Assembly: GCF_964213995.1 (NCBI RefSeq)
Contig: NW_027590122.1
Location: 2,170,001-2,234,000, forward strand
Reading direction: 5' to 3'
DNA length: 64,000 bases
Source of the DNA: Mustelus asterias
Lineage: Eukaryota
Shown here: one piece after another, positions 1 to 64,000 of the stretch
How the letters are laid out: each line of letters opens with the position of its first letter
Numbering within the stretch: the stretch's first letter is position 1
The notes under the pieces: model-generated
Database searches by the model: none
What the model saw: only the letters and a program-made list of their open reading frames with translations
Told to the model about the DNA's origin: nothing
Position numbers and translations under genes: made by a program

Positions 1-1487
1 GGATTGGCTATGCTAAATTGCCCCTTAAATGCAGGGGGATGCAGGTTACCTCAGGATTACAAGTTGGTTTCAGATTGAAAACGACATTTGGAGGTGATAG
101 TTTTCCTGCATCCTTTGAGTTGGTGAAGGTTGTGGTTTGGCAGGTTCTGTCAAAGTTCTTGTCCAGATGTAGATGTATAAAGTCCTCACCGTTCATTCCC
201 TCCCTGTTTCATCTTCATCTTTCTCCTCCCATTGAGGCTGAATTCTTGTGTATATCTGGACTGGGTGGCAGGTTTCCTGCATTGAAGGACATTAACAAAC
301 CATTTGGGTTTTTAATCACAATCCAGCAGCTTCCAGAGTCACTTCTTCCTTATGCCGGCTCCACAAATTACCAGATTCATTCAGCTCAATTTCACAACCT
401 GCCTTTGTGTTTATCACTGTTTTTTCTCCTCTTTAAGTTAATTTGCAGCCTTGAGAAATCCATGAGCCATGTACGTATTCAGTGTGAGAGATTGCAACCC
501 CTGAAGGAGCTGCTTCTCCACTTTTAGTTACAATTCTGTTCTGCCCCACGCTCCTGTTCGTTGGCTGCCCAGTGTGGAGGAGACTGGGGAGGGCAGAGGA
601 TCTTTTCCTGGACCTGTTCTTGGGGCTGGTTAAAACAGTAATTTGTAGTTCAGCAGAGGGTAACTTGGCTGTGGGCCCCTCTTCTGTGGTTTCACAGTAA
701 CTTCATTACAGTGTTACTGTCAGCTTTACTTGTGACTAATAAAAATAAACTTTAACTTTCTTGTCCATGCTCGTGTGGTCCTGGAGAGGGAGCAGACAGT
801 GTCGACTGAAACACTCGATATCTTCCACAACTCAGGGTACAGAGTGTCTCACAAACACTGGAAACAAAGTTCTGGTTTAGTTCAGATGGAAGTTCGATTG
901 GACCACAAGATTTGGGGAAACAAGATTTGAAATAATATTCCATGGAAACTAGAATTGTTTGTTGTGATTTTCTGTCCTGTGCTGACAGCGATACTGACTC
1001 TGTCAATGTCTTTTACAAGGTCCACAAGGGCGATGAATTGCAGATGGGAAATGAAAACCAAACATCACATCAAGAGCTGACAGAGTCACTCAATTCATCA
1101 GAACCTGAATATCATCGACCTTTAAATGTGGAAGGAGAAATGTTTGTCTGTTCTGGCGGTGGGGAACAATTTCAAACATCAGTGTGACTGGAAAAGCACC
1201 GAGACACACACCTGAGTGAGAGTGAACGGACTGGAAAGAGCTTTAACCAGTTACACAGCCTGAAAAAAACATCACACCATTCACAGCAGAGAACCATAAG
1301 ATCATAAGAATTAGGATCAGAATTAGGCCATTGGACTCATCGAGTCTGCTCCTCCATTCAATGAGATCACGGCTGATCTGATATGACAATCAAATTTTCT
1401 GCCTTGTCCCATAACCCTTAATAGCCTTACTTAGAAGCAATACACATGTGTGTGGACAAGGCTTGAACAGACAAGAACACCTGCACC

Positions 1488-2477
1488 ATGGAGAAACCAT
1501 GGAAATGTGGGGACTGTGGGAAGGGATTCAGTTACCCATCGCTGCTGGAAATGCATCGGCGCAGTCACACTGGGGAGAGACCATTCACCTGCTCCGTGTG
1601 CGGGAAAGGATTCATTCAGTCATCCCACCTGCTGACCCACCAGCAAGTTCACATTGAAGAGAGGCTTTTTAACCATGCTGACGGTGATCACAGCTCTAAA
1701 AGCCCTGAGGACCTGGTCACGCACCAATCTATTCACACCGAGAAACAGTTCTGCTGCTCTTACTGTGGGAAGTTATTTAAGCGATCACAGAATCTCATTG
1801 AACACAAACGCACTCATACTGGGGAAAGGCCGTTCACCTGCTCTGTGTGTGGGAAGGGATTCACACGATCATCCCACCTCGCTACACACCGACTGGTTCA
1901 CACTGATAACAGACCTTTCAAATGTACTGAATGTGAGAAGAGTTATAAAACCACAAGTGATCTGCTGATACACCAGCGAGTTCACAATGAGGAGCGGCCA
2001 TTCAGATGTACGGTGTGTGGGAAGGGATTCACTCTGTTATCCAGCCTCCAGAAACACCAGCGAGTTCACACCGGGGAGAGGTCGTTCACCTGCTCCTTGT
2101 GTGGAAAAGGATTCATTTATTTAACCAGCCTCAGATCACACCAACTTGTTCACTCGGATAAGAAACCTTTCAAATGTTCTGAATGTGAGAAGAGCTTTAA
2201 GACCTCAAGTGTTCTGCTGAGACACCAGCAAGTTCACTCCGGGGAGAGACCGTTCACCTGCTCTGACTGTGGAAAGGGATTCACTCGCTCATCCAACCTG
2301 CAAACACACCAGCACATTCACACCGGGGAGAAACCGTTCACTTGCTCTGAGTGCGGGAAGGGATTTTCTCACTCATCCCACCTGCTGAGACACCAACACA
2401 CTCACAATGGAGAGAGACCGTTCACCTTCTCTGAGTGTGAGATGGAATTCACTCAGTCAACCCATCTTCGAAATTGA
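1488..2477 (+). CDS. Tandem C2H2 zinc-finger protein, 10 canonical + 2 degenerate fingers, no effector domain
   Basis: 329-aa ORF from ACCATGG (MEKPWKC); CxxC-x12-HxxxH repeats with TGERPF linkers; followed by the family 3' UTR (ggttggattctg...catccaggactg). Confidence 0.9.
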   Translation: MEKPWKCGDCGKGFSYPSLLEMHRRSHTGERPFTCSVCGKGFIQSSHLLTHQQVHIEERLFNHADGDHSSKSPEDLVTHQSIHTEKQFCCSYCGKLFKRSQNLIEHKRTHTGERPFTCSVCGKGFTRSSHLATHRLVHTDNRPFKCTECEKSYKTTSDLLIHQRVHNEERPFRCTVCGKGFTLLSSLQKHQRVHTGERSFTCSLCGKGFIYLTSLRSHQLVHSDKKPFKCSECEKSFKTSSVLLRHQQVHSGERPFTCSDCGKGFTRSSNLQTHQHIHTGEKPFTCSECGKGFSHSSHLLRHQHTHNGERPFTFSECEMEFTQSTHLRN

Positions 2478-2859
2478 CAAATGTCTGGAGGGGTTGGATT
2501 CTGTTGTTATTGCGGCTGTCAATCACATCCAGGACTGAACCGTGTTCATTCTGACAGTTGGAGTTTGTTTTTGCTAATGTTAGTGATCGCTATAACTGGG
2601 CTGAAGTTTAATACTCTGGATAAATGTCAACTGAACTAATATTGTTTAAGACACAAAGCCGGCATCTTCATTTCTCCAGGATAAGAACAGATTAATCAAT
2701 GTCTTGTTGCATTTTTGTGGCCTTTTCTCCTTTCTAACTCTATATTATTTCAGTTCTCATACCTTCAGTTACTCTCATGGACAAGTCCCAGCTCCCCATA
2801 CCTTCCAGAGTGTCTTTCCTGGCATCGGAGCCCAGGGAAGGTATCAGTAACACATCCGC

Positions 2860-3180
2860 GATCACAAAAGATAAATCACAGTTGTTTGCACTGATCCACT
2901 GTTGCCCCAATCATTGAGGATGGTGATATTTGTGGAGCTTTCTCTCTCTGTGATTTGTTTAATTGTCCCCCACCATTCACGACTGGATGTGGGGGGACTG
3001 CAGCTTTGATCTGATCCGTTGTTTGTGGGATCGCTTGGCCCTGCCTGGAACATGCTGCCTCTGCTGTTCAGCGTGCTTATAGTCCCATGTTACAGAGTAA
3101 CCAGGTTGGAATCTCAGTTTTAGGGTGCCCAGTGCTGCTCCTGACTTGTTCTCCTACACTCCATGTTGAACTAGGGGAGG
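2860..3180 (-). mobile_element. Degenerate LINE ORF2 fragment (second LINE family, L2/CR1 group)
   Basis: Minus ORF ...PTSSREWWGTIKQIT...NITILND resembles the pre-RT region of LINE ORF2. Confidence 0.5.
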
Positions 3181-3184
3181 TGAT

Positions 3185-3527
3185 GACTTGGTGGTATTAT
3201 TGCTGAACTATTAATCCAGAAACTCAGCTAATGATTTGGGGACCGGGTTTCGAATCCTGCCACATCAGTTGGTGGAATTTGAATTCAATAAAAAATCTGG
3301 AATTAAGAATTTACTGATGACCATAAAACCATTGTTGATTATCGTAAAAAACCCATCTGGTTCACTAATGCCCTTTAGGGAAGGAAATCTGCTCTCCTTA
3401 CCCTGTCTGGCCTACATGTGACTCCCTCTGAAATGGCCTCGCAAGTCACTCAGCTCAAGGGCAACAAGGACTGGACCATAAATGCTGGCCATCCAGCAAT
3501 GCCCATTTCCCACGAATTAATAAAAAA
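3185..3527 (+). mobile_element. tRNA-derived SINE sharing its 3' tail with the LINE ends at 20640-20722 and 33135-33280
   Basis: B-box-like gggtttcgaatcc; core aaaacccatctggttcactaatgccctttagggaagg; tail caagggcaa...aatgctggcc...aataaaaaa matches the LINE ends. Confidence 0.65.
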
Positions 3528-3609
3528 GGATTTCAAGTTGAGGACTCCCAGGATGACTCACTTGCACTGTACACCTCTGTGCTGCTCCCTCTACTCAGGT
3601 CTGAACTGC

Positions 3610-4770
3610 TGGTAGGACAGCACATTTTGGCAGGAAGGATAAAAGGGAAGCAGATTATCTAAATGGTGAGAGATTGTAGAGCTCTGAGATGCAGAGGGAT
3701 CTGGGTGTTCTGGAGATTGAATAACCTGGGATTGTTCTCCCTGGAAAGATGGAGGCTGAGGCGCGACCTGATAGACGTTGATAAAATTATGAGGGGTGTG
3801 GATAGGGTGAACAGTTGGGACCTTTTTGCCAGGGCAGAAATGACAATTACAAGGCAGCACAAGTTCAAGATAAGGGGGAAAGGTTCAGTGGAGATGTGCG
3901 GGGAAGTCTTTTTACACAGAGGGTGGTGGGGGCCTGGAATGCACTGCCAAGTGAGGTGGTTGAGGCAGATACGTTAGTGACATTTAAGACTTATCTGGGT
4001 AGACACATGAACAGATGGGGAATAGAGGGATATAAGCGGTTGGTCTCGAGAGGACAATGTGATCAGCGTTGGCCGAAGGGCCTGTCCCTGTTCTTTGTTC
4101 TTTGCATGAATCACAAAAAGCTTGTCAGCAGGTAAAGCAAGTAATTAGGAAAGCTATCATTTGTGAGGGGAATTGATTACATAAATATGGAGGTTATGCT
4201 TCAGTTATCCAGAGCACCAGTGAGACCACATCTGGAGTACGGTGTACAGTATTGGTCATCTTGTTTAAGCAAGGATGTAAATACATTGGAAGCAGTCGAT
4301 TGACCAGACTAATGTCAGAAATGTGTGGATTATGGGTAAAGCTTGGACAGGCTAGGTTTGTGTCTGCTGGAGTTTAGAAGAGTAAGATAAATTTGATCGA
4401 AACATAGAAGATCCTGAAGGGTCTTGACAGGTTGATGTGGAGAGGATGTTTCCTTTTGTGTGAGAATCGAGAGCGAGAGGTCCCTGTTTAAAAATAAGGG
4501 TTCGCACATTTAAAACGGAGATGAGGTGAAATATTTTCTTTCAGAGGGTCGTGAACCTCTGGAACACTCTTCTGAAAAGACGGTGGAAGCAGAGTCTTTG
4601 AATATTTTTAAGGCAGATGTAGATAGATTCTTGGCAAGCAAGTGGGTGATAGATTATTGGGGGTAGGCAGGATGCAGATTTGAGGTTACTATCAGATCAG
4701 CCCTGATCTGATTAAATGGTGGAGCAGACTCAAGGGACCAAATAGCCGAATCCTGCTCCTTGATCGTGTG
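3610..4770 (+). mobile_element. CR1 LINE 3' fragments (two nested or adjacent copies)
   Basis: LGLFSLERWRLRRDLI, FTQRVVGAWNALP motifs; CR1 3' UTR. Confidence 0.85.
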
Positions 4771-5114
4771 AGACATTGGCAGTAAGATATGATTCAAAGT
4801 ATGACTGTGTCAGCCTGTTGCTTGACTGGACTGTTTGACTGTCGGAATGGTCATATTTAATAGTTTGTAGCTTAGTTATGTGTAATGATCAAGTAATTGA
4901 AGCTTATTAATCAATTAACCTGATGTGATATTCTGCTGAATTGTAATACGTTAGTATCATGTAACTGGCTTTGTCTGTAACTGCATCCTTATTTGACAAG
5001 TGAAATACATCACATGACCCGAGGCCGGTGTAAAGCTACACTTTTATACTTTAATTACAGAGTCCTGTGGATCCCATCAACTCTGGATGAGCTGAGGTCT
5101 GGAACTGTTAACCC

Positions 5115-5425
5115 CTCAGTGTCTCACAGCTTGCCTCCTGGACTTGCAGAATCTCACTGGCTGTCCTGTCTGGAGACAATACACATCTCTTTAACCTGTG
5201 CTTAATGCTCCCTCCACTCACATTGTCTGTATCTTTAAGACCTGGTTGGCTGTAGAGATTCGCATTCTAATCAGTATTCTGTAACTTGATTTTGTCTCTC
5301 TGTGCACTGTTTGAGAGCACATTTCCACTCCATCTGATGAAGGAGTAGTGCTCTGAAAGCAAATGGCATTTGCTGCCAAATAAACCTGTTGGACTTTAAC
5401 CTGGTGTTGTTAAAACTCTTACTGC
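5115..5425 (+). mobile_element. Penelope-like element terminus with hammerhead core
   Basis: Reverse complement of 15084-15370; CTGATGA...GAAA core at 5334-5358. Confidence 0.6.
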
Positions 5426-8030
5426 AGTCACTACAAAAACCAGCAAGTAGTTTCTTTAATCAAAATATACTGATAGTCACCTGCCCCAATGAGAACTCTA
5501 AAAGGTTGACACATCAATGAGACATTTGAAACAATGAACCCAAATGTTAACCATTGGGATTTGACACCATAAACTTGCTTATTTCAAATAAGTGACAAAG
5601 AAGATATCTTTAGGTCTCCATTATCTCAGTATAAAGCCATAAAATTTAATAAAATCACAGAAAAGGCATATGGGGCAAACTCCGTAAGTAACTGATACAT
5701 TAGAGGGCCAGTCGGGAGATTGCAGGAAATGGTCAGTAGATGACCATCACCATTAAGAAACCATTCAGAAACTGATTACACACCACCTAAATCAATCAGG
5801 GACTGATCATGGTGAACCAGAGTTCAGGAACACCATTGATCGTGCACAGGGGCTGTGTCTAGAAATGGTTAATAACCATCAGCTTTCAGCTGCCCAGTTC
5901 ACACCTCAGAGAAGCTGAGCAGGAAGAAGATAGACAACAATCAACAGAACAAGAAACAGTGCCGCAGTCGGCTGGAAGTTGTGCGCCAGAGTTACAAAGT
6001 GAACTGACTGCTTCCACTGTCTTTGTTAAGTTTTGCATTTTGTACTTATGTGATTAACTTAGTAAATTCTGTAAAGCTTGGAACAATATTTGCACCCAGT
6101 ATGGTCCTGTAGCTAGTTGTAAATGAAAGTCCCTTTTAGATCAGCTCTCCCAACTAAACCCAACAACTGTAATTGACTCTAAGTCTTACATTTAAGTTGA
6201 GGTGAACCCACGTCTTTCAGAAAATCTCTGCCAACTTTGGCACAAGCCCCCAGCTGTTAGCCAGGAATTCTTTGCAGGATTAACTTGGGAACAGTGTGCT
6301 TTTATCATTTCTGGAACCTAGGTCAATGCGGGGTGGTCAGTCTGGTTTTATCATTGACTCTTCTGTAGCAATTTGACACAACTGAATAGCTTGCTCAGGA
6401 TAGAGAGCTCTGAATCTATTGTATTACCTCTGTTCTGCAGAACAAGTAACTATACTCTGTCTATTATTGCAGTGCTGTAATAAAGTCAGTTAAAGACAAT
6501 CGGTTGTTGGGAGTTTGATTATCTGATGTATGAAACCACAAGATTCAATATTTAGAGTCAACAAGATGAACAAGGAAACACATCAGGGCCCAAAACTCCA
6601 GCTGGATATTCACAGGAGAAAGTCTGTTACCCAACATCTTGAGTGGACAGAACAGAGAAAGGTCCCAACTGTAAGAAACCCTCCAAACATTTGTAAATAT
6701 ATTTCAAATGTTGACAGGTCCCAACTCCCAGTTTCCATTAAATTGAAATCAATGAAAGATCTGAGACAGACAGTTGGGTTGAAAAAGTGCGGGGCCCACA
6801 TGGACTGAGAAACCAAATCCAGGGACCACTTACACCGAGACACCAAATCCAGGCAGCATTTGCGCTTTGAAGTTGATTTATCAGGTAGAAGTTGTTTGCA
6901 ATAAATCCCCAATTTTAAATTAAATCTACAAGATTTAACTATCTGGCCAGAATGAACATTCTAATTGGTAAATTCAGATGATTTATTAACCATTAAAAGG
7001 TAGAAAGGTAACAAGTTAGAAAGATAAAAAGCAAAGTTTGAATTAACAGTGATTGACAGGAGGAGGAGAAAGCTCATCTTTAACAATGAAACAGACTTCT
7101 CACAACTTTCCTCGGTTGATCAGGCCAAAGACGTGAAATGATCATCAGACATGATACATGTTAACAGAATGGCTACTCAAAACCTTTATTTTAACCCCTT
7201 CAACTCACATTTGCTTAACTCAAATTAGCCTCAGTGTTGAATGATAATTGATTAACTTAATTGTCTGATTGGCCCCTGACACCTACTGGCATCTCCTGAT
7301 GTCTGAGTACAAAGGTCTACTGAATAAATGAGACAGCTTGGGTAAGGTCCCATTTATTCCCAACTTAATGTAACTTGTCAAAGCCATAAATGTTTTGTGA
7401 GCTCGACCTTATCTTTCTAGATTGGCTGGAAAACATAATTTGACAGTTCTCATGATTTATGACCAGTGTACGTAAAATCATATTATTTATTATAATAAAA
7501 CATTACAGACTTTGTGTTACAGGTTATATTACCAGTCTGACAACTACAACTATTAAGTGCTGATTCTTCAATTGTCTCAGAATGAAGGTTCTTCACTTCA
7601 CCAATATGAGGATGTTAACCCGAGGGTCCCGTCTGCTCTCTGAGGTGAAAGATCACACGGCTTCTATTTGGAAGGAGAGGAGGGAGCTCACCCTGCTGAA
7701 ACCAATATTACCCCTCACCCAATCTCACTGAAAACAGAACACTGCTCATTATCACATTGTTGATGTGGTTTACCCCACTGAAACCAATATTACCACTCAC
7801 CCAATCTCCCTAAAAACAGATCACTGCCCCTCATCACATTGCTGTTTGTGGAGGCTGACTGCGCACAGAGATGTCCTGAGGTTGTGAAAGGTGCTATATG
7901 AATGCAAATTCTGTCGACTCCAGCCCAGTTACTGTACTTTGCAGCAACATCATCAACACTTCCCCAATGTCAGAATGAACAAGGTTCAGTCCTGAATCTG
8001 ATTAACAACAGCAGAATCAGAGCAGAGCCG

Positions 8031-8900
8031 TCATCTGTGAACTCGCTGGTGTTTCACCAGATTGGATGATTCGGTAAATCTCTTCCCGCACTCGGAGCAG
8101 GTGAATGGCCTCTCCCCAGTGTGAATGCGCTGGTGTGTCAGCAGGTGGGATGATCGTGCAAATCCCTTTCCACACTCAGAACAGGTGAACGGCCTCACCT
8201 CAGTGTGAATTTGTTGATGTGTCAGCAGGTTGGAGGACTGACTGAATCCCTTCCCACACTTGGAGCAGATGAACGGCTTCAACCCAGTGTGAACTCGCTG
8301 ATGTACAGTGAGATGAGATGATCGCCTGAACCCAGTCCCACAGTGAGAGCACTGGAACGGTCTCTCCTCAGTGTGAACAAGCTGATGGGACATCAGTTCA
8401 CCAGAACTTTTAAAGCACTTCCCGCACTCTGGACATTTGAAAGGTCTCTTGTCAGTGTGAACTCGTTGGTGTGTCTGAAGGTGGGTTGCTGTCCTGAAAC
8501 TCTTCCCACACTTAGAGCAGCTGAACAGTGTGTACTCGGTGTGAATGCGCTGGTGCTCCCTCAGTCCGTGTGGGCTTTTAAAGCTCTTCTCACAATTGGA
8601 GCATTGAAACTCTCTCTTGTCAGTGTGAACTTGCTGATGTTTCAGCAGGTGGGATGAGCGAGTGAATCCGTTTCCACACACCGAGCAGGTGAACGGCCTC
8701 TCCCCGGTGTGGAGTCGCTCATGCAGCTGAAGGCAGATGAACTGAGCGAATCTCTTCCCACATACGGAACAAATGAACGGCCTCTCGCCGGTGTGTCTGC
8801 GTCGATGAATTTCCAGCTCAGATGGGGATCTGAATCCCTTCCCACAATCCACACATTTCCACCGTTTCTCCCTGGCGTGAACGGTGCTTTTTGCTTCCAT
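8031..8900 (-). CDS. Tandem C2H2 zinc-finger protein, 10 fingers
   Basis: Open frame 8999-8031 just after splice acceptor ttttacag (9005); first ATG at 8900 (aacATGG); 10 intact fingers. Confidence 0.88.
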   Translation of the reverse strand: MEAKSTVHAREKRWKCVDCGKGFRSPSELEIHRRRHTGERPFICSVCGKRFAQFICLQLHERLHTGERPFTCSVCGNGFTRSSHLLKHQQVHTDKREFQCSNCEKSFKSPHGLREHQRIHTEYTLFSCSKCGKSFRTATHLQTHQRVHTDKRPFKCPECGKCFKSSGELMSHQLVHTEERPFQCSHCGTGFRRSSHLTVHQRVHTGLKPFICSKCGKGFSQSSNLLTHQQIHTEVRPFTCSECGKGFARSSHLLTHQRIHTGERPFTCSECGKRFTESSNLVKHQRVHR

Positions 8901-9384
8901 GTTCAAAGGCCGATGATATTCAAGTCCTGATGAATCGAGTGACTCCGTCAGATTTTGATGTGATGTTTGGTTTGACTTTCCTGATCGTGAACCTTTCAAA
9001 TATTCTGTAAAATGAATTTAAGACAGAATCAAGGAAATATAAAAGAGAACCCAGAAAAACACATAGGCAGGTTGTGAAATTGAGCTAAATTAATCTTGTA
9101 ATTTGTGGGGCCAGCGCTAGGAAAAAGTGACCCTGAAAACTGCTGGTTTCTCATAAAAACCCAACTGGTTCACTAATGTTCTTTAGGGAAGGGAACCTGC
9201 CGCCCAGTCGAGGCTTACACAAGGCTCTGGCTTCTATGGGAGGAGAGAGAGAGGTGAAGGAGAGGGTAAAAGAGATGAACTTCATAGATCTGCAACTGAA
9301 TTTGAATTTTGAAAGAATCTCCCAAACCCATAACTCCACCCACTGGAAAGATAAGAGCAGCCGGTGCCTGGAAAAACCATCACC

Positions 9385-9625
9385 TCCAAGACACACACCA
9401 GCGAGTTCAGACTGGGGAGAGACCAGACTCCTGCTCCACATGTGAGAAAGATACAATCGATCATCCAATCAGCTGACACACCAGCGAGTTCAGCAGTGAT
9501 TACTGAGATTGGATTCTGCTGCTGTTAATGACATCCAAGACTGAATTCTGTTCATTCTGATAGTTTGGGTTTGTTTCTGTTGATGTTTATAATCTCTATA
9601 ACTGGACTGGATGTTTAATATTCTG
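9385..9625 (+). pseudogene. Remnant of ZNF terminal fingers plus family 3' UTR
   Basis: cacaccagcgagttcagactggggagagacc followed by the ttggattctgctg 3' UTR block. Confidence 0.6.
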
Positions 9626-9717
9626 GAACTTGGCTTGTTTTACCTTGTGACCCTTACTCTTCTAATAAAGTATCTTTCTTTGGTCTGTAGCAAATAGTGA
9701 TTTACTTGTAATTTTTT

Positions 9718-10385
<668 letters not shown>

Positions 10386-10561
10386 TGAATTTAAAAGAAA
10401 AAAAAAGTGAGAGAGAACCCACAAAAACACAAAGGCAGGTTGTGAAATGGAGCTGAACGAATCTGGTCATTTGTGGGGCCGGCACCAGGAAAAAGTGACC
10501 ATGAAAATTCTGGAGTGTCATAAAAACCCAAGTGATTCACTGATGTCCTGCAGGGAAGGGA

Positions 10562-11604
10562 TTGAATGTCACCCATTCAATAGGATCATGGCTGATCTGA
10601 CATTCCTCATGTCCACTTTCTTGCCCTTTTCCCGTAACCCTTGATTTCCTTACTGTTCAAAAATATACACAAGGGCTTTGCCCCCACAACTCTCTGTGGC
10701 AAGGAGTTGCAAAGACTCTCAACCCTCTGGGAGAAGAAATTGCTCCTGATCTCAGTCTTAAATTGGCACCTTTTATTCTGAGACTGTGCCCTCTGGTCCC
10801 AGACTCTCCCATGAGAGGAAACATCCGCTCAGCATTTACCTTGTCAAGTCCCTTAAGAATCCGATATGCTTCAATGAGATCACCCCTCATTCTTCTCAAT
10901 TCTAATGAGGAGAGTCCCAACCTGTTTAACCTTTCCTCATAAAACAATCCCTCCATAACGGGGATAATCCAAGTGAATCTACTGTGAACTGCCTCCAATG
11001 AAATAATATTTTTCCTTAAATAAGGAGACCAAAACTGCTCACAGTCCTCCAGATATGGTCTCGCCAGTACCTTGTACAGTTGCAGCAAGACTTCCCTACT
11101 CATATACTCCAACCACAGTGGCACTGCAGTTAGCACTGCTGCTTCACAGCGCCAGAGACCCGGGTTCAATTCCTGGCTTGGGTCACTGTCTGTGTGGAGT
11201 TTGCACATTCTCCCTGTGTCTGCGTGGGTTTCCTCCGGGTGCTCCGGTTTCCTCCCACAGTCCAAAGATGTGCAGGTTAGGTGAACTAGTCATGCTAAAG
11301 TCTCCCTCAGTGTACCTGAACAGGCGCCGGAGTGTGGCGACTGGTGGATTTTCACAGTAACATCATTGCATTGTTAATGTAAGCCTACTTGTGACAAATA
11401 AATAAACTTTACTTTACTTGAAATAAGGGCCAACATTCTATTAGGCTTCCTGATTACCAACTGCACCTGTGTGCTAGGTTTCTGTGTTTTGTGCAGAAGT
11501 CCCCCAAGCCCTGTTGTGTTGCAGCTTTACAGCCTTTTCCCCAATTAAATAATACCCCCCTGCTCTCCCTTCCAAAATGAACAGTTTCACATTTTCCCAC
11601 ATTA
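10562..11604 (-). mobile_element. CR1 LINE 3' fragment interrupted by a SINE
   Basis: LLQLYKVLARPYLEDCEQFWSPY...RGDLIEAYRIL. Confidence 0.85.
11114..11417 (+). mobile_element. HE1-type V-SINE with alternative 3' tail
   Basis: tRNA head, V-domain gtctgcgtgggtttcctccgggtgctccggtttcctcccac, tail aataaactttac (same tail at 685-755). Confidence 0.85.
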
Positions 11605-11835
11605 TCATAGAGTCCCTACAGTGCAGAAGGAGGACATTCAACTCATGGGTCGCACTAATTCTCTCACATAGTATCTTACCCAGAGCCTCTCTCCCACCCT
11701 ATCCCCATACCCTCACACATTTACCATGGCTAATCCATCTAACCTACATGTCTTGGGACACTAAGGGAAATGGCCAACCCACTTAATCTGCACATCTCTG
11801 GACTGTGGGAGAAAACCAGAGCATCTGGAGGAAAC

Positions 11836-12177
11836 GGCGGCACGGTAGCACAGTGGTTAGCACTGCTGCTTCACAGCTCCAGGGTCCCGGGTTCGATTCC
11901 CGGCTCGGGTCACTGTCTGTGTGGAGTTTGCACATTCTCCTCGTGTCTGCGTGGGTTTCCTCCGGGTGCTCCGGTTTCCTCCCACAGTCCAAAGATGTGT
12001 GGGTTAGGTTGATTGGCCAGGTTAAAAAATTGCACCTTAGAGTCCTGTGATGCGTAGGTTAGAGGGATTAGCGGGTAAATATGTGGGGGTAGGGCCTGGG
12101 TGGGATTGTGATCGGTGCAGACTCGATGGGTCGAATGGCCTCCTTCTGCACTGTAGGGTTTCTATGATTCTTTCTAT
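11836..12177 (+). mobile_element. Full-length HE1-type V-SINE inserted in an older antisense copy (11605-12188)
   Basis: Complete head, V-domain and tctatga tail; gaaac duplicated at 11831-11835 and 12178-12182. Confidence 0.9.
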
Positions 12178-12829
12178 GAAACCCACAGAGAGGAAAGCTG
12201 CTGGATTATCAGAAAAACCCAAGTGTTATGCTGATGTCTGTCAAGAAAGGAAATCTGGCACCTGGTCTCGATAAGAATCTGGGCACTGAGTGGAGACAGA
12301 GAGAAGTAGAAGGGGCCGGGGTGAAGGAGAGGGATTTTATACATCTAGAACTCAATGAGAACTTTGACAGAATCTCCCAAATCCTCAACCTCCACCACCT
12401 AGAAGGACCGAGGTAGTAGGTAGATGTGAACGCCATCACCTCCGAGTTTCTCCCCCCACAACTCACACACCACCCTGACTTGTCTGACATCCAGTACTAA
12501 AAGAACTGAAACTTCGTTCATATAAACACTGGGAAGACTGAACCCATTGTCTTCAGTCCCCACTACAAACTCCACTCCCTCACCAGCAACTCTATCTTCC
12601 TGGTAACTGTCTGAGGCTGAACCAAACTGTTCACAACCAGGGTGAAATATTTCACCCCAAGATGAGCTTCCAACCACATATCCACATCATCATCAAAACC
12701 GCCTATTTCCATCTCAGTGATATCGCCCGACTCCACCCCAGTCTCAGTTCATCTGGAACTCTCATCCACTCCAATGTGACGTGGAGCTCAAGGGAATGGA
12801 ACTGACCAAATTGCTCCACAGAGAGTACA

Positions 12830-12995
12830 GTAAGTCTCACAACACTAGGTTAAAGTCCAACAGGTTTATTTGTAATCACGAGCTTTTGGAGCACTGCTCC
12901 TTCCTCAGGTCACTCACCTGATGGACTTTAACCTGGTATTGTGAGACTTCTTACTATGCCCAACACAGTCCAACGCCGTCATCTCCACATCATGG
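12830..12995. mobile_element. Penelope-like inverted termini
   Basis: gtctcacaacactaggttaaagtcca ... tggactttaacctggtattgtgagac inverted arrangement. Confidence 0.55.
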
Positions 12996-13129
12996 CTACC
13001 ACGCAGAGTTAGCATGGATTTGAGTTGCCAAATGCATTTCCTTCCATGTTGTATTCTCTGCATCACTGGAAATTGATAAAGCAGCCACACTGCTGTATAT
13101 TTCAAGACAAAAAATAGGGATCATAAATA

Positions 13130-14320
13130 ACATAGAACATAGAAAAGCTACAGCACAAACAGGCCCTCCGGCCCACAAGTTGTGCCGAACATGACCCTAC
13201 CTACTAGGCTTACCTATAACCCTCGATCTTACTAACTTCCATGAACTTATCCAAAAGTCTCGACCCTATCGAATCCGCCTCCACCGCCACTACCGGCAGC
13301 CGATTCCACGCACCCACCACCCTCTGAGTGAAAAACTTACCCCTAACATCTCCTCTGTACCTACTCCCCAGCACCCTAAACCTGTGACCTCTTGTGGCAA
13401 CCATTTCAGCCCTGGGTAAAAGCCTCTGAGAATCCACTCTATCAATACCTCTCAACATCTTATACACATCTATCAGGTCACCTCTCATCCTTCGCTTCTC
13501 CAAGGAGAAAAGACCTAGCTCGCTCAACCTATCCTCATAAGGCATGCCACCTAACCCAGGCAACATTCTTGTAAATCTCCTCTGCACCCTTTCTGTGGCT
13601 TCCACATCCTTTCTGTAATGAGGCGACCAGAACTGGGCACAGTACTCCTCCAAGTGGGGTCTGACCAGGGTCCTATACAGCTGCAGCATTATCTCCCGAT
13701 TTCTAAACTCAATTCCTCTATTGATGAAGGCCAGTATTCCATACGCCTTCTTAACCACAGCCTCGACCTGCGATGCTGCTTTGAGTGTCCTATGAACCCA
13801 GACCCCAAGATCCTTCTGATCTTCCACACTGCCAAGCGTCTTACCATTAATATTATATTCTTTCATCCTACTCGGCCTGCCAAAATGAACCACCACACAC
13901 TTATCTGGGTTGAAGACCATCTGCCACTTCTCCACCCAGTCTTGCATCTTATCTATGCCTCGTTGCAACTGCTGACATCCCTCTACACTATCCACAACAC
14001 CACCAACCTTTGTGTCATCAGCAAACTTGCCAACCCATCCTTCCACTTCCTCATCCAGGTCATTTATAAAAATCACAAAGAGCAAGGGTCCCAGAACAGA
14101 TCCCTGGGGCACTCCACTGGTGACCGACCTCCATACTGAAAAAGACCCATCTACAACCACTCTTTGCCTTCTGTGGGCAAGCCAGTTCTGAATCCACAAA
14201 GCAATGTCCCCTTGTATCCCATGCCCCTTCACTTTCTCAATAAGCCTTGCATGGGGCACCTTATCAAACACCTTGCTGAAATACATATAAACTACATCTA
14301 CCGCTCTTCCCTCGTAACAT
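13130..14320 (-). mobile_element. CR1 LINE, 5'-truncated, RT and C-terminus open
   Basis: 375-aa ORF with [10 protein letters not shown] and FADD RT motifs; ttctatg tail. Confidence 0.92.
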
Positions 14321-14489
14321 ATCTCTCTCCCATACAAATTTACTGGTAAAACGGAATTGTGAACATTGGGTAAGAGGCTCCCCTATTAGCCAGATAAACT
14401 GAGGGAACTAAAAGATGTCAATGTCTCTGAGAGAGAAAGAAAAATATACCTGGGCCTAGTCCTGTTCCTGAATCCGGTCTTCATCTGTA

Positions 14490-15010
14490 ACCTTTCCAGA
14501 GTCTGCAGCCTCCCTGGATTCACTTCCTTTCCCTTCAGTTGCTGCAAGTCCCCAATTTCCCCCAGAATGAGAAAAGAAATGGAAAGGGGGAAACATTGAT
14601 TTCCTCCCAGATGTTACACAGAGGCGGAAGTTTCAATCATTGGCCAATTTCCGCATTGTGACGGCACAATTGAGCTTAGCCTGAATTAGCCAATAGGAAT
14701 AAGTCTGTTCCGATGTGACGTACTGTGGTTTCAGTGCGCAGGCCCGGGCGCGCGGACCCGGGAGCCCCGCCCCCTCCCATTGATTCCCCCTCCTCCTGCA
14801 CCTCCTCCAGCCAAGGTTTCCAGGCAACCGGCTGATGGCTCCGGCCAGAGCGAGAAGCCGCTCGGTGATTTCCCCCCTCTCTCTCCGGCGGCTGCGGCTC
14901 CAAAAAGAGACCTCTCTCTGCGCCTGCTCCGGACAGCTGGGCTCAGCAGCGCTCTCTGCGCCTGCGTGCTGGGCTGCCAGCTGAGGGAGTGGGGGAGGGG
15001 ACTTTGCAAA
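14490..15010 (-). promoter_or_regulatory. CpG-island ZNF promoter cassette plus non-coding exon 1
   Basis: CCAAT boxes, TGACGT half-CRE, GC boxes, X-box-like GTTTCCAGGCAAC; homologous to 48500-49000 and 57729-58265. Confidence 0.7.
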
Positions 15011-15083
15011 ATCTCTTCCCATCATTTTCTTCCCAGTCCCGCAGTTTGATTTGAAACAGCACAGCTTCTGTTTTTAGCTTCAC

Positions 15084-15960
<877 letters not shown>

Positions 15961-16009
15961 TTATATCAATAGAGGTGAAGTTTATTCAGATGGAGGGCAC
16001 TGATTAGAT

Positions 16010-16440
16010 AGTTATAATGAGCGGGTAAAAGGTGGGACTCACTAATATAACTTGGAGTCAGAGTTGAACCTGTAATGTTTGATTCTGTGAACAAATCTAG
16101 ACCAAATAAAGATTGACTCCACCCCAAGGCAGTCAGGATTATAACATGGTAACAGAAAATGCTTGTCTAATGGTGAAGGTTGGAAACTAAAAGAAAGTAT
16201 ATTTCAGACAGAAGCTTCCAATCGCAGCAGCTTTTGTGAGAAATGACTGAAAGGCAGTGGGAATTGTCAGGGTCTGATTACCTGCTGATGCTCTCGGAGT
16301 CTGAACCATACAACCAGTGGAAGAATGAAGTGGCGATGTGGACACGGGTTACATCCCGATCAAGGAGGAAACAAGATCTGGCCTTGGCATTGTCACTTCC
16401 TAACACAAGGAAAATCAGCAACAAAGCATTTTCTGATCAG
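16010..16440 (+). mobile_element. Copia (GalEa-like) LTR retrotransposon relic: short LTR, PBS, gag start
   Basis: GTTATAAT...ATTATAACA inverted ends (16011-16146), AATAAA inside, PBS-like TGGTAACAGA at 16147, peptide SESEPYNQWKNEVAMWTRVT...KQDLALALSLP. Confidence 0.6.
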
Positions 16441-16644
16441 CCAAACTGCAAGTTGATACCTGCACTGGCACGGATGATTCATGTAAAGAATTCACTTCAG
16501 GTGGTTGGAGGGTAGAATCCCTGTCAATTGGTCTATGGGAGAAATCCCTAATTCCCCTCTGTGCCGGGCGATCGCCCTCCTGCTTTAAAGGTATACAATT
16601 AGTTCCATTTTCAGTCATCAATTATCTGATTGTTCCATGAAAAT

Positions 16645-16880
16645 CATAGAAGAATCATAGAAACCCTACAGTGCGGAAGGAGGCCATTCGGCCCATCGAG
16701 TCTGCACCGACCACAATCCCACCCAGGCCCTCCCCCCACATATTTACTTGCTAATCCCTCTAACCTACGCATCTCAGGACTCTAAGGGGCAATTTTTAAC
16801 CTGGCCAATCAACCTAACCCGCACATCTTTGGACTGTGGGAGGAAACTGGAGCACCTGGAGGAAACCCACGCAGACACGG
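16645..16880 (-). mobile_element. HE1-type V-SINE, 5'-truncated
   Basis: Reverse complement of the 3' part of 11836-12177. Confidence 0.88.
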
Positions 16881-18659
16881 TAGAACAGTAGAAAAGAATT
16901 GCTGAAAGCAACAAATTATTGGAGAGACCAGAAGAGGGTTTCTTCATGTGTAACGTTTGTACTGAAGAAGAAAAAACATATTTTTCTTCGATTTGTTTTG
17001 AAACACTGTTTGTGTGAATCTTTGCGATCCCGGTCAGGACTGTTAATGTTTGCAGAGAAATTCGAACACCCAGTGATTAACTGAAAGAATTACATCACAA
17101 GACTCCACATTTTTAAACAAAAACAAACTTTACTGTATGTTTAAATAAAATTTAAAAAGACAACATTACAAATTGAATACTACACTCAATAAAGATTTAT
17201 GATATAAACCTAGTTCTATTTTTTTACCTCACCCCAAGAGTTTCTTTATACTTAATGATATCTTGAAGGTTCATTCACTTCTGTTCCTAGGACCATCCCA
17301 AAGCTCTCCACAATTCACTTTAATTCTCCCCAGTACTCCAGATATTCTCCAAGCTCCAAGAGTTTATAGGAGTCTATCCATTATCTTTTCATTAAACAAG
17401 CTTCCAATTTTCCTTTAAGCTCTCAAACTGTGGACTCCTCAGTCCAAACATGGGCTTCACTGCATTCTTGCTGAGGGATTTAACCGTTGGAAACCCCCCT
17501 GGTTTCTAATGGTCCTCAAGGCTTCTAGTCCCACAGCTCCTGGTCCCACAACTGGTGGCTTCCAAGCTAACTGCAGACTGTCCGCTGGAACCAGGTCATT
17601 GATTGGAAAGGACTCAAAGGTTCCGGGGAAAAGGCAGGAGAATGAGATTGAGATTTATCAGCCATGATCGAATGGCACAGCAGATTCGATGGGCCGAATA
17701 GCCTAATTCTGCTCCTATATCTTATGGTCTAATTCTAACCAAGTCTCCACCCTGAATCACATATCCCCGTGGTAACAGAGACCAGGTGGAATATCTGTCA
17801 GATATTTAGCTTCAAAACTAAACCCTTTTTCCCTGAGGTCTGCATGAAGAATTCACCGAACAAAAACAGTACAATAATTGTCAGACCCAATGTCTCCAGC
17901 TAAAAGATCCAGCTGACCTTTTACAGTTCTTACCTCTCGAGTTTTGACTTCTTAAACCAACATGGGCCATGCTTTGTGACTGCAAATTCCCTGAGGGTGT
18001 TTTTGTCAGATTCTCAATCCAGGTTTTCCATTTTTTAAAAGCAATTCTTGCAACTAATTCTTATTTCTAAAACATAGGAATTATGAAATTAGATTTTTGG
18101 AACAAAAACAGGAAAAAATGGAAATGTACCACCTTCATAATATCCCATTTAGAATATTACAATATACAACATGCTGTATATCTTAACAACAGTCATGATC
18201 TTATTGAATGGTGGAGCAGGCTCGAAGGGCCAAATGGCCTCCTCCTGTTCCTAAATCCAATGTTTTCCTATGTTGATCTATCTTATAACCTGCAACAGAC
18301 ACAATAATCCCTCCATTGTCCACTTCACATTCACAAGTCCAGCTTGGTAACAGCACACTGCTGGGTTCCATGTCCAGGAATCTCAGTCCACTGAAGATGG
18401 AAATTACTGCTTGCAGTCTTTTCTGAAAGTTTTCTTTTTACAATAATTATAATCCAAAGTTCCTCCTGCAAAAGGAGAGTCTTCATTGCTGTTCATTTGT
18501 GAAGTGTCAAGTTCTATTTTGAAAACAATCTGTTCAGAGTTCACATTTTGAAATTTATTTTCTTCCATGTTTGTAGTTCTTCCATTGTTTAAATCCAGAG
18601 AGAATATTCCACTCAATTCCACATTGAAACTGTCTTCTTCTAGCTCTGTTATAGCTGAT

Positions 18660-19097
18660 TCCTTTATTGTCCAGGACAATATATTCACAATATCTTTAAA
18701 ACAGAAATTAAACATTCCCATTTGATTCCAGACAGTAACATATTCTGTTGGTTTGTTCTTTGTCAATGTCAGGCTCGGGTTGTTCTCCTTGGAGCAAAGG
18801 AGGTTGAGGGGAGATTTGATAGAGGTGGACAAGATTCTGACAGGTTTAGATAAGGTGGACAAAGAAAAGCTGTTCCCAGTAGCTGAAGGGACAAGGACGA
18901 GGGGAGACACAGATTTCTTGTTTTGGGTCAGAGATGCAAGGGGTGGGGGGGGGGGGGCGGGGGAGATGTGAGGAAGAATATTCTGATGCAGCGAATGGTA
19001 ATGACCTGGAACTCGCTGCCTACAAGGGTGGAGGAAATGGAGACAATAAACAATTAAAAAGGAAATTGGATGGGCATTTGGGATGTTCCAAACAGAA
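18660..19097. repeat. Duplicated ZNF 3' flank containing an ancestral CR1 fragment
   Basis: Homologous to 45128-45546, and inverted to 59757-60148 and 63667-63800. Confidence 0.8.
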
Positions 19098-19379
19098 CAA
19101 AGAGCAAAGAAAATTTTGCTTTCTTTAAACAAAAAAAAACAAAGAAAATCCATCAAGACACCATTTGACTGAGTGTGGCAGAAAGGGACCTACACAGGGT
19201 TGGAATCGGTGGGAGTTGGGGGGCGGGGGGAACTCTCCACCGGTTGGGGATATACCAGGTACAGATGAGGATGGCTGTGGTTGTTGGAGGTCAGTCATCA
19301 CTGCAAGGGTCACTGCAGGGTTCATCTAAAACTCTGCTGGCCATGTTTAAACTCACATTAAGTGTTATTCCACTATCAC

Positions 19380-19800
19380 CCTTGTGCACGATGATCCACC
19401 CAGTAAAGCAACAACTTAATATTAAAATTCTCATCTTTGGTTTCAAATCACTCCATGACCTTGCCTGTCCCAATATCTATAATCTCCGATAAGCCCCACA
19501 ACCCTCAATATATTACACTGCTCTAATTCTGGTCTTTAGTTTGTCCCTGCCCTTGCTTCACCATTGCAAGCTCTACCTTCAGTTGCTTAGGCTCCAACCT
19601 CTGGAATACCATCCCTACACGTCTCCAACTCTCCACCTCGCTTTTCTCCTTTAACACACCACTTAAAATCGACCACTTTGACCAAACTTTTGGTCATCTA
19701 ACCTAATATCTTCTTTGTGGCTCAATATCATACTTTATTTTACAATGCTCCCTGGATGTTTTATTATTTCAAGGCGCTATATAAATATATTTTGTTGTTC
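19380..19800 (+). mobile_element. L2-type LINE 3' end
   Basis: KILIFGFKSLHDLACPNIYNL; ctctggaat...ttaaaa...tttgaccaa tail pattern. Confidence 0.55.
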
Positions 19801-19809
19801 CTCATGTCT

Positions 19810-20722
19810 CCTGGGCCTAATCATTTTCAGCGGCTTCATTAATTACCGTCTCCCCACCGTAGGGTCGGAAACGGGGATGTTCACTGATGATTGCAGTGTA
19901 TATTACCATTCACAACTCTGAATACTGAAGCTGCCCGCATGCAGCGCAGGACCAGGACAACATTCAGGTTGGAGCTGATTGTCAATTCATACTGACACCA
20001 CATAATTATCAGGAAATATCTATTTCCAGCAAGAAAATCTAACCATCTTCCCTTGATATTCAATGGCATTACCATCAGTGAATGTCCCACCAGCAATAAC
20101 TTTGGGGTTACCATTGACCAGTCATTTAAATACTGTGGTTACAGGAGCAGATCAGAGGTTGGGAGTTTTGTGGCAGGTTACTCACTTAATGACTCCCCAA
20201 AGGCTTGCCATGATTCACAAGGTATAAATCAGGAGTAAGGTGGAATATTCCCTACCTGGATGAGTGTATCTGCAACAATTTTGTAGATCCTATCCAGGAC
20301 AAAGTAGCTCGCCTGATCAGCATCTCAAATACCACCTTAAACATCCACCATTAGCCCATAATGGTGGCAGTGTATCCCACAGATTAGATGCACTGCAAGA
20401 AATCACCAAGGCTATTTTCACAGCATGTTCCAAACCCTAACTTCTACCACTTGAAAAACAAGTGCAGCCAGCGTTTGGGAATGCCACCATCTGCAAATTG
20501 TACTCCACATCACATACCATTCTGACTTGAAAATCAATCACCATTCCTTCTCTGTCACTGCATCAAATTCCTGGAACTCCCTAACAGCGTTGTGGGTATA
20601 CCTACACCAGATGGATTGCAGCAATTCAAGAAAGTGGCTCACTTTCTTCACAAGGGCAATCAGTGATGCACAATGAATGTTGGCCTTGCCAGTCACATTC
20701 ACATCCCCTGAAAGAATAAAAG
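19810..20722 (+). mobile_element. Degenerate 3' part of second LINE family (L2/CR1 group)
   Basis: MFTDDC RT motif; tail ccctaacagc...caagggcaat...gaataaaa shared with the SINE at 3185. Confidence 0.6.
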
Positions 20723-20749
20723 AAATTCCTCATCCCTGGTATCATTCTC

Positions 20750-21330
20750 AGTCATGAGGACTGCAATTATCAATGAACAGCTCCGCTTTTGACTCTATGA
20801 TGGGGGGAGGGTCATTGGTGGAGCAACTGAGGATGGATGGGCCTCGGACACTACCCTAGGGCTGAGGTGATTGGCCTCCAACAACCGCGATCATCCTCCT
20901 CTGTGCGGGATGTGGCTCTCGCCGGTGGAGAGTTTCCCCCCGATTCCCATTGACTTCAATGTTAATCGGGTTGCTTGATGCCACGCACAGTCAAATGCTG
21001 CCTTGATGTCAATGGCAATCACTCCAACATCACCCAGTTCAACTCTTTTGTCCATGTTTGGACAAAGGCTGTAAATGAGGCAGGAGGTGAGTGGTCCAAG
21101 GTGGAACCCAAAATGAGCATCAGTGAGCAGGTTATTGCTGTATAAATGCTGCTTGATCGCACCGTTGGCAACAACATCTTCCATCATTTTGCTGATGATC
21201 GAGACGAGAGACATTGGAGGGCAGTTGGCCAGTTTGGATTTTTCCTTATCCATTGCCTTCAGCTGTTTATTGATATCCCTTGAAGTGAATCGAATTGGCT
21301 GAAGATGGGCATCTGTGATACGAGGGACCT
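20750..21330 (-). mobile_element. Degenerate LINE RT fragment
   Basis: SLVSIISKMME...LLTDAHFGF...IAIDIKAAFDCAWH. Confidence 0.75.
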
Positions 21331-21799
21331 CAGAATGGATAATCCATATGGAGAGATTAGAGAAGCTGGAATTGCACTCTATAGAGCAGGAAAGGTTAAG
21401 GAAAGATTTAATAGAGATATTCAAACTTTTGAGAGGTTTTGATAAAATGCATGTCTGTTTCCACTGGTTTTTAACCAAAAGACATCGGGTGGAATTTCAT
21501 GAAAAAAATTCGAAGTGCTGAATGAGTGAGAAAAGTTTCAAACTCGTTTCTTGGGCAAATTAAAAAAAAAATCTTGTGGCACTGAGTCAAAAACAGTCAC
21601 AATATAATCCTCACTGCAGGAGGAAGGGGAGGAACCTAAACTTGCTGGGGAAGCCAGCTGCTGATCTGGAGGGGTGTCATTGTTCATGCGCTCCATCCTC
21701 CCAGTTTCCAGCTTCAGTGGACATCCCCCCCTCCCCACAGAAATCGCCCCACCAATCTCCTCATCTGTAGCGTTTCCCCCAAATCACCAACCCCTCCCC

Positions 21800-22065
21800 G
21801 CAATCAGCATCCCTGCAGAGTTCCCCCTCTCGCCCCCTCCCCGATCGCCACCCCTGCAGAGTTTCCCCAATCACCAGCTCCCTCCCCCATCAGGACTCCT
21901 GCAGAGCTCCCCCCGCTAACCCCCTCCTCAATCACCACCCCTGCAGAGTTTCCCCAATCACCAGCTCTCTCCCCCATCAGGACTCCTGCAGAGCTCCCCC
22001 CCGGCCCGAGCCCCCTCCTCAATCACCACCCCTGCAGAATTTCCCAATCACCACTCCCTCCCCCT
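21800..22065. repeat. C-rich minisatellite, about 90-bp unit, about 3 copies
   Basis: Repeated ccctgcagagtttccccaatcaccagctccctcccccatcaggactcctgcagagctcccccc. Confidence 0.8.
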
Positions 22066-22575
22066 AGTTAGCTTCACCGTCCCACGGAGTGACCCAGGGG
22101 TCCATTGGCGCCTCGAGGGAGGAGGGGGGCCTGGGGACGGTGCTGGGGCCTTCCACCCGGGGGATTCCGGCCGATGGGATGCAGGGCTTTCCGACTCCCC
22201 CTTTCCTGACACCGGTGCATCTCAAGAGCAGCAGGGTGAACAGCAAGGCAAGGATACATCTATATCACCAGGAAGACGGCTGGACCCCTCTGGGTCCCAG
22301 CTCTCCAGCAGACGCCTGCCAGCGGCATCACAGGCAAATGGGTGCGGAGTGCAGCTGGCTGCCTCCAGTTCTGATGTGCATCCTGGGGGGACGTGTTGAT
22401 GTGGCGCTGGACCACGGGAGATGGAGATGTTGTGGGGTGGCCAGGAGGGCACGGGTGAAAGTCTATATGAGAAAGGTTTAGGGAATTGGGCTCTGTTGAC
22501 GATCACATCCACCTGTTTTATAGCACTGTTAACTATCGGCCCTTCGTGTTATTGCATTGTTCGTTTCACCAATAA

Positions 22576-22750
22576 ATGTCCAAAGATGTGCAGGTTAGGT
22601 TGATTGGCCATACTAAATTGATCCGAGTGTCAGGGGGATTAGCAGGGTAAATGTGAGTTTACGGGAGTAGGGCCTGGGTGGGATTGTGGTCGGAACAGGC
22701 TCGATGGGCTGAATGGCCTCCTTCTGTACTGTAGGGATTCTATTATATTC
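22576..22750 (+). mobile_element. HE1-type SINE 3' half
   Basis: gtccaaagatgtgcaggttaggttgattggcc ... tgtagggattctat. Confidence 0.8.
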
Positions 22751-22754
22751 TCTA

Positions 22755-23810
22755 TAAAATTACAGCACAGAAACAAGCCCTTTGGCCCTCCAAGCCTGTA
22801 GCAACCATGCTGCCCGTCTGAACTAAAACCCCCTACCTTTACGGGGACCATATCCCTCTATTCCTATGCTATTCATATATTTGTCAAGACACATCTTAAC
22901 GTCACTATCGTATCTGCTTCCACTACCTTCCCCGGCAACGAGTTCCAGGCACCCACCAACCTCTGTGTAAAGAACCTGCCTCGTACATCTCCTTTAAACC
23001 ATGCCCTTCACACCTGAAACCTATGCCCCTAGTAATTGACTCTTCCACCCTGGGAAAAAGCTTCTGACTATCCACTCTGTCCATGCCCCTCATAATCTTG
23101 TAGACTTCTATCAGGTTGCCCTCCTCAACCTCCGTTGTTCCAGTGAGAACAAACCAAGTTTCTCCAACCTCTCCTCATAGCTAATGCCCTCCACACCAGG
23201 CAACATCCTGATAAATATTTTCCGTACCCTCTCCAAAGCCTCCACATCCTTCTGGTAGTGTGGTGACCAGAATTGAACACTAGATTCCAAGTGCCGTCTA
23301 ACTAAGGTTCTATAAAGCTGCAACATGACTTACCAATTTTTAAACTCAATGCCCCGGCCGATGAAGGCAAGCATGCCATATGCCTTCTTGATTAACTTCT
23401 CCACCTGCATTGCCACTTTCAATGACCTGTGTACCTGTACACCCAGATCCCTCTGCCTATGAATACTCTGAAGGGTTCTGCCGATAACTGTATATTTCCC
23501 ATCTGTATTAGACCTTCCAAAATGCATTACCTCACATTTGTCTGAATTAAACTCCATCTGCCATCTCTACGCCCAAGTCTCCAACTGATCGATATCCTGC
23601 TGTATCCTCCGCCGGTCCCCATCGCTATCCGCAATTCCACCAACCTTTGTGTCATCCGCAAACTGACCAATCAAACCAGTTACATTTTCCTCCAAATCAT
23701 TTATATATATATTACAAACAGCAAAAGTCCCAGCACTGATCCCTGAGGAATGTCACTTGTCACAGCCCTCCATTCAGAAATGTACCTTTGCAATGCCAAC
23801 CTCTGTTTTC
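22755..23810 (-). mobile_element. CR1 LINE 3' fragment, frameshifted
   Basis: SDIPQGSVLG, MEFNSDKCEVMHFG, LGLFSLEQRRL across three ORFs. Confidence 0.9.
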
Positions 23811-24046
23811 CTCTAAATATCTCGAAACCTCCTAACACCCTGTCACTCTGTGATCCTTGTGACATTTGAAACCAGGTATTTGCAAAAAGACTCAAAGAGC
23901 ATCAGCCCACTGGAGGCTGAGACCAGCCAGTCCAGCACAAAGAAACCCTCTGACCCTTCCCATTGACCAACTGTGAGAATGAACAAAATGCAATCCTGGA
24001 TGCAACTGAGAGCAGAAACAATAACAGCAGAATCCAACCCCTGGAA

Positions 24047-25309
24047 TCACTCGTGAACTCGCTGGTGTCTCAGCAGCCGGGATGAAACTCTGAATCCCTT
24101 CCCACACTGAGAGCAGGTAAACGGCCTCTCCCCAGTGTGAACTCGCTGGTGTGCCCGCAGGCTGGATGACTGAGTGAATCCCTCCCCACACTGAGAGCAG
24201 GTGAATGGTCTCTCCCCAGTGTGAACTCGCTGGTGTGCCTGCAGGTGGAATAACCGAGTGAATCCCTTCCCACACTGAGAGCAGGTGAACGGTCTCTCCC
24301 CAGTGTGAACTTGCTGGTGTCTCTGCAGGTGGGATAACTGAGTGAATCCCTTCCCACACTGAGAGCAGGTGAACGGTCTCTCCCCAGTGTGAACTCGCTG
24401 GTGTGCCTGCAAGTTGGATAACCAAGTGAATCCCTTCCCACACTGAGAGCAGGTGAATGGTTTCTCCCCAGTGTGAACTCGCTGGTGTGTCTGCAGGTTG
24501 GATAACCGAGTGAATCCCTTCCCACACTGAGAGCAGGTGAATGGTCTCTCCCCAGTGTGAACTTGCTGGTGTGTCCGCAGGGTGGATAAACAAGTGAATC
24601 CCTTCCCACATTGAGAGCAGGTGAACGGCCTCTCCCCAGTGTGAACTCGCTGGTGTGTCCGCAGGTTGGATGAACAAGTGAATCCCTTCCCACACTGAGA
24701 GCAGGTGAATGGCCTCTCCCCAGTGTGAACTCGCTGGTGTGTCCGCAGGGTGGATAAACAAGTGAATCCCTTCCCACACTGAGAGCAGGTGAATGGTCTC
24801 TCCCCAGTGTGAACTTGCTGGTGTGTCCGCAGGGTGGATAAACAAGTGAATCCCTTCCCACATTGAGAGCAGGTGAACGGCCTCTCCCCAGTGTGAACTC
24901 GCTGGTGTGTCCGCAGGTTGGATGAACAAGTGAATCCCTTCCCACACTGAGAGCAGGTGAATGGCCTCTCCCCAGTGTGAACTCGCTGGTGTGTCCGCAG
25001 GGTGGATAAACAAGTGAATCCCTTCCCACACTGAGAGCAGGTGAATGGCCTCTCTCCAGTGTGAACTCGCTGGTGTGTCCGCAGGTTGGATGAACAAGTG
25101 AATCCCTCCCCACACTGAGAGCAGGTGAATGGCTTCTCCCCAGTGTGAACTCGCTCGTGTGTCCGCAGGGTAGATAACTGAATGAATCCCTTCTCACACT
25201 GAGAGCAGGTGAATGGTCTCTCCCCAGTGTGGCTGCGCCGATGAGCTTCCAGCAGAGATGGGGCTCTGTATCTCTTCCCACAGTCCACACATTTCCATGG
25301 TTTCTCCAT
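24047..25309 (-). CDS. Tandem C2H2 zinc-finger protein, 15 fingers, minisatellite-like array
   Basis: ATG at 25309 (MEKPWKC); near-identical 84-bp units; intact to stop. Confidence 0.92.
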
Positions 25310-25796
25310 GGTGCAGGTGTCCTTACCTCTCTCTTGGGTGAACAATTAGTTGAAACTTCGTCCACACACAGAACAAGATTACAGTCTCTCCCCGCTGTGA
25401 ATGGTGTGATATTTATTCAGACTGTGTAACTGGTTAAAGCTCTTTAGTCAGTGCATTGGAACACACTCACTCAAGTGTGGCAGTGTGTTGATGCTTTTTC
25501 ACTCACACAGACATTTCAAATCTTTTCAAATCGACAGGCTGAACAATCATTTCTCCTTCTGGATTCAAAGTCCGATGATATTGAGGTCCCAAGGGATATG
25601 ACTCTGTCAGATCGAGACGTGACGTCTGAGATTTCGGCCTGTGATTCCTCTTTCAATATCCTGTAAAATGAGTTTACAAAAGTCATCAGTGTCAGTACAG
25701 GATAGAAATTCAGAACAGACAATTTCTATGGAACATTCTTTCCTCTCTCATTCCCCAAAAGCTGTAAATCTCCATCCCACACACTCTCTCCCCATT

Positions 25797-25985
25797 CTCA
25801 GCAGGTCTGGCAGCATCTGCATGGAGAGAAAAGAACTGATGTTTCAGAGCTTTGACAAAGGGTCATCGAGACAAGAAACATCAGCTCTTTTCTCTCCTTA
25901 CAGATGCTGCCAGACCTGCTGAAATTTTCCAGCATTTTCTCTCTTGGTTTCAGATTCCAGCATCCGCAGTAATTTGCTTTTATAA
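25797..25985. mobile_element. Penelope-derived fold-back repeat in ZNF intron (related copies at 28835-29000 and 53150-53410)
   Basis: cagcaggtctggcagcatctg...cagatgctgccagacctgctg inverted arms around a decayed hammerhead-like core. Confidence 0.55.
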
Positions 25986-26054
25986 GGCTGCAGATACCTC
26001 CTCCCAAGTAACATGCGTGTGCCCAAGACATCACCACTTGTTTCCCTTATTTAT

Positions 26055-26720
26055 TTAGCACCCATGGTGCTCTCCGCAGTAAACACAGAGGAGAAGTATT
26101 CATTAAAAATCTCACCCATCTCCTGCGGCTCCACACACAGATGGCCATACTGATTTTTAAGGGGATCTATTCTCTCTCTAGCCACCCTTTTACTCTTAAT
26201 ATAGCTATAGAACCTCTTGGAATTTTCTTTAATCTTACCTGCCAGATCCATATCATACCCTCTTTCTGTCCTCCTGATTTCCCTCTTCAGTATTTTCTTA
26301 CACTTTTTATCGTCAGAGTGATTCACTTGTCCCCGATTGCCGAAACCCAATGTATGCTTCCTTCTTTTACCTGACCAGAGCCTCAATGTCCCTTGTCTGC
26401 CAGAGATCCCTAAATTCACCATTCTTTCCCTGCATCTTAACAGGAATATAATGCCCCTGGATTCTTGATATCACACTTTTTTAAAACCTCCTATTTCCCA
26501 GTCATTCCTTTCCCTTCAAACAAACTCACCTAATCGACATCTGCTCGATTCTGCCTAATGCACATAAAAGTGGCCCTGCTCCAGTTTAGGGCCTTGACCT
26601 GTGGACCTGTCCTATCTTTTTCCTGAACTATTTTGAAACTATTGGTGCTCCCAATAGTGCTCCCTGACTGACACTTCAGTCACTTGCTCGACCTCATTTC
26701 TTAACTGTCTAATAGAAAGT
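26055..26720 (-). mobile_element. Old CR1 ORF2 internal fragment
   Basis: LAGKIKENSKRFYSYIKSKR...NEYFSSVFT; partly shared with 47740-48020. Confidence 0.75.
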
Positions 26721-27029
26721 GAGTCCAGGAATTGATGATGAAAAATGAGGAGCTGGGAGATGAATTGAACAAGTATTTTGCCTCGATGTTCACAATAGAG
26801 ATACAGTTAAAACTCAGAAACAGCTGGAAATCAGAAAACAGAAGTGTGGGATGAACTCTGAAAAAGCACAATTCCCAGGGAAGTGGTCCTCAGCAAACTG
26901 TTGGAGCTGTGGGCTGATGAGTCCTCGGGTCCTGCTGGGCTTCATTCTCGGGTCCTGCTGGGCTTCATTCTCGGGTCTTAACAGAGGGAGATAGTTGATG
27001 TTGTTCAATTTTCTAAACCGTCTGTCGCC

Positions 27030-27370
27030 ATTACCCTCACTGCGCATGCTTCAGGTCCCGCCCCTCATTCACTCCGATTGGTTGGAGGACCAGCCGCTCC
27101 CGCTCGGACCTCCAGCCCCGCCCCCTCTTCCTATTGGTCCGGAGTTGCCGTCAATCAGTCCCCGGGCATTATGATGTGGAGCATGCGCAGTGTCATTGCT
27201 GTTCTTGGCGCTTGTTTGTCCCGGAGAAGCGGAGTCAGCGTTAGGCGGTGGCTGGGAGGATTTGGAAACACTTTGTGGATCCGCAAACCCTTCAGAATCA
27301 TTGTCAGCTCCCTGGTTTGTAGCTGCGGGGCTTCTCCCTCCCTCCCTCCCTCCCGGGAACAGGCCCAGGT
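27030..27370. promoter_or_regulatory. CpG-island promoter upstream of the 24047-25309 gene
   Basis: NRF1-like TGCGCATGC and GCATGCGCA, two ATTGG boxes, GC boxes, TGGAGGACC/GGACCTCCA inverted repeat. Confidence 0.6.
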
Positions 27371-29620
27371 TAACGGCCCCATCCTGGCTCAGCCACTGGA
27401 GGATGGTTCACATCAGAGGATGGGGGAGGGGGACAATAAATAAGAGGTTACACTTTGGCCTCAAATCAATGAGGACCCTGATCTCTGGGAAGGAAGGAAA
27501 CCCTGGGAGGTGGGCGGGGAGGATTCACAAACACCCGCTGGAGGTCCCAACACCCCCAATAAGAAGCTGCAGCTCCCTGCAGTGACCAGGAGAGAAAATA
27601 ATTGATTTTATTTTCACTCTGTACAAAAGAGAATTGAACCCAGCCAGAATAGAGGGTGGGAGAAAAGATTTGTGAAGATATTTCACACTGGGTTTGCCAG
27701 GCTGACCAACTCTCTGAGAAAATGAAAGGACATCCTTCATGAGTCTGTCGAAGCAGGTGAGCAGTATTGTGTGCGGTGCTGCTGGAACTGTGTGGGTGGA
27801 CAGGGGCTGGTTGGCAGCCAGAACAGTTGGAAGAGGGTGCTGCACAGATCCATCTTATGGGTGAAACAGCGCCCATACGCCATGCAGCCTGGCACACTGG
27901 AGTCATGGGACAATCCATTGAAATATGAGCTGGTTGGTCAGTGTGGGAGTTGGTTGCAGGACAGGGAGGAGGGAAAGTGTTCAGGATGAGGATTTACTGC
28001 TGCACAGGAACAAGTGAGGAAACGATGTTCCACAGAACATAGTTTCAAATTCCAGCATCCGCAGTAATTTGCTTTGATTCCAAATAAACTTATTGGACTT
28101 TAACCTGGTGTTCTGAGACTTCTTACTGTGCAAACTCCAGAGAGACAGTCACCCACCGCTGGAATCGAACCCAGACTCAGTGAGGCAGCAGTGCTAACCA
28201 CTGTGCCACAGTGAAGGGAGTTTGCCGCAAATTTCGGGTGATAACAATGGGCTGGATGTTGCTCAGAATGTGGAGCACTGCAGCAAAGTACAGAGAGACA
28301 GAGCAGCAAACTGGACTGAGAAATGGAGTCTGCAGACTGGAACTGGCAGCATGAGGAGAGGTTATTTAGTCTAACACTCACAGCAATCTACAACCCACCC
28401 CCATTACCGAGACAGTGAGACAGAGATTACAAACACTCACCAACACAGCTCCACTGAAACGTCCCAGGAAAAAGGGGGAATCTGTGGCAGTTCCTGTCCT
28501 GAAATAGCCCCAGGACTGTCACTCAAATCCCCAACCCGGCCCAGTTCACAGCTCAGCCTCTCAGCTTGCAGCTTCCTGCACCTTGAGCCAACCCTGTCCA
28601 GGTGTGGGAGGGATGTGGAACCCCAGAGTGGGGGGAGGGGTGACCTCCTGCTGTGTCCCAAATAGTTTCTCCTTCCCCTCCCCCTTGGCGCTCGAAGGTC
28701 TCAATGTGGATGTGTTGATGGACATTGCAGAGCCTAACTGAGCTGCGCCTGTCCCTTATCCTGGGTCAACCCCTCCCCTTGGGTTCAGTGTGTTCAGTTC
28801 GCTGCTTCTTTCCCTGCTGAACCTTCAGTTAATCAAAAACAGAAAGTGCTGGAAAACCTCAGCAGGTCTGGTCGCATCTGTGATCATCCAGACTGGAAGC
28901 ATTAACTCCATTCTCTCTCCACAGATGCTGTCAGACCTGCTTTGATTTTCCAGCATTTTCTGTTTAAGATTCCAGCATCCGCAGTGTTTTGCTTTTATCT
29001 TCATTTAAACAAGCATTCTTTGATGGCCTTTACCCTCCGTGCTCCTTTCCAGAGCTTCCCACCTTCTGCTATTGTCCCTGACTCCCACATTAACTGTCAT
29101 TCCTTCCCTTTCTCCTGCTCACATCCCGCTCGAAACTCAGACTCAGAGTTTTACCGCCATCTCCCCCTCCCCCAGCCTCCACATCCCAACACCCGGAATC
29201 TCTAACCCAGCGGTTCCAGTTTGTCTGGTTTGAGTTCAGATTTGCCGCAGCACCGACAGGATTTCACTTCAAACCAGCCGGAACTGACTGCTCACAAATC
29301 CCTAAATGTTTCTCCAGCAGCCCGGGCTTGTTAATGTTGTTTAAAGTCAGCGCCCAAATGCAGCTACTCTCCTCAGTTTAAAAAACTTCTCCGTTTAATC
29401 CAAAGTATTATTCGCACCAGACACAAACACAAAATTGTGAACGTTACCCCCCGCCCCCCCTCCCCCCGCCCCCCCAACGAGACCCGAGCTGGGGTGCCCT
29501 GAGTAAGAGACATCTGTTTCGGGTGTGACAATTCTTACACATTCTCTGGTTGACATAAAACGGAAAACGCTGGAAATTGCCCCCATTACCGAGACAGTGA
29601 GACAGAGATTACAAACACTC

Positions 29621-32600
29621 TTTTTTTTATTTCAAAAATATACTTTATTCACAAAAAAAACTCTCCAATAAAACATTGCAAAATGACAGATCCAAAAGTC
29701 ATAAACAGTGCAAAAAAGAATCATTTTTACAGTACAATACAGTGCTTATTGACAAAACATTACATTCATTACATTTCATTACTTAAAACTATGTACATTC
29801 ATCAGAGTTTACTGTGTGCCGTTATTTATCAGGTTGGCACACAGTTACGCAGGCCGAGGGTATTCTGCAGTTACCCGGCCCTCGGTCTGCCTCGGTTGAG
29901 ACGCTTTACACGGTGGCCTTTCCCCATTGTGCCTTGGCGGCGGCTGCCCCAAGCTTGAGCGCGTCCCTGAGCACAGAGTCCTGGACCTTGGAATGTGCCA
30001 GTCTGCAACACTCGGTCGAGGACAATTCTTTCAGCTGGAAGATCAGCAAGTTTCGGGCGGACCAAAGCACGTCCTCCACCGAGTTGATGACCCTCCAGCA
30101 GCAGTTGATATTTGTCTCGGTGTGCGTCCCCGGAAACAGCCCGTAGAGCACAGAGTCCTGCGTCACCGAGCTGCCCGGGACGAACCGCGACAAATACCAC
30201 TGCACCTCACTCCAGACCTTCTTTGCAAAGGCACATTCCACAAGGAGGTGTGCGACCGTCTCATCAGCCCCGCAGCCGCTTCGAGGACAGCGTGCGATGA
30301 GGTTGAGACCCCGGGCGTGCATAAAGGATCTGACGGGGAGTGCCCTTCTCACCACCAGCCAGGCCAGGTCTTGGTGCTTGTTTGTGAGTTCTGGTGATGA
30401 GGCATTCTGCCAAATGACATTGACAGTCCGCTCAGGGAACCATCCGACAGGATCTGCCGTCTCCTTTTCTCTCAGGGCCTCAAGGACATTACGTGCTGAC
30501 CACTGTTTGATAGCCATGTGGTCAAAGGTGTGTTTCCGGAAGAATTTCTCCACGAAGGACAGGTGCTGCGGTACGGTCCAACTACTTGGAGCGTTCCGCG
30601 GCAATGTGGCCAGACCCATCCTCCGCAACACTTGGGACAGGTAGAACCTCAAAAAATAGTAGCACTTGCTGTTACTGTACCGAGGATCTACACACAGCTT
30701 GATGCAGCCGCACACAAAGGTGGCCATCAGGATGAGGGCGGCGTTGGGAACGTTTTTCCCTTCATTCTCTGGAGATTTGTGCATCGCCTCCCTCCGGACA
30801 CGATCCATCTTTGATCTCCAGATGAACTTAAAGATGGCCCGGGTCACTGCTGTTGCGCAGGACTTGGGGAGAGGCCACACCTGCGCCACGTACAACAACA
30901 CGGACAGAACCTCACATTGGATCACAAGGTTCTTCCCAGTAATGGAGAGGGAGCGTTGCTCCCACAATCCCAATTTTTGTCTGGCTTTGGCGATGCGCTC
31001 CTCCCAGTTTTTGGCGCATGCCCCTGCCGCTCCAAACCATATCCCCAGCACCTTGAGGTAGTCTGCCCTAATGGTGAAGGGGATAAAGGATGTGTCAGGC
31101 CAGTTCCCAAAGAACATGGCCTCACTCTTACCCTGGTTGACTTTGGCCCCCGAGGCCAGCTCGAACTGCTCACAGACTCGAAGGAGCCTACAAACAGACG
31201 AGGGGTCCGAGCAGAAGACAGCCACGTCATCCATGTAGAGGGAGGCTTTAACTTGCGTCCCTCCGCTGCCTGGGATTGTAACCCCTTTGATGCCTGGGTC
31301 GCTTCTGAGGGCCTCGGCAAAGGGTTCAATGCAACACACAAAAAGGACGGAGGAGAGAGGGCAGCCCTGCCTGACTCCAGACCTGATTTGAAACATATCT
31401 GATTCCCACCCATTGATTGAAACTGCGCTACTGATGTCTGTGTAGAGCAGTTGGATCCAATTGCAGATTCCCTCCCCAAAGCCCATTTTGGAGAGCACAT
31501 CCATCATGTAGCTGTGCGATATTCTGTCAAACGCCTTCTCCTGGTCTAGACTGATGAGGCAGGTGTCCACCTGCCTGTCCTGCACGTAGGCGATCGTATC
31601 CCTGAGTAGCGCGAGGCTATCAGAGATCTTCCTGCCGGGTACAGCACAGGTTTGATCAGGATGGATCACTGACCCCAGAACAGACTTGACCCGGTTGGCG
31701 ATGACCTTGGCCAGAATCTTGTAATCCACATTCAATAGTGAAATAGGTCTCCAATTTCTAATTTCTCCCCTTTCCCCCTTCTGCTTGTAGATGAGGGTAA
31801 TGATGCCTTTCCTCATGGATTCTGACATGCTGCCTTCCAGAAGCATACTCTCGTATACTTCCAGGAGGTCCGGGCCCGTCAAGTCCCACAATGCCGAGTA
31901 AAGCGCAGCCGGTAAGCCGTCGCTACCGGGAGTTTTACCCTTCTGAAGGGACTCGACTGCCTTTGTCAGCTCATCCAGAGCTACCGGTCTGTCCAGGCTC
32001 TCCCGCTCGCCGTCGTCCAAGACTTGTGTGATAGACGACAGGAAAGACTGGGAGGCCGTGCTGTCTGTTGGCTTCAGGTCATTCAGTCCGGCATAGAAGG
32101 ATTTGCAAATCCTCAGGATGTCAGACTGCGATGACCCTACAGAGCCATCTTCTTCCTTCAGGCTTGTGATCACAGAGGTTTCTCTGTGCACCTTCTGGAA
32201 GAAGAAGCGCGAGCACGTTTCGTCCTGCTCCACGGAGCGGACCCTGGACCGGAAGATAACCTTGGAGGCCTCTGAGGCAAAGAGCGAGGCTTACTGGCTC
32301 TTCACCTCCCGGAGGTCCTCCTTGACATCAACCCCCATCGACTGCAGTTGGAGTAGCTCCTGCATGCTTTTCTGGAGTCGGGACATTTCCCCCCGTCTCT
32401 CCCTGGCCTTCTAAACCCCTTTTCGGATAAAGAACCTCTTGATGTTGCCCTTGATGGTTTCCCACCAGAGCGATGGAGACTCAAAGAAGGGTTTCACGGT
32501 TCTCCAACCGTGGTAAACCCTCTTGAGTTCCTCGAGGTTCTCTGGGGTCAACAGTTCTACATTAAGCTTCCAGGACCCCCTGCCCACTTTCTGGTTTTGC

Positions 32601-33108
32601 TCCAGCTGACAGTCTGCCAGCAGGAGGCAGTGATCAGAGAAGAACACCGGCTTGACGTCGGTGGACCTGACCGTGAGCGCGGGATGCAAACATGAAGTCG
32701 ATCCTGGAGCGGACAGACCCGTCTGGCCGCGACCACGTGTATCTACGCTGCCCTCCGTCTGCTGGATCGCTGAAGACGTCGAGCAGCTTGGCATCTTTGA
32801 CTGTTTCCAGCAGGGCTCTGGACGTAGCGTCCAGTTTACTTTCGGCCCTGTTGGATCGGCCGGCCTTGTCAATGATACAGTTAAAGTCCCCACCCAGTAT
32901 GATTGGCCTGGAGGTGGTGAGTAGCAGTGGCAGCTGTTCAAAAAGTGCCAGCCGCTCGGTCTTGACGGCAGGGGCATACACATTAATCAGCCTGAGAGGG
33001 CAGTTTTTGTACGTGACGTCTGCTACGAGGAGGCGTCCTCCCACCACCTCCTTAACTTAGGAGACGGTGAAGTTGCCCCCCCGTAGCAGAATGCCGAGGC
33101 CGGATGAA
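29621..33108 (-). mobile_element. Tx1-clade non-LTR retrotransposon, 5'-truncated, ORF2 (APE endonuclease, RT, C-terminal zinc knuckle)
   Basis: INVYAP, GGDFNC, SRIDF, SDH endonuclease motifs; 775-aa open RT (GVRQGCPLS, YMDD; CxxxxC...HLLVEC); A-rich 3' UTR and tail; frameshifts at 32300-32700. Confidence 0.93.
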
Positions 33109-34029
33109 ATCTGCGAATGACTTAGTAAATCCCTTCCCTAACAGCACTGCGAGTGTCCCTCAAACCACAGGGACTGCAGCGGTTCAGGAAGGCAGCTCAC
33201 CACCACCTCAAGGGCAATTAGGAACAGGTAATAAAAATACTGGTCTGGCCAGTGACACCCACACCCCATGAAAAGAAAATGTCTGTTCAAACAAGACTTA
33301 ATTAAGGCAGGACAGGATTCTTTGAATAATACATTTTACAACATTAAATTAACATTAAAATTATTATTAAAGGAAAGAGATTTGCATATCAATTCAGGAA
33401 AATTTCCAAGATGGTGCTGGAGTGAGGCGACTTCTTGCAAGCTGTGCCCAGCATACCCTCTAATTCTATCTTCTACTTGTTCTATGCTTCTAAAACTTTA
33501 TTCTAACTCTTATGACTGTAACACTACATTCAGCATCCTCTCCTTCTCTACGTACGGTACTCTTTGTCTGTATAGCGTACAAGAAACAATACTTTTCACT
33601 GTATGCTAATACATGTGACAATAATAAATCAAATCAAATCAGACAATGATTTTTGCAACTTTATCGAGGTGTTGATCCATCACAGCGCTCCCCTCTCAAG
33701 ACTCTGTCTCAGACACAATCCCACTTGCTGAGATGTACATGTGATTCTTGCCTCGAGTGAGTGTCTTCAGTAATCAGCCAGCAACAAATCATTACGGAGC
33801 CCTGACTTTTCACCCCTGAGTGGCCAGCTCCCTGTGTCAGAGTCAACCTTTTCCTCAGTTAATAATTACCTCAAGCTGCTGCTCGGGTAAATCCAATTAG
33901 TTCTTAGGCACAGTGGCCACCCAGCCTCAGTACATCAGACAAGAATACAAAAGAGTAAAATCTCTTGATTTTGAACTATCTCGCTATCCACTGGATCAAA
34001 CTAAAGATTATAATGTACCATTATAATAA

Positions 34030-34460
34030 GGGCTTAGTTGTGAGGAGAGACTGGGTAAACTGGGGTTGTTCTCACTGGAAAGATGGAGGATGAGTGTTGA
34101 CCTAATAGAGGTGTATAAAATTATGAAAGGCATAGATAGGGTGAACGGTGGGAAGCTTTTTCCCAGGTCGGTGGTGACGTTCACGAGGGTTCATAGGTTC
34201 TAGGTGAAGGTGGGGGGAGGTTTAACACGGATATCAGAAGGACGTATTTTACACAGAGGGTGGTGGGGGCCTGGAATGTGCTGCCGGGCAAGGTGGTGGC
34301 GGCGGACACACTGGGAACGTTTAAGACTTATCTAGATAGCCACATGAACAGAGTGGGAATGGAGGGATACAAAAGAATGGTCGAGTTTGGACCCGGGAGC
34401 GGCGCGGGCTTGGAGGGCCAAAGGGCCTGTTCCTGTGCTGTATTGTTCTTTGTTCTTTGT
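34030..34460 (+). mobile_element. CR1 3' end, same subfamily as 53690-54857
   Basis: Near-identical to 54430-54857; ttgttct tail. Confidence 0.88.
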
Positions 34461-35154
34461 ATTCCTTGGGACCTTTATCAGGGATCCTTCATTATTAGAA
34501 TAGTTTGTCTGAAATTGCCGTTTCTCACACAGAGAGACATGCAATAATTCAACTTAACAATTTTTGGATGAAAATCCAGTCTTTCCAATATGATTATTGA
34601 TTCATTATTTATAACTTAATCAAGGTTCATCAATTGTACAATCATCTGTTTCATGACTGGTTCCTCCCATCATACAGTAATTTGATTAATATATGTGGTT
34701 AATACAGAAAACAAAATGACCTCTTTCATCACATGTTAGTCTGACTTCCTTGACCTTGTCAGTTATTACAGCAGATACAATATAAAAATGGTCACGTCAA
34801 ATTCAGGTCTGACCAATCAGACCTACGTACAGTGAGAAACATGATTGAAAGCAGCAGTAGTGAGAAAGGGTCAATTGTAAAGTTAAAACTGAGATGTGTC
34901 TGGTGCAGTTTTAACAGAATATCCAGTCTAATGTAAGCTGAATCAGAATCTAATGTAACAGTAACTAAGAGAGATGTGAAGTGTAAACATGAAGTATAAA
35001 TCGAGACTTGATCTTTAGTGGGATTAAAACCAGGGCCTCCTGTGGTCTAAACAGAGAGATGTTTTGCCTAATTATTAATAAGGAGAGTTAAATGTAGAAT
35101 AGAGCAATTGTCTAGTGTAACATAAACTGAGACACAACCTGGTTTAACATAAAT

Positions 35155-35450
35155 ATAGTGGTTAGCACTGCTGCCTCACAGTGTCAGGGACCCAGGTTTG
35201 ATTCCCGGCTTGGGTCACTGTCTGTGCGGAGTCTACACATTCTCCCCGTGTCTGCTTGGGTTTCCTCTGGGTGCTTCTGTTTCCTTGCACACTCCAAACA
35301 TGTGTGGGTTAGGTTGATTGGCCATGCCCCTTAGTGTCAGGGGGATTAGCAGGATAAATATGTGGGGTTATGGGGCTAGGACCTAGGGAGGATTGTCAGT
35401 GCAGGCTCGATGAGCTGAATGGCTTCTTTCTGCATGAGAGGGATTCTATG
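35155..35450 (+). mobile_element. HE1-type V-SINE, diverged
   Basis: Head, V-domain and tail recognisable. Confidence 0.85.
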
Positions 35451-36715
35451 CTTTGAAATATGAACATGGTCCAGAAACAGTATTAACAAAGGCAGGGTCT
35501 GCAGTAATTTAAATAGGGGCATGGCTGGCACAGTAACTGAGACAGAGCTGTGAACAATGGGAACTCAGACAGGGTCTGGAGTAGTTCAAAAAGGCTCAGG
35601 TGTAATAATAACAGATAATAATAACTGAGACAGGGCCCAACTTAAAATAACCAGGGATGGGAACCAGGATTTTACGGCCCTTCTCCCCAGCGATACATTA
35701 TTGTCCTGTTGAACTAAATGGAGATTTAAATAGCTATCCAATTAAGCCCAAATCTTTCCCAATAGCCCTGCAATTTTGCCACTTTAAGAATGTATCGAAT
35801 TGTTTTTTTCAAAATTAATTAATGAATCTGATTCCACAACCCATTCAGGCAGTGCGCACCAACCAGATCACATCTTACCGTGTCAAATAGACATCTCCTC
35901 AATCTGGACTCTTGTTTCTTTGCACATTTTAAATCCATTCATCCTCTGGTTACCAACCCTCTTGCTGGTTGGAACAGTTCCTCCCCATTTACTCCTATCA
36001 AACCCCTCATGGCTTGAACACCTCAATTCAATCTCGCCCTAATCCCCTGACATTTCTCCAATTTCTCCTCGATGGTCTGTCCAATGAGGTGCAGCTTCAT
36101 TGTGCCGTCACTGATGTATTTATCTCGCTCTGACCAGGGGATCAGATCTTTAATCTCAGCTTCCCCCGAGTGTGGGACCTGGAGGGTCTTCACATCATTC
36201 ACAAACCACACCCCATTGACACATTGGTAAAGCAGAATGCTCAGCTTGTGAGAATATGTCTTGCCAGCTGGATCATAATCATTTACTGAGACAGAGAGAG
36301 TTGACAACTCATCCTCTTGCTGAATCTCATCATATCGCATGCGATTGCGATGATTGTTTTTCAGCCGCTGGATCCTTTGACCTTTTGGGAAAAAGGTAAC
36401 ATACCACTGAATCTTCAGTTTGAAATGGCTGGTCAAGAATGATGTCTGAATAGATGTTTGATTCATCATCTGATATCCTGTGATGTCCCAGAGGTGGCTG
36501 AATGTTTGAATCGGCAACACTCTATATTAGAGCCGGCGGGAATCCTGGCTCCTCACTTTCACTTTCAGTTCCCGGTTCTGATGAGGTATTCAGTGGGCGG
36601 GAACAATAAAATCCACCCTCCCACACCGGAACCATCCACATAAAACCCTCAACAATAGAGTTAAAGAAACAAAATCTCCCGAGGGATATCACGTGTGTGT
36701 GCAACGTCAGATAGA

Positions 36716-37926
36716 TGATCGCTTCTCGGCCTTTTGGCTAAGATCAAGTGTAGTATGGTCGGCAGCCCATGGTCGGCCGCGCTTGGTTGAGGTCATTAGG
36801 TTACACTGAAGCTTCATATGTTTCATATGAAGCAATTTTTTAAAGCGGCATCTCGGCCTTTTGGCTGGGATGCAAATGAGCTCAAGTCTTGGAGGAGGAA
36901 CCTCCCCCTTCTCCAATCAGCTTGGCTCATGTAGATCAGGCCCAGGACAGGGTGGTTTGGTCGCCTGCCCTGTCTTGTCAGAGATTTGAACAGGCTGAGT
37001 GAGTGGGCGAGGATATGGCAAATGGAGTATAACGTTGATAAATGCGAGGTTATACACTTTGGAGGAAATAATAACAAATGGGATTACTATCTCAATGGAA
37101 ACAAATCAAAACATGCTACCGTGCAAAGGGACCTGGGGGTCCTTGTGCATGAGACGCAAAAGCCCAGTCTGCATGTACAACAGGTGATCAAGAAGGTAAA
37201 TGGGATGTTGGCCTATATCGCGAGGGGAATAGAATATAAAAGCAGGGATGTCTTGATGCACCTGTACAGGGCATTGGTGAGGCCGCAGCTGTATTGGTCC
37301 CCTTATATGAGGAAGGATATATTGGCATTGGAGGGAGTGCAGAGAAGGTTCACCAGGTTGATACCGGAGATGAGGGGTTTGGATTATGAGGAGAGGCTGA
37401 GGAGATTGGGTTTGTACTCGTTGGAGTTTAGAAGGATGAGGGGGTATCTTATGGAGACTTATAAGATAATGCGGGGGCTGGATAGGGTGGAGGCGGAGAG
37501 ATTCTTTCCACTTAGTAAGGAAGTTAAAACGAGAGGACACAGCCTCAAAATAAAGGGGGGTCGGTTTAAGACAGAGTTGAGGAGGAACTTCTTCTCCCAG
37601 AGGGTGGTGAATCTCTGGAATTCTCTGCCCACTGAGGTGGTGGAGGCTACCTCGCTGAATATGTTTAAAGCGCGGATGGATGGATTCCTGATCGGTAAGG
37701 GAATTAAGGGTTATGGGGATCAGGCGGGTAAGTGGTACTGATCCACGTCAGATCAGCCATGATCTTATTGAATGGCGGGGCAGGCTCGAGGGGCTAGATG
37801 GCCTACTCCTGCTCCTATTTCTTATGTTCTTATGTTCTTATGTCAGCCTGGATCTGAAATGTCTCAACTTGTTGAGACTCTGAATTGGATTTGATTTGAT
37901 TGAATTGGAAAAGTATTTTTTTAAAA
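36716..37926 (+). mobile_element. U2 snRNA-headed short retroelement (about 345 bp excluding nested CR1)
   Basis: Exact U2 nt 1-39 at 36718-36756; tcagataga duplicated at 36707-36715 and 37927-37935; second copy at 57465-57581. Confidence 0.8.
36982..37840 (+). mobile_element. Young CR1 3' fragment nested in the U2-headed element
   Basis: 251-aa open ORF2 C-terminus; (ttcttatg)n tail; tgtcag on both sides (36976-36981, 37841-37846). Confidence 0.92.
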
Positions 37927-38764
37927 TCAGATAGAACTGAGTTTACCGAGCCAAAGAAGGAGGTGTTCAGAGCAGTGATCAGAATCTCCATCGGTGAAGT
38001 GGGTTTGGCAGGCAGCTCTCCCTCAACATCACTTCTCATGACCCTCTCCACTGACTCTGAATTCTCACATTGAGCGTCTGACATATTTCCTGAGTAACAG
38101 AAATCTCAGATCAAACACTGGGAAGAGTGAAGCGTTTATATTCTGTGTCAGACACAGACGCTGTCCCCTAGCCAATGACTCCATCCTTCTCCTCGTCAGT
38201 GCCTGGGGCTGAACCAGAGAACTCACAACCTTTTTTCCCATTTGACCCACAGATCAGCTTGCAATCCCCAAATGTCTGTCTCCTCTCTTCCACACTCATA
38301 CAGTGCAGAAGAGGCCACTGAGCCTGCACTGACTCTCTGACAGAGCACCTTACCCAGGCCATCTCCCCCACCCGGGCATGGGTGGACCAGGACAGGTTGT
38401 TGATGATCTGAACACCTCGAAACTTGAAGCTCTCGAACCATCTCCACTTCATCACCTTTGATGTCGACAAGGGCATGTCCTCCATTACATTTCAGTCACC
38501 CATCAGACTTCTCTTTTCGAGGGAAAAGCAGCCTCAGACTTTCCTGAGGGTTAAAAGCTCTCAGCTCTGGGATTATTCTTGTCAATCTACGTTGCTCCAT
38601 CTCCAGTGCCTCTCTTTCCTTCTTCTAAATGCAGATCACTAATTTTGACAGGGCTCCCAGTTTACTCTAACCCTGGTTCTAAACAAGTTGGCCATAACCT
38701 CCCTGCTTTTCAATTCTATGCCTCTGAAATGGAACCCTATATATGGGCCCCACACTTTAGGAAA

Positions 38765-38977
38765 GATGTGAACTCGCTGGGGTGTCAGCAGAGTGGATAA
38801 CTGAGTGAATCCTTTCCCACACAAAGCAGGTGAATGGTCTCTCCCCAGTGTGGACTCACTGGTGAATCCACAGGTTTGATGAGCTTTAAAACCTCTGTGC
38901 AGTGAGAACAGCTGAACAGTCTCTCCTCTGTGAGACTGCACTGGTGGGACATCAGTTCTGCAGACCTTGTGAAGTCA
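38765..38977 (-). pseudogene. Decayed distal fingers of the 39502-40449 array
   Basis: DFTRSAELMSHQCSLTEERLFSCSHC continues the array beyond a CR1 insertion. Confidence 0.7.
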
Positions 38978-39490
38978 TAGAGCTTTCCAGCATGGAAACA
39001 GGTCCTTTGGCCCAACTTGTCCATGCAGCCCCTTTTTTTTAAAAGCCCTCAGCTAGTCCCAATTGCCCGCATTTATACCCATCGTACCCATGTAACTGTC
39101 TAAATGCTTTTTAAAAGACAAAATTGTACCCGCCTCTACTACTACCTCTGGCATCTTGTTCCAGACACTCACCACCCTCTGTGTGAAAACGTTGCCCCAC
39201 TGGACCCTTTTGTATCTCTCCCCTCTCACCTTAAACCTATGCCCTCTAGTTTTAGACTCCCCTACCTTGATATTGACGATCTACCTTATCAATGTCCCTT
39301 ATTATTTTATAGACCGCTATAAGTTCATCCCTCAGCCTTCTACGCTCCAGAGAAAAAAGTCCCAGTCTATCCAGCCTCTCCTTATAACTCAATCCATCCA
39401 GTCCCAGTAGCATCCTAGTAAATCTTTTCTGCACTCTTTCTAGTTTAATAATATCTTTTCTATAATCGGGTGACCAGAACTGTGCACAGT
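38975..39490 (-). mobile_element. CR1 3' fragment inserted in ZNF array
   Basis: QKRFTRMLLGLDGLSYKERLDRLGLFSL; tgact on both sides. Confidence 0.85.
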
Positions 39491-39501
39491 CACTCCCCCA
39501 T

Positions 39502-40449
39502 TCAAAGCATTGAAAGGGTCTCTACTTGGTGTGAGTGACTTTGGGTTTCAGCAAGCTGGATAACCGAGTTAATACCTTCCCACACAGAGCAGCTTAACGG
39601 TCTGTCCCCAGTGTGAATTCGCTGGTGTGTGCGCAGGGCGGACGACCGAGTGAATCCCTTCCCACACTGAGAGCAGGTGAACGGTTTCTCCCCAGTGTGA
39701 ACTCGCTGGTGTCGCTGCAGCGTGGATAAATCAGTGAATCCCTTCCCACACTGAGAGCAGGTGAACGGTTTCTCCCCAGTGTGAACTCGCTGGTGTCTCT
39801 GCAGCGTGGATGACCTTTTAAACCTCACTGAACATTGTGAGCAGCTGAACGGTCTCTCCTCAGTGTGAATGCGCTCATGGTCTCGAAGAACTGCAGTACT
39901 TTTGAAGCCGCTCCCACAATCAGCACATTTAAAAGGTCTCTCATTGCTGTGAGTACCTTTGTGTTTCATGAGGCTGGATGAAGCAGTGAATCCCTTGCCA
40001 CACATGGCGCAGGTGAATGGTTTCTCTCCAGTGTGAACTCGCTGATGTACCCGCAGGTTGGATGACCTTTTAAATCTCTTTGTGCAGTGAGAACAGCTGA
40101 ACGGCCTCTCCTCAGTGTGAACACGTTGATGGGACACCAGTTCCCAAGAACTTTTGAAGTCACTCCCACAGTCAGAGCAGTTGAAGGGTTTCTCACTGGT
40201 GTGAGAGAGATTGTGACTCAGCAGGTGGGATGACCGAATGAATCCCTTCCCACACATGCTTCAGGTGAACGGCATCTCCCCGGTATGAACTTGCTGGTGT
40301 GTCAGCAAGTCAGATGACTGAATGAATCCCTTCCCACACACGCAACAGGTGAATGGTCTCTCCCCAGTATGAATGTGTCGATGAACTTCAAGCCGAGATG
40401 GGAACCTGAATCCCTTCCCACAGTCCCCACATTTCCACGGTGTCTCCAT
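39502..40449 (-). pseudogene. C2H2 ZNF gene of about 10 fingers with in-frame TGA at finger 3 and a distal frameshift
   Basis: ORFs 40449-40261 and 40257-39502 are in the same frame, separated by TGA-AGC in place of Cys-Ser. Confidence 0.8.
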
Positions 40450-40959
40450 GGTGCGGGTGTCCTTGTGACTCTCCAGGTTTGGCTATCAGTTGAGGCCTCA
40501 TCCACACACAGAACATGGGTACAGTCTCTCCCCACTGTGAATGCTGAGATGTTTTTTTCAGGCTGTGTAACTGGTTAAAGCTCTTTCCACACTCAGCGCA
40601 CTGGAACACTGTCTGTAAATCCTCACCCTCTGATATCCTGTAAAAGGAGTTTACAAAAGTCATCAGTGTCAGTACAGGATAGAAATTCAGAACAGACAAT
40701 TCCAGTTTCTATGGAACATTCTTTCCTCTCTCATTCCCCAAAAATCATAAATCTCCATTCCACACACTCTCCCTCCATTCTCACTCTGCTGTATCTAATA
40801 TTCACCCTCCCAATTCTCCTGAAGGTGCTGATTGAGGCTGATTGACAGATCCATGCTCACTGCTTCCTGTCCTGGACACAAAAAGCTGAAAATCTTCAAG
40901 CTGCCAGCCATGTTAAAGCTTTACATTTGGACATAAATAAGCAGATTGATGATGTGTGT

Positions 40960-43140
40960 AATAGAACAGTACAGCACAGAACAGGCCCTTCGGCCCACAA
41001 TGTTGTGCCGAGCTTTATCTGAAACCAAGATCAAGCTATCCCACTCCCTATCATCCTGGTGTGCTCCATGTGCCTATCCAATAACCGCTTAAATGTTCCT
41101 AAAGTGTCTGACTCCACTATCACTGCAGGCAGTCCATTCCACACCCCAACCACTCTCTGCGTAAAGAACCTACCTCTGATATCCTTCCTGTATCTCTCAC
41201 CACGAACCCTATAGTTATGCCCCCTTGTAATAACTCCATCCACCCGAGGAAATAGTCTTTGCACGTTCACTCTATCTATCCCCTTCATCATTTTATAAAC
41301 CTCTATTGAGTTTCCCCTCAGCCTCCTCCACTGTAGAGAGAACATCCCTCGCTCCCTCAACCTTTCCTCATAAGACCTACCCTCCAAACCAGGCAGCATC
41401 CTGGTAAATCTCCTCTGCACTCTTTCCAGCGCTTCCACATCCTTCTTATAGTGAGGTGACCAGAACTGCACACAATATTCCAAATGTGGTCTCACCAAGG
41501 TCCTGTACAGTTGCAGCATAACCCCGTGGCTCTTAAACTCCAACCCCCTGTTCATAAAAGCTAACACACTATAGGCCGTCTTCACAGCTCTATCCACTTG
41601 AGTGGCAACATTTAGAGATCTGTGGATATGGACCCCAAGATCTCTCTGTTCCTCCACAGTCTTCAGAACCCTACTTTTGACCCTGTAATCCACATTTAAA
41701 TTAGTCCTACCAAAATGAATCACCTCACATTTATCAGGGTTAAACTCTATTTGCCATTTTTCAGCCCAGCTTTGCATCCTATCTATGTCTCTTTGCAGCC
41801 TACAACAGCCCTCCACCTCATCCACTACTCCACCAATCTTGGTGTCATCAGCAAATTTGCTGATCCACCCTTCAGCCCCCTCCTCTCAGTCATTAATAAA
41901 AATCACAAAGAGCAGAGGACCAAGCACTGATCCCTGTGGCACTCCGCTAGCAACCTGCCTCCAATCCGAAAATTTTCCATCCACCACCACCCTCTGTCTT
42001 CGGTTAGACAACCAGTTACCTATCCAATCGGCCAACTTTCCCTCTATCCCACACCTCCTCACTTTCATCATAAGCCGACCATGGGGGACCTTATCAAACC
42101 CCTTACTAAAATCCATGTATATGACATCAACTGCCCTACCTTCATCAACACACTTAGTTACCTCCTCAAAAAATTCTATCAAATTTGTGAGGCACGACTT
42201 GCCCTTCACGAATCCGTGCTGACTATCCCGGATTAATGCGCATCTTTCTAAATGGTCATAAATCCCATCCCTAAGGACCTTTTCCATCAATTTACCAACC
42301 ACCGAAGTAAGACTAACCGGTCTATAATTACCAGGGTCATTTCTATTCCCTTTCTTAAACAGAGGAACAACATTCGCCATTCTCCAGTCCTCTGGCACCA
42401 TCCCCGTGGACAGCGAGGACCCAAAGATCAAAGCCAGCGGCTCTGCAATCTCATCCCTTGCCTCCCAAAGAATCCTAGGATATATTTCATCAGGCCCAGG
42501 GGACTTATCGACCTTTATTCAAAACTGCCAGTACATCCTCCCTCAGAACATCTATTTCCTCCAGCCTATTAGCCTGTAACACCTTCTGTTCCTCAAAAAC
42601 ATGGCCCCTCTCCTTGGTGAACACTGAAGAAAAGTATTCATTCATCACCTCGCCTATCTCTACTGACTCCATACACAAGTTCCCACTACTGTCCTTGACC
42701 GGCCCTAACCTCACCCTGGTCATTCTTTTATTCCTCACATAAGAGTAAAAAGCCTTGGGGTTTTCCTTGATCTGACCCGCCAAGGACTTCTCATGTCCCC
42801 TCCTAGCTCTCCTAAGCCCCTTTTTCAGCTCATTCCTTGCTAACTTGTAACCCTCAATCGAGCCATCTGAACCTTGTTTCCTCATCCCTACATAAGCTTC
42901 CCTCTTCCTTTTCACAAGACATTCCACCTCTTTCGTGAACCATGGTTCCCTCACTCGGCCATTTCCTCCCTGCCTGACAGGGACATACCTATCAAGGACA
43001 CACAGTATTTGTTCCTTGAAAAAGTTCCACTTTTCATTAGTTCCTTTCCCTGACAGTTTCTGTTCCCAACTTATGCCCCCTAATTCTTGGCTAATCGCAT
43101 CATAATTCTCTCTCCCCCAATTGTAAACCTTGCCCTGCCG
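40960..43140 (-). mobile_element. CR1 LINE, 2.2 kb, 5'-truncated, broken ORF2
   Basis: [21 protein letters not shown] and C-terminal motifs across three ORFs. Confidence 0.93.
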
Positions 43141-43709
43141 TACAGTAATGCACTGTATTACCTGGTTAGAGAGACATGAAGAATGTGAGGAGGATTTTTA
43201 TTGAGGCAGCAAGTGGTGACCTGGAAGTTAAAAATTGAACTCCAGAATGAGAAAAGAAATGGAAAGGGGGAGAAAAGAAAGTGTCGACCGATAATTGGTT
43301 CACATCAGTCATTCAATGTTGAGACATCTTGAACAGGAGCCGATTCATTCCCTCCAGTAAAGGTTAACAAGTCCTTTCAGCTTTTTTTATTCTGTCAGCA
43401 TGGGAAGGGAACATCTGATAATTCCCACAGCATTTTAACCATTCTTAATGTGTTTACAATTCTAAAAGTTATAAACTTGTGTTCAAATTTACATTTCCAG
43501 CCTTTATAACATTTGTATTAATGAATCATTTATTATTTAATTGTCTCACAATTAATGCTGTCTATTTAACTAATCTGGCTGCTTTCCAATTGTGGGAACT
43601 TCAGGCCACAAAAAAGGTAGTTAGAGTCATAGAGGTTCACAGCATGGAAACAGGCCCTTCGGCCCAACTTGTCCATGCCGCCCAGTTTTAGTCCTAATTG
43701 CCCTGGAAT

Positions 43710-43860
43710 ATTACTCATGATCTGTGCTTCCAACCATTTTGAATGTGCATCTACAACAAGCAAACACATGTGATTCATGAAAGGCCCCCCAAGGGCCACA
43801 TGTAGTCTGGACCACGGCCTATCAGGCCACTCCCGAGGATGAATTTGCAATGTACCCAGT
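43710..43860 (-). mobile_element. Gypsy-type integrase fragment
   Basis: HPREWPDRPWSRLHVALGGPFMNHMCLLVVDAHSKWLE. Confidence 0.8.
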
Positions 43861-45787
43861 GTGTTGGGGGGGAATGAACTCAGAAGAATCATTCAACACT
43901 CAAACCTGATTCAATCGACAAACAGTTTATTGAGTTACGCCAGCGGGGAGAAGCCACAGGGACTGACCATGTGTAACTCCACCCAACAAAGAATATCATC
44001 AATTCTTATCCAGTTACTCAGCCCATCCCGGCTGGACACAATCCAATCAGAATGGTGATAGATTACATACATTATAGGTTCAATAAAATTAGTATCTGGG
44101 CATCATGGGGCTTTGTGAGCATCTTGTGAACAGATAGGTGCCCCCATCATGATGTTTTCCAGACCCCCTCATCTACCATCCTTGGGGTTTTCTTTGGACA
44201 TAGACTCCCTTAGTTTGAAAAGGGGTGGATTAAAAGTTCTCAAATGGATGTCAGCACCCTTCCTTTGTTTTAATCTAATGACCACACGGTCTGGGAATCA
44301 TTTCTATTTAATAATCTCTCCTTTTCAACTTATAATTCCCACAGCATTTTAACCATTCTTATGTCAGCAATAAATCTTTGGACCTGACAGGAAGTTTAAT
44401 CCAACACAGGATTGGTCAGAATCATTTCTCATGTCCCAAATTTTAAATAACCATTACAAATTAAAACTCTCATTCTCACATGTGTGAATTGTATCCGGAT
44501 TAACATTCCTGCATGTTTAGTAAAATATCCTGGCATCATGTAAATATTGTTCCAGGTTCATAACTTTTGAAAAAAAAACTTTATCAATTACACTTACTTT
44601 AAAAAAAATCTGTTTGATTTAAATCACAGACAGAAAACCTCAAAGCTTGAAGCAACCCACAAATATCATCCACACACAAGCAGAGAAACTTAGCATGTGC
44701 TTTACAACAACAACCAGAATGAATTCCTTAAGCGTTCTTGTGGTTCTGTTTTTAAACTTTCAGAAATGCCTTTAATTAAAGATAAAGTTAATTCTCGAGG
44801 AAGATAAACCTTAACAAATGTCGCCCAAAACAATGATAAACACATCTACAAACATCCACATAAAACAAACGAAACACAGGTTCTCACAGCTTGTAAATTT
44901 CAAACAATGAATCAATTATAACAGAATATGTGGCTGTATGTAGCTGCCTCGGCCATGGTCAACCCCAACACTGCCTTCCTGAACTGCTACAATGCCTGAG
45001 GTGTAAGTACACCCACAGTACTGTGAGGGAGGGATTTCCAGCTACACATTCCAGACTTTCACAAGACTGTAGGTAGTTCCAGATTGATATATTTCATTCA
45101 ACCACTCCCAAGATGAGTTATTCCAATTCCTTTATTGTCCAGGACAATATATTCACAATATCTTTCAAACAGAAATTAAACATTCCCATTTGATTTCAGG
45201 TATTAACATATTCTGTTAGTTTGTTCTTTATTGTCGATGTCAGGCTGGGGTTGTTCCTCTTGGAACAAAGGAGGTTGAGGGGAGATTTGATGGAGGTGGA
45301 CAAGATTCTGACAGGTTTAGATAAGGTGGACAAAGAAAAGCTGTTCCCATGAGTTGATGGGACAAGGATGAGGGGGTCATAGGTTTAAGGTTTGGGTCAG
45401 AGATGCAGGGGGTGATGTGAGGAAGAATATTTTGATGCAGTGAATGGTAATGACCTGGAACTCGCTGCCTACGAGGATGGAGGAAGTGGAGACAATAAAC
45501 AATTACAAAGGAAATTGGATGAGCATTTGGGAAGTTTCAAACAGAAATAGTGACTCTTAACTTCCTCACACCCTGTCACTCTGTGATCCGTGTGAAATTT
45601 GAAACCAGGTATTCGCAACAAGACTCAAAGAGCATCAGCCCACTGGAGGCAAAGTGGTGAGACCGGCCAGTCCAGCAGAAAGAAACCCTCCGACCCTCCC
45701 CATTGACCAACTGTGAGAATGAACAAAATGCAGTCCTGGATGTAATTGAGAGCAGAAACAATGACAGCAGAATCCAAACTCCTGGAA

Positions 45788-46798
45788 TCACTCATGAACT
45801 TTTTGGTGTCTCAGCAGGTGGGATGAAACTTTGAATCCCTTCCCACACTGAGAGCAGGTGAACGGCCTCTCCCCAGTGTGAACTCGCTGGTGTGTCCCCA
45901 GGTTGGATAACCGAGTGAATCCCTTCCCACACTGAGAGCAGGTGAATGGTTTCTCCCCAGTGTGAACTCGCTGGTGTGTCTGCAGGTTGGATGACCGAGT
46001 GAATCCTTCCCCACACTGAGGGCAGATGAATGGCCTCTCTCCAGTGTGAACTCGCTGGTGTGCCTGCAGGTTGGATAACTGGCTGAACCCCTTCCCACAC
46101 TGAGAGCAGATAAATGGTCTCTCCCCAGTGTGAACTCGCTGGTGTCTCCGCAGGGTGGATAAATCAGTGAATCCCTTCCCACACTGAGAGCAGGTGAATG
46201 GTCTCTCTCCAGTGTGAACTCGCTGGTGCGTCTGGAGGCTGGATAAATGAGTGAATCCCTTCTCACACTGAGAGCAGATGAACGGTTTCTCCCCAGTGTG
46301 AACTCGCTGGTGTGTCTGCAGGTTAGATAGCTGACTGAACCCCTTCTCACACTGAGAGCAAATGAACGGTCTCTCCCCAGTGTGAACACGCTGGTGCGTC
46401 TGCAGGTTAGATAACTGACTGAACCCCTTCTCACACTGAGAGCAGGTGAACGGTCTCTCCCCAGTGTGAACTCGCTGGTGTGCCTGCAGGCTGGATAACT
46501 GACTGAATCCCTCCCCACACTGAGAGCAGGTGAAGGGCCTCTCCCCAGTGTGAACTCGCTGGTGGGTCTGCAGGCTGGATAACTGACTGAATCCCTCCCC
46601 ACACTGAGAGCAGGTGAACGGTTTCTCCCCAGTGTGAACTCGCTGGTGTGTCTGCAGCTGGGACAACCGAGTGAATCCCGCCCCACAGTGAGAGCAGGTA
46701 AATGGCCTCTCCCCAGTGTGGCTGCGCCGATGAGCTTCCAGCAGGGATGGGTATCTGTATCTCTTCCCACAGTCCCCACATTTCCATGGTTTCTCCAT
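45788..46798 (-). CDS. Tandem C2H2 zinc-finger protein, 12 fingers
   Basis: ATG at 46798 (MEKPWKC); homogeneous CSQC units; intact. Confidence 0.9.
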
Positions 46799-48509
46799 GG
46801 TGCAGGTGTCCTTGCCTCTCTCTTCAGTTGAAGACTCGTCCACACACAGAACAGTCCCCCCACCCCCGCTGTGAACAGTGTGATATTTATTCAGGCTGTG
46901 TAACTGGTTCAAGCTCAGTGCACTGGAACACTCTGACTCCAGTCTGGCAATGTGTTGGCGCTTTTCCAGTCACACTGATGTTTGAAATCTTTTCAAGTCA
47001 TCAGACCAGACAACCATTTTTCCTAGATTCAAAGGCTGATGATATTCAGGTCCCAAGGAATATGACTCTGTCAGATCGAGATGTGACGTTTGAGATTTCA
47101 GCTTGTGATTCCTCTTTCGATACCCTGTAAAATGAGTTTACAGAAGTCATCAGTGACAGTGCAGGATAGAAATTCAGAACAGACAATTCAAGTTTCTATT
47201 GAACATTCCTTCCTCTCTGCAGACTCGAAACGTTGGCTCTATTCTCTCTCTATCTAGGGGATAGTGTGGGAAATGGTGCTGAGGTAGATCAGCCAATTCT
47301 CCATGAATGTTTGAGGCAGTTCGATGGGCTGAATGGCCAACTGCAGCTCCGAAATCTTATGATTTTTTGACTGCTGGACAGGAAGCAGTGAGCATGGATC
47401 TGTCAATCAGCCGCAATCAGCACCTTCAGGAGAATTGGGAGGGTGAATATTAGATACAGCAGAGTGAGAATGGAGGGAGAGTGTGTGGGATGGAGATTTG
47501 CAGCTTTTGGGGAACTAGAGAGGAAAGAATGTTCATTAAAATAATAGAATTCTTACATCTTATCAACCGTCCCTGAGCCTTCACAATGAATCCCTCTTCT
47601 CAAGACACTCTTATCTCTGACTTGTCTGTGCTGCTCGCAGTCTCACAAAGCAGCTGTCTTTGCGCTGATATGAGAGGCCCTGCGAGGCAAGTTTAATGCT
47701 CCATGGCTGTGTGTTTACCATTCCCTCCCTTCATCTGAGCAGGAATATACTTCTCCTGGACTCTTGATATCACACTTTTAAAAGCTTCGCATTGGCCAGT
47801 CATTCCTTTCTCTTCAAACAGACTCACATAATCAACATCTGCTAGATCCTGCCTAATGCCCACAACATTGGCCCTGCTCCAGTTTAGGGCCTTAACCTGT
47901 GGATCACTCCTATCTTTTTCCAGAACTATTTAAAAACTAATAGTGTTCTGGTCACTGGACACAAAGTGCTCTCCGACTGACACTTCATTCACTTGCCCTA
48001 CTTCATTTCTTAAGAGTCTTATAGAAAGTGAGTCCAGCAATTAAAAATGAAAAATAAGGAGCTGGGAAATTAATTGAACAAGTATTTTGCCTCGGTCTTC
48101 ACAATAGAGGATACAGTTAAAACTCAGAAACAGCTGGAAATCAGAAAACAGAAGTGTGGGATGAACTCTGAAAAAGCACAATTACCAGGGAAGTGGTCCT
48201 CAGCAAACTGTTGGAGCTGTGGGCTGATGAGTCCTCGGGTCCTGCTGGGCTCCATTCTCGGGTCTTAACAGAGTGAGATCGTTGATGTGTTGTTTAATTT
48301 TCTAAAATTCCCCATTGGGAATTGGATAAATGGAATCAGTGGATGTGCTGTACTTAGATTTCCAGAAGACATTTGATGAGGTGAAACATTAAAGATTATT
48401 GCAGCAAATAAAAATTCATGCTGTGGGGATAACATATTGGCGTGGATAGAAAATTGGCTAACAGCAAACAGTGGGCAGAAATGGATCATTTTCTGGTTTG
48501 AGAGAGAGA

Positions 48510-49010
48510 AACCTGGGCCAACCTTTCCAGAGTCTGCAGCCTCCCTGGATTCATTTCCTTTCCCTTCAGTTGCTGCAAGTCCCCAATTTCCCCCAGAATG
48601 AGAAAAGAAATGGAAAGGGGGAGAAAAGAAAGTGTTTTACTCACAGATGTTGCACAGAGGAAGTTTCAGTCTGTCTGAAGCTCAATCTTCATTCACACAA
48701 AACCCGCGTTCTGATTGGCTGGAGGACCAGAGTCCTTCCGGTCCTCCAATTCTTCCCATTGGTCAACCCCTCAGCATGAAGGTCAGGGGGTGGGATCTCC
48801 GCCGCGCGGACACGGGAGACCCGCCCCCACCCATTGTTCCCCTCCCCCTGCACCTCCTCGAGCCAAGGTTTCCAGGCAACCGGCTGACGGCTCCGGCCAG
48901 AGCGAGAAGCCGCTCGGTGATCTCCCCCTCCCCCCGGCCCGGGACTGCGCATGTCCAAGGGAGAGGGGAAGCTGCGCATGTGCGGGGGTGCTCCCGCTGA
49001 CCTGCATGCT
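48510..49010 (-). promoter_or_regulatory. CpG-island ZNF promoter cassette plus exon 1
   Basis: CCAAT pair, inverted repeat, 65-bp core, two TGCGCATG sites; homologous to 14490-15010. Confidence 0.72.
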
Positions 49011-49139
49011 GAAGGGTTCACCAATGAACTATTCCTTTCTTAACTTCTCTTCGAACATTCAAAAACCATTGAAACTGCCTTTTTACTCAACACTTGCTAA
49101 AATACTGATTAAAAAACACAAAACTCACAGCTTGGACTC

Positions 49140-49692
49140 AAATACTACCCAGTGCAAGGAACTCGTCTACTTTCTCAGAAGGCTAAGGAAATTTGGCATG
49201 TCAGCTACGACTCTCGCCAACTTTTACAGATGCACCATATCACAGCTTGGTACGGCTCCTGCTCTGCCCAAGACCGCAAGGAACTACCAAAGGTAGTGAA
49301 TGTAGCCCAATACATCTCGCAAACCAGCCTCCCATCCATTGACTCTGTCTACACTTCCCGCTGCCTCGGCAAAGCAGCCAGCATAATTAAGCACCCCACG
49401 CACCCTGGACATTCTCTCTTCCCCTTTCTTCCATTGGGAAAAAGATACAAAAGTCTGAGGTCACGTACCGACCGACTCAAGAACAGATTTTTCCCTGCTG
49501 CTGTCAGACTTTTGAATGGACTTCCCTTGCATTAAGTTGATCTTTCTCTACACCCAAGCTATCACTGTAACACTACATTCTGCACTCTCTCATTTCCTTC
49601 TCTATGAATGTTTTGTTTTGTCTGTTTAGCGCACAAGAAACAAAACTTTTCACTGTATGTTAATACATGTGACGATAGTAAATCAAATCAAA
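49140..49692 (+). mobile_element. Rex1/Babar-like LINE 3' end
   Basis: YFLRRLRKFGMS...RSRTDRLKNRFFPAAVRLLN; (aaatc)n tail. Confidence 0.7.
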
Positions 49693-49939
49693 CCAAAAAG
49701 GCAAATTGATCAGGCTCCCTGCCGATAGGCTTTTGTTCCAATATTTCTGAGTTCCTGACTTGGGGACCTTTCTTTGTGCTTTGGTTATTCCTGCAGGTCA
49801 ACACTGGCAAATCTCCTTTATCTTCTTCTGCTCGGGGTCTCGCTGGCTGAGATGTGCTTTCAGTCACATATTCACAGAACATGCACTGTTACACATTAAT
49901 GATCTGGAAGATGGAATGAGGGCATAATTGCTAAATTTA

Positions 49940-50580
49940 TTTTGATTTGATTTTGTTTTGATTTGATTTATTATTGTCACATGTATTAGCATACAGTGAA
50001 AAGTACTGTTTCTTGTGCGCTATACGCACAAAGCATACCGTACACAGAGAAAGAAATGAGAGAGTGCAGAATGTAGTGTTACAGTCATAGCTAGGGTATA
50101 GAGAAAGAGCAACTTAATGCAAGGTTAGTCCATTCAAAAGTCTGATGGCAGCAGGGAAGAAGCTGTTCTTGAGTCGGTTGGTACGTGACCTCAGGCTTTT
50201 GCATCATTTTCCCAATGGAAGAAGGTGGAAGAGAGAATGTCCGGGGTGCGTGGGGTCCTTAATTATGCTGGCTGCTTTGCCGAGGCAGCGGGAAGTGTAG
50301 ACAGAGTCAATGGATGGGAGGTTGGTTTGCATGATGGATTGGGCTACACTACGACCTTTTGTAGTTCCTTGTGACCTTGGGCAGAGCAGGAGCCATATCA
50401 AGCTGTGATACAACCAGAAAGAATGCTTTCTGTGGTGCATCTGTAAAAATTGGTGAGAGTCATAGCTGACATGCCAAATTTCCTCAGTCTTCTGAGAAAG
50501 TAGAGGCATTTGTGGGCTTTCTTAACTATAGTGTCAGCATGGGGGGGACCAGGGCAGATTGTTGGTGATCTGGACACCTG
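49940..50580 (-). mobile_element. Rex1/Babar-like LINE 3' end, inverted partner
   Basis: KKAHKCLYFLRRLRKFGMS...ESILSGCITA; same tail. Confidence 0.7.
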
Positions 50581-50589
50581 AAAGGTCTT

Positions 50590-51500
50590 GACCCTTTCTA
50601 AATTTGTGGATGATACAAAGATATGTAGAGGGACTGGTAGTGTTGAGGAAGTTGGGAGGCTGCAGAATGACTTGGACAGGCTAGGCAAATGGGCAAAGAA
50701 GTGCTAGATGGAATATAATGTGGGGAAGTGTGAGGTTATGCACTTTGGTCAGAAGAATAGAGGCATAGACTATTTTCCAAATGGTGAAAGGTTTCGGAAA
50801 TCTCAAGCACAAAGGGACTTGGGAGTGCTGGTTGTGGAATCTCTTAAGGTTAACATGCAGGTTCAGTTGGCAGTTACGAAGGCAAATTCAATGCTAGCAT
50901 TCATTTCTAGAGGGCTAGAATACAAGAGCAATGATGTACTGCTGAGGCGGTATCAGGCTCTGGTCAGACCCCATGTGGAATATTGTGAGCAGTTTTGGGC
51001 CCCATCCTAAGGAAGGATGTGCTGGCCTTAGAGGGGGTCCAGAGGAGGTTCACAGGAATGATCCCAGGAATGAAGGGTTTGTCATATGAGGAGCAGTTGA
51101 GGAGTCTGGGTCTATCGTCGATGGAGTTCAGAAGGATGAGAGGGGATCTAATTGAAACTTACAGAATACTGAGAGACCGAGATAGATTGGACGTGGAGAG
51201 GATGTTTCCACTAGTGGGACACCTCAGAGTGAAGGGACGCTCCTTTAAAACTGAGATGAGGTGGAATTTCTTGAGAGGAGGGTGGCAAATGTGAAACTCA
51301 TTGCCACAAAGGGCTGTGGAGGCCAGGTCATTAAGTGTCTTTAAGACAGAGATGGATAGGTTCTTGATCAATAAGGGGATCAAAGGTTATGGGGGGAAGG
51401 CAGGAGAATGGGGATGAGAATCATATCAGCCATGATTGAATGGCAGAGCAGACTCGATGGGCCAAATGGCCTAATTCTGCCCTGATATCTTATGGTCATA
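50590..51500 (+). mobile_element. CR1 3' fragment
   Basis: MEYNVGKCEVMHFG...RGDLIETYRIL. Confidence 0.88.
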
Positions 51501-53504
51501 TGGATCACTGTCTTTTAGTCACAAAGGCTGAGGGAGTCATGCCTCTCTCAGGGGGTGGCATTTCTCTCAGGAGCACAACACACAAGGGTCTATGTTCACT
51601 CAATGTCTGTTCGAGGCAGAGCGACTGCCCCCAATCAATGAGCTCCTGTGTCCATTCCTCAGTGCAGAGTTCCTTCAGCCTGATCCTCCCACAGTACTCA
51701 GCCTGATACAGAGTTAGCTCTTCTAACCATCAGCCTTTGCTGTTGTCTTCATTCGCTTTATGGTTATGCATCAGGTTATACTCTCTTTAGATCAGTCAAG
51801 AATTAGGGTCACGAATGCGGCCATCCGCCCCATTAAGTCCATGCTGGTTCCCTGTGAATCAAACCATTGCCCCGTTCTATCCCCGTACCCCTGTCGGTTT
51901 ATTTCCCTCAATTGCCCATCCAATTTCCTTTTGGAAAGATTCCATCATCTCTGTTTCTCTGCCCATCGTAGGAAGTGGGTTCCAGATATTTATCACTTTC
52001 ATCAAATGAAAATGAATCTGAGAGCAGAGAAGGAGGCCATTCCAGCCATTGTACCCATGATATCCCTTTGAACAAGATCCTCCATTAATCCCATATTTCA
52101 TTTAGAATCTGTCCAGTTCCCTTTTGAAAGATCCAGTTTAATTTGCTTCCTGCACCATTTTCAGACAGTGAATTCCAAATCACAACAACTCATTCTGTTT
52201 TAAACCAAATAATTTCACGATATATTGTGTTTGGATTTTCACAGGGGATTTGGAAACGGAGTGAAAGACATGGTTGTTACTCAAAATTGAGACTCAGTCT
52301 TTATTAATGATCTCCATGAGCGGACTGAGTGTGATGTATCCAAGTTGGGGACTATTCCTAAAAAGGAAATTACATTTCTGCAGCTTCTTGCATGACCACA
52401 AGATCTTGGAAAGTGTTTTACGGTCAAGTTATTTTGAAGTGTAGTCACTGTTGTGATGTGGGTAAATGTAGGGGTGCCTCAGAAATGAAAATGATCACTT
52501 CCATCTGTATTAACAGTTAAATATAACTAGGTCAAGGAAGCCATGTTAAACTCCAACATGTGATGAGAACTTTATATCATAAAGCTAAAAGCCTCCAGAC
52601 ACGGCTGAGCAAGCAATTAAGGAATTCTTCAATCATTTTGATAAGTTAGAGGACACTATATTCTGCTAAAGTCTGGCTCAAGAATGAGGCTGATTGTTCA
52701 ACCTGATCAAGATTAGTAAGAAAGCTTTGTGTCTTTCACAAAGTATATTTTTGAACCATTGTATCTTGTATTAACCAAATATATTAATTAAAGATTACTG
52801 TAATAATTAGCTACCAGTCAGTAACAGATGGGTGAATAAGTAGTGAGCCATAATTGAGTTAAAGTTAATGAATCAATAATGAATCAGTAGTTATAATGAA
52901 AGATTGAGTTTTATTTGCAGTTAAATGTAAAAGCTTAATTGCTGTGTATGTAAAGAATGTGCAGTGAAGATAAATGTACTGGCGAGAGAGACCTTCCAGC
53001 TCTGATTAGCCTCAACATTTGTACAGGGATTGTATAGAATCAGATAAAGGGATGGTGTGAAATTATTCTATTGTATTCCTGATAATGACAGAAAATGGGG
53101 CAAGTAATTGAGGATACAATTAATCTAGTGACAAAACTGCTTTCTTTCTTCACTACAACCATTACCTCTCCCTTTGCCTTTTGTTCCAGGACATTTTTGA
53201 CAGTTAATCTCGTCGCCCTCTAACCAATCCCTGACTTTCCCTTTTGTTCGACCTGACCCTCCCCCTTTCTCATCAGTATCAAATCCATCACATTTCTCCC
53301 TCTAGTTCTGAAGTAGAGTTACATTGGACGTGAAACATTAACTCAGTTTCCCTCTCCACAGATGCTGCCAGACCTGTGTTTTTCCAGTTCTTTCTGTATT
53401 TATTTTAGATCTACCTGCAGTGGAGGAAAAACACGATTTACTATCCAGGATAAAATAAATGTCTTTCATCAGTTTTTGTGGATCATTTTGTTTATTTGTT
53501 TGTT

Positions 53505-55070
53505 TCGCTATGAGGAGAGGTTGGAGAAACTTGGTTTGTTCTCACTGGAACAACAGAGGTTGAGCAGTTGGGCATGGACAGAATGGATAGTCAAACGCTT
53601 TTTCCCAGGGTGGAAGAGTCACAGCTTTAAGGTGCGAGGGGCAAGGTTTAAAGGAGATGTATAAGGCAGATTTTTTACACAGTGTGTACTTTAGAATGGA
53701 CTTTAGTAAAGCGTTTGACAAAGTCCCTCATGGTAGGCTGGTGAAAAAGGTAGGATCTCATGGGATAAAGGGGGAGGTGGCTAGATGGGTGGAGAACTGG
53801 CTTGGTCACAGAAGACAGAGGGTAGTAGTGGAAGGGTCTTTTTCCGGCTGGAGGCCTGTGACTAGTGGTGTTCCGCAGGGCTCTGTATTGGGACCTCTGC
53901 TGTTTGTGATTTATATAAACGATCTGGAAGAAGGTGTAACTGGGGTGATCAGTAAGTTTGTGGACGACACAAAATTGGCAGGACTTGCAGATAGTGAGGA
54001 GCATTGTCAGAAGCTACAGAAGGATATAGATAGGCTGGAAATTTGGGCAAAGAAATGGCAGATGGAGTTCAATCCTGATAAATGCGAAGTGATGCATTTT
54101 GGTAGAAATAATGTAGGGAGGAACTATACGATAAATGGCAGAACCATAAAGGGTGTAGATACGCAGAGGGACCTGGGTGTGCAAGTCCACAGATCCTTGT
54201 AGGTGACGTCACAGGTGGAGGTGGTGGTGAAGAAGGCATATGGCATGCTTGCCTTTATAGGACGGGGCATAGAGTGTAAAAGTTGGGGTCTGATGTTGCA
54301 GATGTATAGAACGTTGGTTTGGCCGCATTTGGAATACTGCGTCCAGTTCTGGTCGCCACACTACCAGAAGGACGTGGAGGCTTTGGAGAGAGTACAGAGG
54401 AGGTTTACCAGGATGTTGCCTGGTGTGGAGGGGCTTAGTTATGAGGAGAGATTGGGTAAACTGGGGTTGTTCTCCCTGGAAAGACGGACGATGAGGGGAG
54501 ACTTAATAGAGGTGTATAAAATTATGAAAGACATAGATAGGGTGAACGGTGGGAAGCTTTTCCCCAGGTCGGTGGTGACGTTCACGAGGGGTCATAGGTT
54601 CAAGGTGAAGGTGGGGGGAGGTTTAACACAGATATCCGAAGGACATATTTTACACAGAGGGTGGTGGGGGCCTGGAATGCGCTGCCAGGCAAGGTGGTGG
54701 AGGCGGACACACTGGGAACGTTTAAGACTTATCTAGATAGCCATACGAACGGAGTGGGAATGGAGGGATACAAAAGAATGGTCTAGTTTGGACCAGGGAG
54801 CAGCACGGGCTTGGAGGGCCGAAGGGCCTGTTCCTGTGCTGTATTGTTCTTTGTTCTTGAGGGTAATGGGTGCCTGGAACTCGCTGCTGGGGGTGGTAGT
54901 GGAAGCGGATACAGTAGTGACTTTTAAGGGGCATCTGGACAAATACATGAATAGGATGGGAATAGAGGAATATGATCCCCGGAAGGGTAGGGGGTTTTAG
55001 TTCAGTCAGGCAGCATGATCAGTGCAGGCTTGGAGGGCCTGTTCTTGTGCTGTAATTTTCTTTGTTCTTA
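53505..55070 (+). mobile_element. CR1 (about 53690-54857) nested in an older CR1 3' fragment
   Basis: DFSKAFDKVPH...FVDD RT; the host resumes after the tail with gagggtaatgggtgcctggaac. Confidence 0.9.
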
Positions 55071-55243
55071 TTTCATTGGAAATGTGCTCTCCCAGGCTCA
55101 AAGAGCATCAGCTCATTGGAAGCAGAGGGGTGAAACCAGCCAGTCCAGCAGAAAGAAAACCCTTCAACCTTGCACTTCACCAACTGTCAGAATGAACGTG
55201 GTTCAGTGCTGGATGTGATTAACAGCAGAAACCAACTCGATAA

Positions 55244-56038
55244 TCATTTGTGAATCTGTTGGTGTTTCTGCAGGTTGGATAACCGAGTCAATCCCTTCCC
55301 ACACACAGAGCAGGCGAACGGCCTCTCCCCAGTGTGAACTCGCTGGTGTATCCGCAGTGCAGATGACCATTTAAATCTCATTGTGCAGTGAGAGCAGCTG
55401 AATGGTCGCTCCTCAGTGTGAATGCGCTGGTGGGACACCAGATCCACTGAGCTTTTGAATCCGCTCCCACAGTCAGAACATTTAAAGGGTCTCTCATTGG
55501 TGTGAATGAGATTGTGTCTCAGCAGGATGGATAGCTGAGTGAACCCGTTCCCACACACAGAGCAGGTGAACGGCCTCTCCCCAGTGTGAACTCGCTGGTG
55601 TTTCCGCAGGTGGAATGTCGTTCTAAACATCTTTGAGCAGTGAAAGCAGCTGAACGGTCTCTCCACAGTGTGAGTGCGTTGGTGGGACACCAGTTCTCGA
55701 GAACTTTTAAATCCACTCCCACAGTCAGTACATTTAAAGGGTCTCTCATTGGTGTGAGTGACTTTGTGACTCAGCAGGTGGGAGGACCGAGTGAATCCCT
55801 TCCCACACTGAGAGCAGGTGAACGGTCTCTCCCCGGTGTGAACTCGCTGGTGTCTCTGCAGGCTGGATGACTGAGTGAATCCCTTCCCACAATCTGAGCA
55901 GCTGAACGGTCTCTCTCCAGTGTGACTGCGTCGATGAATTTCCAGCTCTGATGGGACATTGAATCCCTTTCCACAGTCCCCACATTTCCACGGTTTTCCC
56001 CTGATGCGGGTGTCCTTGTGACTCTCCAGGTTAAACAA
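55244..56038 (-). CDS. Tandem C2H2 zinc-finger ORF, 9 fingers, lacking the family ATG
   Basis: Open 264 codons; RIRGKPWKC replaces TMEKPWKC. Confidence 0.65.
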
Positions 56039-56741
56039 TCAGTTAAATCTCACGCAGAACACGGGTACAGTCTCTCCCCGCTGTGAATGCTGCGATGTAT
56101 TTTCAGGCTGTGTAACTGGTTAAAGCTCTTTCCACACTCAGTGTACTGGAACACTCTCACTCGGATGTGTGTGAGTCTCGGTGCTTTTCCAGTCACACTG
56201 ATGTTGAGAATCTTCTGAAGCAGAAAGAACAGAGAAACATTTCACCTTCTAGAATCAAAGGTCAGTGATATTCAGGTCCTGATAAATTGAATGCTGACGT
56301 GATGTTTGTTTTGAGTTTTTGTCTGTAAATCCTCACCTTCTGATATCCTGTAAAACGAGTTTGAAAAATTAATCAGTGTCAGTACAGCATAGAAATTCAG
56401 AACAGACAATTCTAGTTTCTATGGAACATTCTTTCTTCTCTCATTCCCCAAAAGCTGTAAATCTTCATCCCACACACTCTCCCTCCATTCTCACTCTGCT
56501 GTATCTAATATTCGCCCTCCCAATTCTCCTGAAGGTGCTGATTGAGGCTGATTGACAGATCCATGCCCACTGCTTCCTGTCCTGGACACAGAGAGCTGAA
56601 AATCTCCATGCAGGCTTCCGGCCGAACAGAAATATGATGATATTCCTCGACTAAGAATGTTTTAAATGGATTGTTTCAGTTAGTGAAGATACAGGGGGTT
56701 GTGATTGATGATAGTCTTGAACTTACTGCCTGTGAGGGTGG

Positions 56742-57464
56742 TCATAGAGTTTGACAGCATGGAAAGAGGCCCTTCAGCCTATCGTGTTTGCGCCGACCAT
56801 CAAACACCTTTCTATTCTAATCCCATTTTCCACTCTTGGTGCGTAACCTTGTATGCTATGGCATTTCAAGAGCTCATCTAAATACTTCTTAAATGTTTCA
56901 TGCAGTGAGTTCCAGATTCCCACCACCGTCTGAGTGAAAAGGTTTTTCCTCACATCTCCTATAAACCTACTGCCCCTGAACTTAAATCCATGCCTTTGGT
57001 TATTGCCCCCTCTACTAAAGAGAAAAGTTCCTTCCTGTCCCCCTCCATCTGTGCCCCTCAGAATTTTATACACCTCAATAAGGTCCCTCTCACCCTTCTC
57101 TGCTCCAAGAAAAACAACGCCAGCCTATCCAGTTTCTCTTGATAGCTGAAACACTCCAGCCCAGGCAACACCCTGGGGAATTTCCTCTGCACCTTCTACA
57201 GTGCAATTACATCCTTCCTATAGTGTGGCAACCAGAACTGCACACAGTACTCCACCATAGTGTGGCCAACCAGCGTTTTGTATAGCTCCATTATAACCTC
57301 CCTGCTCTTATATTCAATGCCTCGGTTAATGAAGGCAAGTATCCCATGTGCCTTCTGAACCACCTTATGTCGCTGTCCTACTGTCTTCAGAGATCTATGA
57401 ACATACGCACCAAGGTCCCTCTGATCCTCTGTACCTCCGAGGATCTGACTATTCATTGTGCATT
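56742..57464 (-). mobile_element. Old CR1 3' fragment fused to U2-headed element
   Basis: DQRDLGAYVHRSLK...QFWLPHYRKDV. Confidence 0.85.
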
Positions 57465-57675
<211 letters not shown>

Positions 57676-57728
57676 TAAAGCACAGATGTACATAAATTGG
57701 CAATAAATAGTAAAATAAACTGACAGAA

Positions 57729-58265
57729 CAGAGGAGGAGGTTTGGTCTGAAGCTCATTGGCCAACCAACTTCCGCATTCAGAAAATGGGAGCTCTGATTG
57801 GCTGGAGGACCAGACTCCTTGCGGTCCTCCAACTCTTCCCATTGGTCAAAACCTCAGTATCTTCGTCAGCGTGTGGGCACCTCCCCCGCACATGTGCAGC
57901 TTCCCTCTCCCTTGAACATGCGCAGTCCGGGCCGGCGGGAGGAGATCACCGAGCGGCTTCTCGCTCTGGCCGGAGCTGTCAGCCGGTTGCCTGGAAACCT
58001 TGGCTGGAGGAGGGGGAGGGGCAACAGAGGGTGGGGACGGCCGGGCCTGCGCATTGGAACCGCAGTGACGTCACCGGAGAGCAGCGAGATTCCTATTGGC
58101 TGATTCAGGCAGGGCTCTATTGTGACGCCACAATGCGGAAGTTGGCCAATGAGCTTCAGATTAAACCTTCCGCCTCTGCAACATCTGGGAGGAAATCAAT
58201 GTTTCCCCCTTTCCGTTTCTTTTCTCATTCTGGGGGAAATTGGGGACTTGCAGCAACTGAAGGGT
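57729..58265. promoter_or_regulatory. Bidirectional CpG-island promoter between divergent ZNF genes
   Basis: CCAAT boxes, TGACGTCA, X-box-like, NRF1-like, GCGGAAGT; donor aagg/gtaagg near 58263. Confidence 0.75.
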
Positions 58266-58930
58266 AAGGTCGTGAATCCAGTCTGTATATTCCACACATT
58301 TTTAGTCCAGTCATATGGGCATATATCTGTCTGGCCGCCTGCATTGAGATTTTCAGCTCTCTGTGTCCAGGACAGGAAGCAGTGAGCACGGATCTGTCAA
58401 TCAGCCTCAATCAGCACCTTCAGGAGAATTGGGAGGGTGAATATTAGATACAGCAGAGTGAGAATGGAGGGAGAGTGTGTGGGATGGAGATTTACAGCTT
58501 TTGGGGAATGAGAGAGAAAGAATGTTCCATAGAAACTGGAATTGTCTGTTCTGATTTTCGATCCTGTACTGACAGTGATGACTTGTGTCAACTTGTTTTA
58601 CAGGATATTGAAAGAGGAATCACAGGCTAAAATCTCGAATGTCACGTTGAGATCTGGCAGAGTCATATTCCTTGGGACCTGAATATCATCGGCCATTGAA
58701 TCTGGAAGATTTGAAAAGATTTCAAACATCAATCTGACTGAAAAAGCACCAACACACTTCCACATTCAAGTGAGAGTGTTCCAGTGCACTGACTGAAGAG
58801 CTTTAACCAGTTACACAGCCTGAATAAATATCACACCATTCACAGCGGGGAGACACTGTACACGTGTTGTGTGTGTGGATGAGGCTTCAGCTGATTGTCC
58901 ACCCAAGGTAGAGGCAAGGACACCTGCATC

Positions 58931-59425
58931 ATGGAGAAACCATGGAAATGTGCGGACTGTGGGAAGAGATACAGAGCCCCCTCTCTGCTTGATGCTCATC
59001 GGCGCAGCCACACTGGGGAGAGGCCATTCATCTGCCCTCAGTGTGGGAAGGGATTCAACCAGCTATCCAATCTATGGACACACCAGCGAATTCACACTGG
59101 GGAGAGGCCATTCATCTGCTCTCAGTGTGGGAAGGGATTCACTCGGTCATCTGACCTGCAGACACATCAGCGCGTTCACACTGGGGAGAGGCCATTCACC
59201 TGCTCTCAGTGTGGAAAGGGATTCACTGTGTCATCCGCCTTGCAGAGACACCAGCGAGTTCACACTGGGGAGAGGCCGTTCACCTGCTCTCAGTGTGGGA
59301 AGGGATTCACTCGGTCATCCGTCCTGCGGACACATCAGCGCATTCACAGCGGGGAGAGGCCGTTTACCTGCTCTCAGTGTGGGAAGGAATTCACTCAGTT
59401 ATCCCACCTGCTGAGACATCAGTGA
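58931..59425 (+). CDS. C2H2 ZNF, 5 complete fingers, truncated in finger 6 (possible pseudogene)
   Basis: ATG 58931; HQ-TGA where paralogs have HQ-CGA; decayed fingers continue to about 59515. Confidence 0.7.
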
Positions 59426-60274
59426 GGTTACACTGGGGAGAAACCGTTCACCTGCTGAGTGTATAAAAAGTGTTCAGAATTTCATCCCAGCTGCTGAGAC
59501 ACCAACAAGTTCACAGGGTTGGATTCTGCTGTTATTGTTTCCGCTCTCAAGTACATCCAGGACTGCATTTTGTTCATTCTCACAGTTAGTCAATGGGGAA
59601 GGTCGGAGGGTTTCTTTCTGCTGGACTGGCCGGTCTCACAACTTTGCCTCCAATGGGCTGATGCTCTTTGTGTCTTGTTGCGAATACATGGTTTCAAATT
59701 TCTCAAGGATCACAGAGTGACCGGGTGTGAGGAAGTTCAGAGATATTTAGTCAGCATTTCTGTCTGAAACCCCCCAATGCTCATCCAATTTCCTTTGTAA
59801 TTGGTTATTGTCTCCGTTTCCTCCACCCTCGTAGGCAGCGAGTTCCAGGTCATTACCATTCGCTGCATTAAAATATTCTTCCTCACATCCCCCCTACATC
59901 TCTGACCCAAAACTTTAACTCTGTGTCCCCCTCTCCTTCTCCCATCAGCTAATGGGAACAGTTTTTCTTTGTCCACCTTATCTAAATCTGGCAGAATCTT
60001 GTCCTTTGCTGCAAGGAGAACAACCCCAGCCTGACATTGACAATAAAGAACAAACTAACAGAATATGTTCGTACCTGAAATCAAATGGGAATGTTTAAAT
60101 TCTGTTTTAAAGATATTGTGAATATATTGTCCTGGACAATAAAGGAATTGGAATAACTCACCTTGGGTGTGGTTGAATGGAATATATCAATCTGGTATCC
60201 ACCTACAGTCTAGGGAAAGTCTGGAATGTGTAGCTGGAAATCTTTCCCTAATATCACTGTGGATGGACTTACAC

Positions 60275-60540
60275 AATGTGGAGATGCCGGCGTTGGACTG
60301 GGGTAAACACAGTAAGAAGTTTAACAACACCAGGTTAAAGTCCAACAGGTTTATTTGGTAGCAAAAGCCACACAAGCTTTCGGAGCCTTAAGCCCCTTCT
60401 TCAGGTGAGTGGGAATTCTGTTCACAAACAGGGCGTATAAAGACACAAACTCAATTTACAGAATAATGCTTGGAATGCGAATACTTACAACTAATCAAGG
60501 CTTTAAGATACAAACAATGTGAGTGGAGAGAGCATCAAGA
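60275..60540 (-). mobile_element. Penelope-like terminus with hammerhead core
   Basis: Minus strand cac-CTGAAGA-A-GGGGC-TTAAG-GCTCC-GAAAGCTT-gtg at 60371-60407. Confidence 0.65.
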
Positions 60541-60542
60541 CA

Positions 60543-60873
60543 GGCGGCACGGTAGCACAGTGGTTAGCACTGCTGCTTCACAGCTCCAGGGACCTGGGTT
60601 CGATTCCCGGCTTGGGTCACTGCCTGTGTTGAGTTTGCACATTCTCCTCGTGTCTGCGTGGGTTTCCTCCGGGTGCTCCGGTTTCCTCCCACAGTCCAAA
60701 GATGTGCGGGTTAGGTTGATTGGCCATGCTAAAATTGCCCCTTAGTGTCCTGAGATGCGTAGGTTAGAGGGATCAGCGGGTAAATATGTAGGGATATGGG
60801 GGTAGGGTCTGGGTGGGATTGTGGTCGGTGGGCCAGATGGCCTCTTTCTGCACTGTAGGGTTTGTAAGTTTCT
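60543..60873 (+). mobile_element. Full-length HE1-type V-SINE
   Basis: Near-identical to 11836-12177. Confidence 0.92.
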
Positions 60874-60984
60874 AAAGAGATGTGTATTGGACACTTTCAG
60901 CTCTCTGTGTCCTGGACACAGCTGGAAATCTCCATGCAGGCTCCCAGACAGATATATGTCTATCTGACTGGACTAACAATGTGT

Positions 60985-61400
60985 GGAATGTACAGACTGG
61001 GGGAACAATGGGTGGGGGCGGGGCTCCTGGTTCCGCGCGCCTGAACCCGGAGACGTCACCACGGAGCAGAGTGATTGCTATTGGCTGATTCAGGCAGGGC
61101 TCCATTGTGCCGTCACAATGACTCAGAGGGGCGTTCCCAGCACACAGTGTCCCATTGGCAGCAATATCACTGGTTACAGAAGCAGCACACTGCGGATTGG
61201 ACACCAGCTCAGCAAGGCTGGCGGTCAAAGCCCCGCCCACCCCCACGTGGGCTCGGCTTCCGCCCCCTCATTGTCCACATGCGGCAGATTCACCAATGGC
61301 AACGCGTGGAGGACCGGATGGGCGCTGGTCCTCCAGCCAATCAGAGTCCGGGCCCTGTGTCAATGGCTGCGCGGAGCTTGGTCCATTGTCTGTGAGTAAA
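60985..61400 (+). promoter_or_regulatory. CpG-island ZNF promoter and exon 1
   Basis: GACGTCA, CCAAT boxes, GC boxes, two palindromic modules, donor gtgagt near 61392. Confidence 0.7.
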
Positions 61401-62193
61401 GTGTTTGAATTCTGCGCTCCAGAGGACTGCGGAGCCTCAGTCATCAAATATTTTCAAGAGAGAGATTGGTAACTTTTGAGGCATTGAGCAACCTGGGGGA
61501 TAGTTTGGGAAATATTGGTCCTATGGAAATAGTGTGAGGTAGATCAGCCAATTCTCAATCAATGGTTGAAGCAGTTCGATGGGCTGAATGGCCAACTGCA
61601 GCTCCTATTTGTTATGATTTCTGTGCTGGACAGGAAGCAGTGAGCATGGATCTGTCAATCAGCCTCAATCAGCATCTTCAGGAAAATTGGGAGGGTGAAT
61701 ATTAGATACAGCAGAGTGAGAATGGAGGGAGAGTGTGTGGGATGGAGATTTACAGCTTTTGCACAATGAGAGAGGAAAGAATGTTCCATAGAAACTAGAA
61801 TGGTCTGTTTTGAATTTCTATTTCTATTTCTAACTCAATTTACAGGATATTGAAAGAGGATTTACAGGCTGAAATCTCAAATGTCACGTCTAGATCTGGC
61901 AGTCATATTCCTTGGGAGTGAAATATCATTGGCCTTTGAATCTGGAAGGGGAAATGTTTGTCCAGTCTGTCGATTTGAAAAAAAATTCAAGCATCAGTAT
62001 GACTGGAAAAGCACCAACACACTGCCACACTTGAGTGAGAGTATTCCAATGAACTGACTAAAGAGCTTTAACCAGTTACACAGCCTGAATAAATGTCACA
62101 CCATTCACAGTGAGGACAGACCGTACTGGTGTTGTGCCTGGACGAGGTTTCAACTGATTGTCCACCCAAGAGAGCGGCAAGGACACCTGCACC

Positions 62194-63246
62194 ATGGAGA
62201 AACCATGGAAATGTGCGGATTGTGGGAAGAGATACAGCGCCCCATCTCAGCTGGAAGCTCATCGGCGCAGTCACACTGGGGAGAGGCCGTTCATCTGCTC
62301 TCAGTGTGGGAAGGGATTCACTCTGTCATCCAGCCTGCAGACACACCAGCGAGTTCACACTGGAGAGAGGCCATTCGCCTGCTCTCAGTGTGGGAACAAA
62401 TTCACTCAGTTATCCAGCCTGCAGACACACCAGCGAGTTCACACTGGGGAGAGGCCGTTCACCTGCTCTCAGTGTGGGAAAGGATTCAGTCAGTTGTCCA
62501 GCCTGCGGACACACCAGCGAGTTCACACTGGGATGAGGCCATTCACCTGCTCTCAGTGTGGGAAGGGTTTCACTCGGTTATCGAACATGTGGAGACACCA
62601 GCGAGTTCACACTGGGGAGAGGCCATTCACCTGCTCTCAGTGTGGGAAGGGATTCAGTCAGTTTTCCAGCCTGCAGACACACCAGCGGGTTCATACTGGG
62701 GAGAGGCCGTTCACCTGCTCTCAGTGTGGGAAGGGATTCAGAGCTTCATCCAGCCTGCGGACACACCAGCGAGTTCACACTGGGGAGAGGCCGTTCACCT
62801 GCTCTCTGTGTGGGAAGGAATTCACTCGGTCCTGCCACCTGTGGAGACACCAGCGAGTTCACACTGGGGAGAGGCCATTCACCTGCTCTCAGTGTGGGGA
62901 GGGATTCAGAGCTTCTTCCAGCCTGCGGACTCACCAGCGAGTTCACACTGGGGAGAGACCGTTCACCTGCTCTCAGTGTGGAAAGGGATTCACTCGGTCA
63001 TCCAGCCTGCGGACACACCAGCGAGTTCACACTGGGGAGAGACCGTTCACCTGCTCTCAGTGTGGGAAGGCATTCATAACTTCATCCAGCCTGCGGACAC
63101 ACCAGCGAGTTCACACTGGGGAGAGGCCGTTCACCTGCTCTCAGTGTGGGAAGGGATTCACTCAGTCATCCCACCTGCGGAGGCACCAGCAAGTTCACAC
63201 TGGGGAGTGGCCGTTCACCTACTCTGTGTGGGAAGCGGTTCAGTGA
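62194..63246 (+). CDS. Tandem C2H2 zinc-finger protein, 12 fingers, with 3 more decayed fingers after a frameshift
   Basis: ATG 62194 (MEKPWKC); homogeneous CSQC units; residual fingers to about 63450 in another frame. Confidence 0.9.
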
Positions 63247-63799
63247 TTCATCCAGCCAGCAGAAACACCAACAAGTTCACACTGGGTGGAAACCATTCAC
63301 CTGCTCTGTGTATGGAAAGGGGTTCTCTCGGTTATTCTGCCTGCAGACACACCAGGGAATTCACACTGGGGAGAGACCGTTCAGCTGCTCTGTGTGTGAG
63401 AAGAGATTCAGTCTTTCATCTCAGCTGTTGGTACACCAGCGAGTTCACGAGTGGTTCCAGTGGTCGATTTTGCTGTTATTGTTTCTGCTTTCAATTATAT
63501 TGGTCAATGGGGAGGGTCGGAGGGTTTCTTTCTGCTGGACTGGCTGGTCTCACAACTTTGCCTCCAATGGCTGATGCTCTTGTCTTGTTGCGAATACCTG
63601 GTTTCAAATTTCACAAGGATCACAGAGTGACAGAGTGTGAGGAAGTTCAGAGATATTTAGTCAGCATTTCTGTTTGAAACCTCCCAAATGCCCATCCAAT
63701 TTCCTTTATAATTGTTTATTGTCTCCACTTCCTCCTCCCTCGTAGGCAGCGAGTTCCAGGTCATTACCATTCACTGCATCAAAATATTATTCCTCACAT

Positions 63800-64000
63800 G
63801 GGCAGCACGGTAGCACAGTGGTTAGCACTGCTGCTTCACAGCTCCAGGGACCTGGGTTCGATTCCCAGCTTGGGTCACAGTCTGTGTGGAGTTTGCACAT
63901 TCTCCTCGTGTCTGCGTGGGTTTCCTCCGGGTGCTCTGGTTTCCTCCCACAGTCCAAAGATGTGCGGGTTAGTTTGATTGGGCATGCTAAAATTTGCCCC
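63800..64000 (+). mobile_element. HE1-type V-SINE, runs off the window
   Basis: Head and V-domain. Confidence 0.9.

Follow-up and report, generated by a model that had tools for sequence, protein, structure and literature searches.

A cluster of tandem C2H2 zinc-finger loci in the shark Mustelus asterias that probably encode finger-only proteins

In a 64,000-nucleotide stretch of the Mustelus asterias genome (contig NW_027590122.1, positions 2,170,001 to 2,234,000; here called the window), C2H2 zinc-finger arrays lie among retroelements, and the question is whether their products carry an effector domain or consist of fingers only. An earlier note had read the arrays as a birth-and-death cluster without effector domains and as a possible chondrichthyan counterpart of the KRAB and FiNZ zinc-finger systems. 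Its observation of a ZNF cluster is confirmed, and its interpretation, as a whole, is partly supported. Judged from the sequence, we consider it probable (roughly 0.6) that the cluster belongs to an elasmobranch family of tandem-C2H2 genes encoding finger-only proteins.

The loci, their gene plan and their spread

Searching with a profile derived from the fingers of the window itself yielded 115 matches that fall into 12 related C2H2 loci, five on the forward strand (Z1, Z2b, Z4, Z10, Z11) and seven on the reverse strand (Z2, Z3, Z5, Z6, Z7, Z8, Z9), which bears out the earlier count of about 12 loci in both orientations (Table 1); scanning all six frames for the motif yielded 87 C2H2 matches, with stops inside two of them. 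Four loci are intact with an ATG (Z1, Z2, Z5, Z8) and eight are damaged, Z2b, Z3, Z4 and Z6 being relics, and 5-15 intact fingers of 28 aa with TGERP-type linkers are present in eight loci. The clustered paralogues thus span the described range from intact gene to pseudogene, in support of birth-and-death, and the elasmobranch relatives support a chondrichthyan origin. Promoter, intron, leader and 3' blocks are common to the loci at about 70-96% identity (masked self-BLAST and alignments), as had been noticed, except that what had been taken for a common 5' UTR is coding sequence that has decayed.

Table 1. Features of the cluster (positions in the window)
Feature	Position	Strand	Description
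Z1 last exon	1019..2477	+	ATG 1488, 10 intact fingers, heterogeneous class; spacer and relic fingers before ATG; CR1-like tail inserted at about 1287-1430; acceptor AG 1 nt off
Z2 last exon	8031..9004	-	ATG 8900 (MEAKST type, within spacer), 10 fingers, frame open to acceptor
Z2b	9393..9627	+	relic terminal fingers and 3' block
Z3	9730..10376	-	Z2-type locus, decayed; acceptor and spacer present
Promoter block P3 and 50-nt micro-exon (14541-14492)	14489..15000	-	oriented towards Z3/Z2
Z4	15380..15953	+	decayed array, 5'-truncated, insertion of about 95 nt
Orphan 3' flank of Z8/Z10/Z11 type	18658..19097		without array; 80-93% identical
Z5 last exon	24047..25660	-	ATG 25309, 15 fingers, most homogenised array
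Promoter block P5	27000..27400		NRF1-like, GC box, CCAAT; probable Z5 promoter
Z6	38767..38977	-	relic fingers
Z7	39502..40637	-	METPWKC start, spacer deleted, stop past finger 2, frameshift at end
Z8 last exon	45788..47124	-	ATG 46798, 12 fingers, homogenised class
Z8 promoter P8	48523..49040	-	exon-1 donor 48645/48644; 50-nt micro-exon 48572-48523
Z9	55244..56347	-	9 open fingers, heterogeneous class, linker without in-frame ATG
Promoter P10	57740..58281		between head-to-head pair Z9/Z10; probably bidirectional
Z10 last exon	58604..59516	+	ATG 58931; stop after 5 intact fingers; promoter block and acceptor only 864 nt apart
Promoter block P11	60990..61400	+	donor at 61392
Z11 last exon	61846..63449	+	ATG 62194, 12 fingers, frameshift at about 63214, out-of-frame fingers to 63449

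The gene plan, as read from the sequence, comprises a CpG-rich promoter with NRF1, CCAAT and GC-box motifs, one or two short exons and a long last exon. One gene model from a catshark has its exons in the same order: Scyliorhinus torazame P0130 maps in order onto promoter block, micro-exon and spacer of Z8. CpG o/e is 0.60-0.65 in the five promoter blocks versus 0.37 across the window; the blocks are homologous and were bounded after the motifs had been seen, so that p-values of the motifs are inflated. Homology ends are different in every locus pair and take in old CR1 relics. Such boundaries can be read directly, and the copies probably multiplied by duplication and inversion at the DNA level, leaving ragged ends, and decayed by point mutation and retroelement insertion. 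In the Z9/Z10 pair the intron is 94% identical versus 77% for the exon (p=1.9e-8), and mosaicism of intron versus exon has p<0.05 in 5/8 locus pairs (pairwise counts, the intron tree being unresolved); intron pieces may have been exchanged between copies by conversion.

Start codons, the dead leader and the search for effector domains

The common splice acceptor is separated from the array by an acidic spacer (about 45 aa) and up to three dead fingers. The Met of the MEKPWKC start lies within a finger-to-finger linker and has a strong Kozak context (ACCATGG/TCATGG), and relatives have HTGEKPWKC or TTEKPWKC at this linker position (P0034, P0021). That most loci begin in this way does not hold as stated, since the exact start is found in five of 12 loci, or five of the nine with a retained 5' end; Z7 has METPWKC, Z2 has MEAKST, and Z9 has no Met there. 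The frame from the acceptor into the array contains stops in seven of the eight loci tested (up to the first finger, 7 in Z1, 8 in Z5, 4 in Z7, 1 in Z8, 6 in Z9, 7 in Z10 and 7 in Z11) and is open only in Z2 (0), and therefore no upstream exon can be fused to the array by way of that acceptor in these seven. As most starts arose inside the finger array, the products appear to be finger-only, that is, DNA-binding proteins without an attached repressor domain. AGs past the last stop have up to 10/16 pyrimidines, as against 11-12 for the main acceptor, so that cryptic acceptors may exist, and translation may be poor because the leaders of six MEKPWKC/METPWKC loci contain 2-9 upstream ATGs each.

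The ancestral last exon was probably coding from the acceptor on, spacer first and fingers thereafter, and the array would have been severed when stops and frameshifts struck the spacer and the foremost fingers and a Kozak ATG arose in the linker that follows, a state seen in 7/8 loci; in the Z2 type, a second, independent ATG would have arisen within the spacer. MEKPWKC and MEAKST/MKGKST starts occur also in 'zinc finger protein ...-like' genes of Heterodontus, Mustelus and Pristiophorus, and an FQTSV stop is common to the ends of three relatives, two of them from Pristiophorus and Heterodontus.

The claim that there is no N-terminal effector domain is sustained in that none is recognisable and fusion is structurally blocked in 7/8 loci. 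The earlier note had also proposed an HMM search of upstream exons, and with Pfam no KRAB, SCAN or BTB was found in any of 368 upstream ORFs, nor a SET domain; these were 368 of 932 non-array ORFs of at least 35 aa, a length below which FiNZ (28 aa) falls, and the region upstream of Z1 reaches the window edge and is covered in part. KRAB, SCAN and BTB are likewise absent from all 24 chondrichthyan matches among the 120 matches listed, many tetrapod ones of which do carry these domains, and from all 32 spacer-bearing proteins, and a search for micro-exon plus spacer gave four matches among 756 candidates, and no effector domain was found in these four. The effector-less reading, as far as these loci indicate, holds by virtue of the linker Met and the stop-bearing leader. 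A BTBD17 TRAF-type ORF (36023-36526) was considered as a BTB donor for Z5 and rejected, as its own stop terminates it and the strand has no BTB match; ORFs in the promoter blocks were rejected as effector exons, as they have no Pfam match, their ATG belongs to an NRF1-like motif, and the frames differ between P8 and P10.

Array classes and alternative explanations

The arrays are of two classes, heterogeneous (e.g. Z2) and homogenised, minisatellite-like (Z5, Z8, Z10 and Z11), and the exon tree unites the latter four with a support of 100/99. Their fingers are 83-90% identical, and 91-97% outside the helix (in Z5, 90% and 97% at the nucleotide level), variation being mainly spread across the recognition helix. 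An excess of change at contact residues had been predicted, and in these four arrays change is indeed focused on the helix, albeit helix-wide: there are 39 non-synonymous variants in 16 contact codons and 30 in 64 framework codons, and the syn:nonsyn ratio differs between contact and framework (p=0.023) but not between contact and other helix positions (p=1.0), nor do contact positions alone significantly exceed a neutral ratio (p=0.14). In finger 1, pN/pS is 0.24 for the framework and 1.83 for contact positions (pairwise values, not independent). The pattern suggests that near-identical fingers are reshuffled in a minisatellite-like manner, and selection, in part borne out, may keep the helices varied and so yield new binding specificities. 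Two further Mustelus arrays, at best putative orthologues, have frameworks 78-91% identical to those of Z5, Z8, Z10 and Z11 and at most one identical fingerprint in the best register, a contrast that is no more than suggestive. Z2 is 97.9% identical to M. asterias P0028 (residues 1-289), differing in 6/289 residues and 1/40 contact positions; this conservation does not fit an arms race, and Z2 seems to behave like a stable transcription factor.

An effector with a FiNZ- or KRAB-like role might be hidden in the spacer or in an unrecognised short upstream exon, either of which would be joined to the fingers in genes of the Z2 type or by splicing that removes the dead fingers. Z1 and Z2 have an open spacer frame, arrays follow the spacer in frame in P0128, P0141 and P0146 as well as in two skate proteins (P0037, P0072), several database models retain it in frame and two (P0006, P0135) join it directly to the array, the micro-exon end is in phase with the acceptor, and FiNZ itself is a short acidic domain according to passages of PMC10547256; also the spacer pN/pS of 0.67 rather than 1 (pairwise values, not independent) counts against the finger-only explanation. 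A hidden effector is nevertheless unlikely, as a frameshift or deletion affects the spacer of Z5, Z7, Z8, Z9, Z10 and Z11, the acceptor phase differs between Z2 and Z3, the N-termini of spacer-bearing proteins are mutually unrelated, and five promoter-to-acceptor intervals contain no strongly acidic 25-mer; the spacer had no match in Pfam, 0 in PDB and no usable one in the ESM Atlas, the latter two outcomes not showing absence.

Slightly less credible still is that most loci are passive repeats, with few functional founders (e.g. Z2) and many poorly translated copies, the arrays of which grow by slippage and drift. The damage in 8/12 loci, the numerous upstream ATGs and the contact positions that alone are not significantly above neutral fit such repeats, as does the near-neutral Z11 framework (pN/pS about 0.95), which also counts against the finger-only explanation; however, long arrays remain open, the framework has a synonymous excess (p=0.023) over the assumed neutral 25%, the finger-1 framework has a low pN/pS, and the promoter blocks have kept their CpG. 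The many copies in both orientations with common non-coding flanks could also suggest a zinc-finger-carrying mobile element, which is highly improbable given the retained introns and promoters, homology ends that vary pair by pair, no common termini in self-BLAST and no transposase match in the ORFs scanned. The favoured finger-only proteins most likely bind DNA and would act by occupancy or by finger-binding cofactors.

Known systems and significance

KRAB-ZFPs of tetrapods and lobe-finned fish, which recruit TRIM28 and silence transposons, are likewise encoded by clustered tandem C2H2 genes that undergo birth-and-death, carry the whole array in a single last exon preceded by a spacer and have varied helices, but no KRAB was found in the shark loci and their relatives, and the shark start codon lies within the array exon. 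Cyprinid FiNZ-ZNFs, as described in passages of PMC10547256 that also touch on KRAB-ZFPs, share with the shark cluster the lineage-specific clustered expansion, the transposon-rich DNA and the presence of young and old conserved subsets; they have a conserved 28-aa FiNZ domain on its own coding exon and knockdown evidence of transposon repression, whereas no conserved coding exon was seen among the upstream ORFs of at least 35 aa scanned in the shark cluster, which is known here from sequence alone. The PRDM9 array (excerpts of PMC5519329) resembles those of Z5, Z8, Z10 and Z11 in homogenised frameworks, variable helices and concerted evolution of fingers, but no KRAB, SSXRD or SET is seen in the shark loci, and their diversity share at positions -1/3/6 is 0.26-0.35 (0.29-0.43 without finger 1), which falls short of the 0.41-0.68 given for the bovids compared or just reaches its lower end.

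Large ZNF counts and clusters in sharks are already known: clusters lie on catshark chromosomes 13 and 17 (PMC11979771), and the supplement of PMC10547256, in the part concerned, gives 3,586 ZNF ORFs for the catshark S. canicula and 1,851 for the white shark. The genes annotated as 'zinc finger protein ...-like' in elasmobranchs and the catshark clusters are of the same family, and those sources count or name genes. KRAB families are reported to be lacking in cartilaginous fishes in passages of PMC8455134, PMC10620051 does not mention zinc finger genes, and no earlier description of the finger-only architecture, the relic leader, the linker-derived start or the two array classes was found in the literature on elasmobranch ZNF genes.

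With query sequences drawn from the window itself, 20,879 bp of it (about 33%) were classed as retroelement-like, a share not scaled to a genome baseline, and the adjoining retroelements are not evidence for transposon binding or silencing. Transposons are plausible targets of the fast class (Z5, Z8, Z10, Z11). It may be speculated, with the odds clearly against it, that transposon surveillance in sharks relies on a very large effector-less family whose starts within the finger exon predate the squalomorph-galeomorph split, with one subfamily using PRDM9-style minisatellite shuffling and with silencing by a finger-binding cofactor or the severed spacer peptide in trans rather than by a fused domain. 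The anatomy of the cluster explains many chimeric and 'uncharacterized' gene-predictor models at such loci, and it allows direct tests with its defined start codon, defined dead leader and adjoining fast and slow classes. If the family is truly finger-only, sharks would test the need for an effector domain in the co-evolution of ZNFs and transposons.

Inventory of the loci and origin of the copies

The window contains 87 matches to the C2H2 pattern, and a profile search placed 115 finger matches in 12 loci, five on the plus and seven on the minus strand, in agreement with the earlier note, which had described about 12 ZNF loci in both orientations, intact to decayed, with promoter, intron, 5' UTR and 3' UTR blocks in common. 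Z1 and Z2 (10 fingers each), Z5 (15) and Z8 (12) are intact, the arrays of Z10 and Z11 are shortened by a stop or frameshift, Z7 is broken, Z9 has no start codon, and the remaining four loci (Z2b, Z3, Z4, Z6) are relics; the common promoter, intron, leader and 3' blocks persist in a self-comparison of the window even with the arrays masked. The statement that most loci begin with MEKPWKC has to be corrected, as five of the 12 have exactly this start. The loci turn over, and the birth-and-death cluster is real and of a known kind.

The ends of homology vary from pair to pair. Within the shared stretches lie introns, promoters and fragments of old CR1 elements, and a 3' flank is once present without any array. 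Such ragged ends, together with the introns, promoters and CR1 pieces in the copies, fit a DNA-level duplication and inversion, and the variable ends and the copied introns and promoters speak against retroposition or a fixed-end element. Across subfamilies, the 3' part of the intron is more similar than the adjoining exon (p<0.05 in five of eight pairs; Z9/Z10: 94% vs 77%, p=1.9e-8), which could be due to conversion, to a constraint on the intron or to a functional element of an unrecognised kind. About 33% of the window is retroelement-like, a figure from which, taken by itself, no enrichment can be read; insertions cut into the leader of Z1, the intron of Z3 and the 3' end of Z7.

Further elements and shared blocks in the window
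Feature	Position	Strand	Remarks
U2-headed repeat	36718-36906	+	Opens with U2 snRNA 5' end (Rfam 49.4 bits)
U2-headed repeat	57465-57581	-	Likewise (41.1 bits); non-U2 body common to both, 76% identical; both resemble snRNA-headed SINEs or relics of a U2-targeting retroelement
Ribosomal protein L35Ae match	57556-57675	+	Weak (E 1.2e-5, below curated cut-off); overlaps second U2-headed repeat
BTBD17 TRAF-type domain	36023-36526	-	Open over 167 aa, E 1e-7, own stop at end; no BTB exon found on same strand of window; probably a stray last exon
Long LINE ORF2	29906-33056	-	794-aa open RT + zf-RVT stretch plus endonuclease pieces; presumably Tx1-like; CpG-rich and therefore probably young
Palindromic MITE-like element, ~130-140 nt	25798-25922		Ends intron homology of Z5; miRNA matches sub-threshold
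Palindromic MITE-like element, ~130-140 nt	28831-28971
C-rich tandem repeat	21765-22064		Period 45/87 nt
Short ORF	43566-43892	-	Presumably a decayed LTR-retrotransposon integrase piece; no Pfam match
Intron block	40637-40901; 56347-56611; 58347-58604		93-97% identical between ZNF subfamilies
Possible splice donor in shared block	14800-14877; 48850-48928; 57937-58010	opposite to each gene

Start codon, leader and upstream exons

A common splice acceptor (usual form TTTTACAG) is present in all nine loci with a preserved 5' end; in the eight measured, its distance to the first intact finger is 149-486 nt. Downstream of it comes an acidic spacer, behind which loci of the MEKPWKC type have up to three decayed fingers, and the methionine of this type is placed in the linker behind the third. 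As relatives carry HTGEKPWKC or TTEKPWKC at this place, the ATG, which has a strong Kozak context, would most simply be a new start derived from linker codons. Between acceptor and first finger there are one to eight stops in the array frame in seven of eight loci, and nothing that is spliced to the shared acceptor can therefore be fused to these arrays. The stop after FQTSV is also the end of three database proteins, Pristiophorus and Heterodontus among them, and as these genera represent both main superorders of sharks, the lesion is old. With respect to fusion, the view that the arrays are effector-less is thus supported in seven loci. In Z2 the frame is open back to the acceptor; its ATG is a different one and lies inside the spacer, with no upstream ATG in the exon.

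Five GC-rich blocks (CpG o/e 0.60-0.65 vs 0.37) contain motifs that we take to be NRF1-like, CCAAT, GC-box, CRE and ETS. Upstream of Z8, the sequence indicates a donor of exon 1 and, behind an intron of 72 nt, a micro-exon of 50 nt, and the Scyliorhinus torazame model P0130, in which no domain was found, follows the same order from promoter block via micro-exon to spacer. The possible opposite-strand donors suggest bidirectional promoters; the promoter block of Z8 is read in that direction by the database match P0150.

In line with the supposed lack of an N-terminal domain, Pfam detected no KRAB, SCAN, BTB, SET or zf-AD in 368 upstream-interval ORFs (among 932 non-array ORFs; the scan covered ORFs of at least 35 aa). 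These domains were likewise found in none of the 24 matches to the first finger that are chondrichthyan by name among the 120 listed of 472, and KRAB or SCAN is present in many tetrapod entries among these 120. None of them was found in 32 spacer-profile matches either, of which P0151 looks spurious. An upstream effector may be reached by use of cryptic acceptors, and in some database models, two skate proteins included, the spacer is kept or joined in frame. The finger-only architecture of the cluster is well supported.

Variation of the arrays

The fingers of Z1, Z2, Z7 and Z9 are diverse (64-66% nucleotide identity), and Z5, Z8, Z10 and Z11 form one clade (support 100/99) with fingers that are 83-90% identical, and 91-97% outside the helix; it is on the helix that variation is focused. 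At contact positions, this clade has 8 synonymous and 39 non-synonymous distinct minor codons; the other positions of the helix have 4 and 25, and the framework has 19 and 30. Contact positions are distinct from the framework (p=0.023), but neither from the remaining helix positions (p=1.0) nor from a neutral ratio taken as 1:3 (p=0.14). For seven paralogues, the pairs of which are not independent, pN/pS of finger 1 is 0.24 in the framework and 1.83 at contact positions, and that of the spacer is 0.67. The pattern of the clade is like the concerted evolution of PRDM9 (PMC5519329), but weaker.

Relatives and possible function

Seven of 257 candidate proteins matched the spacer, six of them named sharks, and Z2 is identical to Mustelus asterias P0028 in 283 of 289 residues, with one of 40 contact positions differing. 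Judged by these matches, the family is elasmobranch, in keeping with the chondrichthyan origin proposed before, and already in the databases as 'zinc finger protein-like'. Three Pristiophorus japonicus models (P0001, P0007, P0051) mix histone H2A or H2B with spacer or array of this family, which suggests that histone genes may be interleaved with its ZNF loci in that species; the window ORFs scanned gave no histone match. Catshark ZNF and histone clusters are mentioned in PMC11979771.

The cluster type is known, and the finger-only architecture was not found described in the literature searched, nor was the arrangement of leader and start codon (subscription journals and bioRxiv supplements lay outside coverage); the main text of PMC10547256 has no occurrence of 'shark'. 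The array-only frames would be expressed and translated from the linker ATG despite two to nine upstream ATGs, and the proteins probably bind DNA and act by occupancy or via finger-bound cofactors. As a hypothesis, the sole basis of which is a metazoan-wide ZNF-retroelement correlation, independent of accessory domains according to PMC10547256, the cluster may silence transposons.

Follow-up and report, generated by a model that had tools for sequence, protein, structure and literature searches.

A high-copy U2 snRNA-headed retroposon family in Mustelus asterias and its probable partnership with a Keno-like Tx1 element

Alu monomers are derived from 7SL RNA, and Alu carries an internal Pol III promoter. 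R2 is autonomous and is co-transcribed with rRNA genes. Small retroposons headed by U2 snRNA, namely SINEU-1 to SINEU-3, were reported only in crocodilians, where they target Mariner-N4, and their transcription was left open (Kojima 2015, PMC4494074). In its accessible part, a 2025 paper still cites SINEU in crocodilians only (PMC12054243). How snRNA-headed SINEs without an internal promoter are transcribed was stated to be open (PMC4494074) and was given as an open question in the accessible text of PMC5786205. Tailless U2 retropseudogenes and snRNA/L1 chimeras, which carry 3'-truncated U2 pieces 5' of retroposed RNA, are summarised in PMC4494074.

U2 genes are also a target of LINEs. According to the accessible parts of PMC6136364 and PMC4640811, the Keno junction in U2 is followed by the 3' flank TCTGTTCTTATCAGTTTAAT at U2 nt 38; the same portion of PMC4640811 assigns to Utopia the same U2 site, a restriction-like endonuclease and, in reptiles, 20-bp duplications. 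The available part of one survey has no snRNA-headed SINE entry for cartilaginous fish (PMC5381603), and no report of a U2-derived SINE in these animals was found in the literature searched, with Repbase, Dfam, subscription papers and supplements outside its scope.

The window copy and its family

The window (the whole 64,000-nt stretch of DNA analysed) was described preliminarily as containing a U2 nt 1-39 head, hairpins, a second U2 piece, a flanking duplication, a later CR1 insertion and a second, diverged copy, and all of these features were found at the positions given for them. The features are as follows.

29621..33108, minus strand: 5'-truncated Keno-like Tx1 copy with A tail; 95.3% identical to a U2-array copy; 3.5 kb long, 3.6 kb from the element
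36707..36715, plus strand: left copy of the target-site duplication, which probably spanned 10 bp at first (36706-36715); single in the empty paralogues L366-L368
36718..36756, plus strand: head, U2 nt 1-39, with stem I and the branch-point-pairing GTAGTA; 39/39 identity to the genome's own U2 gene, and Rfam
36757..36776, plus strand: variable loop/hairpin, marker of the youngest subfamily A; 590 exact matches genome-wide
36777..36801, plus strand: segment complementary to the U2 head, predicted fold-back masking U2 nt ~12-35; duplex energy compared with shuffles
36811..36833, plus strand: hairpin whose loop differs between subfamilies; sequence and subfamily comparison
36834..36844, plus strand: single-stranded A-T6-A3 run at the end of the left arm, which would stop Pol III
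36848..36873, plus strand: U2 stem I for the second time (nt 4/7-27), heading the right arm that derives from K
36876..36929, plus strand: hairpin module 1, duplicate of the family-K 5' module; module scores compared with shuffles
36931..36981, plus strand: hairpin module 2, the K module, its 3' arm being diverged U2 nt ~40-52; split by CR1
36982..37846, plus strand: later insertion of a 5'-truncated CR1-type LINE ending in (TTCTTATG)n; common to six segmental-duplicate copies
37847..37916, plus strand: 3' part, in which diverged U2 nt ~53-100 meets the U2/K 3' end, with Sm site and stems III and IV deleted; K profile and alignment
37861..37878, plus strand: hairpin corresponding to U2 stem IIb, where a pair changed from C-G through U-G to U-A; alignment
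37917..37926, plus strand: T/A tail
37927..37935, plus strand: right target-site duplication
57465..57581, minus strand: second copy, of the older subfamily H, truncated at nt ~139 by a different LINE; 94.8% over 116 nt

The word TCAGATAGA was found at 36707 and 37927, with no further plus-strand occurrence in the window. The left flank has nine paralogues, six filled with the element and the same CR1 insertion and three empty with the target once, indicating that the window insertion and its duplication are real. The sequence of the three empty sites, ATCAGA(C)A.., points to a duplication of probably 10 bp and to a 'TG' added ahead of U2 nt 1; the 9 bp described previously are present at both ends, but their number probably falls one short of the original. 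The six filled loci go back to a single insertion, of which segmental duplication within a zinc-finger gene cluster made further copies. The CR1-type 3' fragment is flanked by a 4-6 bp duplication or microhomology, shows 49-54% identity to other LINE ORF2s in the loci compared, and was labelled partly from C-terminal motifs that we take to be those of CR1.

In Rfam, U2 was the one credible RNA family at the two window copies, with 49.4 bits at 36718 and 41.1 bits at 57581-57481. In the element, neither the Sm site nor stems IIa, III and IV of a functional U2 gene were found, and its score was 49 bits against 175-190 for true genes. The second U2 piece comprises 36851-36866 in the window copy and nt 7-27 in the family consensus, from which the window copy differs by two substitutions within this piece. 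The A-T6-A3 run resembles the family's own T/A tail.

With the 5' 264 nt of the window element as query, 2,332 first-look candidates were obtained, of which the best 40 full-length matches were 97-100% identical. U2 nt 11-31 occurred 4,263 times genome-wide, and the first 30 of these heads belonged to the element family (24) or to another family, K (3), or were unassigned (3). A consensus of 334 nt was derived from 20 uninterrupted copies. For the first count of target-site duplications (TSDs), nine of 30 loci were dropped as repeats of the same insertion, leaving 21 independent loci; TSDs were present in 14 of these, compared with 16 of 420 flank swaps. In a set of 70 unbiased copies, taken as the first 70 tails on contig C1, the 5' start lay within U2 nt 1-21 in 55 copies, 22 of them at nt 1-2. 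Only four of the 70 started at nt 109-136, which fits plain truncation, and a free right-arm monomer was therefore rejected.

Eleven subfamilies held 110 of 123 near-full copies, each 0.8-4.5% from its own consensus, and differed in hairpin loops with the stems constant. The window copy belongs to the youngest, subfamily A (0.8% from consensus; 590 exact marker matches; TSD in 18/30). The 3' part without the U2 head was present as 85-99% relatives in sequencing runs of three other organisms from three studies (3/4 runs); the fourth run gave no cover of the 3' part, which may reflect a filter effect. The element is confirmed as a young, high-copy, TSD-flanked non-coding retroposon with several thousand copies, and its earlier reading as a multi-copy, U2-headed retroposon like SINEU is borne out by 4,318 genome-wide matches to the exact 18-nt tail (0 for the reversed control) and by TSDs in 32 of the 70 unbiased copies versus 11/400 swaps.

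U2 ancestry of the body and the predicted fold

The body was proposed in the preliminary description to be a truncated U2-targeting element, and two observations fit a U2 head joined to a Keno or Utopia remnant: the head stops at nt 39, next to the Keno/Utopia site, and the T/A tail looks like the last few bases of Keno. However, BLAST of the element consensus against the 5.2-kb Keno-like Tx1 of this genome gave two 11-nt words (E 0.33) and otherwise no similarity, and the right arm traces to U2 via family K. The last bases of the element align with the K/U2 3' end, and derivation of the tail from Keno was rejected on this alignment and the lack of BLAST homology. An origin from truncated Keno or Utopia appears extremely improbable overall and, judged from these alignments, already largely refuted for nt 131-334, where the 3' part is instead diverged U2.

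Family K was exposed by a census of 196 distinct U2 heads in the loci studied. It is an older family of ~220 nt, collinear with U2 nt 1 to ~186, with 2,826 first-look candidates and a mean divergence of 7.2% among the 30 best of these. With its head excluded, K scored 86 against U2 40-191, compared with 27.6+/-4.6 for shuffles (0/1000), and element nt 155-334 scored 100.5 against K, compared with 33.1+/-5.8 (0/1000). A K profile without the head gave E 2.7e-8 for U2 44-160 and E 4.4e-6 for window 37841-37907, and found no match in the reversed window. The subfamily H module scored 47.5 against K (21.5+/-3.7, 0/1000 shuffles), and modules 1 and 2 were related at 6/1000. Direct alignment of the element with U2, bypassing K, was only marginal (31/1000 shuffles), and Rfam at E<=0.01 did not flag U2 in either of the two K copies examined. 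Alignments of real copies indicated that stem IIb, the Sm site and stem III are all retained in K, where a hairpin replaces the branch-pairing region, and that in the element, relative to K, the hairpin module was duplicated and the stretch from the Sm site to the last few bases deleted. At the level of sequence homology, these comparisons show U2 ancestry for element nt 1-39 and 131-334; the order of steps, from U2 to K to the element, is what we infer from them.

For the left arm (nt 40-130), comparison with K traced no source (463/1000 shuffles). Its interpretation as diverged U2 47-113 with an Sm site, from the Rfam alignment of nt ~47-130, was rejected, with 36-89/200 shuffles in five subfamilies. 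One locus carries the left arm three times, via two homologous heads, which illustrates a way in which such arms can be added. In the history that we propose, family K would have spread from a U2 variant in which a hairpin arose at the branch-point region; in a later lineage the Sm site and stems III-IV would have disappeared, the 5' module would have been duplicated, and a new left arm, with a fresh U2 1-39 head and a fold-back segment masking this head, would have been added.

A real element copy folded at z -7.8. The duplex between the fold-back segment and the U2 head was calculated at -32.8 kcal/mol, compared with -20.5+/-3.1 for shuffles (0/500), and the corresponding count for U2's own nt 40-100 was 100/500; the head is thereby predicted to be masked in the element RNA. 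Extension of head masking to Keno and K in general was rejected (396, 31, 410 and 291 of 500 shuffles), and the prediction is limited to the element family. The strong fold, the fixed stems with variable loops, the compensated stem IIb change and the survival in K of both Sm site and stem III are what might be seen if the masters were host-useful variant snRNA genes and the dispersed copies just their retropseudogenes. Selection on structure is, however, expected in SINE masters too, and at least 11 successive subfamilies with rapid turnover, a deleted Sm site, a head predicted to be masked and the failure to find a dedicated gene array make such host genes a very unlikely source.

U2 arrays, the Keno-like Tx1 and the source of element RNA

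True U2 genes were found as 1,833-bp and 8,035-bp arrays on contig C24 and as a 448-bp type-B cluster on contig C21 (175 bits). Both regions carry a 5.2-kb LINE that has a U2-derived head and whose A tail is continued by U2 sequence from nt 38, and these copies share the published Keno junction before U2 nt 38. Its ORF1 is of CCHC type (PF23057, PF23058, PF00098), its ORF2 contains APE, RT and zf-RVT domains (PF03372, PF00078, PF13966), and one C21 copy has a 1,144-aa open frame. Genome-wide, 602 exact tails of this Keno-like Tx1 were found, and U2 38+ follows one of the first 30. The family here is without strict U2 specificity, with relaxed targeting and dispersal in the genome.

Element copies also lie in U2 genes at nt 37/38, in agreement with the link to the Keno site drawn in the preliminary description. 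Of 14 pattern matches, 12 were element tails, and 10 of these run on into U2 38-47 or further; only 10 of the ~4,300 element tails adjoin U2 38+. Away from U2, TSDs are 10-20 bp for both the element and the Keno-like Tx1. The target motif G(C/T)|A was found at 11/22 element TSDs (15% background) and AGC|A at 4/8 Keno TSDs, the motif having been chosen post hoc after inspection of copies, with seven tandem cases left out. A U2-type head lay no more than 75 nt downstream of 9/70 element, 6/30 Keno and 4/28 subfamily A tails, compared with 6/1,240 control windows. Both the element and the Keno-like Tx1 favour existing U2-type heads as insertion hot spots.

On these sequence features, the Keno-like ORF2 is very probably the main mobiliser of the element. 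Were another poly(A)-tailed L1/Tx1 family the main mobiliser and Keno active only at U2 genes, it would be natural that 99.8% of element tails lie away from U2 sites and that comparison with the Keno-like family revealed no LINE tail in common with the element; BLAST found no extended tail shared by the element and Keno. The Keno-like family is itself dispersed, however, with 1/30 tails at U2 38+, and has the same TSD range, the AGC|A motif and the hot spots, which makes another mobiliser improbable.

Of the master loci predicted previously, examples were found in two array kinds: element copies lying within U2 genes, preceded by the upstream flank and followed by the U2 remainder. At L085, one element copy lies exactly at the start site of a type-A U2 unit, and a second shows a 17-nt duplication of U2 38-54 with intact U2 38-191 behind it; L136 has a copy inside a type-B U2 unit. 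Dispersed units were found as well. A 1.65-kb piece of type-B array at L140 (U2-B 98-185, spacer and three copies) has an 18-bp TSD and an element tail at its end, and 16-18 bp TSDs surround a U2 piece, spacer end and element copy at L146 and L156. At L126 the TSD surrounds U2 33-53, an element copy and U2 38-58, and at L142 and L124 an element copy, U2 remainder and Keno 3' end. A TSD was not found for L143, L155 and L016 (three of seven transduced units scanned). Seven of eight dispersed matches to the type-B leader are this element. Because TSD-bounded dispersed units carry U2-array spacer, U2 remainder or a Keno tail, U2-resident copies served as donors, and U2-array donors are shown for four subfamilies.

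U2 pieces were added in front of heads at 56 joins, 38 of them outside arrays. In 30/30 additions examined, the U2 piece ends at nt 48-57 and leads into the element family (27) or K (3), and 0 joins end at the U2 3' end. Many 5' joins lie at ATC microhomology and equally fit template switching. Several transduced units begin upstream of U2 nt 1, indicating read-through and not snRNA-promoter initiation.

A T4 run in both U2 pieces and a T5-6 run at nt 119-124 were present in all 11 subfamilies, and from these internal T runs we infer transcription by Pol II. A Pol III RNA head with an internal promoter and free of an internal terminator was not found in the element. The element body was also present in one sequencing run guessed to be RNA, which has no bearing either way on expression.

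We favour, at a probability of about 0.65, the reading that the element is a U2-derived retroposon (head and 3' half), likely copied by the Keno-like Tx1, with copies at the Keno cut site inside U2 genes as the likely main origin of its transcripts. As to the last part, the sequences of donors and joins point to U2 loci as the probable main source of its RNA. The same element and partner might instead draw RNA from an internal Pol II element or chance flanking promoters, with U2-resident copies as occasional by-products and extra heads acquired by template switching onto U2 RNA fragments. A donor of subfamily A was not found in U2 genes, where the eight resident or transduced copies typed were B, C, D and J, and only 1/54 type-A promoter-linked heads is this element. 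The body also contains what we take to be an octamer (window 36870) and a CCAAT word, together with 8 nt that match the U2-A upstream element, and the many distinct 5' joins, often with 3-nt microhomology, are in line with such switching. The array spacer and downstream U2 remainder in TSD-bounded units, however, cannot be supplied by template switching onto mature U2; the additions stop at the far edge of the Keno duplication (38-54/58) and never at the U2 3' end; and the promoter-like motifs sit in conserved RNA stems, which can explain their conservation. Transcription mainly from elsewhere is therefore rather unlikely.

If U2-resident copies are the main source, the cycle might run as follows. 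The Keno-like endonuclease would nick U2 genes between nt 37 and 38, as the junctions show, and an element inserted there would either restore nt 1-37 seamlessly with its own head or leave U2 1 to ~50-58 in front, and is in this way positioned behind U2 upstream DNA. Pol II would transcribe U2-resident units, some by array read-through, and reverse transcription, starting at the T/A tail on loosely defined G(C/T)|A sites, would yield 10-20 bp duplications. Dispersed element heads would then become new hot spots for the element and the Keno-like Tx1. The odds are about even that one genome has kept the whole path, from U2 through the full-length variant K to a dimeric element with a masked head, together with a self-sustaining loop in which the LINE replants the SINE in U2 genes, these lend promoter and fresh heads, and dispersed heads serve as landing sites for both.

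Comparison with known systems

If this reading is true, it answers how promoterless snRNA-headed SINEs are transcribed and adds an independent origin outside crocodilians; with a young family, identifiable U2-array donor copies and a near-intact partner LINE, the transcription question becomes directly testable. It would also provide a graded series for a structural RNA turning into a parasite, and suggests that a SINE can loosen site-specific LINE targeting by spreading its recognition sequence. Thousands of element copies pass or approach the Rfam U2 cut-off and risk being miscounted as U2 genes.

As in Alu, a structural RNA was internally deleted and dimerised, but Alu has an internal Pol III promoter; as with R2, the promoter of the target gene would be used, but R2 is autonomous. 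Tailless U2 retropseudogenes and chimeras are one-off products, whereas the element is a fixed unit that has reached thousands of copies and comprises subfamilies. The likely partner resembles Keno in its APE endonuclease, and the element uses Keno's U2 junction as given in the accessible parts of PMC4640811 and PMC6136364; in contrast to Keno, the element has no coding capacity and did not arise from Keno by deletion, and the specificity of its partner is relaxed. Unlike Utopia, the U2-site LINEs examined here are of APE type.

The closest likeness is to SINEU. All SINEU features tested were found in the element: a U2-derived head, a length below 500 nt, an A-rich tail and TSDs, U2 pieces added repeatedly at the 5' end, tandem insertions around a TSD, an internal oligo-T incompatible with Pol III, and a target preference shared with a Tx1-clade LINE of the Keno-related group, its putative mobiliser. 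The element also resembles an internally deleted U2, as does SINEU-3. In contrast to SINEU, the target link here is to the U2 genes themselves and donors inside U2 arrays are documented; the older, near-full-length U2-like family K survives, and the element head is predicted to be masked by fold-back. The element functions in the manner of crocodilian SINEU. Because K is a local intermediate, an independent origin is likelier than common descent, and the element probably arose independently.

Promoter-like words in the body of the U2-headed element

Three short words were located in the body of the window copy of the 334-nt U2-headed retroposon.

36870-36877: octamer
36913-36920: CCAAT
36978-36981/37847-37850: 8-nt match to the upstream element of the type-A U2 gene (U2-A)

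These words possibly represent a 3'-located promoter assisting tandem neighbours of the element, although their spacing is a poor fit to such a promoter and they sit in stems.

Other features of the window

Further features were recorded in the window.

1467-2477, plus strand: C2H2 zinc-finger exon
8031-9017, minus strand: C2H2 zinc-finger exon
45788-46969, minus strand: C2H2 zinc-finger exon
25796-25924: long near-perfect inverted repeat
62058-63677, plus strand: 539-aa stop-free frame

The zinc-finger exons at three sites indicate that the window belongs to a zinc-finger cluster with segmental duplication. The inverted repeat gave weak miRNA-family matches on both strands, far below the cut-off, and probably consists of two head-to-head repeat fragments. 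The stop-free frame, with a single weak repeat-family match only, is probably a tandem repeat.

Related insertions and families

Antisense insertions of the element or of its likely partner, the Keno-like Tx1 LINE, were observed in older copies, on the 3' side of the head and some 10-15 nt away from it (loci L264, L280, L244, L246, L225 and L158), close to the expected position of the second-strand cut. A variant at L063/L064, present as a tandem duplicate, has a second head that is extended by type-B U2 sequence as far as nt 94, where a Tx1-like 3' fragment follows. Family K, the older U2-like retroposon (L245, L254, L255, L264 and L294-L323), is near-full-length at about 220 nt and retains the Sm site and stem III; its candidates number in the thousands. 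A second Tx1 family at U2 sites (L357, L059 and L087-L089), 75-84% identical to the Keno-like family, includes tandem copies with internal deletions, and its 3' junction precedes a variant U2 target that matches from nt 40.

U2 gene arrays with Keno-site damage and insertions

In the 1,833-bp U2 array on contig C24 (L081-L084), a Keno-site lesion was propagated through at least nine units; in the damaged units nt 18-37/18-29, repeated once or twice, lie between U2 nt 1-37 and nt ~50-191. The 8,035-bp array on the same contig (L086 and L089) comprises 16 tandem units, each with an intact U2 gene and a second U2 holding a full-length, frameshifted Keno-like copy; the LINE has been amplified together with the array. 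On contig C21 (28.05-28.08 Mb, L135-L138), Keno-like insertions were found in most units of a second U2 gene type (448-bp unit, 175 bits), which is 89% identical to type A.
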